Assembly: GCF_964204645.1 (NCBI RefSeq)
Contig: NC_134025.1
Location: 17,211,101 to 17,275,100 of the forward strand
Reading direction: 5' to 3'
DNA from: Tubulanus polymorphus
Lineage: Eukaryota > Animalia > Nemertea
Length of the DNA: 64,000 bases
Under the pieces are notes generated by a model. That model made no database searches, was not told the DNA's origin, and was given only the letters and a program-made list of their open reading frames with translations. Made by a program: the position numbers and the translations under genes. Positions 1 through 64,000 of the stretch are shown piece by piece (positions within the stretch are counted from its first letter, which is position 1; the number at the start of each line of letters is the position of its first letter).

Positions 1-100
1 TAATAAATTGAAGAATACACTAGATTATATAATAAGTTTGAATGGCCATATAACAGTTGAAGAACAAGATAAATTATTAAAAGAATTAATAAATTATTAA
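1..100 (+). CDS. 3' end of two-TM membrane protein (homolog of 21990..22424)
   Basis: Near-identical to 22325-22424 (NKLKNTLDYIISLNG..VEEQDKLLKELINY*). Confidence 0.85.
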   Translation, partial: NKLKNTLDYIISLNGHITVEEQDKLLKELINY

Positions 101-116
101 TTTTTTAATTATATAA

Positions 117-1505
117 ATGGTAGATAGTTTTCCAAAAGCTTTCCAATATAATAAATCAATTAAATATAATATTCCAGCAATAGATTTTAATAAAGATATT
201 ACATATAGAAATGAAGTTTTAGATTCATTAACTAATTTAGAAATTTATGTTACTGAAACTAATAATTTTAATGCAAAGATGGAAAATATATTTCATGTAT
301 ATTTAATTAATTTTAAGAAATTGAAAGATGAAAAACAATGGTTATTAAAATCTAATATGAAGTATTGGCAGAACCAATTAAATTTTGCTGTTTATTGTGC
401 AACAACAGGTTGTGGAATTAGTTGGAATGATCATTTGAATAATTCTAAATATAAATTAATTCAAAGTTTATTTAGATTTCATACATACTTTCAAATCAGA
501 ATAATATTAAATGAATTAGAGTGCGCTTTACCAGGATCTAGATATTTTAAAGAATTAGATAATAATATTAATTTATCAAAGTTTTATAAAATTTGTAATG
601 AATTTAATATAGATATAAATAATTCTGATTTTAGAACAAAAATTGGAACAATAAGATCACTTCCTTGCCCTAAAAAGATTGCAGAATATTGTGCACTTCC
701 CATACCATCTAATAGTTTTTATAATATCTATAGTAATAAATTAGGTTATGGTAAAATAGAAACAAAGGATTTAGAAACATTAAATTTCAATAAATTACCG
801 ACATTTTATGATAATTTAAAACAAGAAAACAATAATGGTTGGGTTTATTTCATTTTAGAAAATAATGAAGGTTTTACAAAATCAGGTATACAAAGAATAA
901 ATCAATCTATTAGAACTTATTTGATATGTATTTTAGGTGCGCAAGTTGAAACAAGATCCCCGATAATTGGAAATTTGAATACATCATTTGATACACAGAA
1001 ACAATTCAAAGTATTATTTGAAGATTCCATTCATAATGATAAAAATAGATCGATTCCAGAAAACATTGTAAGATATCAAAATTATTTAGATAAATCACAT
1101 ATTAGATTAAATTATTGTATAGGCCCTAATCTATTTATTATTTCCAATGATTTAGTATTAAAGATGGGAAATATAATTGGTTATAATAATCTAATTAAGA
1201 CTGCAACAATAAATAATAAGTTTGGATTAAATGATATAAATAAAAAGATTATTACTGCTCCAAAACTAATGGAAGGTGAAAAAATTAAAAAACACATTCA
1301 ATCAACAGAAACTAAAACTAAGAATATTAAATTAAATAATGATTCTAAAATAAAAGATTACAATACATCAGAAAATATTAAAACTGATAATATTCAACAT
1401 GATATAATTAAACTAAATGATGATAATAAATCCCATGAAAATACTAAATTAGCTATAACTTGTATAGGAATTGTAATCGGAGGAATATTATATTTTAAAT
1501 TTTAA
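117..1505 (+). CDS. Conserved element protein of unknown function (462 aa) with C-terminal TM anchor
   Basis: Intact ORF, TAAATG start, YCATTGCGISW motif, hydrophobic C-terminus; near-identical disrupted homolog at 22440. Confidence 0.8.
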   Translation: MVDSFPKAFQYNKSIKYNIPAIDFNKDITYRNEVLDSLTNLEIYVTETNNFNAKMENIFHVYLINFKKLKDEKQWLLKSNMKYWQNQLNFAVYCATTGCGISWNDHLNNSKYKLIQSLFRFHTYFQIRIILNELECALPGSRYFKELDNNINLSKFYKICNEFNIDINNSDFRTKIGTIRSLPCPKKIAEYCALPIPSNSFYNIYSNKLGYGKIETKDLETLNFNKLPTFYDNLKQENNNGWVYFILENNEGFTKSGIQRINQSIRTYLICILGAQVETRSPIIGNLNTSFDTQKQFKVLFEDSIHNDKNRSIPENIVRYQNYLDKSHIRLNYCIGPNLFIISNDLVLKMGNIIGYNNLIKTATINNKFGLNDINKKIITAPKLMEGEKIKKHIQSTETKTKNIKLNNDSKIKDYNTSENIKTDNIQHDIIKLNDDNKSHENTKLAITCIGIVIGGILYFKF

Positions 1506-1521
1506 TTTTTGTATTATGTAA

Positions 1522-3117
1522 ATGGCAGAAGGTGTGGAAGATATTGGAATGGATACTTTTGATAAACCCGGCATAACTGAAGAACAACCACCTGATTTTA
1601 GTGAAACAAGTTTTAATGATGATAATGAGCCAGAATATAATACTAATTTAGGTGAAGATGATGATTATGATGGAATTAATTCCGAATTACGTGAAAAATT
1701 AAATGAAATTAAAATTAAAATAACAGGTGTAGTTGTAAACGAAATATTGCCAAAAGATGTAATAGATGAAATTGGTTCAGAAGAAATTGTAAAACTAATT
1801 TTAAAAGATGATCCATTTTTCATGAATAATTTAGAATTTAAAAATGATGTGTGGTATTATAATCTTGAATTAAATGGTGAAAATGTAAAATTAAGATTAT
1901 CTAAAATGGGACAAGAAAGTATGTATGCACCTAAAATGTTAGCAAGATCTACAATTGAACATTCAAAAGGTGGTTCAGAATTTATCAGAATTATATGGAA
2001 TGCAATCGATAGAATAAATGAAGAAGAACCAATTCCTAAAATTGATATTAACAAATATTCACCATTTGAAAATCCAAATTTAAATCCTGATTTTGATCCA
2101 GAAATGGAAGAATATGGAGATCGATCAGATAGATTAAGATCTTCAACACCAGAAACATCGAGAAGAGATATTCAACAAATTGATAATGATTCAAGTCAAT
2201 TACAATTAGTAAAACATTTTGATAGCATGTTAGATACAATTCATTCATTTGAAGAAGAGATGAATAGTATTTTAGATACGCCCGGTACTGAAACTGGAAT
2301 AAATCGAATACAATCTTTACTTAAAAAAGGACTTCTTAAATTAACTGATGATGAATTGGAAGCATTTCCTGAACAATCACGTAGAGAAATTAAAGGTATT
2401 CAAGAATCAGCTGATAAAATTGTGCGTGATAAAAGTATAAGAGATTTTAAAATTAGAACTTTAGAAAAAGAATTAACTGATAAAAATGAAGAAATAGAAA
2501 AAACAAAATTAGATAGAGATAATAAAGTTATTGAAGAAATCGAATTTAAAAAAAGAAATGCATATTTAGAAAAAGAAAAATATGATTTAGAATATAACAT
2601 AGAATTACAAAAAGAAGAAATTAAATTATTATTAAAATCATATGATTATAATATTGATAGATTAAAAGATATTTTTAAAAGATATCTAATAAAACCAGAT
2701 TCTAGAATATCATTGAAAGATAGAATAAAATTATTATTTAAGTTTGAAGGAATAACAATTCTTTCAATTCTAACAGCTGTAACTATGTTATTTACAACAA
2801 TTGGTTTAGCAATATCAAATGCTTTAGAATCTACTCCTACTCCAAATAAACCAGATAAACCCCCAGATAATAATTCTATACAAGATAAAGTTAAGGATGG
2901 TTTAAAGAAATTAGCAAAATATTTTTGGGAACTATCTAAAAAATCTGCTGCAGCATTGCCAGGAATTATTGCATCAATTGTTGGTTTTATATTGAAATCT
3001 GCAGGAAACATTATTAACTTTGCTGCTGAACATATTATTTTATTTTTAATTACAGTTGTAAGTGCTATTATTTTTGGGCTAGTGAATATGATATCAAAAA
3101 ATATCAAGAAAAAATAA
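1522..3117 (+). CDS. Acidic/coiled-coil protein with several C-terminal hydrophobic helices (531 aa), putative virion membrane or entry protein
   Basis: Intact ORF; E/K-rich coiled coil followed by EGITILSILTAV... and later TM segments; homologs at 23842 and ~41404; lies directly upstream of the capsid gene in all three copies. Confidence 0.7.
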   Translation: MAEGVEDIGMDTFDKPGITEEQPPDFSETSFNDDNEPEYNTNLGEDDDYDGINSELREKLNEIKIKITGVVVNEILPKDVIDEIGSEEIVKLILKDDPFFMNNLEFKNDVWYYNLELNGENVKLRLSKMGQESMYAPKMLARSTIEHSKGGSEFIRIIWNAIDRINEEEPIPKIDINKYSPFENPNLNPDFDPEMEEYGDRSDRLRSSTPETSRRDIQQIDNDSSQLQLVKHFDSMLDTIHSFEEEMNSILDTPGTETGINRIQSLLKKGLLKLTDDELEAFPEQSRREIKGIQESADKIVRDKSIRDFKIRTLEKELTDKNEEIEKTKLDRDNKVIEEIEFKKRNAYLEKEKYDLEYNIELQKEEIKLLLKSYDYNIDRLKDIFKRYLIKPDSRISLKDRIKLLFKFEGITILSILTAVTMLFTTIGLAISNALESTPTPNKPDKPPDNNSIQDKVKDGLKKLAKYFWELSKKSAAALPGIIASIVGFILKSAGNIINFAAEHIILFLITVVSAIIFGLVNMISKNIKKK

Positions 3118-3167
3118 TAAAAAATAAACATGATAAAAAATAAATAATTAATTTTTTTGTTAAATAA

Positions 3168-3993
3168 ATGGGTGGGAGTTATATCAATCCTTCTAAGAAT
3201 CATAGAATATCTAATGCTATTAAAGCAGAAAGATCACATCATATAATTACTCATAACCCTTCTAATATTAATCCCGATGAAACTTTATATGTTAGAATTC
3301 CTCGATTAACACAAAATACTTTTTATGTTCCAAATAGTATTTATTTATCAGCTGATATAAAAGTAATCGGTTATAATAATAATTATGTTGTTGATAATGT
3401 TGGAAGATATTTGATTAAAAAATTAACTACAAAGATTGGACCAGAAACAGTTTTCTCATTAGATGATTATAATTTATTTATGCATTATAAAGATTTATGG
3501 TTAACTAAAGAAAATAGAAATAATATGATATTTCAAGGCATCCAATCAGAAAACCAAAATAAATTAAGATCAGAAGCTAATAGCGCAATATTAACTAAAT
3601 GTTGATAATTATTATAATCCTGAAATAACAAAAGTAGAAATAACTATCGAAGGAATAGCAAATAAAATATTTTGTCAAGGAATGAGAATGATAGATCAAT
3701 GGCCAGATATTAGAAAACATTTTATGAATGAAAAAGTAAAATCATCTGAAAATTGTAACATTAATCAAATTGATTATTATACCGGTAATAAATACGCATT
3801 ATGGTTAGATTTTAGAACAACGGAGGATAATTCATTACATGGTTCTGGAAAAAAACTACAGAACACTAAAGATGGAATACAATTATTCATGACAAAGAAT
3901 AAAGGAATCAAAAATTTTAAAATGCACATTTATATTATATCTGACGCGCAATTAAATATTGTAAATTCTCAATTAAATAGTGTTATGTATTAA
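3168..3993 (+). pseudogene. Major capsid protein (probable double jelly-roll) with internal deletion
   Basis: The two ORFs match the N- and C-terminal parts of 25302..26548; about 420 nt are missing at ~3597. Capsid identity inferred from size, position and C-terminal LHGSG..LQN..GIQL..YIISDAQLNI pattern. Confidence 0.65.
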
Positions 3994-4025
3994 AATTTTA
4001 ACTTTAATAAAAATTTATATAATAA

Positions 4026-4904
4026 ATGGAAGGAGGTAAAGTATATAAACATATTCCATACATCGATACACATGAAAATAATGATGGTTTATATTATGTA
4101 ATACCTTGTAATATAGCTTTGATATTTGATCCTATTTTCAAAATTTATAAAACTAAACTAAGTTAAATAGAGATCGATAATAATAAAAGTGGTGTTGTTG
4201 ATAATTTAAGTAATGTAATTGATAATAATGTAATACCTTCTAAATCTAATAATGTAATACCTACTACATCTAATAATGTAATACCTACTACATCTAATAA
4301 TGTAATACCTACTACATCTAATAATGTAATACCTTCTACATCTAATTATGTAATACCTTCTACATATAATAATGCAATAATATTAAATGTTAGTAAAAAT
4401 AGAAATTATTGTGATTATTGTAAAGGTGAATTTTCAAACGCTCCATCAAATTGGAATAAACATATGAATACAAATTCACATATTACTAATGTAATAGAAC
4501 GTGTTGGTTTAAAAGAATTTATAGAACATCCATTTAGATATGTTACAAAATTTGTTTCAAATAAAAAAGTAAATGGTAAAGAATTATATGAAGATTTTTT
4601 ATTAGCAACACCTAATAAAGATGAATTAGATTTAACTGATGCTAATGAAATATTAGGATCAAACACTGTAAATGAAATATTAGGAGCAAACACTAATAAA
4701 GATGATAATGAAAATACAGGAAAGCGCATTGATAATAAAGATTCTATGAAACTTAAATCAGAAAATAAAGATATAGTTGAGATGCCTAATAAGTATATCA
4801 ATAAACCAATTATTTATGAAGATACGGTAGAGCATTTGAATAAATTGTTAGGGTCTGATAGTGAAAGTGATTCAGAAATTAATTATCTAACACTCAAAAA
4901 GTAA
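4026..4904 (+). pseudogene. Zinc-finger protein with SNNVIPTT repeats, one in-frame stop (~4164)
   Basis: TAAATG at 4026 is in frame with ORF 4464..4904; reads CDYCKGEFSNAPSNWNKHMNTNSH (C2H2-like); 24-bp coding repeat at ~4220-4375. Confidence 0.65.
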
Positions 4905-4954
4905 TAAAGGTTAAAAATTGTATAAAATAATAGTAAATAAAAAAGGGGGTTTTA

Positions 4955-5300
4955 AGTATTAAGGTATTTAATACATATCTAATACGTATCTAATACGTAT
5001 CTAATATGTATCTAATACATATTATTTGAAAATACCTTAAATTATATTTCTTTTTTAAATTTATATTGAAACCTCAGTAATAATAAATAACCTTTATTAT
5101 TTTCAAACTTATTCATATATTTGTTGAAAAAATAAAAATAAATTGGTTGAAAATTGTATAAATAATATTTATTTCAAAAAAGGGGGTTTTAAGTATTTAA
5201 GGTATCTAATAGGGTATCAGGTATTAGGTGGTATCAGGTATTAGGGTATCTAATAGGATATCAGGTATTAGGGTATCTAATAGGGTATCTAATACATAGA
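4955..5300. repeat. Short tandem repeats (TATCTAATACG; GGTATCTAATAG/TCAGGTATTAG) between convergent gene blocks
   Basis: Two clusters, each preceded by AAAAAAGGGG(G)TTTTAAGTATT (~4940 and ~5176). Confidence 0.8.
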
Positions 5301-5311
5301 TATATAAATAG

Positions 5312-5922
5312 TTATTTTATAAACTTATATTCATATGGAAATTGTAGTCTCAGTAATAATTTTGAACCTTTATTATTCTTTAATTTATTCATATATTCAT
5401 CATGTAATGCAGTAGGTATAATTTGATTTTCTTCCAATGATTGTTGCATAGATTTTTTATCTTTGTTATAAAATAAAACTAGAAATCTAATGTTTTCTCT
5501 AAAGTCTTTAACAATTGAATTATATTTTTGATTTAAAACCCATGTTGTCTCCCAAAATGTCTCCCAGAGAAAGCTAAATAACATAACTCACTTTCTCTCA
5601 CTTTTGAATCATGTAAATTTGCGCAATCATCTATAATGAATAATGTATTTGATCCTTTATAAGTATCAATTGCTATTTTAATACAATTATCTAAATTTTC
5701 TTTTACTGTTTTAGGATCTACTATAATAAACTTTTTTATCTTAACTATATCTCTATTATATGTTTTATTCATTTCATAAGTAGGACAAAATAATATTATA
5801 TTATCAAAATGATTCTTATAAATAGTTTCTAACAAATCTAATATGAAATGTGTTTTACCACAATTGGTTACTCCAGTAACTAACATATTATGCGGTTCGA
5901 ATATAAATAAATCTTTATTCAT
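5312..5922 (-). pseudogene. Genome-packaging ATPase (A32/FtsK-HerA type), frameshifted
   Basis: Walker A GVTNCGKT, Walker B FIIDD, and GRH motif; the C-terminal part continues in ORF 5312..5584. Confidence 0.9.
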
Positions 5923-7006
5923 TTATTCTTTTAATTTTACTAGATAAAATCCATTCATTAAATTTATCATCGTATCCTTTATATTTCACCAAAGAATACT
6001 TTTTTCCTTTAAGAGTTTTTGTTTTCAATACTTTTTCTATTTTGTATTCTATTTCATCTGGATTTGGTGCAAGTGATAATTCTTGTTCATAGAAATAACC
6101 TAATATTTCTTCATCTTTTAGATCTTCTAGTTTATAAACAAAAGTTTTAGTTAATATTATCTTTTTAATCTTGAATATTTCTTCAGTAAAATTTGGGGTA
6201 TAACCTTTATAAAATTTTTTTCTATATTTAGATATTCTTACGTGTTGTCCAATTTTAAATTTTGGTTCACCGAAATCGTGTGTAACAAACGCTCCATATA
6301 AATTATTCCAAACTATTTCCGAATTATCTTCTTTTCTAGCTTGTATAGGTTTAATATTTATAGAACTATGTTTAGAATTATTATAACCTTTCACTAAATC
6401 ATCTAATACATCGATATATTTATATGTTTCATTAGCAGTAAAATATTTCCACATTCTAGTTTTCAATGTTTTATTAAATCTTTCTATAATAGATGCTTTT
6501 TTATCTGAATGTGTTGAAAAATAATCTACATCGTTATCAGATAATAGTTTTTTGAAATGTTTGTTATAAAATTCCTTACCTTCATCAAATTGTATCTTAT
6601 CTGGAATAGCTTCTTTAAATATCGATTTAAAAGCATTTGTAACTTCTATTCCAGTTTTATTTTTGATTGGAATTGACCATGGGTATCTACTGAATATATC
6701 TATAACATTTAATATCCAGAAATATCCTTTGTTGTATTCTTCTAAGTTCTTCATGTCAATTAAATCTGCTTGCCATTGTTGATCGATATATGAAACCATA
6801 ACTTTTCTTGTTAAATAAGTTTTATCCATTTTCTTTTGGATTTGATATGTTGGTTGATTTTGTAACCATGATTTTAATTCACCATATTTTATATTACCAT
6901 TTTCTTTATCAGATTTAATTTTATTCCATAATTCTGAAACGCTAGAATATGATACTTCACTTTCTGGGTTATAATATAAAGCTCTTGAATATTGTTCTTT
7001 TTTCAT
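5915..7006 (-). CDS. Polinton retroviral-like (rve) integrase with C-terminal chromodomain
   Basis: WQADLID, IDIFSRY, QFDEGKEF and ERFNKTLK DDE motifs; C-terminal YKIEKVLK..YSLVKYKGYDDKFNEW chromo-like segment; intact 363 aa. Confidence 0.93.
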   Translation of the reverse strand: MKKEQYSRALYYNPESEVSYSSVSELWNKIKSDKENGNIKYGELKSWLQNQPTYQIQKKMDKTYLTRKVMVSYIDQQWQADLIDMKNLEEYNKGYFWILNVIDIFSRYPWSIPIKNKTGIEVTNAFKSIFKEAIPDKIQFDEGKEFYNKHFKKLLSDNDVDYFSTHSDKKASIIERFNKTLKTRMWKYFTANETYKYIDVLDDLVKGYNNSKHSSINIKPIQARKEDNSEIVWNNLYGAFVTHDFGEPKFKIGQHVRISKYRKKFYKGYTPNFTEEIFKIKKIILTKTFVYKLEDLKDEEILGYFYEQELSLAPNPDEIEYKIEKVLKTKTLKGKKYSLVKYKGYDDKFNEWILSSKIKRINE

Positions 7007-7012
7007 CTTATT

Positions 7013-7381
7013 TTAATCCATTAATAATAATTTAGATTTAGTTTCAATGATTTTATCATTTGACTAATTTTCTGGTATAATAGGTTTATAATCATTGGAA
7101 TCATCTTTATCATCAGATTTGAATTTTGATTTATATATTACACCGGATAATATAATAATTGTGATTTACCCAATTGTAATATATAAGTAATTATTTCTTC
7201 CACTATTAGAAGAATTAAATGGATTGTTATTTGAATCAATATCAGATAATTTCTGTGATTCATTTATATCAGTTAATTTCTTTTTCTAAGCTTTTTTTAA
7301 TTCTGAAGATCTTTTACCTAATTCTCTTGCCCATTTAATTTGTTTCTCAGATCTAACCTTTTTCTTAACTCCATCACTCAT
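7013..7381 (-). pseudogene. Small basic protein with one TM helix (homolog of 29157..29525)
   Basis: TAAATG start; MSDGVKKKVRSEKQIKWARELGKRS matches KKKPRSQKQIEWSRQLGIKS in copies B/C; internal stops. Confidence 0.6.
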
Positions 7382-7976
7382 TTATTTTAGTTAATTTTTG
7401 TTCTGATTCATTTTCTGTTTCGACGTTTGGTTGTAGTACATCTGTTTCGTTCTTTCCTGATTTATATTCCATAGGCTTGATGTTCGAAAATGTTATGACG
7501 CCAGTAGAAATTAATGTCATAACCGATCCTAATTGAAATGAAGCATAACCAACCCATTTTTGTAATTCAGTCATAACTAAGTAGTCATTTTTCAAATCAC
7601 TATATAATTCATTTTCATCATTAATTGGTATTAACTGGTTACATAACTTAGAATAACATTTGACAATACCATCTGAAATAGAATCATTTATTCTAGCTAA
7701 TCTTGCCTCTTCATAAATCTTCAAATATTTTATTACTTTATCTGGTTTCATAGAGTCTAGTTCTTGAAAAGTAATGATTCTATTTAAAAACTCCTTAGTT
7801 TTTCCACCGGCAATCAATAGTTCTAGATGATGCTTACAATATAAATAGTATTCATAATCTATATTACAATTAACTTGAGCACAATTAGTTACAACCGTAT
7901 CTTTATTATCACTTATACCCAAATCATCTAATGTCTTTTCAATATCAATACTATTCTTACTCGATTTCTTTGACAT
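7374..7976 (-). CDS. Conserved element protein of unknown function (200 aa)
   Basis: Intact ORF; YEYYLYCKH..LLIA.G and LYSDLKNDYLVMTEL shared with 28620 and 52972. Confidence 0.75.
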   Translation of the reverse strand: MSKKSSKNSIDIEKTLDDLGISDNKDTVVTNCAQVNCNIDYEYYLYCKHHLELLIAGGKTKEFLNRIITFQELDSMKPDKVIKYLKIYEEARLARINDSISDGIVKCYSKLCNQLIPINDENELYSDLKNDYLVMTELQKWVGYASFQLGSVMTLISTGVITFSNIKPMEYKSGKNETDVLQPNVETENESEQKLTKINE

Positions 7977-8231
7977 TTATATTAGAGAAAAAAAGCAAAA
8001 AAATATTATAAGTATTATAAAATGATACTAGTATCTCTTTAGGTTAATACTAAATTGACTAGGTTAGTTAAAGGTAAAGAATTTTAGTATTAGTTATTGT
8101 TTTTTTAGTATTTTTTATTTGTGATATAAAGTATTCTTTTTTGAAAAGAAAATATTAAAAATATAATAGAATTCACTAGCTAGTTGAAGTTATTGTTTTT
8201 TTAATATTTTTTATTTAAAATCTATTATTCT

Positions 8232-8908
8232 TCAACCACTCAATAAAGATTCAACATATTGTTCATTATTTGGATCATTGTTCCATAATTCAATGAATTT
8301 CTTTGCTTTATCTAATTGATCCAAATATAACTGTAAATCTAGTTTATTAGATTAGATTTGATTTTCTTTCTTTTCTAAAGGCCTTAAATTCTTCCAACCC
8401 CAAATAAGTTTTTTATTGTATTCATCATTCATGTTAAATTTAGAAATCGGTAACACGTGATCAATATGAAAGTATTCACCATAATTATCTATATTCATTT
8501 TATCATCGAATTGAAATATAATCCATGATTTGAGAAATTCATCTGAACAACCCAACAAATTAGATAATGTTTCTGAATGTGTTTCTTTGTTGAATAATTG
8601 TGTTAATCTAGATCTTAAGCATTGTTTCACTTTAAAATCAAAATCTGTTTGATATCTTTCTCTCATATATTCTGCCATATAATAATTATAATGTTCTATA
8701 TTATCTTCTCGGTATTGTTTGGTATATAGTTTAAAACAATATTGAGTTTTACAACAATATTGAAAACCATCTTTGCTAATCTTACGCTTACTAAATTCTG
8801 TTAAAGCTACTTTATCTAATTCACACTTAGAACACTTCTTGTAATATATATTTATAACACACCAGTGTTATTTGTAATATTGATAATTTGTGGTTGTTCT
8901 GGTTCCAT
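8232..8908 (-). pseudogene. HNH endonuclease with N-terminal CxxC domain, resembling large-DNA-virus types
   Basis: TAAATG at 8908; KKCSKC..TEFSK..KDG..CK, then LGCS, NYGEYFHIDHVLPISKF, WKNLRPL..KEN; one frameshift near 8858 and an in-frame stop at 8352. Confidence 0.8.
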
Positions 8909-9049
8909 TTATTATATGTATTTTTTACTAAATTGGTTAATATTTTAGAATCCTCTTCCATTTCTTCGACCAACGTCATCCTTTTTCATTCCTCGCTGCT
9001 TTTGATAAATTGTTTCGATTCCTTGATATTTAAATCATACCAGTTACAA

Positions 9050-9760
9050 TATCCGCGCATTCAGGCCCGGTTTGGATCAATGCGCATGCGTTAATCATAA
9101 TTATATATTCATTCTGTAAATTCTGTAAAATAGAAACGACCGAACACAGAAAATATCTAAACGTGTTCGCATTAGGCAAACCGCGCATTCATGCGCGCTT
9201 TTGCTTAATGCGCATGCGTTAATCATAATTATATTTACATAATGAATATATAATTATGTAAATAGAAACGACCGACATGAAATATCTAAACGTGTTCGCA
9301 TTAGGCAAACCGCGCATTCATGCGCGCTTTTGCTTAATGCGCATGCGTTAATCATAATTATATTTACATAATGAATATATAATTATGTAAATAGAAACAA
9401 CCGACATGAAATATCTAAATCATACAACTGAGCAAACCGCGCATTCAGGCCCGGTTTTGCTCAATGCGCATGCGTTAATCATAATTATATATTCATTATG
9501 TAAATAGAAACGACCGACATGAAATATCTAAATCATACAACTGAGCAAACCGCGCATTCAGGCCCGGTTTTGCTCAATGCGCATGCGTTAATCATAATTA
9601 TATATTCATTATGTAAATAGAAACGACCGAACATGAAATATCTGAATCATACAACTGAGCAAACCGCGCATTCGTGCGCGGTTTTGCTCAATGCGCATGC
9701 GCTAATCCTAATTATATATTCATTCTGAATAGAAACGACCGAACATAAAAATTCACCAAA
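9050..9760. repeat. Tandem array of about 6 palindrome-containing units (113-129 bp)
   Basis: GCAAACCGCGCATTC recurs at ~9176, 9305, 9432, 9545 and 9659, each followed by its near reverse complement. Confidence 0.9.
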
Positions 9761-10500
9761 CAGATTTACACAATACATTATACAAGTTGTTCGGCCGTTT
9801 CTTCCAATACATCATTTGATTTCTATATATAAAATTTATATTTACAAACATTTTTTCAATTGCCGGTAAATATTTTACTATATCAACAAATGTTAAACTT
9901 AATCATTGGAGTCTTAATGTTTTTGAAATTCTTATATAGTTTCTTCGTCGATCTTTTGGCGATTCTTGTGTTTCTTGTGCTAATTTCTATTGGTTCGATA
10001 TCCCCATTGCTGTTGATTCCTCAGTCAGAAAGAGTATCTTGAGTTTCTCTATCACTTCTTGATGCGTATGGCGTTTTATTAATCTAAAAGATATTAGCGG
10101 CAACTCTAGCCATCTAAAAGATATACTAAATACACTTAAATATATCTAAAGGTTTCATATTTAATAGCCCTAATAACTACAAAAAACAGTACTTACATTT
10201 AGATTTAGAATTGTAAACTATAAACTCCTAATTTCGTTTCGAGAGATAGAATATCCTGAGCACAATGTTACAGCGTCTGTTCATTTCTTGCCACGTCATC
10301 TGGTTCCGGTTCTAGAGTGTTCTCTGCACGTTTGTAATAATGAGTCATATGTCTCGGCGTCATAGTAACAGCTGTAACAGCTGTGAATTTATAGATTTAT
10401 TCCATAGCTCTTTACATAGAATGTATATAGGCTCAAATAGAATCATGTTCTAGTATAAACAGCTATGCATTATTTCAATCACACTTAAATAATATTTTAA

Positions 10501-10906
10501 GAGTAATAGGGGTTTAGTTGGTTCAGGTTAAAGGTTGAATGGTCGAGTTCATTAATAACAAAACATTAAAAGTAATTTAAAACTATAATATATTTTCATA
10601 ACCGTGTATATTTCAGTTGAATAATAGAATAATTATTATTATTTGAATATATTTGATTATATGAATTTGTGTATTGTAAATAAATCAATTGGGCGCGGAG
10701 CGGAGCGGTAGCGAAGTGGAGCGACCAATTGATTTAATACAATATGCTTTTTAAATTATTGATATCTTAGAATAAATATTTAGTTTTAATATAAAATGTA
10801 CACGGTTATGAAAATATATTATAGTTTTAAATTACTTTTAATGTTTTGTTTTTAATGAGCTTGACCGTTCGACCTTTGGCCTGAACCAACTAAACCCCTA
10901 TTACTC
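10501..10906. mobile_element. Fold-back MITE-like element with ~110-bp TIRs
   Basis: GAGTAATAGGGGTTTAGTTGGTTCAGG... versus ...CCTGAACCAACTAAACCCCTATTACTC; TAA on both flanks; central GCGGAGCGGAGCGG motif. Confidence 0.8.
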
Positions 10907-13267
10907 TAATCGATCTTTGTGTTTGTCAAACCTTCTGAAATCTGAGCTCGTTTTAATTTCTTCTACAAACCCATCAAACTGGTCCCGAATTTCATCACAG
11001 TCTTTTTCTTGCACTTGTTTTGAGTGCCACATCGCAGATAAAACCCTACGGAAAGCGGACTTTGAATAATCACATTCATTCAGCATTACACTGGGCTTCA
11101 TACATTTCAAATTCCTCACAAGAGTATAATTAACAGGGGATTTATGTAGTATCTTGCTGACAACAGCAATGAGAAATTTCTTTGTACACATTCTATAATC
11201 CATAACTTGTCTTTCAATTACTTTTTTCTGAACTAATAATTCATTCAGTTTCATGTCAGGTCGAAAAACCAACATCAATTTTAGCATGGGCAATATGATT
11301 TTCCATTTTATCATATTCAACCTTTATCAGAGAAATAAGCGATAAATCAGACGACAAGATTTCACTTTTTACAAACCGTTTCATAAGTGAATTAAGCAGG
11401 CATTTAAGATCATCGGCCATAAATGGTAACAATGGTTTATCTGATTGATAAAATGTTAAGAATGGTCAAAGAAGTTTAGCAATGGAAATGAAAGTATACA
11501 GTCTTGGTACAACAAGTACATCACAAGCACAGTCTCGAACAACCACGTATGATTTACAGGATGGAATCTTTGCTCGGGGTCCTTTCTGTACATCCTCTAC
11601 ATATTTGACACAGTTTTCCCAAACTTCCAGAGCTCTCTCAGCGCAAGGGATATTTTCAATCCACCTAAAATTTAGAAAAATCTGATCAGATTATGATGAT
11701 GGTTATACATGTACTGTGTTCTCTTTCAGCAACAACAAGCAGTTTACCTATGAGCACAAAATTTCTTCGGGAACACATCTGATTCAGTTAATTCTACATA
11801 GTCTTCTCGCCTGGCAGGAGCTTCATTAAAAACGTAATATAGACTACTTAATAACGATTCAACATCCCAGGATGAGGCAACAACACCATGACGGAATGCA
11901 TTATGTAAAACATGAAGACCGCAACTTCCAACGTTCAACATGGTAGAATTGTTATTCAGTTCTGACGATATATCCTCCTCCAAGATTTCATAAAAGCGCC
12001 AATTAACATTAGGGCCATCCATAGATAGTTGCACACAATTGGCCAAGCTAAAGTCCGTTTCCTCTTTAAACTTGGTGAGCATGTCCACTGCAGTTGCATG
12101 GCCCATAAATGCGGACGTATAGAAACGACTCCGAACTACATCTGCATCCCACATTCTAATGTGAATGTCCAATTGCTTCTTCTGATTAATTTTGTTCGGA
12201 AATTCATCAAACAAAAAGGCATAAGGTTCTTCGCCTATCTTAGACCTCAACTGTGTTTTGATGTACGGATACAAGCCATAATAAGCAATATATGAACACT
12301 TCCTCTCACTCATTGAAAATGCCTGTGCAATTGGTGAGTCAAAAAACATACTTTTGAACAGTTCTTTAATGTTTTCCGAGGACTTTAAATGAGTAATGGG
12401 ATCTGCATGTCTTAACAACCCACTAGACTTCTGCCTTTGTTACGTTGGTTGGACTCGCTATGATTGCTGAAGCTGCAGTGGTGGCTTGCACGACTTTACT
12501 CTGTAGCTCATCCGTGGAAACTGTCTGTTTACTTGTGCTGAAAATGTATGAGATTTTTGTTATTCATTTCAGTAAGGTTTACAATAAACATAATTCAATT
12601 GAAAACTATTTATATCGTTTATATTTTTTTGGTATTCTACCTCTGCTGGTTGTTTCCTTTGGCAATAAAATCTGTGAGTCGTTTCGTTTGGGAAATCACA
12701 GCTCCACCGTTTGCATGTTGTAATGACTTTGCATGACTTGACACAGCGCTTTGTCCACCCCATGAAACGCTGAATAGCTTCATGCAAATTTTACAGTATG
12801 CTTTGCTACTGTCCGAAGCACACATCTCAATCCAATCTTTATATTCATCATGGACTAGCCACGCTTCTTTGAAGTGGCTCTTCCCCATCAGGCCTATGGA
12901 ATTGGCCAACGATGTCAATAATAAATTGCACTAATGGACAAAGCTCCACAACAGACACAAAAATCAAATGGCAAACAATTTCATGAAAAAAAATCAATTC
13001 AATTAATCTTTATTGTGCAAAAAAACTTCAACAAAGATTAAATTGAATTGGATTGAGAAAATTGAGAACGCAGACGAAATGGCTACAGAAGATCGTCAAT
13101 ATCAGCGATTTTACAGAATTATTGTGTAAAATGTTCAAAAATTGATGGAATATGAAATTTCAGGCTTTTTCTGGATTTACTTCAGATACACTTCATATTT
13201 CAGGATTTTCCTGGCCAAAAATTACAAAATAAAAATTTCAGGCTTTTCCAGATCGCTACGAACCCTG
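10907..13267 (-). mobile_element. Degenerate hAT-like DNA transposon (BED-type zinc finger plus transposase, one intron)
   Basis: AYCKICMK..SH..H; LFDE, SMDGPNVN, SCGLHVLHNAF; removing intron 11665-11747 gives FCAHR|WIEN; terminus CAGGGTTCGTAGCGATCTGGAAAA at 13267; 3' part truncated. Confidence 0.85.
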
Positions 13268-13510
13268 TGTGTGCTCAGAGTTTGTGCGCTGAACCTGTTT
13301 GTATTGTGTTTTGCATTTCTAAACTCTATGAACTTGTACAGTCTTTATTCTGAATCTCTCTTCCAGAACTATTTCTGTGCACTCTGCTGAGCACTGTTTT
13401 CACGCTACCCCCTCCGATTTGTATATAAACAATGTACTTGTAAATACATTTATTCCGAATACAACCACGGTAGAAGGCAGATAGTAGTTGTCTTCATATT
13501 CTGGGATCTA

Positions 13511-14937
13511 TTGAGTTGGCCGTCTTTACCCAACAATATATATATAAGCTCAAAACTAACTGACCATTATAGATCATGCATTATCACAACTGACCTATCA
13601 GACCATCTGCCCTGTTATATATCAATCAAAGATAGGAACTACAAAATGAAAACAAAGGAAACTAAATTATTCCGACGATTCAATCGAAGCAACTTAACCA
13701 ATATTAATAATGAACTCTCTGAAATTGATTGGGCTGTAATTGAAAACATAAACAGCGATGATGGGTATAGCTTTTTAATTGAAAAGCTCACTCAATCTTT
13801 AGATAGACATGCACCCCCGACTGAAACGAAAATTGGGCATATAAAGATAGACGAACCATGGATGACACATGGTCTACTAACATCGTCAAAAAAGTGTGAT
13901 CGTTTATATCGTAAGGTACTTGGTGCTCCAAAAAGTGATCCAAAATACGTAAGATATCTTAATTATCGAAATCAGTTGAATTATTTAAGAAGAAGAGCAA
14001 AGCATAGTTATTATGCGAATAAGATACTTAGTTTTAGAAATAACCGTAGAAAGTTATGTGATTTACTAAAGACCACCATAGGTAAACAAATCATCTACTA
14101 TTGAAAATCTAAAAATTGATGGAAAAATTGAAAAAGACCACAAAAAAATTAGTGACTCACTGTCTTTGTTTTTTAGTAATATAGGAAAAGAGTATGCCAC
14201 TAAAGTCCCAACATCTGAGCATTCATTTCAAGAATACCTCAATATCCATAACAATATTAACATTTTCTTTAGACCCACTGACACTAATGAGATCATTTCT
14301 TTAGTGAAATCATTACCAAATAAAAGTAGTACTGGTTTTAATAACATTAGCAATAATCTCCTAAAAGAAGTAATTTATACTATATGTGATCCGTTGTGTA
14401 CACTATTAACAATTCATTAAGAGATGGCGTAGTACCCAAATTAATGAACATTGCAGAAGTTATTCCTATCCACAAAGGTGATGATAAATCCCAAGCAACT
14501 AACTACAGGCCTATCTCACTTTTACCCGTAATATCTAAAATACTAGAAAAAATAGTTCACAACAGGCTATATAACTTTTTTATTACGAACAACTTACTCT
14601 ACAGCAGCCAATATGGGTACAGAGAAAATCATTCAACTGCTCAATCAATACTTGAATTAACCGGAAATATAATTAGTAGCTTCGACAATGGTAATAACAC
14701 AATTGGAGTCTTCCTTGATCTGTCTAAAGCGTTTGACTCGCTCGATATCCCAACGTTGATATACAAATTAGATAAGTATGGAATAAGAGGAATTCCATTG
14801 CAATGGTTGAAAAGTTACCTCAGTGAAAGGAGAATGTATGTAAAGGTCAACGGAATCAAATCAAATCTAACTTAAGTCGAATACGGAATTCCTCAAGGCT
14901 CTATACTCGGACCACTGCTTTTTCTTATATATGTTAA
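13511..14937 (+). mobile_element. CR1/L2-clade LINE fragment (endonuclease C-terminus plus RT N-terminal half), frameshifted
   Basis: TDLSDHLP, PWMT.GL, NYRPISLLPVISKILEK, FLDLSKAFD, GIPQGSILGPLLFLIYV. Confidence 0.92.
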
Positions 14938-15053
14938 GTTTTATGATTATAATATTCTGTAAATGGTTTACTTTTTTTACATTTGCAACATGTCTTCTGA
15001 TACATATTTACAACACCATTATTGTTTATATTGATAGTTTGTGTACTTTCCAT
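14935..15053 (-). pseudogene. N-terminal stub of a second HNH gene, truncated at the LINE junction
   Basis: TAAATG then MESTQTININNNGVVNMYQKTCCKCKKSKPFTEY, resembling the start of the gene at 8908 (MEPEQPQIINITNNTG..IYYKKCSKC..TEF). Confidence 0.6.
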
Positions 15054-15082
15054 TTATGATACATATTTTTATTAAAATCTGA

Positions 15083-16064
15083 TTAACACGTTATAATCCT
15101 GTTCATTATTTCCTTTTCTTTTGTTTCTTCTCTTTTAAATTTTAGATGTTCTCCTAAATTGCAACCATAAGCAACTGTGTGTATACCATCATCCAGAATA
15201 TACCTTTTATCGTCAAATGAATTTAGACTAGCCTTTTCAATTTCTTCAATAAACGTCTCGTGGTGCTCAGATCTTAAACATTTCATCTTATGTTTTGTAA
15301 CTTCTTCATTCAATATACAATTGATGTAATCTTTGAAATGAATATTCTTTTCAACAACGCTTTTGGTTATTCGATTCAATTTCTTTGATTCATGAGTTTT
15401 AGTTTTATATGAATACATTTTAGATCTAATACCTATGAACTCTATCATTCCTTCATCTCCTAATTCATCTTTGAATTTACCGGGCACCTTTTTATTATCA
15501 TTGTCAAACAATTCATGATCTTTTGGATAATTACTAAAGTCGAAATGATGTTTTAATGTTTTTAAATCATCTGTTATATTATTAGTTTTAATCTTTAATA
15601 TGTAAGAATCGGTATCAAAATATAAGATTTCTATATGCTTTTCTCCAAAATGAGGTAGTAATACGTTATAGTAAAATTCATACATTAGTAATTTTGATAT
15701 TTCTATTTTTTATGTTTGCTGAAGCACCAACATAAATTGGTTTATTAAATTTCATAGAAGTTCTCCTCATTTTAACTGCAGCTAAATTGTCATCAAATAT
15801 TCTGTTACCGATAAATTTAGGATATGTTTGTAAATGTCTAATTCTTTTACCATTGCTAACTAACTCAATATCATTTCCATTTCTAATATTTTCACAAGTC
15901 TTACCATAGAATGCATTATTCATTAGTTTGAAGAAATCTTTCTCGAAATCAGTTTTAGCTTTAGTTCTCTGTTTGGTGTTAAAATCTATATATTTTTCCA
16001 ACCATTTAGATTGGCTGAATGAAATATATCTATGTACTTTTTTTTTAATCATTCCTTGATTCAA
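15083..16064 (-). pseudogene. polB: Protein-primed family B DNA polymerase, C-terminal fragment, intein-free
   Basis: KLMNNAFYGK, ILYFDTDSY, GKFKDE, RSKMYS, FDDKRY; two ORFs joined by a small lesion. Confidence 0.93.
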
Positions 16065-16079
16065 ATAAAATTAAAATTG

Positions 16080-18767
16080 TTCTTAATGTAACAGAATTAT
16101 TAAAAGATCAATTTTATGATCAATTAAAAGAGGAGTATGTGAAAGACGAAGTGTTTAATAGAACATTAAATATTTGGAACCATTTTAAGATGAAAAATCA
16201 TGGTGAATTAGTTGATTTATATTTAAAATCAGATGTTATGATATTGGCTGACATATTTGAAAAATTTAGAGAAGTTAATTTGAATCATTTTAATGTTGAT
16301 CCTTGTTATTGCTACTCTAGTCCTGGTTTAACCTGGCAATGTGGTTTAAAATATACAAATGTAGAATTAGATTTATTAAAAGAACCAGATATGGTTTTAT
16401 TATTTGAAAAATCAATTAGAGGTGGAATTAGTGGTGTTATGGGAGATAGGTATTTTAAAGCAAATGATGAATATAAATTATTATATATTGACGCCAATAA
16501 TTTATATGGTTGGGCAATGATGCAACCTCAACCATACAAAATTTTTATATTAACAGAAGTTGAAAATGATGATAAAACTGATTGGGAAAGCGCAATTGCG
16601 AGTTTAAAAGATGAAGCACCAATTGGTTATTTCTTTGTAGTTGATTTAGAATATCCTGAAAATATAAAGTTTAAAACAAGAAACTTACCTTATTGCCCAG
16701 AACATTTAACTGTAGATGATAGTTATTTAAGTGAATACCAGAAGAAAATAAAACCGAAAGATCATGTTTTTACAGAAAAATTAATACTTACTCAAAATAA
16801 TAAATACAATTATATTGTTCATTGTAGAATGTTAAAATTTTATCTAAAACAAGGAATGAAATTAAAGAAAGTACATAGATATATCGAATTTAATCAATCG
16901 AAGTGGTTAGAAAAATATATAGATTTCAATACTCAACAGAGAACCATATCAGATTTTGAAAAAGATTTCTTCAAATTAATGAATAATAGTTTTTATGGTA
17001 AAACATGTGAAAATATTAGAAATAGAAATGATATTGAATTAGTAAATAATTCTGAACGATTAAGACATTTACAATCAAGTCCTAGACATTTAGGAAATAA
17101 AAGATTTGAAGATTATTTAACAGCGGTTAAATTAAGAAGAACGTCAATGAAATTTAATAAACCTATATTCATTGGTTCAACTGTTTTAGAAGTATCAAAA
17201 TTATTAATGTATGATTTTTATTATAATGTTTTACAACCATTTTTCGGGGAAAAGCATATTGAAATATTATATTTTGATTCTGTAACAGCTGACACCCCAA
17301 TATTATTAAAATGTAATGATAAAATATTGATAAGAAGAATTTCAGAAATAATTCCAAAACAAAATGAATGTTATATTTTATATGGTGAAAAAGAATTAAT
17401 ACAAATAAATGGATTAATGGATGTTTGGACAAGAAATGGATGGAAAAAATTAAAGAATATTATTAGGCATAAAACAAATAAGAAAATCAATAGAGTTAGA
17501 ACTAAATTAGGATTTGTTGATGTTACAGAAGATCATAGTTTAATTAAACGAAATGGCAATGAAATAAAACCAACTGATATAAAAATTGGAGATGAATTAT
17601 TACATAAAAGATTTTTCCAGAGATGAATCATATGTCATTTGATGAAATAATTGATAATATTTATAATGTAGAACCCGAAACATTAGAAGAAAAAGAATAT
17701 CTTATCAAAGGATTTTTCAAGGGTGATGGTTCAGCAGGTGTGTATAATTATGTTTGGGGTAATAAATATTGTTGGTATTTATGTAATCAAGACTTAAAAT
17801 TATTAGAAAGAATTAAGAAATTCTGTGAAGTTTATTCACATAAAACATTTAGAATCATGGATGTTATGAAATCATCAGCAGTTTATAGAATACTTGTAAA
17901 TAATCCTAAAGATTTTGCTATAAAATATAATGATGAATTCTATATTCATGCAATAGTTAAAAGTAATACTTCAACTAAAGAAAAGATAGTACCAGATTAT
18001 GTATTAAATGCAAAAAAATAATTTAAGAAAGTGGTTCTTCATTGGATTCTATGCCGCAGATGGCACTAAAAAATTTACAAAGGATAAAAAGATAACCTTT
18101 GCACAGAAAGGAAAAGTTGCTATATCAGGGTTAAATATATTATGCATTTCATTAGGATTTAATATGAATATAGAATTAATTAAATCTAAAGCAAATTGTT
18201 TTAATTTAAGGCATGTAGAAAAAGATTTAACTGAAGAAGTTAAAGATTTATTTGAAATATATAACCCAACTGACTATGTTTATGATTTATCAACAGATGA
18301 TGGAACATTCAATTCTGGGTTCCCATTAATCCAAAAAAATACCGATGCGTACATACTAAAAATCGAGACAAATGACATAACAAAAGACTTAAAAACATTA
18401 AAACATCATTTTGATTTTAGCAATTATCCCAAAGATCATGAACTATTTAGCAATGATAATAAAAAGATTCCTGGTAAATTTAAAGATGAATTAGGGGGTG
18501 ATGAAATGATTGAATTTGTTGGGATAAGAAGTAAAATGTATAGTTATAGAACAAAAGATCATGAAGCTAAAAAGTTAAAAGGAATAACAAAACATGTGGT
18601 TGATAAACTTATATAAATCAATTGTAATGAAACATAAAATGAATTGTTTAAGATCAGAAGATCACGAGATGTACATTAATGAAGTTGAAAAAACTAGTTT
18701 GAATCCATTTGATGATAAAAGGCATATTTTAGATGATGGTATAAAAACATTACCTTATGGCCATTAA
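16080..18767 (+). pseudogene. polB: Protein-primed family B DNA polymerase (5'-truncated) containing an intein
   Basis: YLKSDVMILADIFE (exo III), RGGIS, YIDANNLYGWAM (motif A), KLMNNSFYGK (motif B), split motif C YFD/TDAY, GKFKDE, and FDDKRHILDDGIKTLPYGH* ending at 18767. Confidence 0.95.
17279..18340 (+). mobile_element. Intein with LAGLIDADG homing endonuclease, inserted in PolB motif C
   Basis: Block A SVTADTPILL, block B VDVTEDHSL, block C LIKGFFKGDGS, block E FFIGFYAADGT, block F YVYDLSTDDGTF, block G LIQKN followed by Thr; absent from the homologous site at ~15605-15620. Confidence 0.95.
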
Positions 18768-18841
18768 AACAGAAAATCAATATCATCATACTCGAAATCA
18801 CTATTGGCTTCTTCATTTTCATTTAATTGTTCTTGTATAAT

Positions 18842-20094
18842 TTATTTAGGTTCTTCCATTTCAATTTTCTCATTTAAATAAAGTTCTATCTTGTACCACA
18901 TTTCATTTCGCTCTCTTTGTTTCTTTTTGTTTGTTAATTCATCAAATGGAATTATAATATCTATGTTTAAATAATTTACAATCTTATTTAAAAAGAATTC
19001 ATAATTAATTGAATCTGTTATTCTATTTTCCAAATGATACATTAATATTTGTTTGAATGTTTTTTTTATATTTTCCATATCTTCTTCTGTTAACTTTGGT
19101 TTTTCATAATAATCGTTAAAAAATAAATATAAATACATTTTCTTTTGTTTTGTGATAAATGTTGATGGAATAATTGTTTTTATAATATCTTTTTTAGTTA
19201 TTTCACCATTTTTATTTTCTATTATTTTCATTTTTTCAAGCCATTGCTTATATTCTGGTGTATGATCTTCTATAGAAAATATTTTAAACATTTCATCAAG
19301 ATAATTTAAGTTTGGTTCTATGAGAAAATCTCTAGTTTTTTCTTCACCCCATAAATTCTTTTGCCATCCACATTCATTACAAAATAACAAAGTACCTTCT
19401 TGCCTAAAGGTCGCATAACTACATTGTGGACATTTTCGTTTATAATTTATTAGTAATAGATCTTCATTAAGCTCCTGGTATTTTTTCTTACGTTTTCTTT
19501 ATGTTTTATTGTTCTATTATGTAGATTTTAATTACTTGTTGTAATAATCAATTTACAATATTTACAATAATATGTTTTTCTTGTTAATTCATTATATTGT
19601 TTATCTAACTTTTCAACTGTTTCTTTATTATCTGGTAACGTTTTCTCATATTTTATTTTTTCTAATATATTATTTTTTCTTTCATTGAATTCTGCTTCAA
19701 ATTTATTAGAAATTTTATCTATATGTGCTTTACGAAATTGATGATTCTCCCAATCTTCTATATTTTCAGGGCTATATTTTATTCGACAAGGCTCACAGAA
19801 ATGATCTTTTATATTATCCTTATCATAGAATAAGAAAGGTCTTTTCCAAATAATTTCTGGTTCAACTTCAACAGAATTACTATTACTTTCGTTACTATCA
19901 ATATTAGCCGTTGCGCCATTAATTTTACACTTCTCTGAATGTTTTTTAACATAATTTCTTGAGAATAATTTATCACATTTTGGACAGTTTAGTTTAGGGG
20001 GTTTATAATTTTCATCATGTTTTTTCATATGTCGAACCATATTACTTTTTCTTAGAAGTTCACCACAAATTTCACATGCTATCTTCTCATCCAT
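18842..20094 (-). pseudogene. Multi-zinc-finger protein (one gene broken by a stop at 19528 and a frameshift at ~19485)
   Basis: CEICG..MVRHMKKH, CPKC..KKH..KC, CEPC..H..H, CKYC..HNRTIKH and CPQC..CNECG; TAAATG start. Confidence 0.75.
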
Positions 20095-20162
20095 TTATTA
20101 AGGAAAAATTTTATTAAAATTAATTTTTAGTGATGAGCGGTAATTTTTTTATGTTATAAATA

Positions 20163-20924
20163 ATGGTAGAATTAAAAGAATACAGAATATTTGTTGATTC
20201 TAGAAAGCTTACAAATTATAAATCACATAATTTACTAATACAATTAGATAGAGAATTGAAGAATTGTGTTGATTTAAAATTAGTTAATATAAGGTTATGT
20301 AATTCTTTTTATAATGTATCGGATAAAAGTTTTGATCATAGATTGTTTATGATTCATGATAGAAATATGGATAAATGGTATCATCTATTTCTAAGACCAG
20401 GATTATATAATTTAGAAACATTATCTCATGAAATTAATAAAAGAGCTCGTTTAAAAGTGGGTGAATCTGTTGGGTTTAACATTAAATTTAATAAAATTGA
20501 TAGTACTAATAAAATAAGAATAAAGTTAACTAATGAACAATATAAATAGTAAGAAAACCATTAGCTAAAATGCTAGGAGTTAATCCAAATAAAGTATAAA
20601 TATAAGTATTCAAATGTTGATACTACACCAAATATAATACCTTTTACGCACTTCTATATTTATTGTAATTTAATTGATCCTACAAAAACATTCGAAGCAA
20701 CTAAAGATACAATTTGTAATTCTGGTTTATTAAATATTTTACCATTAAAAAATGTCAAACAATTTGGAACTCAAATAAATTATAATTTAGCTGAATGTGA
20801 TTTTAAATCTTGTATTCCTCAATTTAATAATTTTAAATTAGAAATAAGAAATCACAATGGATATTTAATTGATTTAAATAACTTTCCTGTGATATATGAA
20901 TTAGTTATAAGATGTAGAGAGTAA
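20163..20924 (+). pseudogene. Minor capsid (penton-like) protein, disrupted
   Basis: N-terminal IFVDSR..L...LKN...LKL....NSFYNV..PGLY and, after lesions, C-terminal YIYCNLI..LEIRNHNGYLIDLNNFPVIYELVI, a pattern typical of Polinton/virophage minor capsids. Confidence 0.7.
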
Positions 20925-20940
20925 TTTTTTCACTATATAA

Positions 20941-21300
20941 ATGAATATAACTGTGGGACCGAGTATATGTTTTGGGTTTGATTTTAAACGTGAGAAAGAA
21001 ATGAAATTTAACATTAATGATGTAATTACACATATCAAAAATATTGCACTTTCTAATGAAACAACATTTGAATATGAAACAACAATAGATAAAGAAAATT
21101 TAAATGTAGAAAAGATTACTAATTTAATTAGAGAATCTTTAAGATTTTATGAATTAGATGAAGATTTTATCATAGATGATATCAAAAACATATTAACCAA
21201 AATATATGATAATCATAAAAGTAGTAATGAAATAAAGGTTGAATTAATCATCACTAAGATAACTAAATATTTTGAAGATAATAATTTTTTTGATAAATAA
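20941..21300 (+). CDS. Hypothetical protein (119 aa)
   Basis: Intact ORF, TAAATG start, abuts the next gene. Confidence 0.6.
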   Translation: MNITVGPSICFGFDFKREKEMKFNINDVITHIKNIALSNETTFEYETTIDKENLNVEKITNLIRESLRFYELDEDFIIDDIKNILTKIYDNHKSSNEIKVELIITKITKYFEDNNFFDK

Positions 21301-21522
21301 ATGAGTGATAATAAGTGGATAATAACTGGATTATATAATGGAGCATTACTATCAGTTGGAACTGTTGGTTATTCAATGGTATTAAAAAAAGTATTCAAAA
21401 TGGGAAGTGTTAATGTTGATAGATTTGATATAAATGATATTTTAAAATTAACATTAGCAGTTACTTTATCTAATTTAACTATTGATTATTTGGAAAAACA
21501 AAAATATATTCCTCCCATATAA
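21301..21522 (+). CDS. Small hydrophobic protein (73 aa)
   Basis: Intact ORF, TAAATG start, two hydrophobic or amphipathic helices. Confidence 0.65.
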   Translation: MSDNKWIITGLYNGALLSVGTVGYSMVLKKVFKMGSVNVDRFDINDILKLTLAVTLSNLTIDYLEKQKYIPPI

Positions 21523-21546
21523 ATGCGTAATTATTTTACTTAATAA

Positions 21547-21969
21547 ATGGCTTCTGCAATTATAACTATTATAGGATCGGCAATTGTTAACGCTTTAGCA
21601 TTTACTGGTGGTGGTTATTTATTTAAGCATATTGATAAAAATAGTTCATTGGGAGAACAAAGAAGACATAACTTAGCATTAGAAAAATACAATAAAGCAG
21701 CAGAAGAATATAGAGAAAAGAGACAAAACTATATGGATTATATTAACAAGGAATTATATGATCAGAAGATTTCACATAGAGATTTTCAATCAGTCGATGA
21801 TGCAATGAGTTTATATAACGCGGTAAGCAATAAAAAAAAATTACATCTATACAAACCTAAATTATCAGATTATTATACCCCAAGTAAAGAACAACAGAAA
21901 TATGAAATAATATGGATTTTAGGTGGAACTGTTATTGTTATATTTGTTGCTTATAAGTTTACTAATTAG
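21547..21969 (+). CDS. Membrane-active or core protein candidate with ExxRHN motif (140 aa)
   Basis: Gly/Ala-rich hydrophobic N-terminus, EQRRHNLALE, C-terminal TM helix. Confidence 0.65.
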   Translation: MASAIITIIGSAIVNALAFTGGGYLFKHIDKNSSLGEQRRHNLALEKYNKAAEEYREKRQNYMDYINKELYDQKISHRDFQSVDDAMSLYNAVSNKKKLHLYKPKLSDYYTPSKEQQKYEIIWILGGTVIVIFVAYKFTN

Positions 21970-21989
21970 TAATTTTTTTTTCTAAATAA

Positions 21990-22424
21990 ATGGAAGATAA
22001 AGTTGATAATATTGATATTATTCCTCATGATATAAATAAAACTAAATTAAAAATATATTTAGAAAAACAAATATTAGAATTTGAAAGTGACTTAAAGATA
22101 AAAAAGAAAAAATATTTAAAAAGTAAAATTATATATTATCTTATTATTAGTGGTTCGGTTACAATTAGTTCTGTAATAACATTTCTAGCAATATTCAGTC
22201 CATTAACACCTTTAGCTATATCAATTGGTGTATTAGGATTAAGTTCAAGTGTTTTAACTGGTATAAGTTCAAAATTAAATATAAAAAGTAATAAAGAAAA
22301 AATTGAAACTAATATAAAAGCAATTAATAAATTAAAGAATACACTAGATTATATAATAAGTTTAAATGGCTATATAACAGTTGAAGAACAAGATAAATTA
22401 TTAAAAGAATTAATAAATTATTAA
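21990..22424 (+). CDS. Two-TM membrane protein (SLATT-like architecture, 144 aa)
   Basis: Basic helix, two adjacent TM segments, then a coiled C-terminus; second copy at 1..100. Confidence 0.7.
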   Translation: MEDKVDNIDIIPHDINKTKLKIYLEKQILEFESDLKIKKKKYLKSKIIYYLIISGSVTISSVITFLAIFSPLTPLAISIGVLGLSSSVLTGISSKLNIKSNKEKIETNIKAINKLKNTLDYIISLNGYITVEEQDKLLKELINY

Positions 22425-22439
22425 TTTTTTATTATATAA

Positions 22440-23826
22440 ATGGTAGATTGTTTTCCAAAAGCTTTGCAATATAATAAATCAATTAAATATAATATTCCAG
22501 CAATAGATTTTAATAAAGATATTACATATAGAAATGAAGTTTTAGATTCATTAACTAATTTAGAAATTTATGTTACTGAAACTAATAATTTTAATGCAAA
22601 GATGGAAAATATATTTCATGTCTATTTAATTAATTTTAAAAAATTGAAAGAAGAAAAACAATGGTTATTAAAATCTAATATGAAGTATTGGCAGAACCAA
22701 TTGAATTTTGCTGTTTATTGTGCAACAACAGGTTGTGGAATTAGTTGGAATGATCATTTGAATAATTCTAAATATAAATTAATTCAAAGTTTATTTAGAT
22801 TTCATACTTATTTTCAAATAAGATTAATATTAAATGAATTAGAGACCCCTTTACCAGGATCTAGATATTTTAAAGAATTAGATATTAATATTAATTTATC
22901 AAAGTTTTATAAAACTTGTAATGAATTTAATATAGATATAAATAATTCTGATTTTAGAACAAAAATTGGAACAATAAGATCACTTCCTTGCCCTAAAAAG
23001 ATTGTAGAATATTGTGCACTTCCTATACCATCTAATAGCTTTTATAATATCGATAATAATAAATTAGGTTATGGTAAAATAGAAACAAAGGATTTAGAAA
23101 CATAAAATTTCAATAAATTACCGAAATTTTATGATAATTTAAAACAAGAAAACAATAATGGTTGGGTTTATTTCATTTTAGAAAATAATGAAGGTTTTAC
23201 AAAATCAGGTATACAAAGAATAAATCAATCTATTAGAACTTATTTGATATGTATTCTAGGATCACAGGTTGAAACAAGATCCCCAATAATTGGAAATTTA
23301 AATACATCATTTGATACACAGAAACAATTCAAAGTATTATTTGAAGATTCCATTCATAATGATAAAAATAGATCGATTCCAGAAAACATTGTAAGATATC
23401 AAAATTATTTAGATAAATCTCATGTAAGACTAGATTATTGTATAGGCCCTAATCTATTAATTATTTCTAATGATTTAGTACTAAAGATGGGAAACATAAT
23501 TGGTTACAATAATCTAATTAAAACTGCAACAATAAATAATTCATTTGGATTAAATGATATAAATAAAAAGATTATTACTGCTCCAAAATTAATGGAAGGC
23601 GAAAAAAATAAAAAACATATTCAATCAACAGAAACTAAAACTAAGAATATTAAATTAAATAATGATTCTAAACCGGATTATAATACATCAGAAAATATTA
23701 AAACTGATAATATTCAACATGAAATAATTAAAACTGATAATGATAATAAATCCCATGAAAATACTAAATTAGCTTTAACTTGTATAGGAATTGTAACAGG
23801 AGGAATATTATATCTTAAATTTCAAT
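22440..23826 (+). pseudogene. Homolog of 117..1505, frameshifted at ~23103
   Basis: Near-identical protein sequence split into two ORFs; original stop changed from TAA to CAA. Confidence 0.85.
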
Positions 23827-23841
23827 TTTTTTATTATATAA

Positions 23842-25281
23842 ATGGATGGAGAAGATATTGGAATGGATAATTTTGATGAACCTGGCATAACTGATGAACA
23901 ACAACCTGATTTTAGTGAAACAAGTTTCAATGACGGTAATGAGCCAGAACGTAATTCTAATTTAAATACACCTGCATATATTGATAAAACACGTTCAAAG
24001 ATAAGTATTGAAAATGAAGTACCAGAAATAACAGAAAAAGAATACAAATATAATGAAATTATTCATGAATTTAAACCAATGTTAAAAAGATCTGGTTTCA
24101 ATATAACAAATAAAGGTATGAATTATTTAGTAAAAGATTTGAAATATTTTAATGGTGATTATTATTGGAAATTGAAAGGCGACTATTATTTTAAGATTTC
24201 TTCTAATAAAAGTCTCGATAAAATAATAACAAAATCAACTTTAATTAAATTTGAACAATCTAGAATTAAGAAAATCATTAATGATGTTATAACTGATATT
24301 ACAGAACAAGAGATAACTCAAAATAAAAAAGAATTTAAACGAAGAAATGATGATTTTTTTGAAGATAAATAATGCAAATTTAGAACCAGAAACAACTTCT
24401 GAACAGAATAAAACTTCCAAAACTAGTAAACCTAAATCAACCGAAGTTCAAACTGAAAAACTTTTACAAAATGGGTTACTTGATGCAACAAATCAAGAAT
24501 TAGAAGATTTAAATATATTTTCTGATGAAGCAATTAGAGAAATTATTAGTATAAGAAATGAAGCTGATAAAATTGCACATAATAAAAGTATAAGAGATAT
24601 TAAAATTAGAACTTTAGAAAAAGAAGTAACTGATAAAAATAAAGAAACAGAACAATTTAAGTCTGATCTTGATAGTCAAGCAATTGTTGAAATGGAATAT
24701 AGGCAAAAAGAATTACGTTTAGAAAAAGAAATTAATAATTTAAAAGATAATTTAGAATTACAAAAAGAAGAAATTAAATCATTATTAAAATCATATGATT
24801 ATAATATTAATAGATTAAAAGTTATTTTTAAAAATTTGTTGATAAAACCAAATTCTGAAGTATCATTGAAAGATAGAATAAAATTATTATTTAAATTAGA
24901 ACAATTCTTTCAATTCTAACAGCTGTAACTATGTTATTTACAACAATTGGTTTAGCAATATCAAATTCTTTGAAATCTACTCCTACTCCCAATAAACATG
25001 ATAAACCCCCGAATGATAATAATTCTATACAAGATAAAGTTAAAGATGGTTTAAAGAAATTAGCAAAACATTTATGGGAACTATCTAAAAAATCTGCTGC
25101 AGCTTTACCAGGAATTATTGCATCAATTTTTGGTTTTATATTGAAATCAGCTGGGAATATTCTTAACTTTGCTGCTGAACATATTATTTTATTTTTAATT
25201 ACCGTTGTAAGTGCTATTATTTTTGGGTTAGTGAATATGATATCAAAAAGATATCAAGAAAAAATAATAAAAAATGAATAA
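23842..25281 (+). pseudogene. Homolog of 1522..3117, disrupted, with a different central domain
   Basis: Shares EDIGMD.FD.PGIT at the N-terminus and the coiled-coil/TM C-terminus; three ORF pieces. Confidence 0.85.
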
Positions 25282-25301
25282 TTAATTTTTTTGTTAAATA
25301 A

Positions 25302-26548
25302 ATGAGTGGGAGTTATATAAGTCCTTCTAAGATTTCTAGAATATCTAATGCTATTTAAGCAGAAAGATCACATCATATAATTACTCATAATCCTTCAAAT
25401 ATTAATCCCGATGAAACTTTATTTGTTAGAATTCCTAGATTAACACAAAATACTTTTTATGTTCCAAATAGTATTTATTTATCAGCCGATATAAAAGTAA
25501 CTGGTCATGATAATAATTATGTTGTCGATAATGTTGGGAGATATTTGATTAAAAAATTAAGTATAAAGATCGGTCCAGAAACAGTTTTCTCATTAGATGA
25601 TTATAATTTATTTATGCATTATAAAGATTTATGGTTAACTAAAGAAAATAGAAAATTATGATATTTCAAGGTATTCAATCGGAAAACCATAATAAATTAA
25701 GATCAGGAGCTAATGACGCAATAGTAACTCGTGCCGCAGATAATTTGATTAAAAAGATTTATGGAAGCAAATATAAAATTCCATTAGACTTTGAATTGAT
25801 AAATAATAATGCACCTTTATATAAATATGTAATTCAAGAAGATATTATATTTGAGATAACATTTGCTCCTGTAAATGAAATTGTATTATCTAGCGTTGTT
25901 AAAGATATGGTATATAAATTATCGAATATATGTTTAGAATATGACACAGTAACTAATGAAAATATTGCTAGCACAATTCAAACTCAATACAATCAAGGAT
26001 TTTTATTATTATATGATTATATTGATAAATTTAAAACTGTAACTATTATTGCAAATGATGAAATAATTAATGAGAATATTAACTTCCCAAGAAGATCTGT
26101 TAAAGGTATATTAATATTTTTTACCATTGCAACATATTCTAATGGCGCAATAAATGTTGATAATTATTATAATCCTGAAATAACGAAAGCAGAAATAACT
26201 ATCGAAGGAATAGCAAATAAAATATTTTGGCAAGGAATGAGAATGATTGATCAATGGCCAGAAAATAGAAAACATTTTATGAATGACAAAGTAAAATCAT
26301 TTGAAAATTGTAATATTAATCAAATTGATTATTATACCGGCAATAAATATGCATTATGGTTTGATTTCAGAACAACAGAGGATAATTAATTACATGGTTC
26401 TGGAAAAAAACTACAGAACACTAAAGATGGAATACAATTATTCATGAAAAAGAAAAAAGGAAGCTTAAATTATAAAATGCACATTTATATTATATCTGAC
26501 GCACAATTAAATATTGTAAATTCACAATTAGATAGTATTCAATATTAG
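25302..26548 (+). pseudogene. Major capsid protein, full length (~415 codons) with stops and a frameshift
   Basis: Collinear with the copy A and copy C fragments; beta-rich character; sits between the membrane genes and the integrase. Fold not verified. Confidence 0.7.
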
Positions 26549-26578
26549 AAATATAAAGTTAAAATTAACGATATATAA

Positions 26579-27705
26579 ATGGGTGGTAAAAAAACTCCTA
26601 ATACTAAAGAACAATATTTAAGAAATTTATATTACAACCCTGAGAGTTCGGTTGCTTATTCTTCTAACAAAAATATATGGCGTCAAGTAAAACAAGATAA
26701 ATTAGATAGGATAATCCCACAAAATTTAGTTAAATATAAAGATATAAATGAATTCATGTTAGAACAACCAACATACACAACACATAAAAAAATTGTTAGA
26801 AAATATAAAACTCGTAAAACTATGGTAAGTTATGTAGATCAACAGTGGCAAGGAGATTTATTGATATGAAAAATGTTAAGAAAGATAATAATGATTATTG
26901 GTGGTTATTGAATATAATTGATATTTTTAGTCGTTATGTATGGAGTTTCCCACTTTATAGAAAAGATGCTGTACAAACATCAAATGTTTTAAGAAAATTT
27001 CTTTTGGATGATAAACTAAAACCAGAAAAAATACAATTTGATGATGGAAAAGAGTTTGATAATTCACTTGTTCATGAACTCTTGGATAATCATAATATTA
27101 AATATTTTTCAACAAAATCGGATAAAAAAGCAGCAGTTGTTGAACGATTTAATAGAACATTAAGAACAAGAATGTGGAAATACTTTACAGCAAATAATAC
27201 TTTTAAATGGATTGATGTTTTACCAAAATTGATAGAAGGATATAATAATTCTTATCATTCTTCTATTGGAATGAAACTTATTGATGCTAGAAAACCTGAA
27301 AATGCTGAAATTGTTTGGAATAATTTATATGGAGCATTTCTTGTAGATGATTTTGGTGAACCTAAATTTAAAGTTGGTCAAAATGTTAGAATTTCTAAGT
27401 ATAAAAAGATATTTGACAAAGGATACGATCGAAATTTTACTAGAGAAATATATAAAATAAAAAAGGTAATAACAACAAAACCATATGTCTATAAATTAGA
27501 AGATTTAGATGGTGAAGAAGTTGATGGCTACTTTTACGAAGAAGAATTAAGTTTAACTACTGAAAATCTAGAACAAGAATATAAAATTGAAAAAGTATTA
27601 AAAACAAAAACTGTTAAAAGAAAAAAATATTCTTTAGTAAAATGGGTTGGATGGCCAGATAAATTCAATGAATGGATATTATCAAGTAAAATTAAAAATA
27701 TATAA
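26579..27705 (+). pseudogene. rve integrase with chromodomain, one frameshift at ~26860
   Basis: WQGDL/IDM, IDIFSRY, QFDDGKEF, ERFNRTLR, LVKWVGWPDKFNEW. Confidence 0.93.
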
Positions 27706-28314
27706 ATGAATAAGGAATTATTTATATTTGAGCCTCATAATATGTTAATTTCTGGTGTAACAAATTGTGGAAAAACTTATTTTATATTAAATTTATTAGA
27801 AACTGTTTATGAAAACTATTTTGATAATATAGTATTATTTTGTCCAACATATGAATTTAATCAAACTTATGATAGAAATATTACTAGAAATAATAAATTT
27901 ATTATATTAGATCCTAAAACAGTAAAAGACAATTTAGATAATTGTATTAAAATAGCAATAGATATTTATAAAGGATCAAATACATTATTCATTATAGATG
28001 ATTGTGCAAATTTACATGATTCAAAAATTAGAGAGAGTGAGTTATGTTATTTAGCTTTTTCTGGTAGACATTTTGGGATAACAACTTGGGTTTTAAATCA
28101 AAAATATAATTCAATTGTTTAAGACTTTAGAGAAAACATTAGATTTCTAGTTTTATTCTACAATAAAGATAGAAAATCGATGAAAAATGCACTTGAGGAA
28201 AATGATATTATTCCACATGATTTACATAATGAATATATGGATAAGTTGAAAAATATTAAAAGATCAAAATTACTATTTAGATAACAACACCCATTTAAAT
28301 ATGAATTTATTTAA
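27706..28314 (+). pseudogene. Packaging ATPase with in-frame stops
   Basis: GVTNCGKT, FIIDD, SGRHFGIT; homology continues past the stop at 28122. Confidence 0.9.
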
Positions 28315-28317
28315 ATT

Positions 28318-28590
28318 CAACTAGCTTGTTAATCTATTACATATTTAGTTACATTCTAGTTGAATTCTAGTTATTAGTAGTTGGAACAAAAAAATAAATA
28401 AAAACAACAATATTTTAACTAGCTTGTTAATCTAGTATATTTTTAGTTACATTCTCGTTGAATTCTAGTTATTGGTAGTTGGAACAAAAATCAACTAGAT
28501 TTAACAAGAAATAAATAAAAACAACAATATTTCAACTAGCTTGTTAATCTAGTTGAATTCTAGTTACATTCTAGTTGAATTCTAGTTGCA
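28318..28590. repeat. CTAG-rich intergenic repeat, about 3 units (second copy at 52775-52950)
   Basis: AACTAGCTTGTTAATCTA.. TTACATTCTAGTTGAATTCTAGTT is repeated. Confidence 0.8.
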
Positions 28591-28619
28591 ACAACACAAT
28601 TGATTTTTTTGTTATATAA

Positions 28620-29228
28620 ATGGGAGGTGAAACGAAAATAAAATCTAAAAATGGTGATGTTCCAATCGAAAAAACTTTAGATGATTTAGGAATAACAGAA
28701 AACAAATTAATTCCAGATGATGGTGCTTTAAATAATGTTACAACAAATAATAATTATGAATATTATCTTTATTGTAAACATCAATTAGAAATATTGATAG
28801 CATCTGGAAAATGTAAAAATTTTACCGGTAAAAATTTAACTTATAATGAATTAGATACAATGAAATCAGATGAAATTATTAGATTATTTAAGATTTATGA
28901 AACCGCGAGAACAGCTAGAATTAATGACGCGATATCAGAAAATGTAGTAAAAGGTTATAGTAAATTATGTAATTATATGCTACCAATTGAAGATGAAAAT
29001 AGATTATATTCCGATTTAAAAATGATTATTTAGTTATGACTGAATTAAATAAATGGATTGGATATTTATCATTTCAATAATTTGGATTTATGACATTATT
29101 ATCAACTAGGGTTATAACATTTTCAAATATTGAAAGTAAAAATATTTCTATAATAAATGAACAAGGCGGAAGAAGTGAAGGAATTAACTGTGAAGAAAAA
29201 ACCGAGATCACAGAAACAAATTGAATGA
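28620..29228 (+). pseudogene. Homolog of 7374..7976, frameshifted
   Basis: YEYYLYCKHQLEILIASGK, ARINDAIS, LYSDLK. Confidence 0.8.
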
Positions 29229-29525
29229 TCTCGGCAATTAGGAATTAAATCACAAGAATATAAAAAAGCTGTAAAAGAAAAAATAAGTAATAAAAATGTT
29301 AATAAAAATAGTGAAAATATTGTTATTTCTACTCCTTCTAATAATAGAATATTTGATAAATGTCTATATTTTACAGTTGGATTTGTAATTGTATTCATTT
29401 TGATTGGGTGTAATTGGTATAAGAAATCAAATAAAATTCATGATATTAATAATTCTGAAACAACTGCTATCAAAAATGAAAATACTTCTGAAATTCCAAA
29501 ATTGATAATAAAAAAAATGGATTGA
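29157..29525 (+). pseudogene. Small basic single-TM protein
   Basis: TAAATG start; KKKPRSQKQIE*SRQLGIKS followed by a TM segment; homologs at 7013 and ~53506. Confidence 0.6.
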
Positions 29526-29662
29526 TATTTTAGAAAAAAAGCAAAAGAATAATTGAATATCTCACTACTTTTGTCTATCTATGCGGAGCAATTAAATTGT
29601 CCAGATAAGTCATTTCGGATTCTAGATATTCATTATTTTTATTAATTTATTTTTTTTAAAAT

Positions 29663-31103
29663 TTAATCAACAATTTCTAAATCATGATGACCGTCTTCAT
29701 TTTTTCCATGATAGATTATTTTAAATCCTTCTAAATCTTTTAATTCCTCTATACTCAATGAAACCCATTTATCAGGTAAAAATACTTTAAATTCTCGCGA
29801 TGTACTAACATTGCAGTAGCTTAAATTAGCTGATACTGATATAACAAAGCGACAGTTTATGACATTTTTTCTCACATTGTATCATGTTTTATCTATCATA
29901 TATTCCCATTTATCAGATTTTGTAATCGATTATATAATAATGAAATTGATTTTATAGTGGATGTACCGAGTTTTATATCCATCAAAATGTGGATATTCGT
30001 TGTCTGGGAACAATAACAGTTCAGTATTTTGATAGTTAAGTATTTCGAAACTTTTCCCGTGGGCAGCAACACAATGTTGTTATCTGCTGCTAACGAAATC
30101 CAGGAGGTCAGTCATCTGGCCTCCATTAAGCTGCTTTAAGATGTGTGTAAACATCCTCTGCCCTCTCTGCCGAAAATAGTCCTCGTATGCAATTTTGTTA
30201 TAACTGTTTCATATCAAAGCGACAACTTAGAATTTTGACCAGGCAACGAGTATCCACCAATTATCTTTAACCAGTTTTTGTTTTTGACCAATCAGAAGAA
30301 TTGGGGTTGGGTGAGATCGGGACCCAAGATCGGTCTTGGGTCACATTTGCCTTCTACGATTCGAGAAATAAACAGCTTTAGCTTTGGAATTATACACTAT
30401 CATACTATAACTACGGATATTGTTACATTATATATTTTAAAGGTAAGAAGACTTTGTTTTTAAATCTATCAATTTTGAAGATAACTGAATTGACATTGAT
30501 AATTGTGAAGTCATATTATTCATAGTGGATTATGATTGAAATATTAGAGAGAAGAATATATCAGTCAGAGTTGAGCACACGCCGCTCTACCTTAAGTTGG
30601 CTAAAAGTCTATGATGCTTACTAGCTCACGTCCGCTAGTTGGTCAAGACCGATCTGAATTAAGATTAACGTATATAACGAATGTTAGTTTCATTACTACG
30701 ATTATAATAGAAAGAGATAAAATGACTGTAGTGTCGCAAATAGTTGCATGAATATCTATATGTATATCAAACAATTACTACTATCATATGAAATATTGTA
30801 ACACATTTGCCTTCCACGATTCGAGAAATAAACAGCTTTAGCTTTGGAATTATACACTATCATACTATAACTACGGATATTGTTACATTATATATTTTAA
30901 AGGTACCGAGCTTAGTTCCCCGAGCACCGGCTTTCGTTAGGGTGCTATACTTTCTCTCCATATTTAGTTTTTATCTTTTCTAATTTCAATATTTTATGTT
31001 CAATTTCTTTTGTAACATCAACTAACTTTTTTATTTCAAATTGTTTTTTTGCTGGTTTTATTCTGTTATTTATTGTTGCTAAGAATGCTTTTCTATCTCC
31101 CAT
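29663..31103 (-). pseudogene. Small protein (~108 aa, possible OB-fold/ssDNA-binding) split by a 1.1-kb insertion
   Basis: Rejoined it reads MGDRKAF..KIKTKYGEKV|SANL..FKVFLPDKW..IIYHGK; uninterrupted but frameshifted copy at 55299..55626. The function is a guess. Confidence 0.65.
29838..30946. mobile_element. Unclassified non-coding insertion with ATACT on both flanks
   Basis: Absent from copy C (~55470); internal ~100-bp direct repeat (30342 and 30802); 3' hairpin AGCACC...GGTGCT. Confidence 0.75.
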
Positions 31104-31125
31104 TTATAAGGAAAACAAATTACTT

Positions 31126-31498
31126 GTGGTGATGAGTGGGGATTACATCCCCCTATAAGCACGCTATTAACCGTTCTCACCCAAGCCTCACAGCATCTAT
31201 TTATCCCCGGGCACAGTTGACACGCAATCACTGTACTACAGTAATAGCACGCGCGTTAATAACCGTTCTCAGTAGCGACTCACTGTATCGATCTATCCAC
31301 GCGCAGATGTTGTTACGCGCACTCACTGTATATGTGTATCACAGAGCAATCGTCCGTTCTCACTAGAGCCTAGCTGTGATGAGTGGTGTCTCGCCCTCTC
31401 GCCCTCTGATCTGAAACCCACATCTTCCAATTACTGTGGTGATGAGTGGTGTGTCGCCCTCTCGCCCTCTGGTATGAAAACGTCATTTTCCAATTACT
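31126..31498. repeat. Terminal repeat region and probable right end of copy B
   Basis: GTGATGAGTGG..TCGCCCTCTCGCCCTCTG..CCAATTACT units; homologous sequence ends copy C at ~55711; a CT-3' end fits Polinton AG..CT termini. Confidence 0.6.
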
Positions 31499-31544
31499 AG
31501 CGTCCATTTTATGTGTAGGAAAGGTTTTATTCGGATTTCGATAA

Positions 31545-31750
31545 TCGTTCTGGAAATGTTATAAGATACCTTTGACAACGTTCATTTACCGTTGTAGTGA
31601 AACGTTGATTTAACGTTGTAGTGAAACATTGATTTAACAGCTAAAAAACTTAACAAATGGATGTATTACAAACGTTCTGGCAACGTTTTATTCAAACGTT
31701 ATAATGTTGTAATTAAACATTCTTATAACGTCCATTTAACGTTTATTTAA
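31545..31750. repeat. AACGTT-rich short repeats (likely a transposon subterminal remnant)
   Basis: Multiple AACGTT / CGTTGTAGTGAAAC units. Confidence 0.5.
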
Positions 31751-31815
31751 AAAATAGCCAAATATCAGATAAAATATCCAGTCTTCTCATTCCGATCAGG
31801 GCTCAGGGCGACTGG

Positions 31816-32744
31816 CTCCTACTAAATACCGACTGGAGCCGACTGAAACCGGCCGAAGCCGACCGGAACCGACTGGAAACCGACTGGAGCTCCAATCGAA
31901 AATAAATGAAGACAATAATGTTCATCAATAACATAATCATTTTATTATTTCTATACATGACGATGAAACTTTAAATTTTTTTTCAAGTTCAATAGACAAT
32001 AAAAATTATTTTCTTATCATAATATTATTCACATCGTTATTAATATTATTTCTATACATTCTCATCAATAACGAAAATTGTTTTCTTATCATTATAACAT
32101 TCACATCATGATTATTTTTACATTTCTATCATATTCTATCATTATATATTTACTTCAAGGATATTTCATACATCTCTCTTTAATATTCACTATTATCTTG
32201 TTAAGATCCCCTAAGTTTGCCTTGCCTTAATTCCTTTAGTTTGTAACTGTCCTTGTATTGTATTTCTAAATTTCTCTACGCTCTCGTCCTTTGATTAAAC
32301 TTTAATATTCACTATTGTCTTGTTAAGATCACCTAGGTTGCCATGCCTTAATTCGTTTAGTTTGTAACTGTCTTTGTATTGTATTTCTAAATTTCTCTAC
32401 GCTCTTGTCCTTTGATTAAACTTTAATATTCACCATTGTCTTTAAGCTAAAAAATTCAACTCTGGTCACCTTTGACTCTGGACATTGACAACTAGGGGCC
32501 TGAACATCGGAAAAGCTTTTAACAAATCATCGTATCCTTTATCGAAACGTACAGCGAACTGAAAAAATCATATACATTCATTCTATTTATTAATTTTTTT
32601 TATGCGAGTCACGTCGCTAAATATATTAGATCTAGAGCTAAGTATATTGGATCTAGAGCTCCAGTGAGTTTCCAGTCGGTTCCCAGTCGGCTCCAGTCGG
32701 TTTCCGGTCGGTTCCGGTCGGCTCCAGTCGGTATTTAGTAGGGG
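31816..32744. mobile_element. Non-autonomous TIR element with CCGACTGG subterminal repeats
   Basis: CCTACTAAATACCGACTGGAGCCGAC.. versus ..GTCGGCTCCAGTCGGTATTTAGTAGG; internal ~120-bp tandem duplication; related end at ~57610-57663. Confidence 0.8.
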
Positions 32745-33470
32745 CGGGGCGACTACCTGGCCAGGATTTCGCTCGGGTACAAGAATTAATATCTTTTCCC
32801 AGAGGAGGAATTATACTTCCCCCAATATTTTCGTAACCCGATTATATTGTCTCAGGGCGAATCCGAGTAGCAAACGCCTATTTTATTTATTATAGGCCTA
32901 TGCATGACAAATAAACATTATGAGTTTTCCGGTTTGCTCGGCTACCCGTACTGGCGGAGTAGTCTAGAGAGGCCAATGAAAACTCCGGTTTGCTGAACCA
33001 CCCCTCTTTGCGGGGATGCGGTATGATGTTTGATCTGGCAGTTTCAAGTGGTTAATGGCTGTTTCAAGTGCTTACAACGATGCTTATTACTCCGTGGTAC
33101 ATGGTGGTTTAAAAAAAGATTTCATAATAATACGCTCACCGCGTGGGCTTCGTAGAAAGACCACTACCTGTGACCTTCCTAAATTTTAATTGTCCTGTCC
33201 GATTTGGTTTCATCCAATTGAGAGACTGCCTTTTCCAGTTAGGGCATTTTAGGATCACGTCACTCCAGGAAATGACTTAACGCTTTTGGGCCCCTTTGTC
33301 GGTTCCACATGTTTCATTTGAGCTATAGACCACAATGGTGACACCATGATGGTCAGTAACTGACCAATTGAGATATCCCCGAGTCTGAACACTTGACTTC
33401 GAATTTCGGAAATTTATCATGTAATGTTTGTTTTCAAACTACTTAGGAATCATCATTGCAAATTATTCAC

Positions 33471-34050
33471 TGACCATCACTGACCACCAATGACCACAAT
33501 TCAAACTTTTCGAATATGAAAACGATATACCGCGTTGTGGTGTCAAACTAGAAAGGATTCGCCATTGAAAATTAATAAATTGACCATCACTGACCACCAC
33601 TGACCAATTTAAACTTCTTGAAAGAACGATAACCGGTACCGCATTAGATGTGAAACAAGAAAGGATTCGCCAATAAAAATTAATAAATTGACCATCACTG
33701 ACCACCACTGACCAATTGAAACTTCTTGAAAGAATGATATACCGGTACCGCATTTGGTGAGAAACTAGAAAGGATTCGCCATTAAAATTCATAAATTGAC
33801 CATCACTGACCACCACTGACCAATTGAAACTTCTTGAAAGAACGATATACCGGTACCGCATTTGATGTGAAACTAGAAAGGATTCGCCATTGAAAATTCA
33901 TAAATTGACCATCACTGACCACCACTGACCAATTGAAACTTCTTGAAAGAACGATATACCGGTACCGCATTTTGGTGTGAAACTAGAAAGGATTCGCCAT
34001 TAAAATTCATAAATTGACCATCACTGACCACCACTGCCCAAGTGAAACTT
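33471..34050. repeat. ~109-bp tandem repeat, about 5.3 units
   Basis: TGACCATCACTGACCACCA at 33471, 33581, 33689, 33797, 33906 and 34015. Confidence 0.95.
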
Positions 34051-37000
34051 CTCAAATATCGTGATCGAATTCGAAAGTGCTTTTCGTCGTATATTGCTAT
34101 TTCAAGAAACCAGCAGAAAGTTTTGCTACTGTTTTTGAATGGCGTTGACATGATGGAAATTTATTACCCATAAATGGGTTACACATCTGGATCACAGCAC
34201 CTCACTTGCCGCAGTGCGTTATTTTCACCGCATAGTAATGATAATACATAAACTTTTTTACTACTTGACTCAAAGCTTGACTCGAATCATCGGAACAGTA
34301 CTGCGTTTGAAAACTCAACGAATAGAAAATATTTGCGGGAAGCGCCTACAAATAAGTTATAATAAGATTAATTAATCGATGCATGAAAAACAATTAAATC
34401 ACAAGGTGACTAACACCCGTCTTTCAACCAATCTGCGCGATACCAATTAATTAAATCATTAAACGCATTGGGTTCCTAATATTTGAAATCATGTGATACA
34501 ATAGTTGTTCTTTAGACTTGGCCACTTTCATTTTAGAAAACCGCGTACTAGACCAGTGGTCACCGAGGCATTAACCATTCCTTCAAGTTTTGAAAATTCG
34601 ATGGTAACGCGGATTCTTCGCCTCTAAAAACTGTTTCGTTAATAGTTTTCTTTATATGAAAAGTGTTCATAGGAATTGAAATTTGGAGTGATATCAGTCA
34701 CAGCTGTAACCCTTTTTCATTGTCAGTTCTTTTTTGGAATTCAAGTAGATTAGTGAAAATATCAATGATGAAGTTCACTTATTATATCAAGTACCGTTTT
34801 TACTGTCGCATGCGAGTCGAAACAAAAAGATCTATCCAACTGCATATCTTCGGGTATAAACTGTGATATCCTTCAGTATGTTATGAATATCTTTAAAAAT
34901 TTGTGTTCTAGTATAATACCCGAAGGTTTAACTATCGGACACATAAAAGATTCGCCATAATCAAAGTTTTTAAGAAAATCTTTCTTCGAGAAAGAAAGAT
35001 CTTTAAAAGAACGATTGGCGTCAAACTAATCCATTATGGACTGTTGTGAATTTATTGAATAATCCACCTGAGAAATTTAAAGATTTCGAAGCGAAATTTA
35101 TTCATATAAATCAAAAATGCATGAATAACTTGACGTTATTTGCGGGTCTCATGAAACACTTTCGTGCGCTCTTTTTAAATCTAAAATAGCATAAATACAT
35201 GCGTGTTTCGTTATAAACAAGGTTAAATTCCAAACGCACATGAAATATGGAGCCTGTATCACACGATATACACATCTTGAATTTTCTCTTACTACGTAGG
35301 CCCTTTCCAAATGGCAATTGTTCAGTTAACGGCCGACATTCAGAGGCACCTAAAAAACCGGTTGTATAGCACTTGAGATTTTCAGTGTAGGGCACATCTC
35401 ACATCGACTCGGCTCGCGGTCGGTGGTTTAATGGGAACACATCTGGTTGTTACTAGTTTAACAGGACGAATTCAGAAAACTTTTTTCAAATGTCTTTGAT
35501 AACTTTTTATCTTCTTAATTATATTTCGCTGATTCCATAGATATTTTTTCATGAAAATTGCTCCAGTGATAACGGATTTAAACATACATGTAAAATGATT
35601 ATTTTCAAAATATTCAATTTTCTCCGATTTTGAAGAAATTCTGACACAATATCATCTCCATTCGACACATGATTTTACTTCGGCGCCTTTGAAGGGAGTG
35701 TCACTTGTTGTTGAGTTCATATTTAGTCAAACAAGAAGATATGCCTGATTCCTTTTTAGAATTTAGATTTCGACGGATATCATCAAATTACTAGAAAGGG
35801 ACAGCAGCTTTCGGTCATCCGCAAAAAAATACCTAAAATGCTCTCCTAGGGTTATGGAAAAACATGTCACGAAACATACGGAAAATCCTTTGTTTGGTAG
35901 ACTGAAATTATTGAACTCTTAAATAGCAACATTCAGAGAAACAAAAACATAAGAATATATTCTCGCCCACCCTTAAAAAAAACAACGTGATTTCAATTGA
36001 AGATGACACGTAGCCTCATATCAAATGATATAAACGCATCAGAGCCTATATATTCATTCTCTTTACGAGGATGGGTCTCCACATTCATAGGATACGATAC
36101 GAGATTCGTGGGTACGAATGATGAATACAACTGATAAAGCGCCAATTTCACTGATTCTTGCACATAAAGGTGTTTTAGAGTAATCTAGTTAACAGGTGTG
36201 TTTTAGGAGTATTTTGAATTTAAATTCAAATCTGGGTTCATGACGAATATTGAGCATTCTAGGGCTGGAACAAGAAACGTGTGGGATCGTCCGCCAATGG
36301 TATCGCCAAAGAAATAATAAGGAGCCAGTCCGTGGCGGCTATTGAAAGCGACGACCGCATGTGAATGCATTGATTGAATGACATCTCAAGTCAGATTATA
36401 TAAAATTAAACATGATATATGGATAGGTTATTCCATATATACATACTGGTAAAAATGATGCCCAATACGTGATATAAATGTTCAATTAAAAAGTAGAAAC
36501 CGAATCCATAATTCAGTCTGGTATTGTTATAACATCAAACACTCAAATTTAATCCTTTGTGAGATTGGTAGCCAGTGTAGATGAGCAAGAATAGTGGTAC
36601 CTAATTTTAATGTGGACTGTTCAATAAGTTGGAGTTTGTGTAAAGATGAATGAGTTTAAAATGGAGTGGAATTTAGATAATACTGTCTATTACTCAATCT
36701 TTTTATTGATCATAAGAAATTGTGGTAAAATATTTGACTCTAGGGTTGGTTTTAGATTGTATCTCTCCACGCCAGAGGTAATCACGGATATTGGACTACA
36801 CAAAATTCCTTGTGTACAGCTCAACTTTTTAAATCCCTGGAAAAGCTCGCCACGGATATATCTCAGTAATGATTAATTTTCCCACAAATTCTCCCCTTCG
36901 AAAAACCTAAACAACCAATGTACGCTTGCTCTAAGTTTGCCAATGCACTATTGTTACCTTTTCTAGCTATTTGCACTAGCTGTTTGTCGCAAATAGATTG

Positions 37001-39662
37001 CATCCTCTATTACAGGAGTAAAGGATACAGCTCTGGGACCCGTTTCTCAAAAGAAAGTTTAAATTAACCATCATCCAATATGATACATGACTAAATACAC
37101 TGAAAAAGATCAACTATGTACACATTTCAAATTTCAAACCATGTTTTATCATTAGAAAATTACGACACAACGTTCGATCTCTCACTAGAGATAATCTTTT
37201 TGAATTTGTACACTGAGTTTTCGTATCGTATTAGGCCTATCGTATTTTCAATTCTCTGCTTTTGAGTCAACAAGTACAAAGTTATTTTAGCAATGAAAAT
37301 TTAATTGTCATTATAAATGTTAACTATCCACTGGTAAACTTACTAACTTTTGGCAACTGACCTTAGATCGTGGAATGGTCTCAGGTGGCCAGCTGATCCA
37401 CTCTTTATTTATACTACTAAAGAAATATACAGTATAAGACGTAAAAAGTATATGAACATATTATTTATCTTTATATCGCGATAATTCGTGTACGTATGAT
37501 TGAAAAACGATATTCTATCGAATCTCATGGTACTTATGATTATTGTGTATAGAATCAATAATTAGCAACCTTCCACGGATACGAAGCAGCCTAAGTTTAC
37601 ATCCTACCAAAATTATCCTCGAAACTCTCAGCATTATTTCAAGGGTCGGTCTTAGAAAATATATGAAGGACGTGTTCACAGGTTAACGAGGCCAAAAATC
37701 TTCCCCAAAATTTCAAATTTTTACAAGCAAAGATAATATACTTCATGCTTTTGGTGCAGAAAAAAATACATATGTCCACAAAATGCAAATTGTGTTTTCA
37801 AAGTAAACGATTGAGTGTGGAATTGTTTCGAATTCAAGGTTTTCCCATTAACACTCCGGTATTTTTCAATAAGATAAGTCAAACTATTGTTGTGATGGCC
37901 AGTTGAATACTTCATCATTATATTGAAAGATATGTTATACTTAATGCATCTTTTCTTAGGCCTTACAGCTTTCTCTATTGGTTAGCGTTGTGATCACTCA
38001 AAATTAACCATAAGTTTGAATTCTCACTGATCTACTACATCTCTATAACAAAAATATATTTCATATCAGGCAATTAGCTTTGATCTGTGGTCAGTGGACA
38101 GCAGCTACGAAACATTTAAAACTACTACATTATCATTCCATCTATTCATGTATATATAATATGATATGATATCTTCTTTGTTCAGTTTAAAGGTCTTGAT
38201 CGTAAAAGTTTGACAAGTCTCGCATGTTGGTACCGATACGCACGTTCACGCGAGTGAAATGTGCACGTTACAGGCTCAAATGCGCACGTTACAATTACAA
38301 ATGGAAACGTTGTTCGTTCAAGACCCTACGTAAAAATCTTATGCATTTTAGCGGAATTTCAAAGTTAGCTCGCTACCTACAACAAAAATCGGACAAGACT
38401 TTTTCAAGCGACAAATTTAAATGTAAGAGCTAGTAGTACCAACGAAGGATTCACTTAACATATAAATTACTTATGGGGGTTCTGGTTAGCACTGGTAACT
38501 GGTCTGTACTGGTCAAGCATTGGTCAGTTACACAATTTTTAGATTAATGCCCACATCATATCTAGTTATTTGACACCAAACAACTTAATTGTTTGCAAAA
38601 CAAATAATTTACTATATGGTCAGTACTGGTCATGCATTGGTCAGTTAAAAGACCATAGTCCACGCCACATTTGATACCAAACATGATTGGATTGTGTCGT
38701 TTCGAAAATTTATCTGTTGGGCAATTTGTGGTCAGCCCTGGTTCGTTAGGTTCTTATTTTGCGGGCATTTTATCTCGAACCACCGAAAGACCGAATCACT
38801 AATTAATTCACCAGATCTTTAATTGCTGAAAATGAAGATTAGTGTTTAACTAATAGACCTTGTCTGAACAAAATGTCTCTGGTATGGGTCCTATGGAATC
38901 ATGTCCTTAACTGTACACCGTACTGTATCTTTGTACTGTATCTTTTTATGTTCACTACTACCGTAATTGACTATGATGTTTTCAAGTGGTCTTAAGTAGC
39001 GCTAATAGCCGAAAGTCGTTGATTTATGTGAAATTTACATACAGCGCCACCCGTTGATAGTAAAACTAACCCGAGCAATACGGGTGTTAAATAGATACGC
39101 TTGCAAACCGGCATTCTCATAATGAAAGATACGCTACCCAGGAGAGAAACGCTATAGGCCTACGTACACCATCAGGTTCGAAACCCTGCCGTGGGAGGAT
39201 GCGGTATTGTGATACTAATTGGTGAACGAATTTTGGTAATTTCTAACAAGCGACAAGTTCGCCATCTATCTAACATATCTTGCGATCACACACTCGTTCA
39301 GATATTGATTGAATATCGGTACATTGTGATACTCAACACGTCCTTGCGTATAACGGAAATCATCTAAAATTGCATACAAGCTCCTGTGAACCAACGGATT
39401 ACTTATTCGACAAGTCGGATGAGGAATAACGAAATAGTAAGTGACTGAATGAATTGAGTAGTGTGTGGGCGTCGTTAGCCCCCTTGTTAATCTTTAAAAA
39501 ATTCAAACAGCTCCAATCTAACTGAAAGAAATCGTGTTGGAATGGGGAGGGAGGGCTCAAATAACAATATGACTTATATGTTTTTTAAATTTTTGAATTA
39601 TCTTCAGGAGATATCACGAATTGAGCGAAAAGTGTCTTTGACTTGCTATGTACAGTACCTAC

Positions 39663-41279
39663 CACAGGGACCTGACTAAAACAATTTTTGACCCCAGTAT
39701 CCTAGGTACTATATATAAAGAAACATCGATCAGAAATTTTGAACCGATTTTTACAAACGAGGACTTTTTGGAAAGATTGGACCCTGAACTTACTTCTGAA
39801 TATCGTTATTTCCATTTTAATTGATAATCCTGTTCAAAGCCTAGGGAATGTAAAACCGGGCCGAGATTGAAAAACGGCTCCTCACATTACCGTGGTCGCC
39901 GCATGGTGGCGCCCGCTGATAAGTACCGCACTCAATGCTATAACGCGATGTTTTCTAATCACATTTTTGCGCATTTTAAGAATAACTACAACGCGCAACA
40001 AATATTCTTAGATTAATTACATAAATGTAAGATATTTGGCCTAATTTGCTAGGCTATGTCAAAAGTTTTTTATTTGAATTTTCGTATTAAGCGCGGAGCT
40101 ATGATTAATGGCCGCCGTGTCGCAAATTTGAAACCCGGTTTCGATCTCGGTCAAATTTTGCGTTTGCTACAGACAAGATTATCATTTTAATCAGAAATAA
40201 CGATATGCAGAGGTAAGATTTGAGTCTAAGCTTTCCAAAAAGCCCTTGTTTGTTTCACTGAGAACCTTAGTGTCAGTGGTATATCGCTGACGCGACCCCT
40301 GACACTAAGTCGCGGAAGCCATATACGCGGTGATTTTAAATTCTTTTTAATTCAACTCTAATTATATCATCACTACTCAGCTCTCATTCAACCGATTTCA
40401 AAAAGTAACCCATCATTGCAATCCTCTGATCTTTCTTGTTCTTACTGTTGTGTTTATTTAGTCATTTTGTCATCGTATTTTGTGTATGAAACGATTTTTC
40501 ATGACTTTTCAAATAGGCTATCCACGAGTCGCGCAGAGCGGTATCTATTGTTGTGTTGCTAAGATATTGATTTTTTCATGCGTGTGAGTCTCGCGAGGAA
40601 CCGTTTTTTAGTAAAACAAAAGCGGTACTAAAATATTTCTAGAGGCAATTTCCAGCCACTTGAACTTCAAATATATTCTTTGGAGTGTAAACAATGAAAA
40701 CATAACAACATAAGGTCAGTGTAGGTAGTTTATTTATTGAAATCGGATGAGTAGTTGCCGAGTACTGAGTGGTTAAAGTACCGACTGAGTGCCAGTCGGC
40801 AATTTCGACGTAAAATAACGACTACGTGACTGGGTGGGTGGTTCACGCGAGCTCTTTAGTATTGGCAGTATACGGAGCTCCGCGAACCGGCCATTCTCAG
40901 GACTGGGTGAATTGTTTGTGAAAATTGGTTCGGAATTTCTGGTCGAAAGCGCCGTTTGTTTTAAAAAATCATGGTCATATTGACTTCCAGGCTGGTGCGG
41001 TACAGACGGATTTTGCTGATTTTTTCGGATTAATCGAACGATTTAACAATCTCAAAGACACTCTTATCTTTCTCAAACCACCCAGTCTAACGCGTTATCT
41101 TAAATTCGTTATCTTTAAGAGTAATCTTACTTGAAGCGGATTGGATTATCAATAACGAAGTTACGAACTGGTGAAGTGACATACCTATCGACCGATCTGA
41201 CGGAGAGTTGGCTCCCTTGTTTTCTTATATATAGTACCTAGGATACTGGGGTCAAAATTTTTTTGGTCAGGTCCCTGTG
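39663..41279. mobile_element. Non-autonomous CAC-ended TIR element (Chapaev/Transib-like)
   Basis: CACAGGGACCTGAC..TTTGACCCCAGTATCCTAGGTACTATATATAA with its inverse at 41225-41279; TAC on both flanks. Confidence 0.8.
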
Positions 41280-41403
41280 TACCGTACAATACCGGTGGGT
41301 CCTCCTTGTTACCGCGATGACGTATTATTCCTTATCGATTTTAACACTTAATCATGTTATATCAGTAATAAATACGGCGCTATTGCACTTTCGTACCCCC
41401 CTC

Positions 41404-42511
41404 CCAAAAATATTTATTGGTGAATATTACTATTATTTGAAAGATGATTATTATAATAATATCACTTATAGAAATCAAAACAAAATATTAGCAGAATCAA
41501 CTTTGAGTAATTTAGAATCATCTAGAATTAAAAGAAAAAGTAATAGTAATGAAATAGAAAATGTTACCGACACAGAAATAAATCAAAATAAAACAGTATT
41601 TAAACAATGAATTAATGAATTATTTGAAATAATCAAAAATAATTTAGAAACAGAAACAACTTCTGAACAGAATATAACTTCCAAAACTAGTTAACTTAAA
41701 TCAAATAAAGTTCCAATTGAAAAACTTTTACCAAATGGGTTACTTGATGCAACAGATCAAGAATTGGAAGATTTAAATGTATTTTCTGATAAAGCAATTA
41801 GAGAAATTATTAGTATAAGACTTGCATCTGATAAAATTGCGCATGATAAAAGTATAAGAGATTTTAAAATTAGAACTTTAGAAAAAGATAGAACTGATAA
41901 AATTAAAGAAATAGAGCAATTAAAATTAGATAGAGATAATAAAGTTACTGAAGAAATTGAAAAAAAGAAATGCATATTTAGAAAAAGAAAAAGATGATTT
42001 AGAATATAACATAGAATTACAGGAAGAAGAAATTAAATTATTAAAAAAATCCTATGATTATAATATGAATAGATTAAAAGCTATTTTTAAAGATTTGTTG
42101 ATAAAACTAAATTCTGAAATATCATTAAAAGATAGAATAAAATTATTATTTAAACTAGAAGGTATAACAATTCTTTCAATTCTAACAGCTGTAACTACGT
42201 TATTTACAACAATTGGATTAGCTATTTCAAATTCATTAAAATCTACGCCTACACCCAATAAACCTCCAAGTCATAATAATTCTATACAAGATAAAGTTAA
42301 AGATGGTTTAAGAAAATTAGCAAAATATCTATGGGAACTATCTAAAAAATCTACTGCAGCTTTACCCGGAGTTATAGCATCAATTTTTGGTTTTGTATTA
42401 AAATCTGCTGGAAATATTCTTAGTTTTGCTGCTGAACATATTATTTTATTTTTAATTACAATTGTTAGTGCTATTATTTTTGGGTTAGTGAATATGATAA
42501 AAAATAAATAA
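41404..42511 (+). pseudogene. Coiled-coil/TM protein homolog, copy C
   Basis: Matches 24150-25250; stops and frameshifts. Confidence 0.85.
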
Positions 42512-42531
42512 TTAATTTTTTTGTTAAATAA

Positions 42532-43323
42532 ATGAGTGGGAGTTAGGATAGATATATAGATCCTTCTAAGAATTCAAAAATATCTAATGCTATTAAAGCA
42601 GAGAGATCTCATCATATAATTACTCATAACCCTTCTAATATTAATCCTGATGAAACTTTATATGTTAGAATCCCGAGATTAAATCAAAATACTTTTTATG
42701 TTCCAAATAGTATTTATTTGTCAGCTGATATAAATGTAACTGGTAATGATAATAATTATGTTGTAGATAATGTTGGGAGATATTTGATTAAAAAATTAAC
42801 TATAAAGATCGGACCAGAAACAGTTTTCTCATTAGATGATTATAATTTATTTATGCATTACAAAGATTTATGGTTAACAAAAGAAAATAGAAAGAATATG
42901 ATATTTCAAGGCATCCAATCAGAAAACCATAATAAATTAAGATCAGAAGCTAATAATGCAATAATAACTAATGCTACAGATAATTTGATAAAAAAAGATT
43001 TATGGAAGCAAATATAAAATTCCATTAGACTTTGAATTGATAAATAATAATGCACCTTTATATAAATACGCAATTCAAGAAGATATTATATTCGAGATAA
43101 CATTTGCTCCTGTTAATGAAATTGTATTATCAAGTGTAGTTAAAGATATGGGTTATAAATTATCGAATATATGTTTAGAAAATGACACAGTAACTGATGA
43201 AAATATTGCTAGCACAATTCAAACTCAATATCACGAAGGATTTTCATTATTATATGATTATATATTGAAATATTTAAAATTGTAACTATTTGTGCAAATG
43301 ATGAAATAATTAATGAGAATATA
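42532..43323 (+). pseudogene. Major capsid, 5' part (copy C)
   Basis: Matches 25302-26080; breaks at the insertion. Confidence 0.8.
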
Positions 43324-43394
43324 GCTGCAAAGCAGCGATAACGGGTTTTCTGCACAGTCTTTGAATCCTGTTCAATGGTTAACACAGTAGGCGA

Positions 43395-43620
43395 TAATTA
43401 CTCTTTATGATTTCGACAAAGCATTTGATAAGGTACAACATCAGCCATTACTAAACAAGGCTATTAGGAAACAGTATCGATGATAGGTTGCCGAAATGGC
43501 TCAGCATTATATCTGAACGAAAACTTGTAGCCGAAATCAACGGAACGCCTCATCTTGGAATAAGTTGGTCTAACTAGTGGAGTCACGCAAGGTAGTATCC
43601 TAAGTCGTCTTCTAATGTCC
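43395..43620 (+). pseudogene. Short LINE RT remnant
   Basis: YDFDKAFDKVQHQPLLNK and TSGVTQGSIL are readable. Confidence 0.65.
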
Positions 43621-44772
43621 TGAAAAATGACATACACAGTAATCCAAGATATACCAGACCGAGTAAATTTCCAAAACAACCTTAACACGCTGTTCAACCA
43701 AAAAACTTAATGATCCGACAAGAAAATCTTGTACGCTTTTTGTTTGAACCAAAACTTTTCTTCATTCTGAAAGCTATGTTATTGTTGAAATGAAAAACTC
43801 TGTCCCGGCAAAAAATTTGGTTGAGCGAAAACAAATTTTTCGAACGAATGTTTGAATGAAAACAATTCTGTTTCGATTGAACAAAATACTTAATACTTTT
43901 GGTTCGGAGAAAAAACTTTTTACAATATACTTGTTCGAACGAAAAACTTAATGTTCTGACAAGAAAATTCTGTTCAAATTTAAACGATTCTGTTAGATCG
44001 GACGATTGTTCGAACGAAAAAACCTTTCGTTTCAACAAAAAAGTTTGTTCAACTTTGTTCTAACGATTTTTTCAAATTGGTTCAACCGAACAGAATATTG
44101 GTTCGAACGAAATAAATTTTGTTCCGTAGAAAGAATTTACAAGCGAAAGGTCTTTTAAACGAGAAAAAAGATATTTCTTGGGCTCCTTAGTAACTCAAAG
44201 CCGGACGTAGGTTGGCCTTGTGACGTGATGCGATCCTCGCGTTGCATCGCAAGTTTCGGTGCAAATCGGTTGCGATACGATTGTCAGCGACTGTGTGCGA
44301 CTAGTTTCTGCCAGTCGCAAGAGCACGTAGGTCGGTTGTGACAGTCATGTCGCGTTGCAGAAAGTAGAACACGTGCGACTCCTTGTCACTGGCGTTGCTG
44401 ACAGTCACAACCTGTCGCAAGGGAGGATAGGTGGATGAGTCGTTGCGACACAATCGTCGCTGGCGGTCGCAGTGAATGGCCTCGCAGTGAGTCACAAGCC
44501 ATCGCAAGTCCGACCCACCCCCGGCTTAAGTCATAGGAATAAGGGGAATACCAGTTTCATTTATGATGAAAAGTCTGGCTTATAAAGCTGTCTGCTCAGA
44601 CGAAATTTTCAAAAAAATCTTCATTTTTGTCAATAAAATTGATAATTGTGATTGATCGTTACAAGTCAGAACCAGTAAATCACTAATTAACATGCACTTT
44701 AATAAATCTGATTCCTCCTTTACAGTGAACTTAGCTTTAACCTAGTAGAGGCTACTAGCCTATGTAGGCCTA

Positions 44773-47700
44773 GGGTAACTCCACGTAATTTCGGAAGACC
44801 ACATAAGTTTTTTTTCTACAGCATCTCCGCGGTCGCGGAGAGGGAATACCTACGTGGATTAGGCCAAATTAGATATAGGGGAGGTAGGTTGGTATTTCCT
44901 GGGAATTCCACGGGATTCCGCGCCATTTTGATGACGTAGTACGCATTTCTTTCTGGCACACGAAATCAGCGCGGCAGGGCGAAAAAGTCAGTCATGTAAG
45001 TAAATTATTGATTCGCCCCGCTTTTACGGAATTTCGTGGCAGCCGATACGTAAACACTGCCAAGAAGTTCTAGGAAGTCGATAGTTTGTTTATAAACATT
45101 CATTTTCTATCGGAATACGCTCATCGTAAAAAAAACGGCGATTTTCAAGAACTCGCTCGCCTACACATAATTTCGGAAATCCCACACCCAGCTTTCACGG
45201 CTCTTCCACATAATTTCGGAAGTTCCGAAATTATGTTAGATTAGTTACGCGTATGTTTACACAGCTGTTATCCACATTAAATAAGACTGTGATGCTGATT
45301 AGTTAGGCCTATCAAAGAAAGAAAGTCAGGTTTAGAACTATTTTCTCTAGGCTCATTCATTCATGAATTCAGGTAGGGCTACCACCATCCAGATTCAGTC
45401 AAAATAAGATCTTGGTCTAGGCTGTCATAACAAATTACAGAAACAATCTATCCAGGCCTAACGAAATATTTTTTTTACATTTTCTTTCACCTCGGTTCAT
45501 AATAAAGAAGGTCATGTTTTCATTTCTTTTTTATAGAATGCCAAAAGTGTATCGAAAGTGGACGGAAGCTCAGATGCGTGAAGCCATTGAGTCCGTCAGA
45601 AATGGCTCATCAGTTTTATCGGCGGCTAAGAATTTTGCAGTTCCAAAATCAACTCTGCACGACCGTGTTAGTGGCAAAATACCGGCAGATTCAAAACTAG
45701 GCCGGCCGACACATTTAACGGAGGCAGATGAGAAAAAGCTCGCCGATTTTGCCAAAAACAGGGCTGATTTGGGATACGGATTCTCAAAGAATAATTTCCT
45801 GAAATATGCTGGAGATCTTGCGTTGAAACGTGGAAAACCGTTCAAGGAGGTGCTTGTCAATTAGCCAACATCATTAGGATTTGTTATTTGAAAGCATGAA
45901 TTTAATAATGCAGTCTTTTCTTTTAGATTGTCCCAAGTGATCAGTTTTGGGCTGGGTTTAAATCCAGAAATCCGTCAGTAACACTGCGCAAGCCCGAAGG
46001 CACTGCTGCCATCAGGCATCAGTGTATGAATGTAAAAAAAGTGGGGATGTTTTTTGGAGCAGCAAAATGTGCATTGGCAGGACTTCAACCAATGCACATC
46101 TGGAACATGGATGAAACCGGCCTGCAGTTTTCCCATGTCCCTGGGAAAATAGTTGCTAGGTATGAAAATTGAACATTAGCTCAATGATAATTCTAGACAT
46201 TGTGTCAATAGATAGGTAGGCTAATATTCCTCAGTGCAATATGTAGATATATACCTATACATACCCGTACATTTTTTCACTATCATGCATGATTTTTAAC
46301 CAATTTTTTAGTCAAAATCTTGAACTTTCAGCAAATAAACTAACATATTGTATCAATTGTGGCATTTATTATCATAGTTTAATGGAATCAATGACCCTTT
46401 GAATCAAATACAACTGTAAATTTGTCATAAAATGCACACCAAGTCCTCTGAAAATATAAAACAGATATCTCATAAAGGTTTGATAATAAGACTAAGAATT
46501 GTGTTTCATTCACAGAAAGGGAAGCAGATATGTGCAGGCACGCATTAGTGGCAATCGTGAAACTATTACCATCATGGCTTGTGGTAATGCGGCAGGGCAG
46601 ATGCTAGCACCGAATGTAATTTTTAAAGGGAAAACGGCAGCATCACTGCAGTCTGTTGATTCCAATCGAGCACCTCCCGGAACTACAGTGTCTGTTTCTG
46701 AAAGTGGATGGACAAAGCAGGTTACAAATAATAGGCCTATACATAACCAGGAATCAACAACTTACTTTTAATCTATCTAACTTTCCATAATTTTTATCAT
46801 AATAGGGAATCGCAACACTGTGGTTTAAGAAGAGCTTTTTACCAGCAATCGGCCGAGTTCGCCCGCAAGTTTTGATATCAGATGGTCATAATAGCCACAA
46901 TTTCTTAGAATTGGTGGAACTGGCTCGCGAAAATAACATCAAATTAGTTGAACTCCCAGAGCACACATCACACTGGCTACAGCCTCTAGATCGGTAGGTC
47001 TTTTTGCCCTTATTGATTTATACAATCTAATTTAATGTTTACCGCGGCGGTATGTGTTCTTTTTTAGATCGTGTTTTAAGACATTAAAGTCCTCATGGAA
47101 TCGCCTCTGTCAAAACTTCTCAAATCAAAATCCAGGTCGGATCATCAACAAGAGTTGTTTTTTTGAAATCTTTACACCTACTTGGCAGAGTATCTCGCCT
47201 GAACACTTAATTAATGGATTCAGGTCGTGCCGGATTTATCCATTCGATCCTTCTATAATTCCACCAGAGGCATTTCTTCCATCTACAACTACAATTGCAA
47301 CAGTCATTGCTGATGTGAGTTATTTTCTATCCGGGTCATATGATCTTACCAAGTTGTTATTTGAATACAATGATGTGTATTGGTATTCTAGATCGCCGAT
47401 CCTACACCATGTAGTGATGTTCCGTTGTCGGAATCAAATAAGGTATGACTTTTCACACTAAAACATACAAAACGTAAATATAGACAAAATCATTTAAAAT
47501 ATCTTGCAATGACCTGTAACCTTAATTACTATCTAGAATCAATCAACGAGTGAAAATCCATCTCAGGTGTGAAACAAAAAACTTTATTAATTATAGGTTC
47601 ATTGTTTGTTAATTAGTATTATTATTTTACCTGTGTTGGAATAACAGATTCAGATTGGTTCTATTGTGTTCTTTGTTGTTACTTACACCTAATGATTTTA

Positions 47701-49813
47701 CATTTCAGTTTTCAAGTGCTGACGAACAATCAACAAATATCCTTTTATTTTTCATGATTTGTTTTCCTCACATTACATTCACATCTAAATGGAGTATTCA
47801 CATATGTTTATGAAATATATCTTTCAGTTTTTAACAGCGGAGACAGAAGCGCCACCTATATTTCCTTTTGATAACAACTCGTCCCCAGGTAACAGAGAAT
47901 TTAGAATGAATTAAATACAAATATTTTTCCATATGAGATATCTCATTTCGATTCTCAAAACATTATCAGCTGATCCAGATCACGATGTTTTGGATTACCC
48001 TGTGGTCACACTAGCAAAAAAGAAGAGAAAATGTGAAGAGAAGAGATACTTCATACTTACTGCTGACGATGCCTATGCGAATGCGGTTGCTAAGCAAAAT
48101 CTAAAAGAAAAAAAAGAACAAGAGAGAATTGAAAAGAGGCAAAAAAGACTCACTACAACTGTAAGTTAAAATAGTGCTGCAAATAGGTTATGGTTTTAAT
48201 GTACCATTTATTTACATTTTTCCTGTCACGCTCTTTTTGCAGATTTCATCGAGACCAGAGGAATCAAATATTCCAGTAAGTAGATAACAAAACCATTTGA
48301 GAATGTTAATTCAATGATTCATTATTTGTCAATGAAAAACATGCATTTCAGGGCCATGATGATCAAACTCAAGATGATGATCAAATTCCTGAAGCAAGTA
48401 TGCCTAAAATACAAGAAATAAATATTAGGTAGGCTTGTAGAATTGTAGTTTAGATCTTGTTTGTATACTGACTTGAAAATGGTTGTTTTCTTTTAACAGT
48501 GAGGGTGTCTACATAGCGCTATACCAAGAGGGCAATCGTGGACGAAAACATCTTTATTTTGGAGTGGTACGATTCCTTGAAATTAGTTCTGAGAACAAAT
48601 GCATTCAATGGCTTACCCAATTCATGAAATCTGTTTTCAGATCTTAGAGATTCTTGCCTTTGGAGACGTAGTGATGGTACAGTTTCTTAACCAACCATGT
48701 GAAACTAAAAATTCATTTATATGGCCGGATGTAGACATCATCGAGGAGCACCCCACAGAAAACATCATCTATGATTTAAGCCCTCCAAAAGTCATCAACA
48801 ACAGGATGCAGCTAGAATTTCCAAAAGAAGAATTCCAAAATACGATGGACGTGTTCGCTACATTCTAAAATCAAAATATTTTTGTCAACTTAATCAGTGG
48901 AATATATGTTTTATTTTTAATTTATGGATGTAAATGTTAGGTTTTTGGTAAGTTTTTAGTTTTATAGGTACAAATCTTATTTTTTTATGAGCCTGATATT
49001 TTATTATTCAGGTAGGCATATAAGTTATTTTTTCAAAATACATAACAGCAATTATATATGGGTTGTGTAATACGAATATGTTATGAAATATAAAAGTTTG
49101 AAATACTTAACTTCTGCTTCTGTTTATTTGTTTACCCTCAATCAGCTGATCGGCTAAAATTGCGCGAATTAAAATAGTTTAATTATTGGATTCGAACATC
49201 AATCACCTGCTAACACCCCTACTTTACCCAAATGGCATTGTCCAACTTTCGTTGCCATATTGCTATGAAGCATCAGTGTTTTTTAATCTCATCAACTTTA
49301 TATAAAAAGAATTTGTTTTATATAAAAACATTGTATGAAATGACATATACATTGATTAATCGTCGTAAAATTTGCGCGAAATTAAAATAGTTTAATAATG
49401 GGATTCGAACCTCAATGACATTGCTACCACCCCTACTTAACCAAAATGGCATTGTCCAACTACCGTTCATATAGCTACCTCCCCTACTTTACCAACATGG
49501 CATTGTCCAAGAACGACGCGTTGTGAGTACATATAAATGATAGCAAATATTTTCGTTATTTCGTTTCCGAAATTATGTGGAGTGCTTCCGAATTTACGTA
49601 ACCAGGTATTCCGAAATTATGTTGTCTCTTAAAATGACATAAATTGACATATCTTTTAAAGGGAACTCGTTTTAAACGATTCCTTAATGATATTAGACCG
49701 CAGAAATATGCGGCTATGAAAAAAAGTGCTATTGGCAATTCCTATAGTCGAAGATTAATGCCCGTGAAATTAGTTGATTAAAAAACGGCTTCCGAAATTA
49801 CGTGGAGTTACCC
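44773..49813 (+). mobile_element. Full-length pogo/Tigger-family DNA transposon
   Basis: 25-bp TIR GGGTAACTCCACGTAATTTCGGAAG with its perfect inverse ending at 49813; TA duplication; subterminal ATAATTTCGGAA repeats. Confidence 0.93.
45538..48868 (+). CDS. Spliced pogo-type transposase (HTH_psq, CENP-B HTH, DDE_1)
   Basis: Exons ~45538-45849, 45927-46159, 46516-46720, 46806-46993 and 47068-47314 splice in frame, giving [15 protein letters not shown] and LQPLD; several further small exons to 48868 are less certain. Confidence 0.88.
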
Positions 49814-50987
49814 TATGTGTATGCGTAGGCCTAACATCCGGACAGATTGGTCGTGGGCCTATTGAATAACAACCCTCCTAAATGTCGAAAATTTTGTTTT
49901 GAGGTTCAATCCAATGGGTCCGTTAATAAACGCAACAATTATACTGTGTTTGTTTGAGACAGTAAAGCTCAATACCGGTAGGCCTAAAGCCACGTAAAAC
50001 TCGATAAACACTTCAAGCGACAAAGCGAATGATCTCCTTTCCCCCACAGCGAACGCTTACTCCAAATTCCAAGTGTGACTCCAGCATACGGAAAGGAGTG
50101 TGTTATATACTTGTATTTAGTAAATACCTTGTGCATTTGACAATGATCAGTATGTACTGTAGGAAATATAGAGTATTGATGGTATTGATATATAGGTTGA
50201 AGCCCGCGGCCGAATGGAGTAATATATTCTTTTATTTTGATACCTCGTCGACATAACAGCTTTTCTCCGCTATATCTCTTCGGCGTGTTTAGTTTAGGCC
50301 TACGATTCCCCGGTACACTAAAGATTTATCTTAGTAAATACACGGTTAATTTGGTAAAGAAAAATAGGTATTGTTATACTAACTCCTTGAAACCCGCAGC
50401 CAAATCACTGGTAGTAATAAATTAATTTGTACTCGATTTGATTCTCATGATGAGGAGAAACTCACAGCTGATCCCCGGAACGACGATGTAGTAACACACG
50501 TCGATTCGTCGATGTTTACGGCTCGACAGTGCTTTTAAAATCTAAAGTAGTAAATTTCCAGTGTATCGGTAATATGATTTGATGAGGAAAATGGGCTATT
50601 GTTAAAATCACTGTTTGAAGACCGCGGCTGAATGTGAAGTCTGCGGCAATAAATTAGTTCATTTATACTTGAATTGATAATCGAAGTGACAATCGGCCTG
50701 CGGGTTGATTTCGGGATGACGACTCGAAAAACATGTCGCCCCATTCAATGGGGCTAAATTTTCGACGTTTATGGCCCGACAGTGCTTTTGTAACGATGAT
50801 TCGTGAAAAAACACGCAGAGTATTTGTAGATCTCAGTGAGCTAAACGATATCATACGGATTGTATCGACAACAGCGGCAAGGTAACGAAGCCTTAGTTCT
50901 TTTAGTAAAATAGTGAGACATAAAATAATAATAAGAAGAAACACGCGAATCTCAATAGGGTTTTCTGTGATGTAACAGAAAACCCTA

Positions 50988-51240
50988 AATATAAACTTCC
51001 CAAGAAGATCTATTAAAGGTATATTAATATTTCTTATCCTGAAATAACAAAAGTAGAAATAACTATTGAAGGTATAGCAAATAAAATATTTAACCAAGGA
51101 ATGAGAATGATTGATCAATGGCCAGAAATTAGAAAACATTTTATGAATAAAAGTAAAATCATTTAAAAATTGTAATATCAATCAAATTGATTATTATACC
51201 GGTAATAAATATGCATTATGGTTAGTTTTTAGAACAACAG
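50988..51240 (+). pseudogene. Major capsid, 3' part (copy C), fused by deletion to the integrase
   Basis: NFPRRSIKGILIF..PEITKVEITIEG..KYALW. Confidence 0.8.
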
Positions 51241-51247
51241 AAAGGTT

Positions 51248-52137
51248 ATGATGACTATGGTAAGTTATGTAGATCAACAGTGGCAAGGAGATTTAATTGA
51301 TATGAAAAATGTTAAGAAAGATAATGATGATTATTGGTGGATATTGAATATAATTGATATTTTTAGTCCTTATGTATGGAGCTTCCCACTCTATAGAAAA
51401 GATGCTGTACAAACATCAAATGTTTTCAGAAAATTTCTTTCAGGTGGTAAAATAAAGCCAGAAAAAATACAATTTGATGATGGAAAAGAATTTGATAAAT
51501 CATCTGTTCATGAACTCTTGGATTATCATAATATTAAATATTTTTCAACAAAATCGGATAAAAAAGCAGCAGTTGTTGAACGATTAAATAGAACATTAAG
51601 AACAAGAATGTGGAAATATTTTACAGCAAATAATACTTTTAAATGGATTGATGTTTTACCAAAATTGATAGAAGGTTATAATAATTCTTATCATTCTTCT
51701 ATTGGAATGAAACCTATCGATGCTTGAAAACCTGAAAATGCTGAAATTGGAATAATTTATATGGAGCATTTCTTGTAGATGATTTTGGTGAACCTAAATT
51801 TAAAGTTGGTCAAAATGTTAGAATTTCTAAGTATAAAAAAATATTTGACAAAGGATACGATCGTAATTTTACTAGAGAAATATATGAAATAAAAAAGGTA
51901 ATAACAACAAAACCATATGTCTATAAATTAGAAGATTTAGATGGTGAAGAAGTTGATGGGTACTTTTATGACGAAATATTAAGTTTAACTACTGAAAATC
52001 TAGAACAAGAATATAAAATTGAAAAAGTATTAAAAACAAAAACTGTTAATAGAAAAAAATAATCTTTAGTAAAACGGGTTGGATGGCCGGATAAATTCAA
52101 TGAATGGATATTATCGAGTAAAATTAAAGATATATAA
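51248..52137 (+). pseudogene. rve integrase (copy C), disrupted
   Basis: Near-identical to 26818-27705; stops and a small deletion. Confidence 0.9.
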
Positions 52138-52769
52138 ATGAATAAGGAATTATTTATACTTGAGCCTCATAATATGTTAATTTCTGGTGTAACAAATTGT
52201 GGAAAAACTTATTTTATATTAAATTTATTAGAAACTATTTATAAAAACTATTTTGATAATATAGTATTATTTTGTCCAACCTATGAATTTAATCAAACTT
52301 ATAATAGAAATATTACTAGAAATAATAAATTTATTGTTTGTATTAGATCCTAAAACAGTTTAGATAATTTAGATAATTTTAGAAAATTTAGATAATTGTA
52401 TTAAAATAGCAATTGATATTTATAAAGGATCAAATACATTATTTATCATAGCTGATTGTGCAAATTTACATGATTCAAAAATAAGAGAGAGTGAATTATG
52501 TTATTTAGCTTTCTCTGGAAGACATTTTGGGATAACAACGTGGGATTTAAATCAAAAATATAATTCAATTGTTAAAGATTTTAGAGAAAACATTAGATTT
52601 TTAGTATTATTCTACAATAAAGATAGAAAATCGATGAAAAATGTGCTTGAGGAAAATGATATTATTCCACATGATTTACGTAATGAATATATGGATAAAA
52701 TTGAAAAATAACAAAAGATCAAAATTACTATTTCGATTACAACACCCATTTAAATATGAATTCATTTAA
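52138..52769 (+). pseudogene. Packaging ATPase (copy C), disrupted
   Basis: GVTNCGKT; matches 27706-28314. Confidence 0.9.
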
Positions 52770-52971
52770 ACTCAACTAGCTTGTTAATCTAGTATATTTT
52801 AGTCAAATTCTAGTCAAATCTTAGTTATTAGTAGTTGAAACAAAAATCAAATAAATTTCAACAAGAAATAAATAAAAACAATAATATTTCGACTAGCTTG
52901 TTAATCTAGTATATTTTTAGTTACATTCCAGATAAATTCTAGTTGCAACAGCACAGTTTTTTGTTATATAA

Positions 52972-53875
52972 ATGGGAGGTGAAAGGAAAATAAAATCTAA
53001 AAATAGCGATGTTCCAATTGAAAAAACTTTAGATGATTTATGTATAACAGAAACAAATTTAACACCAGATAATAATGGTGCTTTAAATGATATTACTACA
53101 AACAATAATTATGAATATTATCTTTATTGTAAACATCAATTAGAAATATAAATAGCATCTGGGAAATGTAAAAGTTTTACTAGTAAAAATTTAGCTTATA
53201 ATGAATTAGATACAATGAAATCAGATGAAATTATTTAAGATTTATGAAATTGCGAGAATAGCTAGAATTAATGATGCAATATCAGAAAATGTAGTAAAAG
53301 GTTATGGTAAATTATGTAAATATATACTACCAATTGAAGATGAAAATAGATTATATGCTGATTTAAAAAATGATTATTTAGTTATGACTGAATTAAATAA
53401 ATGGATTGGATATTTATCATTTCAATTAGGTGGATTTATGACATTATTATCAACTGGAGTTATAACATTTTCAAATATTGAAAGTAAAAATTTTTCTATA
53501 ATAAATGAGCGAGGTGGAAGAAGTGAAGGAATTATTAACTGTGAAGAAAAAACCGAGATCACAGAAACAAATTGAATGGTCTCGGCAATAAGGAATTAAA
53601 TCGAGAGAATTTAAAAAAGCTATAAAAGAAAAAATAGATGATGAAAATGTTAATAATAATGGTGAAAATATTTTTATTTCTACTCCTGATAGTAGAATAT
53701 TTGATAGATATTTATATTTTACAACTAGATTCGTAATTGTATTCATTTTGATTGGGTGTAGTTGGTATAAAAAATCAAATAAAATTTATGTTATTAATAA
53801 TTCTGAAACTACTACTATCAAAAATGAAAATACTTCTGAAATTCCAAAATTCACAATAAAAGAAATGGATTTATA
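52972..53875 (+). pseudogene. Two accessory genes (homologs of 28620 and 29157), disrupted
   Basis: Collinear with 28620-29525. Confidence 0.8.
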
Positions 53876-53906
53876 TTTTAGAAAAAAAGCAAAAAAATGA
53901 TTTCAT

Positions 53907-55186
53907 TTTTAGCCCACTTGGGACTTTAGTCCCAGCGGGCTATTGCGTTCACTTTTCGTCCGTCCGTCCGTTCGTTCGTCCGTCCGTTGACGGAATCCAG
54001 TTATTTTGGGAAGTTTTGAAGACGCTTCAAGGTAATGTCTTGATATTTGGTTTATACATGTATCTACCCTAGACACATCTTCAGCCCAAAAATTGGCCCT
54101 GTCAGATTCAAGATGGCCGACTGGCAGCCATTGTTGTTCGCCAAAATCAGCACTTTTTACACATTTTCGAAGTTTACGAGGGAAATTTTGAAGACGCTTT
54201 GATCATTTACCTTGATCTTTCGATTAAATTTGAATCTACCAAGGGCCCATCAGCATAAGAAAGATTGGGTCCATCTGACTCAAAATGGCCGTCCTATGAC
54301 CTTTTTAGTGCCCAAAAATGTCAAATTTGGCCAGAATTCTAGGTCCTGTAGCTTCCTACTGGTTTGCCATTTCTCATTGCAATTAGTGATGGGTATTCTT
54401 TGTAAAGGGATGTTTTATACCTGAGACAGGTATTTTTGATCCTCCAATTATGATGCAATTGGCGGCCATCTTGGTGTCATAAGTACTTATTTGTAGGTGG
54501 GAAAAAGCTTTTCGACATTATATTGATACCTAAGCATATTTTGATACAACAATGAATTAGAAAGTTGTAGCGTATAACGTGTTCTATGATCGGGGTGAGT
54601 TTTAAGTTCATTGTTTTTTGTATATGGCCACCAGGGGGCGTTGAATAATACAATATCTTAGTATTTCTATAGGCCTATTATATTTGTACCAATACATATT
54701 TTGTTACCGCAATCAATTGCAAAGTTGGAGCTCATGACATCTTCCATGATTATGGTGAGTTTTAAGGACATTAGTTAATGTATATGGTCACCAGGGGGCG
54801 TTGAATAGTAGAATAACCTGGTATTTCCTTATTATATTGGTACCTAGGCATATTTTGTTACCATCATCAATTGCAAAGTTGTAGTTCATGACATGTTCTA
54901 TGAATATGGTGAGTTACAAGGTTATTTGGTTTTGAATATGGTCACCAGGGGGCGTTGAATAGTAGAATAACTTAGTATTTCCATATTAAATTGTCAACGA
55001 GGCATTGTTTGTTATCACAATCAATTACAAAATCGTAGCTGCTGACATGTTTTATGATTGTATTGAGTTTCAAGGTCATTGGTTTATGTATATGGTCACC
55101 AGAGGGCGTTGAATATTGAAATTGTTAGATTGTTGAGCATTTGAAACCACTTCCCAAGTGGGCATGGTGTCCCTGGACTCCTAGTT
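53907..55186. mobile_element. Helentron-associated (HINE/DINE-like) non-autonomous element
   Basis: Starts TTTTAGCCCACTTGGGA, then a (GTCC)n microsatellite and internal ~155-bp tandem repeats; ends TCCCAAGTGGGC..CTAGTT; absent from copy B; partial second copy at 56586-56830. Confidence 0.8.
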
Positions 55187-55298
55187 AATTAATTGAATAT
55201 CTCACAACTTTTGTCTATCTATGCGGAGCAATTAAATTGTCCAGATAAGTCATTTCGGATTCTCAATATATAATCAATTTTATTATCAATTTATTTTT

Positions 55299-55626
55299 TT
55301 AATCAACAATTTCTAAATCATGATGCCTGTCTTCATTTTTTCCATGATAGATTATTTTAAATCCTTCTAAATCTTTTAATCCCTCTGTACTCAATGAAAC
55401 CCATTTATCAGGTAAAAATACTTTAAATTCTCGCGTTGTACTAACATTACAATAACTTAAATTTGCTGATACTTTCTCTCCATATTTAGTTTTTATATTT
55501 TCTAATTTCAGTATTTTGTGTTCAATTTCTTTTGTAACATCAACTAACTTTTTTATTTCAAATTGTTTTTTTTGCTGGTTTTATTCTGTTATTTATTGCT
55601 GCTAAGAATGATTTTCTATCTCCCAT
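55299..55626 (-). pseudogene. Small terminal gene (TKYG..VFLP protein), 1-nt frameshift
   Basis: Matches the rejoined 29663..31103; one extra T in a T-run. Confidence 0.7.
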
Positions 55627-55776
55627 TTATTATGGGAAAAAATTACTTGTGGTGATGAGTGGTGTGTCGCCCTCTCGCCCTCTGATCTGAAACCCACATT
55701 TACCAATTACTGTTGATTCCAAAAGATTTTGGCTCATTTGCATTGATAGACAGGTTTTATGAATGATTTTACTATG

Positions 55777-55945
55777 GGGGTCATTCATTTATTACATACG
55801 CATTCGGGGAGGGGGAGGGGTCAGTGCAATTGCGTACTGTAATGCTTAATGTATACGGAAAAATGGCCGATTTTGCGTACAGAGGGGGAGGGGGGGGGGG
55901 TTGAAAAATTCAAATTTCATGCGTACGTAATTAATGAATGATCCC
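55777..55945. mobile_element. Short Harbinger-like MITE
   Basis: GGGGTCATTCATTTATTACATACGCAT versus ATGCGTACGTAATTAATGAATGATCCC. Confidence 0.7.
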
Positions 55946-56072
55946 ATGCCGTGTCAAAATGCGTCGTAAAACGCGCATCACACTTTTCCTAATCAATAAT
56001 GGTCATCATAATCGATAGTGGCGCCCCGTGCGGATATGAACATACCTACCCTTGTTATTTTTTATATAGTTA

Positions 56073-56553
56073 CCGTAAATTGGGGTGACTTGAGACAATA
56101 TGGCTGATGAGGGATTTGTGTGTTAACCAACTAGTAGTCTCAAGTCACCCGAACTAAAATTTTCAGTGCAATTTCATATGGGGTTACTGGATACAGGCCC
56201 GTCTCTAGTGACAGCATGCAAAAAGATTCCTGAATGTACAGGACCCAACCATGAGTCGGCCTATTTTGTCTGCCTGACTGAGTCTAGGGGGTTAAAAACT
56301 ACGCATATATTCATTTTACTAAAATTCTGTGTTATTTTGTGTATGTCTCAAGTCACCCCTCACCTTGAGGTGACATGAGTTGTTTTTGAATAAAAAAATT
56401 TAGAAAATAATAAGACACATTTTTTCATCATGCCTAGAACTGAAGAGGGACCAATTGTTGTTCAAATAATCATCATTTGGGTAGATTGTAGGTAGGTCCT
56501 CGAGCTGCATTTGAAAAAATCACTAATAAGTCTCAAGTCATCCCGATTTACGG
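56073..56553. mobile_element. Tc1/mariner-pogo-type MITE
   Basis: TA|CCGTAAATTGGGGTGACTTGAGAC ... GTCTCAAGTCATCCCGATTTACGG|TA. Confidence 0.85.
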
Positions 56554-56585
56554 TACTATAGACATTGGATTAACAGATTATCGTT

Positions 56586-56830
56586 TTAAGCCCACTTGGG
56601 ACTTTAGTCCCAGCGGGCTATTGCGTTCACTTTTCGTCCGTCGTCTGTCCGTAGACGGAATCCAGTTATTTTGGGAATTTTTGTAGACGCTTCAATGTAA
56701 TGTCTTGATATTTGGTTTATACATGTATCTACCCTAGACACATCTTCAGCCCAAAAACCGTCCCTGCCAGAATCAAGATGGCCGGCTGGCAGCCATTGTG
56801 GTTCGCCAAAATCAGCACTTTTTACACATT
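56586..56830. mobile_element. 5' fragment of the same HINE-like family as 53907
   Basis: Near-identical to 53910-54165. Confidence 0.85.
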
Positions 56831-58969
56831 AAAAGTTACATAGTAACAAGCAGCTGGGGTCCAGCGAAGCAGCTATGCTCAGTGTGAGTTTGACCACTTA
56901 AAGCTGTCAGTATCAATTAAATTGTTGTTGATACTGGCTCTTTGAGACTAGTGAAATGCCGCGGTCATAACCACTAGGATAGACTTTAGTTTATACTCCA
57001 CATCCGGGCCACTACAGTTGAACCTATATCTGAAAATAAAGTATGACTGAATGTGTTGTTAAGCAATGACATTAAATCATGCAAAAATAATATTGATTTA
57101 TAGAATATCTAGGTTCTGAAATGAAGAAAATGTATAAGTTACTGCAAAAAAATTGATTGTTTAAGGAAATAACAAAATTCATGCAAATGGATATGACTAG
57201 CAATGCATGCAATATAAATTTATGAAATTTATAAAAATATGAATGAACAGTGAGAATATGAATAGAATTCTTTTGACTAGAATTTGACTAAGATGACCAG
57301 CATTCAATTATTCCAAAAATCTAAAATTCACAACGTTTCAATCTCACTCTAGAGATCATCGTCAAGTGTACATTAGTAATAAGCATAAATCATGCTGTCC
57401 ACGATCTCTACACTGTAAATATCCAGGATAGATCAGGATATCTTTCGTCGTGGAATAATAGAAATATAATGATGTGAATATGATAAATAATTTGGGAAAG
57501 CTTGAACTTGAAAACGAAATTTTAAAAAAGTTCATCTCTGCTCAATATTCTTAGTTGCGCACTGTCTTATGAGTAATCATGTAATTCGAGGATATGCATT
57601 TTAATTCGAGCTCCATCCAGTCGGCCGGAGTTTCCAGTCGGCGCGGTTGGTTTTTAGTAGGAGCCCTATAGGTAGATGTTCGTTTGAGCAAATGGCCTCC
57701 ATGGCCCGTTTATGGTTGCCACCCTTGTTTTTTCAAATTACCTTTCCCTGATTTTCCACATTTCAAAGTCATGTTACACAAAGAACAAAATGCAAGTCCA
57801 GGAGCATCTATTTTTCTTCAAATAGATCAACATAACATCGCCCATGCAATTCTCCTCTCCCAACCATGCCCATTTCCATGTATTTGTAACATCACGATCT
57901 AGGCCTATAGTTTTAATATCGGCACTTGCATGACTAACTATTTTGGAATTCATTTTGAGCGATCCACACTCAATGACTTTTGAGAATCAAGAGACTTACG
58001 AACTTAGAACAATGAACGGTCACTGCTGTCTAGCCTACAAATGTGGTCACGTCACACATGTGCACGATAAATCCGGAAAGCTTTCCTCCCTGCGATTGAT
58101 AGCTGCATTATATCGGTTACAATTACTGGCAACTGCACCGGCTCACATCGTCACGTAATAAGCATTTTGAGAATAGATTTCATTTAGTTTTAATAATAGC
58201 GGAATATATTTCCAGTTGAAAAGCAGTTTCTAAAGACCTTTATCTTTCTTATTCTGTTTTGAAAAAATGTGCTAGCAACATCATAGATGGGGCCGCTCAC
58301 CCCATAATTCTACCCATTTCGTTGTAATTCATTCATTCAATTTCCAATGTACATTTGAAACAGTTTGTGAATTGCCTTTTCACCCTATGTAACTAACCCC
58401 ACATGTTTTTGGTTAGTGAGCCACAGATAAATGGACATCATCTTCAACTGATGTCAACATATACATTTGAAACATATTGTGAATTGCCTTTGCCTCTATC
58501 TAACTAGCCCCACATGCTTTGGACATGTAACTTGCCCGCGTGTTTCGGACATGTTGGCAATACATAAACGAACATTATCTGATGTCAACTTGTACAATTG
58601 AAATCATTTGGGAATTGCCTTTGCTGTGATTATACTGCTATACACCTTGCTATACTTAGATATTTAACCTTACTTGATGAATAAACTTATTTACCATAGA
58701 CAATAAATCATCTTAGCTGATCAAGGCACAATCACATTTTCATTTTCCACAATAACTGACATTGATGATGTAGGCCTATACTTAATGCAAATGAAGATAT
58801 TTTTCCTTAGCCTTAAAAGCGATGGCTTGTTAGCTGACCATAATGATCAGAGGTGGATTTAAAGGTTCTTGAGTACTGCGCTGCTGCTGCTGTAGGCAAC
58901 TATGTCATAGAAAATTTTTGATTTTGTAGAGCTCTGAGTTCAATCTCAATCAATTTGGGGCTCCATTTG

Positions 58970-60148
58970 ATGAGAACAGTACTCACAGACATAAAACGTT
59001 CTTCTCATTTCAGGAGTTATACCCCTCTGCAAGTATACAGGATGACACAGCATTTGCGGTACACTCTTCTGTCAAGAAGGCTTTCTCAGATTCATATAGA
59101 GAGAAAAAGCAAATTATTCTACCATGATTCTTTGGCGATAACATATGCTAGCTATGGGGATCCTACAAAAACACTTGTAAAAACTAACATCAGTCTACCA
59201 AAAAAACTTTCTCCAAATGAAATTTTAGTGAAAATGATGGCAGCTCCTATCAACCCAGCAGACATTAATATGATTGAAGGTGTTTACCCAATAAAACCAG
59301 CCTTGCCAGCAGTTGCTGGCAATGAAGGTGTGGGTATTATTGTTGACACTGGAAGTGACGTACAAACCATCGAGTGTGGGGACTGGGTTATTCCCAGTAC
59401 TTCTGGTTGGGGAACCTGGAGAACGATGGCCATTTGTGCAGAGGAAGAGGTTAAGAAAATTGACAATGATATACCTGTGACAAAAGCAGCAACAATAGCT
59501 GTCAATCCATGTACAGCTTATAGATTGCTTTTAGACTTTGTAAATCTTAAACCAGGTGATACAGTTATTCAAAATGGAGCTAATAGTGCTGTTGGTCAAG
59601 CTGTCATTCAAATTGCCAATTCAATGGACCTGAAAACTGTAAATATTTTGAGGCCAAGAGAAGACTTGAAGCAATTAACTGAATATCTCAAAGGAATTGG
59701 TGCTACACAGGTCCTTACTGAGGAAGAATCAAGATATCCTGAAACAAAAGAATTGTGGAAAGTGCTGAAGAAGCCAATGTTAGCGCTGAATTGTGTAGGT
59801 GGCAAAAGTGCTACACAGCTTATAAGACATCTTGATAAAAATGGTGTAATGGTTACTTACGGTGGAATGTCAAGACAGCCAGTTACTATTCCCACTGCAC
59901 AGTTCATTTTTAATAACATAAAGCTTGTGGGATTCTGGATGACTGAATGGAACCTGAATAATAGATCATGTGCTGATGGTGATAAAATGTTGAAATATCT
60001 TTGTGACCTTATACATAAGGGTAAATTACAACAGCCTATTTGCGAATTTACCCACATATCAGATTATGCAAATGCTGTAAAAGCATCACTCCAATCACGC
60101 ACTTCCAAAAAACAAATTTTGTACATGGATGACGCTGTATGTCAGTAG
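58970..60148 (+). CDS. MECR: Mitochondrial trans-2-enoyl-CoA/ACP reductase (MDR superfamily)
   Basis: APINPADINMIEGVY, GNEGVG, VNPCTAYRLL, IQNGANSAVGQAVIQ, ALNCVGGKS, TYGGMS, GFWM; basic N-terminal transit-like peptide; first ATG at 58970. Confidence 0.95.
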   Translation: MRTVLTDIKRSSHFRSYTPLQVYRMTQHLRYTLLSRRLSQIHIERKSKLFYHDSLAITYASYGDPTKTLVKTNISLPKKLSPNEILVKMMAAPINPADINMIEGVYPIKPALPAVAGNEGVGIIVDTGSDVQTIECGDWVIPSTSGWGTWRTMAICAEEEVKKIDNDIPVTKAATIAVNPCTAYRLLLDFVNLKPGDTVIQNGANSAVGQAVIQIANSMDLKTVNILRPREDLKQLTEYLKGIGATQVLTEEESRYPETKELWKVLKKPMLALNCVGGKSATQLIRHLDKNGVMVTYGGMSRQPVTIPTAQFIFNNIKLVGFWMTEWNLNNRSCADGDKMLKYLCDLIHKGKLQQPICEFTHISDYANAVKASLQSRTSKKQILYMDDAVCQ

Positions 60149-60896
60149 ATATATGTACACTTTGATGTGAACGCAGATTATCAATCTATAATTGAAGAAT
60201 GCTAAACTTCAACGAAAAGTCTTGGACATGTACATGTGTGCATCTAGATGACCCCGAAGATTTGGTTGAATATACCTCGACTACTGTTCTTTGCGTACAT
60301 CAGCAGGTGTTTGCGGTGACATCATACTTGGAAAGAGAATGCATTAGCTTTTTGGTTTTCCTTTTTAGCGATAGTAGAGTTGTCGTTGAGCTAATTATGA
60401 ATCATGTGGTACATGTACCTGGTTTTTTGTGGTCGTTTTTTTCATTGGTAGTTGGCCTTAACAATGTATAATTGATGTGATTGAAGACATGCAAAGCCTC
60501 AGTCGATGACATGGTCGGCCAGCCGACCTGTTAACCACAATGAGTTGCAAAATGGTAGCTAGTGATATGTTCTATAATTGTGGTGAGTTTCCAGGTCATT
60601 GTCTTTTAGCATTGGTTGACGTCAATGATATGTAGAATGGATCGAAAGTCATAGTCGAAAAAAGCGCGGACTCCTTTCATTTTCATAGTAACTTCAAATT
60701 GTAACTACGTTCATGTAAACATTAGAAACGGCTGAAAATGACTCAAAATAATGTTTCAATTATTCCCTACAAGATAGCGTCGCCAGATTCCCGATTTAAT
60801 GGTTATTTTATCGCATTTTTTCTCGTAAATAATGTGTAGATGAGAGAGGGTTAAGCACTCGCTCATCTTCGTGGTCCAGCCCAACAACTACATGTA

Positions 60897-61672
60897 CAGT
60901 AGACTCCGCATACCTCGGAGTCATACACCTCGGAATATTGCTTAGCTCAGAACAAATCTAAAATATTTTTCTTAATGCAATTATTTCTCAAATGAAAATC
61001 TCCGAGTAACTCGGAGTTGCATACTTCGGAATATCGCATACCTCAGAATGATTTTTTTATAAGTTGAGTCCTAAAATCGTGTACCTCGGAAATTCTGAAC
61101 ATCGTCCCGACAATATTTTTTTCAAAAACGCATCCCTAGCCTACTGCATAACAACTTGATACAGATTAATCAATACCTGTTCTTGGACGTGAATCAACAT
61201 CTGTACTATGTTACCACGTGTATTGCGATAGATATGCTAATGATCGTAAGAATTGGAAGCGTGCCAGTCGCGCTAGTTCTCGGCTGTCTTTAATACGAAT
61301 AGTCAATTGAATGGATGTAGGCGGAGCTATAGACTTGACACTGCACATCAAACCCACGTGTTTTTAAATTCTCTCAACTGGGAAGGAGGCTTTACTTGGT
61401 GTACTACAGTACGATGTTTTGATATAAAAGATGACAAGTCAAATCTCCCGGGGGGATATGAGGTTTTGATTGAAATAACAATAAAAGCCTGTCAGATATG
61501 GTACATATACGATCTTTATTCAACATAGATTAGTATAAGAAAGATAATTTGAGCCCACGTGTCCACAACGATTTTTTATGACAAAATTTGCGGACCTTAT
61601 GTACCTCGGAAATCGCATACCTCAGAAAAAATTTTCCAGTCCCAAGAATTCCGAGGTAAGCGGAGTCTACTG
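60897..61672. mobile_element. Tigger/pogo-type MITE
   Basis: TA|CAGTAGACTCCGCATACCTCGGA ... TCCGAGGTAAGCGGAGTCTACTG|TA; internal TACCTCGGAA repeats. Confidence 0.88.
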
Positions 61673-61699
61673 TAGTATGTATACTCGTCGATGAGGAGA

Positions 61700-62960
61700 G
61701 GCGAGATTTTCAGCAACTGGTCAGAGTGCTCGACAACCGCTTAGGACACGGTCATCAGGCTGAACTATTTTTGGCTGAAATAAGAAACAGTCGTCGTAAA
61801 CGGAATGAAGGCCTGAGAGAGCTCTCGCAGGTTTTAATCACCTTGGCAACCAACGCTTACCCTGATTTAACTCCGACTCAATGAGACCGATTAACACGAA
61901 ACCATTTTATCGATGCTTTGGATGATAGAGATTTGAGAATGCGCCTTCAACAGAGTCACAGTACATCATTAGACGAGGTCGTGAAATAAGCGGTAGAACT
62001 CGAGGCATTCGAGAAATTAGAAGATGTTCGGGAGAGAAACTTGCATGGCTTCGTAAATCAGGTTAAATCGGAACCCCGCGGAGAAATTAAAGGGTTAAAA
62101 GAACAAGTCTCTCAACTAACCTCAATGGTGAAGCAAGTGTTGACTCAGCAAAGCCCCCAGGAGGGTGCCGGTAGGCGTTTCCCTAATCGCATCGTCTGTT
62201 ACGCCTGCGGAGAGCCTGGCCACATTTCTCGAGAATGTCGCAGATCGAGGCCTCGGGGAAACGAGGGACGGTTGGCTCCTCGAGATTCCGGCCAAATTCG
62301 GAGAAATTCAACGAGCATAATCATACAAGGGAAGATAGGAGAAATCAATGTAGATTATTTGATTGACATGGGAGCTTGCGTCTCCGTTGTAAATAGCAAG
62401 ATTTATAATCAACTACGCCCCGCGATGAAAGATAAATTAGAGATGTCGGATGTTGCATTAAGTACGGCCAATGGCTTAGGTATTGAAGTTGTCAAAGGTC
62501 AGATGGAGATCGACGCTAAGATTTTCGATAAATCGACTCCCTGGAAATTTGTGAATGCTGATATATCAGAAGATGTCATACTCGGCATGGATTTTCTAGA
62601 ATTTTTCTGTACTGTCTTCTAGACTGTAAGATATTCCCCGGACGAAAGAGCTTGATTTTGGGTGATGAGCAACTGTTTTACGGAAGCACTGTAATCTTGA
62701 CGAGAATAATACTCGAGTACGAAGCCGACGGAAGGTTATCCTTCGGCCATTTTCGGAACAGATACATGTAGTTGATGGACTCGTAGATATTCAACACCAT
62801 ACTGGAAAATGGACAATAATAGTCATCGCGACTTACCCATAAACACCAATTTCTCACCGCACGTATAGTCTAGTAGACACAGAAGAAATTTCTGCCAGCA
62901 AGGGTTATGAATCCGACCTCTGAAACGATAACCATTTATAAAGGTTCAACCCTGGGTTCA
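61700..62960 (+). mobile_element. Gypsy LTR-retrotransposon gag-protease remnant
   Basis: AYP...HFIDALDD..LR, zinc knuckle CYACGEPGHISREC, aspartic-protease-like YLIDMGACVS and VILGMDFL; stops present; no RT or LTR seen. Confidence 0.85.
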
Positions 62961-64000
62961 ACCCATCTCAGCACCATCAGTAGGGATTTCAGGTCACGTG
63001 ATCAAAATGTGTCATAATTAGCGTTTTCCACGCTTCAAAATTTCAATCGCTCATAAAAAACGTATTCTATATCCAATTAAAGCCAAACTTGCTCGGTATA
63101 TTCAATTTACCGGTTATTTGTTGTGCTGTAAATTTCATGAGTGTATCCTGCATAGTTATGGAGCAATAAGTCGTAGTTCAGCGCGCGTCGGCTCATTTCT
63201 AGGAAACAAGATGGCGGCCATGTTTTTCATGCATTTTTCAAACACGTGAAAAACGCACGCAATTTTTGGGGTCAAATCCACGAGCCTGCTGCTGATTGGC
63301 TGGATATTTGACCTCAGAATATTTTAAGAACATGTTTCATATAGAGCATGTCGGTGCGTGCAAGTTTTGGTAGGCCCTGTATCACTCGGAAAAAGTCGTA
63401 AACAATTCAAAGTGCTCATACGCTAAAATTAATAATTTTAACAAGTTGCACTCTACTACATTATAAAATAAGATACTTTATACGTGTAAATTGTTTTCAA
63501 TTATTACTTTTAAGATTGATTTAGTAGTCTTTCGCAGATTTTGACCTAAAGTCGGCAAGGCGCTTCAAATTGTTTACATCCGGGTCACTACCGGCTCCAC
63601 ACCGGCTGATCAATCAAAACACTTCCGGGTTCATTTTTACCACTCTAAACGACAATTTAGCAGGTAAAGCACCACTTTCACTCAATAAATTCATACTTTA
63701 TTATGAAATCGGCAATATATTAGACCAATAATGGATAGGCCTACCTAATTTAAAAACTTTGAGTATTTTGCTCAAGAATCTTAAGTTTTGTCTAAATTTT
63801 AGCTCATTTTTTGCTAAAAAGAATTTTTTTTTCTAATCTGCTTCACCTTTAGGTAATAAAGTAGTCATTTTAATATCTCATCTTGAATACTAGGATATCC
63901 TTCTGAAAAGCAGTTGTTATTCATTTGTTCATGGTTTTTCAATTCCAGTTGACCCTTTCGCTAAATAACTGCCGCTGCTAGGCCTATAATACCCACCAAC

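Follow-up and report, generated by a model that had tools for sequence, protein, structure and literature searches.

A poxvirus late promoter-like start signal in decayed Polinton-like virus copies of Tubulanus polymorphus

The 64,000-nucleotide stretch of Tubulanus polymorphus DNA analyzed here (NC_134025.1, positions 17,211,101 to 17,275,100; hereafter the window) holds an AT-rich endogenous Polinton-like virus in several decayed copies, and the data support the TAAATG motif at its gene starts as a genuine, position-specific, and element-specific start signal. The compact two-part form of this signal suggests a virus-type promoter, likely read by virus-type rather than ordinary host transcription machinery. 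Decayed Polinton-like virus copies with virus-type promoters, served in trans by a large DNA virus helper, would best explain these observations jointly, a reading to which we assign a probability of roughly 0.4.

A two-part signal at gene starts

All 22 positions listed in the initial annotation carry TAAATG, with the ATG where it had been placed. Fifteen of them (117, 1522, 3168, 5922−, 7976−, 20094−, 20941, 21301, 21547, 21990, 22440, 23842, 26579, 27706, and 28620; a minus sign marks the minus strand) open ORFs of 73–531 aa, and seven (4026, 7381−, 8908−, 15053−, 25302, 29157, and 31103−) open only 18–52 aa in this decayed copy. The annotation was also right that these are mostly not stop–start overlaps, as the TAA is the stop of the upstream ORF at two sites only (21301 and 27706) and not at the other 20. 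Of the two exceptions it named, 20163 does read TAAATAATG, but 7006− actually reads TAAAATAAGATG, the integrase start context in most other copies as well; integrase and p128 starts in most other family copies take the form TAAAATAA(G/T)ATG, not TAAATG.

Within the AT-rich parts of the window (1–9000 and 15000–29500), 16 of 33 non-overlapped ORFs of at least 70 aa start with TAAATG, as compared with 66 of 912 ATGs overall (7.2%; binomial P 2e-10). One of the 16, at 18008, lies inside a frame-broken intein and probably reflects chance; many of the remaining 17 ORFs are interior fragments of broken genes. Against shuffled sequence, the TAAATG total regardless of position is only mildly raised (66 vs. 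50.4 ± 6.5). Raw motif counts are inflated by paralogous copies; when each gene kind is counted once, about 18 of 20 have a TAAAT(G/A) start in at least one window copy, a tally that the integrase enters only via copy B (26579) and that leaves out pPolB (5′ end absent) and p149 (ambiguous start).

In its class I form, the signal consists of TAATTTTTT, a spacer of 5–8 nt (6 nt in 7 of 12 sites), and TAAAT(G/A). The AT-rich parts hold 12 distinct sites of this form, against 1.72 ± 1.31 expected (maximum 7 in 500 shuffles), and every one of them is a gene start. Across the whole window, TTTTT-N5-9-TAAATG has 38 matches (18 distinct sites), against 3.4 ± 2.2 in window shuffles. A second promoter class (class II) has a TAAAA core upstream of TAAATG at a spacing of 8–13 nt. 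The p200 promoters of copies A and B retain the T-run and TATAAATG though the genes are 72% identical, and the first methionine of p462 is invariant in an alignment of 40 homologous sequences, identifying a true start codon. Intergenic gaps measure 15–25 nt.

The T-runs noted in the initial annotation at 1506, 3154, and 28606 exist, but its reading of them as separate early terminators is not supported: they stand at a fixed 5–8 nt from TAAATG, and the motif flanks the divergent gap at 20095–20162 on either side, where no gene ends, which favors a promoter over a gene-end signal. Nor do ORFs specifically avoid T5NT on their sense strand, where depletion (10 vs. 21.6) resembles that on the antisense strand (61 vs. 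97.9). The T-runs are best read as promoter core.

Element copies and their genes

The element has a GC content of 0.23, as compared with 0.35–0.40 in its flanks, and encodes a pPolB with an intein, an rve integrase with a chromodomain, an A32 ATPase, and an NCLDV-type double-jelly-roll capsid; no RNA polymerase gene was found in the window or in the relatives L056, L038, and L002. Copy A (1..8910; GC 0.23–0.25) is composite, with its left end beyond the window, and comprises a plus-strand block (p462, p531, capsid) and a minus-strand block (ATPase, integrase, p200, HNH-like gene). In self-BLAST, 1–1650 is 94% like 22325–23964, and 5319–6895 is 76% like 28310–26733, reversed.

The intact p462 gene (117..1505, plus; class I promoter 101–119) belongs to a conserved family with 149 homologues, and its product has a C-terminal membrane helix; the AF2 model (mean pLDDT 74) returned no Foldseek match at E ≤ 0.001 and no VIA-align match at Z ≥ 5. 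Directly 3′ of its stop lies the class I promoter (1506–1524) of p531 (1522..3117, plus), a coiled-coil protein with C-terminal membrane segments and homologues in L056, L038, and L005. The major capsid protein gene (3168..3993, plus; class I promoter 3152–3170) is broken and lacks an internal stretch that copy B has. Pfam Capsid_N matches 18 of 28 members of the capsid family alignment, and for the modeled capsid of L056, matches to iridovirus and PBCV-1 capsids reach E 2e-17, as compared with 3e-11 and 5e-11 for mavirus and Sputnik; by predicted structure, the capsid is closer to the NCLDV type than to either of these. No adenain-like cysteine protease was found by Pfam search of the window or in L056, L038, and L002. 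With an NCLDV-nearer capsid and no cysteine protease, the element is therefore placed as a Polinton-like virus and not, as the initial annotation had proposed, as a member of the virophage family.

A class II promoter (4008..4028, plus) precedes a decayed gene starting at 4026. On the minus strand, the A32-type packaging ATPase (5312..5939; Pfam Pox_A32 E 1.7e-8) is split across two frames, and its TAAATG start at 5922, with a TAAAA-type core (5920–5939), lies inside the 3′ end of an intact rve integrase with a C-terminal chromodomain (5915..7006; Pfam rve 3.4e-9, Chromo 8.4e-5). The p200 gene (7374..7993) has a class I promoter at 7974–7993, and the gene after it starts with TAAATG at 7381. 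The HNH-like endonuclease region (8352..8927) is frame-broken between its ORF (8352–8678; Pfam HNH_4 E 0.018, below cut-off) and a class II promoter with TAAATG at 8906–8927. A host-type insert (9000..15000; GC 0.29–0.37) then interrupts the element, with a tandem repeat (9026–9750), a hAT-like ORF (11744–12888, minus), and a LINE reverse transcriptase (13646–14875, plus; Pfam RVT_1 8.8e-20).

Beyond the insert, a minus-strand pPolB fragment without intein (15083..16072; DNA_pol_B_2 4.8e-5) retains an intact YFDTDS motif, and the gene next to it has a class II promoter at 15051–15071 (minus). The pPolB of copy B (16139..18760, plus) is 5′-truncated and frame-broken, leaving the C-terminal two thirds; its intein (~17279–18338), with two LAGLIDADG motifs and weak Pfam matches (Intein_splicing 0.055, LAGLIDADG_3 0.064), is inserted between YFD and TDS. 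Self-BLAST shows 1,060 additional bases in copy B at the point (15614/15615) where the minus-strand fragment runs on uninterrupted. A C2H2 zinc-finger protein of 188 aa (19528..20108, minus) has a promoter at 20092–20113 with both a TAAAA element and a T-run; the 68-bp divergent gap carries this promoter back to back with that of p128 (plus). The small genes p128, p119, p73, p140, and p144 follow (20163..22424, plus), with class I promoters at 20925–20943, 21285–21303, ~21526–21549, and 21973–21992; p140 has homologues in 9 loci.

The structural and integration block of copy B (22325..29554, plus), delimited by self-BLAST, has every gene frame-broken, and at five of its frame breaks the window's reading is not shared by most family reads. 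Its genes start at 22440 (p462; promoter 22425–22442), 23842 (p531; 23826–23844), 25302 (capsid; 25286–25304), 26579 (integrase; 26560–26581), 27706 (ATPase; 27687–27708), 28620 (p200; 28604–28622), and 29157 (a small membrane-protein gene; 29137–29159). A right-hand continuation (29550..31498, minus), with decayed genes starting in TAAATG at 29768 and 31103, is duplicated at 55190–55713. A third fragment (41408..43322, plus) holds the 3′ part of p531 and the 5′ part of the capsid gene, with a class I promoter at 42516–42534, and a fourth (51025..53902, plus) holds the capsid end, integrase, ATPase, and p200, with promoters at 52119–52140, 52957–52974, and 53485–53507.

Relatives and known systems

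Strong enrichment in TAAATG marks just one of the 104 loci that have a related pPolB, the distant L002 (6 of 6 starts; GC 0.38; P 1e-9). As the initial annotation had proposed to check, the motif is absent from most other Polinton-type loci, AT-rich ones included (L090 1/11, L010 0/4, L027 0/4, and L009 0/2), and AT-richness does not explain it. Relatives with the same capsid module carry different compact motifs; every family member has a compact AT-rich motif near the ATG, its sequence lineage-specific. Such lineage-specific promoters match reports on endogenous virophages and PgVV. These reports describe related elements among EMALEs, mavirus, and PgVV-14T that differ in motif, the motif copying that of the helper giant virus (PMC8547959; 10.1101/2022.07.28.501842; 10.1101/2025.10.09.676808). 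Mavirus and the EMALEs of Cafeteria and PgVV-14T of Phaeocystis are likewise small integrating dsDNA viruses with an rve integrase and a short promoter motif on all genes; however, instead of TAAATG their motifs are TCTA (CroV late) or AAAATTGA (mimivirid early), and they live in protists whose giant viruses are known, while no helper is known for the element here.

Polintons/Mavericks (Polintoviricetes) and Polinton-like viruses share with the element its protein-primed family B DNA polymerase (pPolB), rve integrase, A32/FtsK-type packaging ATPase, and double-jelly-roll capsid, and like it they occur in eukaryotic genomes as multiple, decayed integrated copies. The element differs from them in the lack of a detected adenain-like cysteine protease, in its GC of 0.23, as against 0.37 in the host, in an intein-bearing pPolB, and in terminal inverted repeats, which were not seen because the ends lie off the window or are rearranged. 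No report of a uniform TAAATG-centered promoter for either group was found in the searchable literature.

The poxvirus likeness drawn in the initial annotation reaches beyond TAAATG. As described in PMC5294985, with consensus strings listed in Table 1 of PMC11423596, the poxvirus late promoter has a T-containing core of ~20 bp, a 5–7 bp spacer, and TAAAT(G/A) over the start site, with no 5′UTR; the element has a T-rich core, though one of 5–9 nt, a spacer of 5–8 nt, and TAAAT followed by G or A. Class II resembles poxvirus intermediate promoters in combining a TAAAA(A) core with a TAAA-type initiator downstream, but at 8–13 nt rather than the 14 N of the listed consensus (PMC11423596, Table 1). 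A pox-type polymerase may read the element's promoters. The element itself is not a poxvirus and lacks any poxvirus transcription genes. Yeast cytoplasmic linear plasmids (pGKL-type) are likewise AT-rich pPolB elements and have compact upstream promoters (PMC6211774). Non-templated 5′ poly(A) leaders head the mRNAs of these plasmids. Unlike the element here, they encode an RNA polymerase and a capping enzyme, stay unintegrated, and lack a capsid.

A proposed helper virus and rival explanations

If transcription began within TAAAT, there would be no templated leader, and a polymerase that slips to add a 5′ poly(A) leader, as the late machinery of poxviruses does, would therefore be needed. A large DNA virus with pox-like late promoters, infecting the same cell, would provide this machinery in trans, and the integrated copies would remain silent until such infection, a strategy like that of the mavirus provirophage. 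If so, the element would be a dormant parasite of a large DNA virus.

A possible but somewhat doubtful alternative is that the motif is instead a host-nuclear core promoter or leader element. The element would then be an autonomous Polinton/Maverick that depends on host RNA polymerase II, with or without guidance from a DNA-binding protein of its own, for instance the C2H2 zinc-finger p188, and the T-run plus TATAAAT would represent a compact promoter style peculiar to the family. TATAAAT does resemble a TATA box, every family member has its own lineage-specific motif near the ATG, and the zinc-finger protein, the pPolB, the integrase chromodomain for chromatin targeting, the many germline copies, and the lack of any helper virus seen are all in keeping with it. 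However, TATA boxes lie ~25–30 nt from the Pol II start, so one abutting the ATG would put that start inside the ORF, contrary to the invariant first codon of p462; a start within TAAAT would leave scanning ribosomes no leader; the intergenic gaps are too small for ordinary promoters plus polyadenylation signals; and the element's composition is far from the host's.

An improbable alternative is a junction signal of long polycistronic transcripts, with the T-run ending or processing the upstream message, like the poxvirus early UUUUUNU, and TAA-ATG coupling termination to re-initiation. T-runs do lie directly 3′ of the upstream stop at the p462/p531, p144/p462, and p140/p144 junctions, two true stop–start overlaps exist, and TTTTTNT is listed as the poxvirus early termination signal in Table 1 of PMC11423596. 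Against this stand the motif in the divergent gap, the 20 of 22 sites where TAA is not the upstream stop, the similar T5NT depletion on both strands, and a T-run spacing fixed relative to TAAAT, not to the stop codon. Chance in AT-rich DNA, inflated by paralogy, would fit the mildness of the overall TAAATG enrichment, and the 85–94% likeness of copies A, B, and C means that three promoters enter the count twice or three times; yet the two-part motif occurs on 8–10 independent genes where 1.7 sites would be expected anywhere, and this origin, to which we give almost no credence, is contradicted by the start enrichment, the shuffles, and the counts in relatives, both the equally AT-rich ones without the motif and L002 with it.

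As to the pox-like, helper-dependent virophage of the initial annotation, the real start signal, its pox-late architecture, the lack of an RNA polymerase, and the lineage-specific motifs agree with helper dependence, but the capsid type and missing cysteine protease do not fit a virophage; the intein and HNH gene, which it had also cited, are uninformative about any helper. We know of no virophage that parasitizes a poxvirus or indeed any animal virus. A literature search turned up none for either, and no giant-virus or pox-like genes were seen within the window. No helper virus, transcript, transcription start site, or 5′ poly(A) leader came to light. The many diverged copies of the family, which adjoin LINE, hAT, pogo, and gypsy elements, present the usual picture of an autonomous nuclear Polinton/Maverick and count against a helper, as do the element's own pPolB and integrase, its non-virophage capsid type, a T-run core shorter than that of poxviruses, and the integrase and p128 starts that depart from TAAATG.

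TAAATG and a two-part signal at the gene starts

All 22 TAAATG sites that the initial annotation placed at gene starts are present in the window. Fifteen head ORFs of 73–531 aa and the other seven head ORFs of just 18–52 aa in the window copy; a plain stop–start overlap occurs at only two sites, in keeping with the earlier statement that most are not overlaps. When a gene is taken to be any ORF of at least 70 aa that begins with ATG and is not largely covered by a longer one, the enrichment that the annotation had suggested measuring is evident: 16 of 33 ORFs begin in TAAATG, as compared with 66 of the 912 ATGs on both strands of the AT-rich regions that are preceded by TAA (7.2%, P 2e-10). 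Of the 16, one (18008) lies inside a broken intein, and the 17 ORFs lacking the hexamer are mostly internal pieces of frame-broken genes. In most other copies of the family the integrase and p128 (element ORFs are named by length) start with TAAAATAA(G/T)ATG, so TAAATG is not used by every gene. Two exceptions had been reported; 20163 reads TAAATAATG as described, and 7006(−) reads TAAAATAAGATG instead. The first methionine (M1) of p462 is invariant across 40 homologues, which indicates that the ATG within the motif is the true start codon.

Alignment of upstream regions recovered two classes of bipartite signal. Class I consists of (G/T)TAATTTTTT, with a T-run of 5–9 nt, followed by a spacer of 5–8 nt (6 nt at 7 of 12 sites) and TAAATG. 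It precedes p462, p531, the capsid gene, p200, the C2H2 zinc-finger protein p188, p119, p73, p140, and p144; the p140 copy has an interrupted T-run, and a copy at p128 ends in TAAATA. The pattern TTTTT-N5-9-TAAATG has 38 matches (18 distinct sites) in the window against 3.36 ± 2.15 in shuffled sequence. The AT-rich parts hold 12 distinct sites against 1.72 ± 1.31 (maximum 7 in 500 dinucleotide shuffles), every one of them a gene start. Class II, in which a TAAAA(A) core lies 8–13 nt before TAAATG, precedes the ATPase gene, the integrase gene of copy B (the block at 22325–29554), and five decayed genes; its 10 matches, all at starts, compare with 3.45 ± 2.0 in shuffles, 1 in 100 of which reaches 10. 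Chance is excluded as an explanation of the motif. In the putative p140 promoter (21541 and neighbouring positions), one spacer base differs from the window in 476 of 489 and 495 of 509 reads; a doubled TAAATAAATG is already found in four window genes (capsid, p73, p144, and one further copy).

The poxvirus early terminator TTTTTNT is a signal that lies downstream of an ORF and works at the level of the nascent RNA; early ORFs avoid it internally. The T-runs here had been read as such terminators; they are better read as the upstream half of the class I motif, 5–8 nt from TAAATG. A divergent gap of 68 bp (20095–20162) contains one motif for each outward gene and no gene end, and the p200 genes of copies A (approximately 1–8900) and B, though only 72% identical, both retain the T-run and TATAAATG. 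A promoter is favoured because the motif occurs in this divergent gap, is kept between the p200 copies, and holds the true start codon. At three junctions the T-run comes immediately after the stop codon of the preceding gene, and it may have an additional role at gene ends. T5NT is rarer than expected inside ORFs (sense, 10 vs. 21.6 ± 5.2; antisense, 61 vs. 97.9 ± 12.5); since the depletion is alike on both strands, it is not specific evidence of termination. Polyadenylation hexamers occur at some gene ends and are absent at those of p462, the ATPase, and pPolB (protein-primed family B DNA polymerase), a distribution that is uninformative at such base composition. Two further candidates were set aside: spliced-leader acceptor sites, as the spacers lack AG, and a TATA box at normal distance, which is incompatible with the conserved M1.

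Gene content of the element

Regions 1–8900 and 15000–29550 have a GC content of 0.22–0.25, as compared with 0.29–0.42 (mostly 0.33–0.40) in the flanks and in the insert at 9000–15000. Self-comparison of the window showed that a single element is present at least four times, as copies or fragments, at 1–8900, 22325–29554, 41408–43322, and 51025–53902, together with a duplicated right-hand continuation (29550–31498 and 55190–55713); the left end of copy A lies beyond the window edge. Pfam searches recovered an A32-type packaging ATPase at 5533–5922(−) (Pox_A32, E 1.7e-8), an integrase with a chromodomain at 5915–7006(−) (rve, 3.4e-9; Chromo, 8.4e-5, slightly under the gathering score at 22.9 vs. 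25.1 bits), and pPolB at 15678–16052(−) (DNA_pol_B_2, E 4.8e-5, likewise slightly under, at 22.9 vs. 25.8 bits). The window pPolB is 37–59% identical to full-length ORFs of 1,100–1,400 aa in nearly all of 104 related loci, and the window lacks the N-terminal third of the protein (5′ third of the gene).

All copies of the capsid gene in the window are broken. Metagenomic loci include intact relatives with 30–41% identity to these pieces, and 18 of 28 members of the capsid family match Pfam Capsid_N. A capsid profile gave no matches to PDB sequences. The AF2 model of one intact relative (from locus L056; pLDDT 82) matches the capsids of SGIV, an iridovirus, and PBCV-1 (E 2e-17), and less well those of the virophages mavirus (6g45, E 3e-11) and Sputnik (3j26, E 5e-11), with TM 0.50 for these two; as modelled, the family capsid thus appears closest to NCLDV capsids.

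The element accordingly shows pPolB, an rve integrase, a double-jelly-roll capsid (via relatives), and an A32/FtsK ATPase, all traits of Polintons/Mavericks. Sequence profiles found no Pfam match to an adenain-like cysteine protease among 28 ORFs of the window and 24 from four relatives (L056, L038, L002, and L034), and no RNA polymerase gene was found in the window ORFs or the relatives examined. With this gene set, an NCLDV-like capsid, and neither an RNA polymerase nor an adenain-like protease found, the element is identified as an endogenous Polinton-like virus in a state of decay.

Among the accessory proteins of the family, p462 (117–1505) is the best conserved, with 149 homologues, many on megabase contigs. 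Its predicted fold is a helical domain with a C-terminal membrane helix (core pLDDT above 90). Profile searches of PDB returned just noise (E 0.07), Foldseek found no match to the model in PDB or BFVD at E ≤ 0.001, a wide VIA-align search gave a best Z of 4.0 over one helix pair, the ESM Atlas held no usable match, and searches of viral contigs returned none.

A 1,060-bp intein insert splits the catalytic YFD|TDS motif of the pPolB copy at 16139–18760(+), which is frame-broken in the window; it carries two LAGLIDADG-like motifs, recognized by eye, with weak Pfam matches (0.055 and 0.064). A paralogous pPolB fragment at 15083–16072(−) has no insert and reads YFDTDS, so both alleles lie 1 kb apart. 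A helper virus had been suggested to explain the intein and an HNH gene as well; these are ordinary selfish inserts and offer no evidence on a helper.

Relatives, viral promoters, and the transcribing polymerase

The same ORF rule was applied to the 104 loci with related pPolB (37–59% identity, with one outlier, L104, at 27%). Strong TAAATG enrichment was observed only in L002 (6 of 6 starts; GC 0.38; P 1e-9). A weak signal appears in L042 (2/7), L059 (2/3), L088 (2/7), and L102 (2/9), and the remaining loci have zero or one TAAATG start each, save L073 (2/13). A comparison with other Polinton families had also been proposed in the initial annotation; the enrichment is missing from equally AT-rich relatives: L090 (GC 0.22) 1/11, L010 (0.24) 0/4, L027 0/4, and L009 0/2. 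In a FastTree phylogeny of pPolB (86 rows; nineteen loci with short matches or stops were left out), the window clusters with L004 (support 99) and L010 (100) within an AT-rich clade. L002 is placed far from the window; hence the motif has not been inherited along with the polymerase.

Relatives have compact motifs of their own 10–30 nt before nearly every ATG, as read by eye and without statistics. In loci with the same structural module as the window (p462, p531, capsid, ATPase, and p140), these are TTTAAAAATAATCT in L056 and L055, AAAAAATAAT ... TATATA in L005 and L069, and a window-like AATTTTTT-N4-6-TATAAA(A)TG in L034. The motif of L010, L088, and L090 is AAAATATCT(T/A), which recalls, by eye, the TCTA described for mavirus/CroV (PMC8547959). 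A related pPolB (39% identity) also occurs on a 5.6-kb contig binned with a giant-virus MAG (L094, IMGVR_UViG_GVMAG-M-3300013285-9_000001), with TAAATG at neither of its two starts. Scanning IMG/VR for AATTTTTT-N4-8-TATAAATG returned at least 118 stretches; among the matches listed, each has a single match and several lie in giant-virus MAG contigs, which is uninformative as to motif-rich genomes.

Poxvirus late promoters are described as a core of ~20 bp with T residues, a 5–7 bp spacer, and TAAAT followed by G or A, the last overlapping the start site so that there is no 5′UTR (PMC5294985). Consensus strings in Table 1 of PMC11423596 are ...WNWWWTWWWNNNNNWTAAATG for late and TAAAAA-N14-TAAA for intermediate promoters, with UUUUUNU as the early termination signal. 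Class I has the late architecture, with TAAAT(G/A) over the start codon, a T-rich core, and a 5–8 nt spacer, although its core, a T-run of 5–9 nt, is shorter than the ~20 bp of poxviruses; class II recalls the intermediate promoter loosely at most. Among virophages and related elements, PgVV is reported to bear the mimivirid early motif AAAATTGA, and Sputnik and mavirus to use late motifs (10.1101/2022.07.28.501842). EMALE types are described as differing in motif, implying different giant-virus partners, with the type 4 motif equivalent to the CroV late TCTA (PMC8547959), and CroV is reported to reactivate only EMALEs with CroV-like promoters (10.1101/2025.10.09.676808). Among the papers searched, none was found to link TAAATG with Polintons, virophages, or Nucleocytoviricota.

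The reading we prefer, tentatively and at a probability of roughly 0.4, is that the motif represents a virus-type promoter and that a large DNA virus serves it in trans, in a provirophage-like life style. Such a virus would supply transcription to the element's genes. When the start codon lies within the start signal itself, no templated leader is left. Poxvirus late genes manage with such a start, since slippage of the polymerase on TAAAT provides a poly(A) leader. An in-trans promoter would fit the gaps of 15–25 nt between element genes, the host-foreign composition, the lack of the element's own polymerase gene for transcription, and the lineage-specific motifs among close structural relatives. 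The main rival, only a little less probable, is that the element is a nuclear, autonomous Polinton whose unusual core promoter is read by the host, perhaps guided by the element's own zinc-finger protein. This alternative is favoured by the large number of germline copies, the integrase with its chromodomain, the presence of a pPolB gene in the element, and the lack of any sign of a helper; the geometry of a TATA-like element abutting the conserved start codon speaks against it. A junction signal of polycistronic RNAs is less likely than either of these readings.

A more specific proposal, which we consider unlikely, is that a pox-like large DNA virus of a metazoan, still undiscovered, has these elements as its provirophages, with promoters switched on only by its polymerase; the T-run with TAAATG would then be a late-type promoter and TAAAA with TAAATG an intermediate-type one. 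If true, this would be the first virophage-style parasite tied to poxvirus-type transcription and a possible heritable defence, and the independent TAAATG lineage L002 would show such helpers to be widespread. Polintons/Mavericks are common in animal genomes, and a uniform promoter resembling the poxvirus late type provides a concrete, testable handle on how they are transcribed and whether any depend on another virus. Should a non-host polymerase read these genes, the element would be a pointer to a large DNA virus not yet seen and to an interaction of the virophage type in hosts other than protists; transcription by host Pol II would instead make the family an example of an unusual core promoter without a leader. 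Because relatives with the same capsid module differ in motif by lineage, such motifs may also help to match Polinton-like viruses to their helpers in metagenomes.

Copy number, decay, and neighbouring sequence

Raw genomic reads with the same organism label cover 15000–29600 at a summed depth of ~66 to 1,040 per bin, and only 1,257 of 39,417 aligned reads are at least 99% alike to the window; the element family is thus large and diverged. Four runs from one study contain 22–50% of the window's words, and no RNA run was found to contain the window; runs X7 (presumed to be RNA) and X6 each yielded just one spurious match of 18–24 nt. At five frame breaks of the window copy the majority of reads differ from the window's reading, so these breaks are private to it. 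Copy B is rearranged at 16070–16083, where loose read ends (16070/16083) identify the junction of the two pPolB fragments as a local rearrangement.

The right flank of two element copies (29550–31498 and 55190–55713) was duplicated along with them, with different inserts interrupting each. This flank has a host-like GC content of 0.37 and contains two decayed minus-strand genes headed by TAAATG; the right-hand limit of the element may thus lie beyond its AT-rich part. Three tandem-repeat arrays with units of ~110–160 bp lie beside or inside element fragments (9026–9750, 33427–34059, and 54510–55115). The insert at 9000–15000 carries a LINE reverse transcriptase (Pfam, 8.8e-20) and a hAT-like ORF; pogo-like ORFs, gypsy-like ORFs, and an intronless enoyl-reductase-like gene occur farther right in the window. 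This last, at 58922–60148(+), is an uninterrupted frame of 408 codons (stop to stop) that resembles a zinc-type enoyl or alcohol dehydrogenase (ADH_N, ADH_zinc_N), like mitochondrial enoyl reductase; it represents a retrocopy or else points to a gene poor in introns.

Follow-up and report, generated by a model that had tools for sequence, protein, structure and literature searches.

A pol-c-type intein in the protein-primed DNA polymerase of Polinton-like elements in the nemertean Tubulanus polymorphus, with signs of homing among its relatives

Two truncated polB pieces stand back to back in a 64,000-nucleotide stretch of the Tubulanus polymorphus genome (contig NC_134025.1, positions 17,211,101 to 17,275,100; hereafter the window). 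One is interrupted by an insert in its catalytic motif, and the other carries the same site uninterrupted. This arrangement raises the questions of whether the insert is an intein, a type of self-splicing protein insert otherwise recorded in microbes and giant viruses, whether the two pieces are occupied and empty alleles at a homing site, and whether the endonuclease brought about their fusion. The present analysis suggests that a clade of complete pol-c inteins resides in the protein-primed polymerases of Polintons, and that its members bear signs of homing. We give a probability of roughly 70% to the reading that a pol-c-type LAGLIDADG intein sits in the catalytic motif of a multi-copy Polinton protein-primed PolB (pPolB), where it likely descends from a single capture of a giant-virus-type intein and has likely homed repeatedly since.

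On the plus strand, the polymerase reads HIEILYFD up to position 17,278, the insert occupies 17,279 to 18,340 (1,062 nt, 354 codons), and the host protein resumes as TDAYILKIETN from 18,341. The minus-strand piece reads HIEILYFD-TDSYILKIKTN, with its empty site between 15,614 and 15,613. Both of these readings, first made in the original prediction, are present in the sequence, and the empty copy fixes the insertion site to the base. A blastn comparison of the pieces gives two blocks, 76% and 74% identical in nucleotides, that meet without gap or overlap where the insert lies. Moreover, there is no gap at the site in the empty copy or in 106 of the 120 best extein relatives. The insert falls at YFD/TD in PolB motif C, and its removal restores the host motif.

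Judged by its predicted splicing and endonuclease motifs, the insert is a true intein of the pol-c allele with a LAGLIDADG-type endonuclease domain. The N-terminal Hint region (17,279 to 17,620) contains block A (SVTADTPI) and block B (FVDVTEDHSL). It is followed by two dodecapeptide-type motifs, IKGFFKGDGS at 17,704 to 17,733, which also occurs in the related inteins P0001, P0007, P0157, P0241, and P0268, and FIGFYAADGT at 18,038 to 18,067; they lie at intein positions 143 and 254, each with an acidic last residue. The residues expected for splicing are Ser1, the Thr-x-x-His of block B (VDVTEDH), the terminal Asn, and Thr+1 (KN/T). The penultimate His, which is usual and not universal, is absent, with Lys in its place; this position is Lys in P0007, Ser in P0001, and His in P0157, P0241, and P0268. 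K-N intein ends are common among the viral-type rows. The TIGR01445 profile scored 31 bits on the first intein piece against a cut-off of 24.5. Pfam PF14890 scored 14 bits on a window intein piece and 37.7 bits on P0157 (cut-off 35.8). LAGLIDADG_3 (PF14528) reached 15.5 bits at the second motif, below its cut-off of 22.5, and 30.1 bits in P0001; it is above cut-off in P0001, P0007, P0157, and P0241. The window intein aligns end to end with the intact intein of P0001 at 62% identity over 354 amino acids, with X at the breaks. Solved inteins match the N-terminal Hint region weakly (e.g., PI-PkoII, E=0.017), and folding the N-terminal piece from its sequence alone gave no informative structure (pLDDT 45). 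The GC contents of intein and extein are alike (0.24 to 0.27) and thus do not point to recent acquisition from another genome. The intein is broken in frame near 17,620 and 18,010, and the window copy of the intein-bearing polymerase is dead.

The occupied polymerase, which we assign to family 1, consists of an N-extein at 16,083 to 17,278 and a C-extein at 18,341 to 18,767 on the plus strand; the latter starts with Thr+1 and has a deletion near 18,615. The N-extein is 5′-truncated inside what we take, from its motif, to be the exonuclease region. The empty piece, assigned to family 2, comprises the 3′ third of a polB gene on the minus strand (15,083 to 16,070) with a frame break near 15,710. 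The flanking proteins had been described as very similar. They are similar, but only at 73 to 81% protein identity over the blocks (78% over 235 columns) and 74 to 76% at the nucleotide level. The empty copy is in fact closer to P0138 (85% identity) than to its occupied neighbor (78%), and it groups with P0138 to P0140 with a support of 98. Judged by sequence divergence, the two copies are members of different families, about 75% identical, and not alleles. Furthermore, a comparison of codons between the two window copies found no conversion tract: synonymous differences affect 9 of 24 codons close to the site (up to 15 codons away) and 54 of the 156 others, so that divergence near the site equals that farther away. 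A homing pair would have near-identical exteins and a tract at the site, and the window pair has neither. The proposal that the pair itself displays the polymorphism needed for homing is thus not supported, because the copies belong to two families, lack a tract, and differ in the intein as their families do in the reads.

The reads come mainly from run X5, raw reads of another individual, of which about 12% was read. The best read runs contain 37 to 45% of the window's words; runs X6 to X10, with almost none of them, were left out. Depth in X5 was 224 to 324 over the upstream extein, 188 to 231 over 17,218 to 17,987, and 100 to 118 over 17,988 to 18,295, the last a drop that speaks against the main reading. 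The two intein frame breaks of the window copy are missing from 169 of 203 and 120 of 163 X5 reads, respectively. Among these reads, the presence or absence of the intein follows the family. The reads suggest that family 1 is multi-copy, mostly intein-occupied, and mostly open-framed at both break places, and family 2 looks empty. Thus, in T. polymorphus the intein appears nearly fixed in family 1 and missing from family 2.

Some reads could be taken to mean that the intein is actively homing between the two families of this genome, and that the joint between the pieces arose when the endonuclease cut. In X5, the intein is skipped in frame by two reads whose flanks are family-1-like. A further 27 reads, at five listed joints, change from one family to the other at homologous positions (15,720/17,183; 16,043-45/16,859; 15,343-65/18,588-92); small numbers of them do so roughly 95 nt before the site and roughly 250 nt after it. 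Given these reads, the two families may not be cleanly split. However, two of the switch places adjoin private indels of the window copies, and alignment effects or a third family are as likely a source of the switches as recombinants. Neither a precise intein skip nor a link from a family-2 site to the intein was seen among the 15 listed of 22 X5 joints. The site sequences point both ways. The two window copies share 28 of 30 bases upstream of the site, as homing between them would need, but only 22 of 30 downstream, and the 2 and 8 differences are probably too many for efficient cutting of the family-2 site. Together with the undiminished synonymous divergence near the site and the position of the joint considered next, this makes homing between the families very unlikely.

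The two breakpoints of the joint are fixed by X5 reads of other copies, which stop following the window at 16,070 (146 reads) and at 16,083 (204 reads). Both copies are thus 5′-truncated and diverge from one joint, as originally predicted. The filler between them (16,071 to 16,084) is about 12 to 13 nt long and foreign to both families, and its bases 16,072 to 16,084 form an inverted copy (12/13) of 16,104 to 16,116, a template about 20 nt away. Among control 13-mers, 4 of 3,510 had such an inverted copy within 50 nt; because more than one length was tested, the real probability of a chance match lies somewhat above this. Inserts copied from a nearby template in this way are typical of polymerase-theta end joining or of a template switch. 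The breakpoints and the filler agree with the earlier suggestion that a rearrangement fused two elements inside polB. The further suggestion that the endonuclease caused the fusion, offered as speculation at the time, is unlikely to be right, because the empty target, where a homing cut would have fallen, is intact and lies 457 nt from the joint; the occupied site is 1,196 nt away. Ordinary repair, rather than the endonuclease, likely made the joint. A break in a cluster of decayed elements would have been closed by end joining, with a short insert templated by snap-back, and the repair would have fused a 1.1-kb inverted family-2 piece to a 5′-deleted family-1 copy. The back-to-back layout is then likely incidental. 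The other border of the family-2 piece is also a cut. A LINE fragment at 13,391 to 14,937 on the plus strand (RVT_1, 71 bits) ends within its reverse transcriptase (frame ending ...FLIYVK), and contigs stop matching the window at 14,937. Therefore, the region has been rearranged more than once.

One may ask whether the joint exists at all, since an assembly could fuse two repeat families into a chimera. No record crossing 16,070 to 16,083 was found among the 24 listed of 3,572 read pieces, and even the best runs hold less than half of the window's words, as given above. Against this, the two sides are inverted and joined at non-homologous positions, and a filler copied from 20 nt away is what templated-insertion repair would leave. 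Moreover, many private letters of the window are absent from runs X1 to X3, so these runs probably lack the window copy. We consider a chimeric joint quite unlikely; the intein finding stands regardless.

Three decayed elements of Polinton-like type lie in the window, amid the LINE fragment and other transposon remains; they have an rve-chromo integrase and an A32-like ATPase. The family-1 integrase (rve and chromo) and A32-like packaging ATPase at 26,579 to 28,310 on the plus strand are 92% identical to those of the third element and 76% identical to 5,319 to 6,895 on the minus strand. The latter stretch belongs to the integrase and ATPase of the left element (5,312 to 7,012, minus strand), which have diverged from family 1 as much as the empty polB piece has. 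All profile scores are past cut-off (33.9 and 37.3 bits for rve; 44.1 and 34.7 bits for Pox_A32). A broken gene of the family-1 element at 25,311 to 26,582 on the plus strand is likely the major capsid gene: its ESM Atlas score is 0.97, and Capsid_NCLDV occurs in 13 to 18% of some clusters. This capsid-like gene has a low recognition value in ESM Atlas, and each of the three elements contains it. The middle element resembles the right one at 85 to 94%. In the left element, the structural block is likewise 85 to 94% alike, and the integrase-ATPase block is inverted and about 75% alike. Going by this divergence, the left-element integrase and ATPase and the empty polB piece possibly belong to the same family 2. 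No protease was matched by Pfam among the 33 window frames scanned, and a search for a terminal repeat pair or an AG-repeat end found none; the left end of the plus element is deleted.

Among the polymerase pieces of the window, the best PF03175 match is that of the family-2 piece, at 23.5 bits, below the cut-off of 25.8; family-1 polB is 57% identical to P0001, itself PF03175-positive at 62 bits. The weak PF03175 score and the absence of a phmmer match to the strongly PF03175-positive P0007 are compatible with the Beta adintovirus/pPolB2 class. The elements resemble the Beta adintovirus/pPolB2 Polintons of Starrett et al. (2021, PMC8502044) in their rve-chromo integrase, A32-like ATPase, and capsid-like gene, as well as in a PolB that matches PF03175 just weakly; this is a likeness, and the class assignment is tentative. 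Unlike the window elements, those of that report come with no mention of an intein in its text (0 occurrences).

How does this intein compare with known ones? Mimivirus PolB has a 351-aa intein at YGD/TDS (PMC549080). The window intein shares with the Mimivirus and archaeal pol-c inteins (Ogata et al. 2005, PMC549080) the motif C site Y-x-D/T-D, Ser1, the terminal Asn, Thr+1, the Thr/His of block B, a dodecapeptide endonuclease, and a similar size (354 versus 351 aa). In contrast to their RNA-primed PolB hosts, the host here is an integrated Polinton protein-primed PolB, and the site reads YFD/TDA. A census of eukaryotic inteins (Green et al. 2018, PMC5784728) finds viral inteins most often in DNA polymerase, with 67 cases, and proposes that inteins spread through viruses. 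The viral hosts there are Phycodnaviridae, Iridoviridae, Mimiviridae, and unclassified viruses, and the nuclear hosts are fungi, algae, amoebozoans, and choanoflagellates; we found no Polinton or animal nuclear intein, as present here, in the parts of that census covered. Nuclear inteins derived from Nucleocytoviricota and spread within the genome are known from Anaeramoeba (Gallot-Lavallee et al. 2023, PMC10710043), as in our case. In contrast, that host is unicellular and the inteins lie in cellular genes, and the main text is without the terms polinton, maverick, animal, and metazoa (PMC10710043).

Insertions of selfish nuclease domains, HNH and VSR, have been reported in Polinton pPolB (Jeong et al. 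2023, PMC10748475; Krupovic et al. 2024, PMC11071308), and Krupovic et al. suggest intein invasions as a source of these polymerase nucleases. The window insert is likewise a nuclease domain within a Polinton polymerase. Unlike the fused HNH and VSR domains, for which no splicing domain is described, it comprises a complete Hint and LAGLIDADG unit and interrupts a catalytic motif. The main text of PMC10748475 does not mention the word intein. In the literature covered, including PMC12220804, PMC3671162, and bioRxiv 10.64898/2026.10.13.758929, we came across no report of an intein with a Hint domain in the polymerase of a Polinton or in the nuclear genome of an animal. This statement covers main-text passages of openly accessible papers; the sequence collections of PMC10748475 (1,331 pPolB2 sequences) and PMC5784728 could bear on it.

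Related inteins are rare among related polymerases. The 120 best extein matches include 5 that are occupied at the site (P0001, P0157, and P0241 whole; P0147 and P0191 cut off within the intein), with 9 unscored and the remainder empty; the three nearest extein relatives, at 71 to 73% identity, are all empty. A search with the P0001 intein added the occupied P0268. A query of the intein end plus extein against 50% representatives found partial occupied sequences, P0396 (76%), P0397, P0399, and P0481, within the best 150 of 4,513; being fragments, they were not used for the trees. The 120 matches listed for the N-terminal intein piece comprise two protein-primed PolB, mostly RNA-primed PolB, and a few topoisomerase II. 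In IMG/VR, 14 of the 16 loci checked (of 18 found) have the intein after Y-G-D or V-G-D, three of them with giant-virus MAG names. A metagenome scan with P0001 and a viral scan with P0157 gave no loci. A viral scan with the window polymerase gave three loci at 38 to 39%, which were not used further.

For the intein tree, 23 of 226 rows without a pattern match and 74 outside 300 to 430 aa were dropped. The inteins of protein-primed PolB fall on one side of a branch, both with 7 of 130 rows (support 93) and with 6 of 36 rows (100/100). By these trees, which are unrooted, with rows chosen by similarity and most hosts labeled by Pfam domains only, the protein-primed PolB inteins are one clade among giant-virus-type PolB inteins. 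The direction from giant virus to Polinton is likely, resting on an unrooted tree of similarity-chosen matches.

The exteins tell a different story in part. On the 130-row extein tree, the 8 occupied rows need 7 changes (77 of 500 shuffles were as low), and an AU test on 27 rows of our own choosing gave p=7e-7 against one occupied extein clade. The recommended comparison of intein and extein trees thus gave a mixed result: one intein clade with scattered exteins, which favors homing, and parallel identities in the main polymerase group, which does not. Intein and extein identities in that group run at 62/58, 48/48, 62/61, and 76/80%, and, P0007 aside, the two trees match in their broad structure. 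Such parallels would also fit old inheritance with many losses, that is, a single ancient entry and vertical descent with many precise losses, the homing having ended. The pairings of the window intein with P0001, of P0157 with P0147, and of P0241 with P0268, similar in both trees or identity tables, speak for it as well. But a single gain on the 130-row tree would require 28 precise losses. Moreover, each of the six full-length inteins compared retains the two endonuclease motifs, whereas the decay of a non-homing endonuclease, as in the Goddard-Burt cycle (PMC7765530), would erode them. P0007, a long branch, is a further difficulty. Its intein is 46% identical to that of the window and nested as sister to the window and P0001 pair (96/84), but its extein had no phmmer match to the 130 extein rows. 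This occurrence in a very distant PolB class suggests, as far as the trees go, a jump between classes. With the evidence of the P0157 cluster below, we regard descent from one ancient entry as unlikely.

The P0157 cluster has 136 members, of which 15 are listed; these lie on contigs of 57 to 1,018 kb and are thus likely integrated. The listed members include 7 occupied and 5 empty full-length copies with 94 to 99% extein identity. All 10 fixed differences between occupied and empty copies lie within 60 columns around the site, from 7 residues before to 44 after the intein, and none in the 1,131 others, which speaks against old inheritance. The 60-column window was drawn after the data had been seen, and the 7 occupied copies are near-identical and count as about one event. 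Furthermore, the flank LHCHYMD is common to occupied P0157 and P0191, whose exteins are 77% identical, and occurs in 0 of 97 empty rows with a readable flank. These relatives outside the window suggest that the intein lineage homes.

On comparative grounds, the reading that fits best is a single capture, after which the intein went through a homing cycle among related elements and, rarely, jumped far. An intact precursor would splice through Ser1, the block B His, the terminal Asn, and Thr+1, and so would restore the D-T-D motif of the active site. A copy unable to splice would have a dead polymerase, and selection would therefore maintain the Hint domain. Within one nucleus, the endonuclease would cleave the empty sites of closely related copies, and repair templated by an occupied copy would transfer the intein with some of its flank.

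A complete Hint and LAGLIDADG intein in a multi-copy element of an animal genome would extend the known range of inteins. It would also give direct support to the idea that intein invasions brought nucleases into Polinton polymerases (PMC11071308). Since the intein splits a catalytic motif, any active copy must splice in host cells. An intein clade common to giant-virus-type and protein-primed PolB implies that the two groups have exchanged DNA, a point relevant to the question of whether Polintons exist as viruses side by side with giant viruses. In addition, occupied and empty members in multi-copy families make the homing cycle testable inside single genomes. A bolder reading is that a giant-virus PolB intein is live in the Polintons of the animal germline and jumps between classes, with family 1 swept, family 2 being invaded, and the family-switching reads as tracts; we regard it as doubtful, though conceivable. 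If true, it would mean a self-splicing, homing gene drive inside the animal nucleus and would document that Polintons and giant viruses have shared cells.

The window also holds a host gene at 58,922 to 60,148. It matches mitochondrial enoyl reductases at 1e-107, with the next group at 1e-69; one of the chains matched, 1zsy, is presumably the human enzyme, and the next group presumably the yeast enzymes. These matches make an animal host likely, as do the nearest Atlas clusters of the gene, which are mostly arthropod or chordate. A plasmid search with this gene added nothing.

Inteins related to the pol-c-type insert of the window are also found in host proteins other than PolB. Among the 120 matches listed for the N-terminal piece of the intein, a few are type II topoisomerases carrying related inteins (P0002, P0026, P0029, P0041, P0067, P0071, and P0099), one of which, P0002, has two. 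The topoisomerase inteins are placed at D|T-D-like sites (TDQD|...|TDG) and belong to the same intein group, although the acidic motif that they occupy is non-allelic. In L016:10001 and L017:10001, both viral loci, the residues preceding the related intein are SLSKH, not Y-G-D, so that large viral contigs hold yet another host protein for inteins of this kind.

The left element of the window (1-8,900) is a module-swapped Polinton. Its structural genes are 85-94% alike to those of family 1, the elements with the occupied, plus-strand polB. This likeness changes at ~4,029, the end of the capsid-like gene, past which lies an inverted integrase-ATPase block that is only ~75% alike to family 1 and differs from it in gene order.

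The left element also contains an HNH-like frame that stands alone (8,352-8,867, minus strand; HNH_4, E=0.037) and may represent a second selfish nuclease. Past the last gene of this element sits a repeat array (9,026-9,750) of ~6 copies of 113-129-nt units.

The depth of the Polinton contig (window 15,000-19,000) relative to the neighbouring LINE contig was ~21-35-fold in sequencing run X1, whereas it was ~3-10-fold in X2 and X3, contig depth being a poor measure. The excess in X1 could stem from the number of copies, from the type of library, or from extrachromosomal amplification.

An insertion of 1.1 kb (29,838-30,942) lies close to the right end of the middle element, and the third element (41,408-55,660) is interrupted by sequence from other transposons that extends over several kilobases. 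Besides, a mitochondrial enoyl reductase (MECR-like) is encoded at 58,922-60,148 in one unbroken frame of 408 codons, representing either an intact retrocopy or an intronless gene.

Follow-up and report, generated by a model that had tools for sequence, protein, structure and literature searches.

Metazoan genomes have no inteins, according to the relevant passages of two reviews (PMC5784728, PMC8529194). The locus analyzed here raises the question of how an intein came to interrupt the polymerase gene of a Polinton on an animal chromosome, and what has become of it there. The window (the whole stretch of DNA that was analyzed, 64,000 nucleotides in length) contains the gene of a Polinton protein-primed PolB (pPolB), motif C of which is split by an insert at YFD/TD. 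The insert has an in-frame length of 1062 nt, and in the frame translation it is preceded by ...YFD and followed by TDA; the translated junctions read ...HIEILYFD / SVTADTP on the upstream side and GFPLIQKN / TDAYILK on the downstream side. Its parts are the following.

17279..18340, plus strand: intein coding sequence, pol-c (motif C) allele, 354 codons with two frameshifts
17279..17623, plus strand: N-terminal Hint region, with block A (Ser1, SVTADTP) and block B TEDH (17525-17536)
17626..18012, plus strand: middle piece in a shifted frame, with the first LAGLIDADG motif LIKGFFKGDG (17701-17730)
18020..18340, plus strand: C-terminal piece, with the second LAGLIDADG motif FFIGFYAADG (18035-18064) and blocks F/G YVYDL...GFPLIQKN

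The residues of a class 1 intein are all present in the window copy, namely Ser1, the TEDH motif, the block F Asp (YDL), the terminal Asn and Thr+1, and both LAGLIDADG motifs keep their acidic residues (GFFKGDG and GFYAADG). The penultimate residue is Lys, not His, which is common in members of the pol-c allele. The reading frame is discontinuous: it breaks near 17610-17625 and again near 18010-18020, and the middle third is shifted. The N-terminal piece scored 31 bits on the Hint profile TIGR01445 (cut-off 24.5); the broken pieces stayed below the Pfam cut-off for Intein_splicing (E 0.044) and LAGLIDADG_3 (E 0.018), and comparison of the N-terminal piece with solved inteins gave weak matches (E 0.017-0.17).

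The identification was extended with intact relatives. A protein search with the N-terminal window piece returned 133 long proteins, the best 120 of which were examined. The best match, P0001, is a protein-primed PolB of 1693 aa (PF03175, 62 bits) that carries an open intein of 354 aa at YGD/TDS. The three window pieces match this intein at 70, 53 and 65% identity, and the total length of the window intein is the same. The reading frame is continuous through both exteins in P0001, P0007, P0521 and P0535, and the last two of these relatives carry an endonuclease VII domain in addition to the intein. LAGLIDADG_3 was above the cut-off in six of the seven intein-bearing proteins scanned and Intein_splicing in one, and the 13 intact Polinton inteins that were checked all have T-x-x-H in block B, the aspartates of both LAGLIDADG motifs, Asp in block F, the terminal Asn and Thr+1. 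The model of one intact relative, P0400 (pLDDT 91, built on 50 sequences), matches TliVMA, PhoVMA, PI-PkoII, PI-PfuI and PI-SceI at E 1e-19 to 1e-13, and superposes on I-DmoI with an rmsd of about 3 Å. The predicted Hint and LAGLIDADG fold is that of this relative, and the window's own sequence is known by profile only. Judged by its sequence, the insert is a canonical LAGLIDADG class 1 intein, and it was assigned to the pol-c allele (first Asp/Thr of PolB motif C) because it lies in motif C and its closest kin are inteins at that site. A spliceosomal intron was rejected, as the insert is coding and homologous to inteins, and so was a Hedgehog-type Hint domain, as the insert has an endonuclease and a C-extein nucleophile.

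Much of this had been anticipated by a sequence-only reading of the window. Its coordinates for a 1062-nt insert between YFD and TD proved exact, both in the frame translation and against the empty copy described below, and the Hint profile match on which it had made the claim depend was obtained with TIGR01445. It had also equated the site with that of the Mimivirus PolB intein, which agrees with Ogata et al. (2005, PMC549080), where that intein is placed at YGD/TDS, with 351 aa, Ser1, a terminal Asn and Thr+1, and archaeal position III inteins are placed at the same site. All the splicing and LAGLIDADG motifs that it had counted as canonical were seen, but the insert, with its two breaks, is not one open frame, a point at which this reading hinted only by speaking of the "repaired" intein in its proposed check.

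The polymerase that surrounds the insert, and a second polymerase fragment alongside it, are arranged as follows.

16082..17278, plus strand: N-extein of a 5'-truncated protein-primed PolB, with motifs A and B and the first Asp of motif C
18341..18764, plus strand: C-extein, beginning with Thr+1 (TDA...), with a further frameshift near 18610-18620
15164..16070, minus strand: intein-less, inverted, 5'-truncated pPolB fragment (empty allele), with the site between 15614 and 15613

The window exteins are 56-60% identical to P0001, the N-extein being 56% identical to residues 783-1183 of this PF03175 protein, and the filled polymerase lacks the first ~780 residues. The empty copy is uninterrupted across the site (HIEILYFD/TDSYILK) and aligns to both flanks of the insert; the alignment ends at 17278 and restarts at 18339-18341. 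The two copies share 74-76% DNA identity and 77-84% protein identity, and around the insertion site 27 of 30 nt are identical. PF03175 matched the empty copy at E 3e-5, below the cut-off. From profile scores, the window polymerase probably belongs to a divergent (Beta-like) class, and P0007 to the PF03175-typical (Alpha-like) class. The GC content of the intein is 24.9% and that of the extein 24.6%, an equality that fits a long residence. The two fragments, both 5'-truncated, are joined back to back at ~16070-16082, and this junction is a rearrangement between two diverged Polinton copies. Because of the two frameshifts and the truncated host gene, the window precursor is predicted to be unable to splice; the intein copy is a pseudogene, for which neither splicing nor homing would be possible.

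The wider element and its chromosomal surroundings were then mapped from the following features.

26818..27705, plus strand: retroviral-type integrase with chromodomain, filled element (Pfam rve 33.8 bits, cut-off 32.6)
27706..28122, plus strand: A32-type packaging ATPase, partial frame, filled element (Pfam Pox_A32 44.1 bits)
5533..7012, minus strand: integrase and ATPase of a second, inverted Polinton copy, with 75-76% DNA identity to the plus-strand copy
25359..26580, plus strand: broken gene, candidate major capsid protein
1-8900, 16000-29850, 41400-43300 and 51000-55700: partial Polinton copies of one family, with a different gene order in the inverted copy
58922..60148, plus strand: MECR, mitochondrial enoyl-ACP reductase, host gene (best named match Lineus longissimus, 59%)

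Both rve and Pox_A32 are above cut-off in two Polinton copies of the window, and the empty polymerase allele probably belongs to the inverted copy that carries the integrase and ATPase. At least four truncated, rearranged partial copies of one Polinton family lie within 56 kb, with 75-94% DNA identity; they are interspersed with a LINE reverse transcriptase, satellites and host DNA, and the neighbouring genes are also broken. In these truncated and rearranged copies no terminal inverted repeat pair was identified within the window, and no cysteine protease was found among the window ORFs scanned. As regards the broken gene that we take to resemble a major capsid protein, the two pieces scanned gave no family match and no viral relative, and its single-sequence fold (pLDDT 33) was uninformative. 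The inverted copy also holds a free-standing ORF of the endonuclease VII family (8352-8867, minus strand; phrog_1035, E 1.5e-9). Other mobile-element remains in the window are a retroelement gag/protease (61990-62622), an HTH_psq transposase (45421-45864) and a decayed LINE (13391-14875). The window MECR groups with that of Lineus at 100/99 in a tree of 26 rows, which include no brachiopod, phoronid, bryozoan or flatworm by name. With its rve, Pox_A32 and pPolB genes, the element is of the Polinton type and sits on an animal chromosome, as had been claimed for it, and its host is likely a nemertean. The host MECR is one intron-less frame, which may be a retrocopy or a lineage trait.

In order to place the window intein among its relatives, the matches were sorted by their best-fitting reference. 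Among the 372 distinct matches listed, 25 fit Polinton-polymerase inteins better than any other reference and 347 fall outside the Polinton clade; P0103, which scored marginally better with the Polinton set (147 vs 143 bits), was left out of the count of 25. Some of the Polinton-intein matches represent whole clusters (17, 55 and 121 sequences, with many fragments among them), and the contigs reach up to 825 kb; such large clusters and long contigs suggest multicopy integrated elements in eukaryotes. Among the Polinton-intein carriers examined, the window alone can be assigned to an animal chromosome, the relatives being metagenome records. One of them, P0401, a Polinton polymerase with an intein, bears the annotation of a hypothetical protein in a bacterial bin, the source label of which names a clam symbiont; it is probably mis-binned eukaryotic DNA, apparently carried over from the host. 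Another, the metagenome contig L067 (4198 bp), encodes a pPolB with an intein in which, as in the window, there is an interruption between the two LAGLIDADG motifs.

Of 74 rows assembled for phylogenetic analysis, 11 were removed as mis-cut, truncated or redundant, leaving 63 for a quick tree, and 39 were kept for a careful tree. The intein tree was midpoint-rooted, with no archaeal outgroup and with the Mimivirus sequence not among its rows. The Polinton inteins form one side of a branch in the 39-row tree (10/10 rows, 100/100), and they also stay together in the quick tree (14/14 rows, SH-aLRT 100). Between the window intein and its nearest Polinton relatives identity is 63-75%, as against 36-42% with the inteins tested from giant-virus MAGs. 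For the window's polymerase class the extein and intein trees agree and contain the same three subgroups, and the pairwise identities of intein and extein are correlated (Mantel r 0.94, p 0.0006, from eight rows that include several near relatives, which inflate r). Since the rows were found via the intein, they contain too few empty alleles, and among close kin the co-divergence could reflect either inheritance or homing. The empty alleles (the window copy and P0524) fall inside the filled clade, and the exteins of P0524 are identical to those of the filled P0521 at 569/571 and 169/169 residues. P0007, from the distant polymerase class, shares 19-27% extein but 41-49% intein identity with the other eight rows; outside P0007, intein and extein identities are about equal within the window's polymerase class. 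This points to an intein transfer between the Polinton polymerase classes, although nesting is not forced by the AU test, in which P0007 as sister to all other Polinton inteins was not rejected (p 0.21).

Regarding the origin of the lineage, the sequence-only reading had named the RNA-primed PolB of a giant virus as the source. The nearest non-Polinton kin are indeed motif-C inteins of RNA-primed PolBs, ten of which are joined by the Polinton clade in the careful tree; but the sister group holds PolBs of prokaryotic viruses as well as of giant viruses, including matches to the prokaryotic-virus polymerase family phrog_262 (E 1e-163 and 1e-155), the support of 83/95 is unstarred, and the tree has no independent root. 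In the 63-row quick tree the sister relation to virus PolB inteins was not recovered. The same reading had supposed a jump into this very element during co-infection, which does not agree with an intein that is common to a broad Polinton lineage and co-diverges with it. It had named, as something that would refute it, that such inteins are already catalogued and vertically inherited in this group: they are shared by the Polinton lineage and co-divergent, which goes part of the way to that refutation, but no catalogue entry was found in the open-access literature.

The C-terminal signature GxFN[TSC]GFPL is shared by the inteins of this sister group and was detected at 15 viral loci, of which 13 are labelled as giant-virus MAGs; GFPLI is also present in the window intein, as it is in PolB inteins of giant-virus MAGs, and none of these 15 loci has a pPolB extein match. 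The signature was found at 42 metagenome loci, of which one (L067) is a pPolB, and at no locus of the prokaryote genomes searched. It is not Polinton-specific, because it occurs at viral loci and because nearly all of the metagenome loci are without pPolB. With the N-terminal intein piece, 18 viral loci were found at 38-55%, for which frames and site motifs were read, and a phage collection gave one match, at 27%. The comparison of P0001 with viral contigs yielded 57 candidate stretches and no confirmed relative. The DNA of the empty site matches the flanks of virus inteins at a mean of 12.5 of 18 nt (best 15/18, 50 loci), which makes a cross-class homing event plausible. The intein of this lineage was likely acquired once, long ago, from a large DNA virus; we infer the donor and the direction from a tree without an independent root, the direction because the Polinton clade is a small part of a larger set (25/372 matches listed).

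Two side observations concern the mobility of this intein family. Three prokaryotic-virus-type PolBs (P0027, P0030 and P0062) carry inteins that are nested among giant-virus MAG inteins, and this nesting suggests exchange between phage-like and eukaryotic viruses. In five further sequences (P0002, P0026, P0041, P0067 and P0071) the same Ser1/Thr+1 intein family is found at DQD/TDG of type II topoisomerases; these form one clade and would represent a non-allelic jump to a look-alike D/TD motif.

Several other explanations of the window copy were weighed. The low GC of the element (20-26%, against 31-44% in the flanks) could be taken to mean that the contig is contaminant or chimeric, with an element of a protist or a free virus; this is extremely improbable in view of the four rearranged copies with decayed genes that are interleaved with LINE reverse transcriptase, satellites and host DNA, and of the MECR gene in the same window, on a contig of 32,063,560 bp. 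It would also be very unlikely that the copy is intact in the animal, with an expressible intein and frameshifts due to assembly errors. Both breaks do coincide with homopolymer runs or adjoin them, and in total length the copy equals the intact P0001 intein, but the polymerase lacks its N-terminal part, abuts an inverted fragment and has an extra frameshift, the neighbour genes are broken, and the precursor would be dead in either case. A deliberately fractured gene (split intein), the pieces of which would splice in trans, is scarcely conceivable: an ATG overlaps each break (17624 and 18008), but the second break lies between the two LAGLIDADG motifs and would free no whole endonuclease, the relatives are continuous, and the surrounding element is decayed.

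As for how the intein reached the element, a recent single jump from a co-infecting giant virus would account for a site and an architecture as in Mimivirus, for an empty-allele target that resembles virus flanks to the extent given above, and for the existence of a close intein-less copy. Such a one-off event is largely refuted by the identities and the trees, and we consider it highly improbable, since the nearest relatives are Polinton inteins and not those of giant-virus MAGs, the Polinton inteins form a single clade, and there is no GC shift. Alternatively, the two Polinton polymerase classes may have inherited the intein from their common ancestor, or it may have flowed from Polintons to large viruses, and it may then have been mostly lost, with no transfer between classes. 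The AU test is compatible with P0007 branching off first, and the tree lacks an independent root; on the other hand, the intein of P0007 is much closer to the others than its polymerase is, whereas the two are about equal within the other class, and the allele shows much greater diversity among RNA-primed PolBs, as judged from the 347 of the 372 matches listed that lie outside the Polinton clade. We regard this alternative as unlikely.

The reading that we prefer, and hold to be probable, is that the window contains a decayed LAGLIDADG intein in motif C of a Polinton pPolB, which belongs to an old Polinton-resident lineage, is predicted to splice when intact and has likely spread by homing. 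In class 1 chemistry an ester formed at Ser1 is attacked by Thr+1, the terminal Asn undergoes cyclisation, and the exteins are rejoined. Translation from an intact element would yield a polymerase precursor whose motif C is interrupted, and excision via Ser1, Thr+1 and the terminal Asn would restore the YxD-TD aspartates and the active site; splicing is predicted to be obligatory for the polymerase because the insert separates the two motif-C aspartates. Where filled and empty elements share a nucleus, either by co-infection or as co-resident integrated copies, the LAGLIDADG endonuclease would cut the empty site, and repair of the cut would copy the intein into the empty allele. Precise loss and re-invasion would keep filled and empty alleles circulating. 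Both splicing and homing are predicted for intact elements because the catalytic residues are retained and filled/empty pairs exist. The lineage would have been seeded once, from a motif-C intein of the RNA-primed PolB of a large DNA virus, with at least one move between the two Polinton polymerase classes, and the window copy would have entered the germ line with its element and decayed afterwards. We propose more tentatively, as a possibility that may or may not hold, that Polintons harbor long-lived active homing inteins, the first in protein-primed polymerases, which reach animal germ lines; some would be intact, with splicing needed for replication and homing taking place in the animal nucleus.

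This intein can be compared with several known systems. With the pol-c inteins of Mimivirus and archaea, as described in PMC549080, it shares the motif C site, Ser1, the terminal Asn, Thr+1, the LAGLIDADG motifs and a length of about 350 aa; those inteins reside in RNA-primed PolBs, whereas the host here is a protein-primed Polinton polymerase in an animal chromosome. From the pol-c inteins of giant-virus MAGs it differs in that the Polinton inteins form a clade of their own, and in that the window copy is broken. In their pPolB, retroviral-type integrase and A32-type ATPase, and as AT-rich integrated elements, the copies in the window resemble Polintons/Mavericks/adintoviruses, for which the consulted parts of Starrett et al. 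(2021, PMC8502044) mention no intein; none is mentioned in the coral polintovirus survey PMC11131425 either. The Polinton pPolBs of a nematode study carry HNH and VSR nuclease domains, according to portions of Jeong et al. (10.1101/2023.08.22.554363), the text of which does not contain "LAGLIDADG", "homing" or "hint". Krupovic et al. (2024, PMC11071308) suggested intein invasions as the source of the homing-endonuclease domains of Polinton pPolBs. These cases have in common with ours, as far as those excerpts describe them, a nuclease domain inserted in a Polinton polymerase, and differ in that a complete Hint and LAGLIDADG intein is found here in the active site, with empty alleles.

The nuclear inteins of eukaryotes covered in extracts of PMC5784728 and PMC10710043 are those of fungal Prp8 and VMA1 and those of Anaeramoeba, and inteins of eukaryotic viruses include those of insect iridoviruses. 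In the same extracts, as here, viruses are implicated as carriers into nuclear genomes; the window intein differs in residing in an endogenous element, not in a host gene. The Anaeramoeba paper (PMC10710043) implicates viruses in intein spread and does not contain the words "polinton", "metazoa" or "animal". Inteins are treated only in general or in giant viruses in the consulted sections of PMC12220804, PMC13768754, 10.1101/299784 and PMC3671162. A survey of the open-access literature brought up no report of a Hint/LAGLIDADG intein in protein-primed polymerases, those of Polintons included, or in animal genomes; an obscure prior annotation of Polinton inteins may exist. As far as this literature goes, the novelty is that a protein-primed polymerase, that of a Polinton, carries the pol-c allele, and the example on this animal chromosome is a dead one.

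It is important to mention that the window copy is dead and resides outside host genes, in an endogenous element, and that animal viruses (iridoviruses) were already known as intein carriers. Within these limits, the presence of an intein sequence on an animal chromosome by way of an integrating virus-like element indicates a route for inteins into the animal nucleus. The pol-c allele is extended from RNA-primed to protein-primed polymerases, which share little beyond the motif-C codons, and the near-identical filled and empty alleles make homing directly testable. The intein would also be a genetic trace of Polinton ancestors having shared cells with large DNA viruses, and of contact and DNA exchange between Polinton classes; both matter for deciding whether the way of life of animal Polintons is that of viruses or of virophage-like elements.
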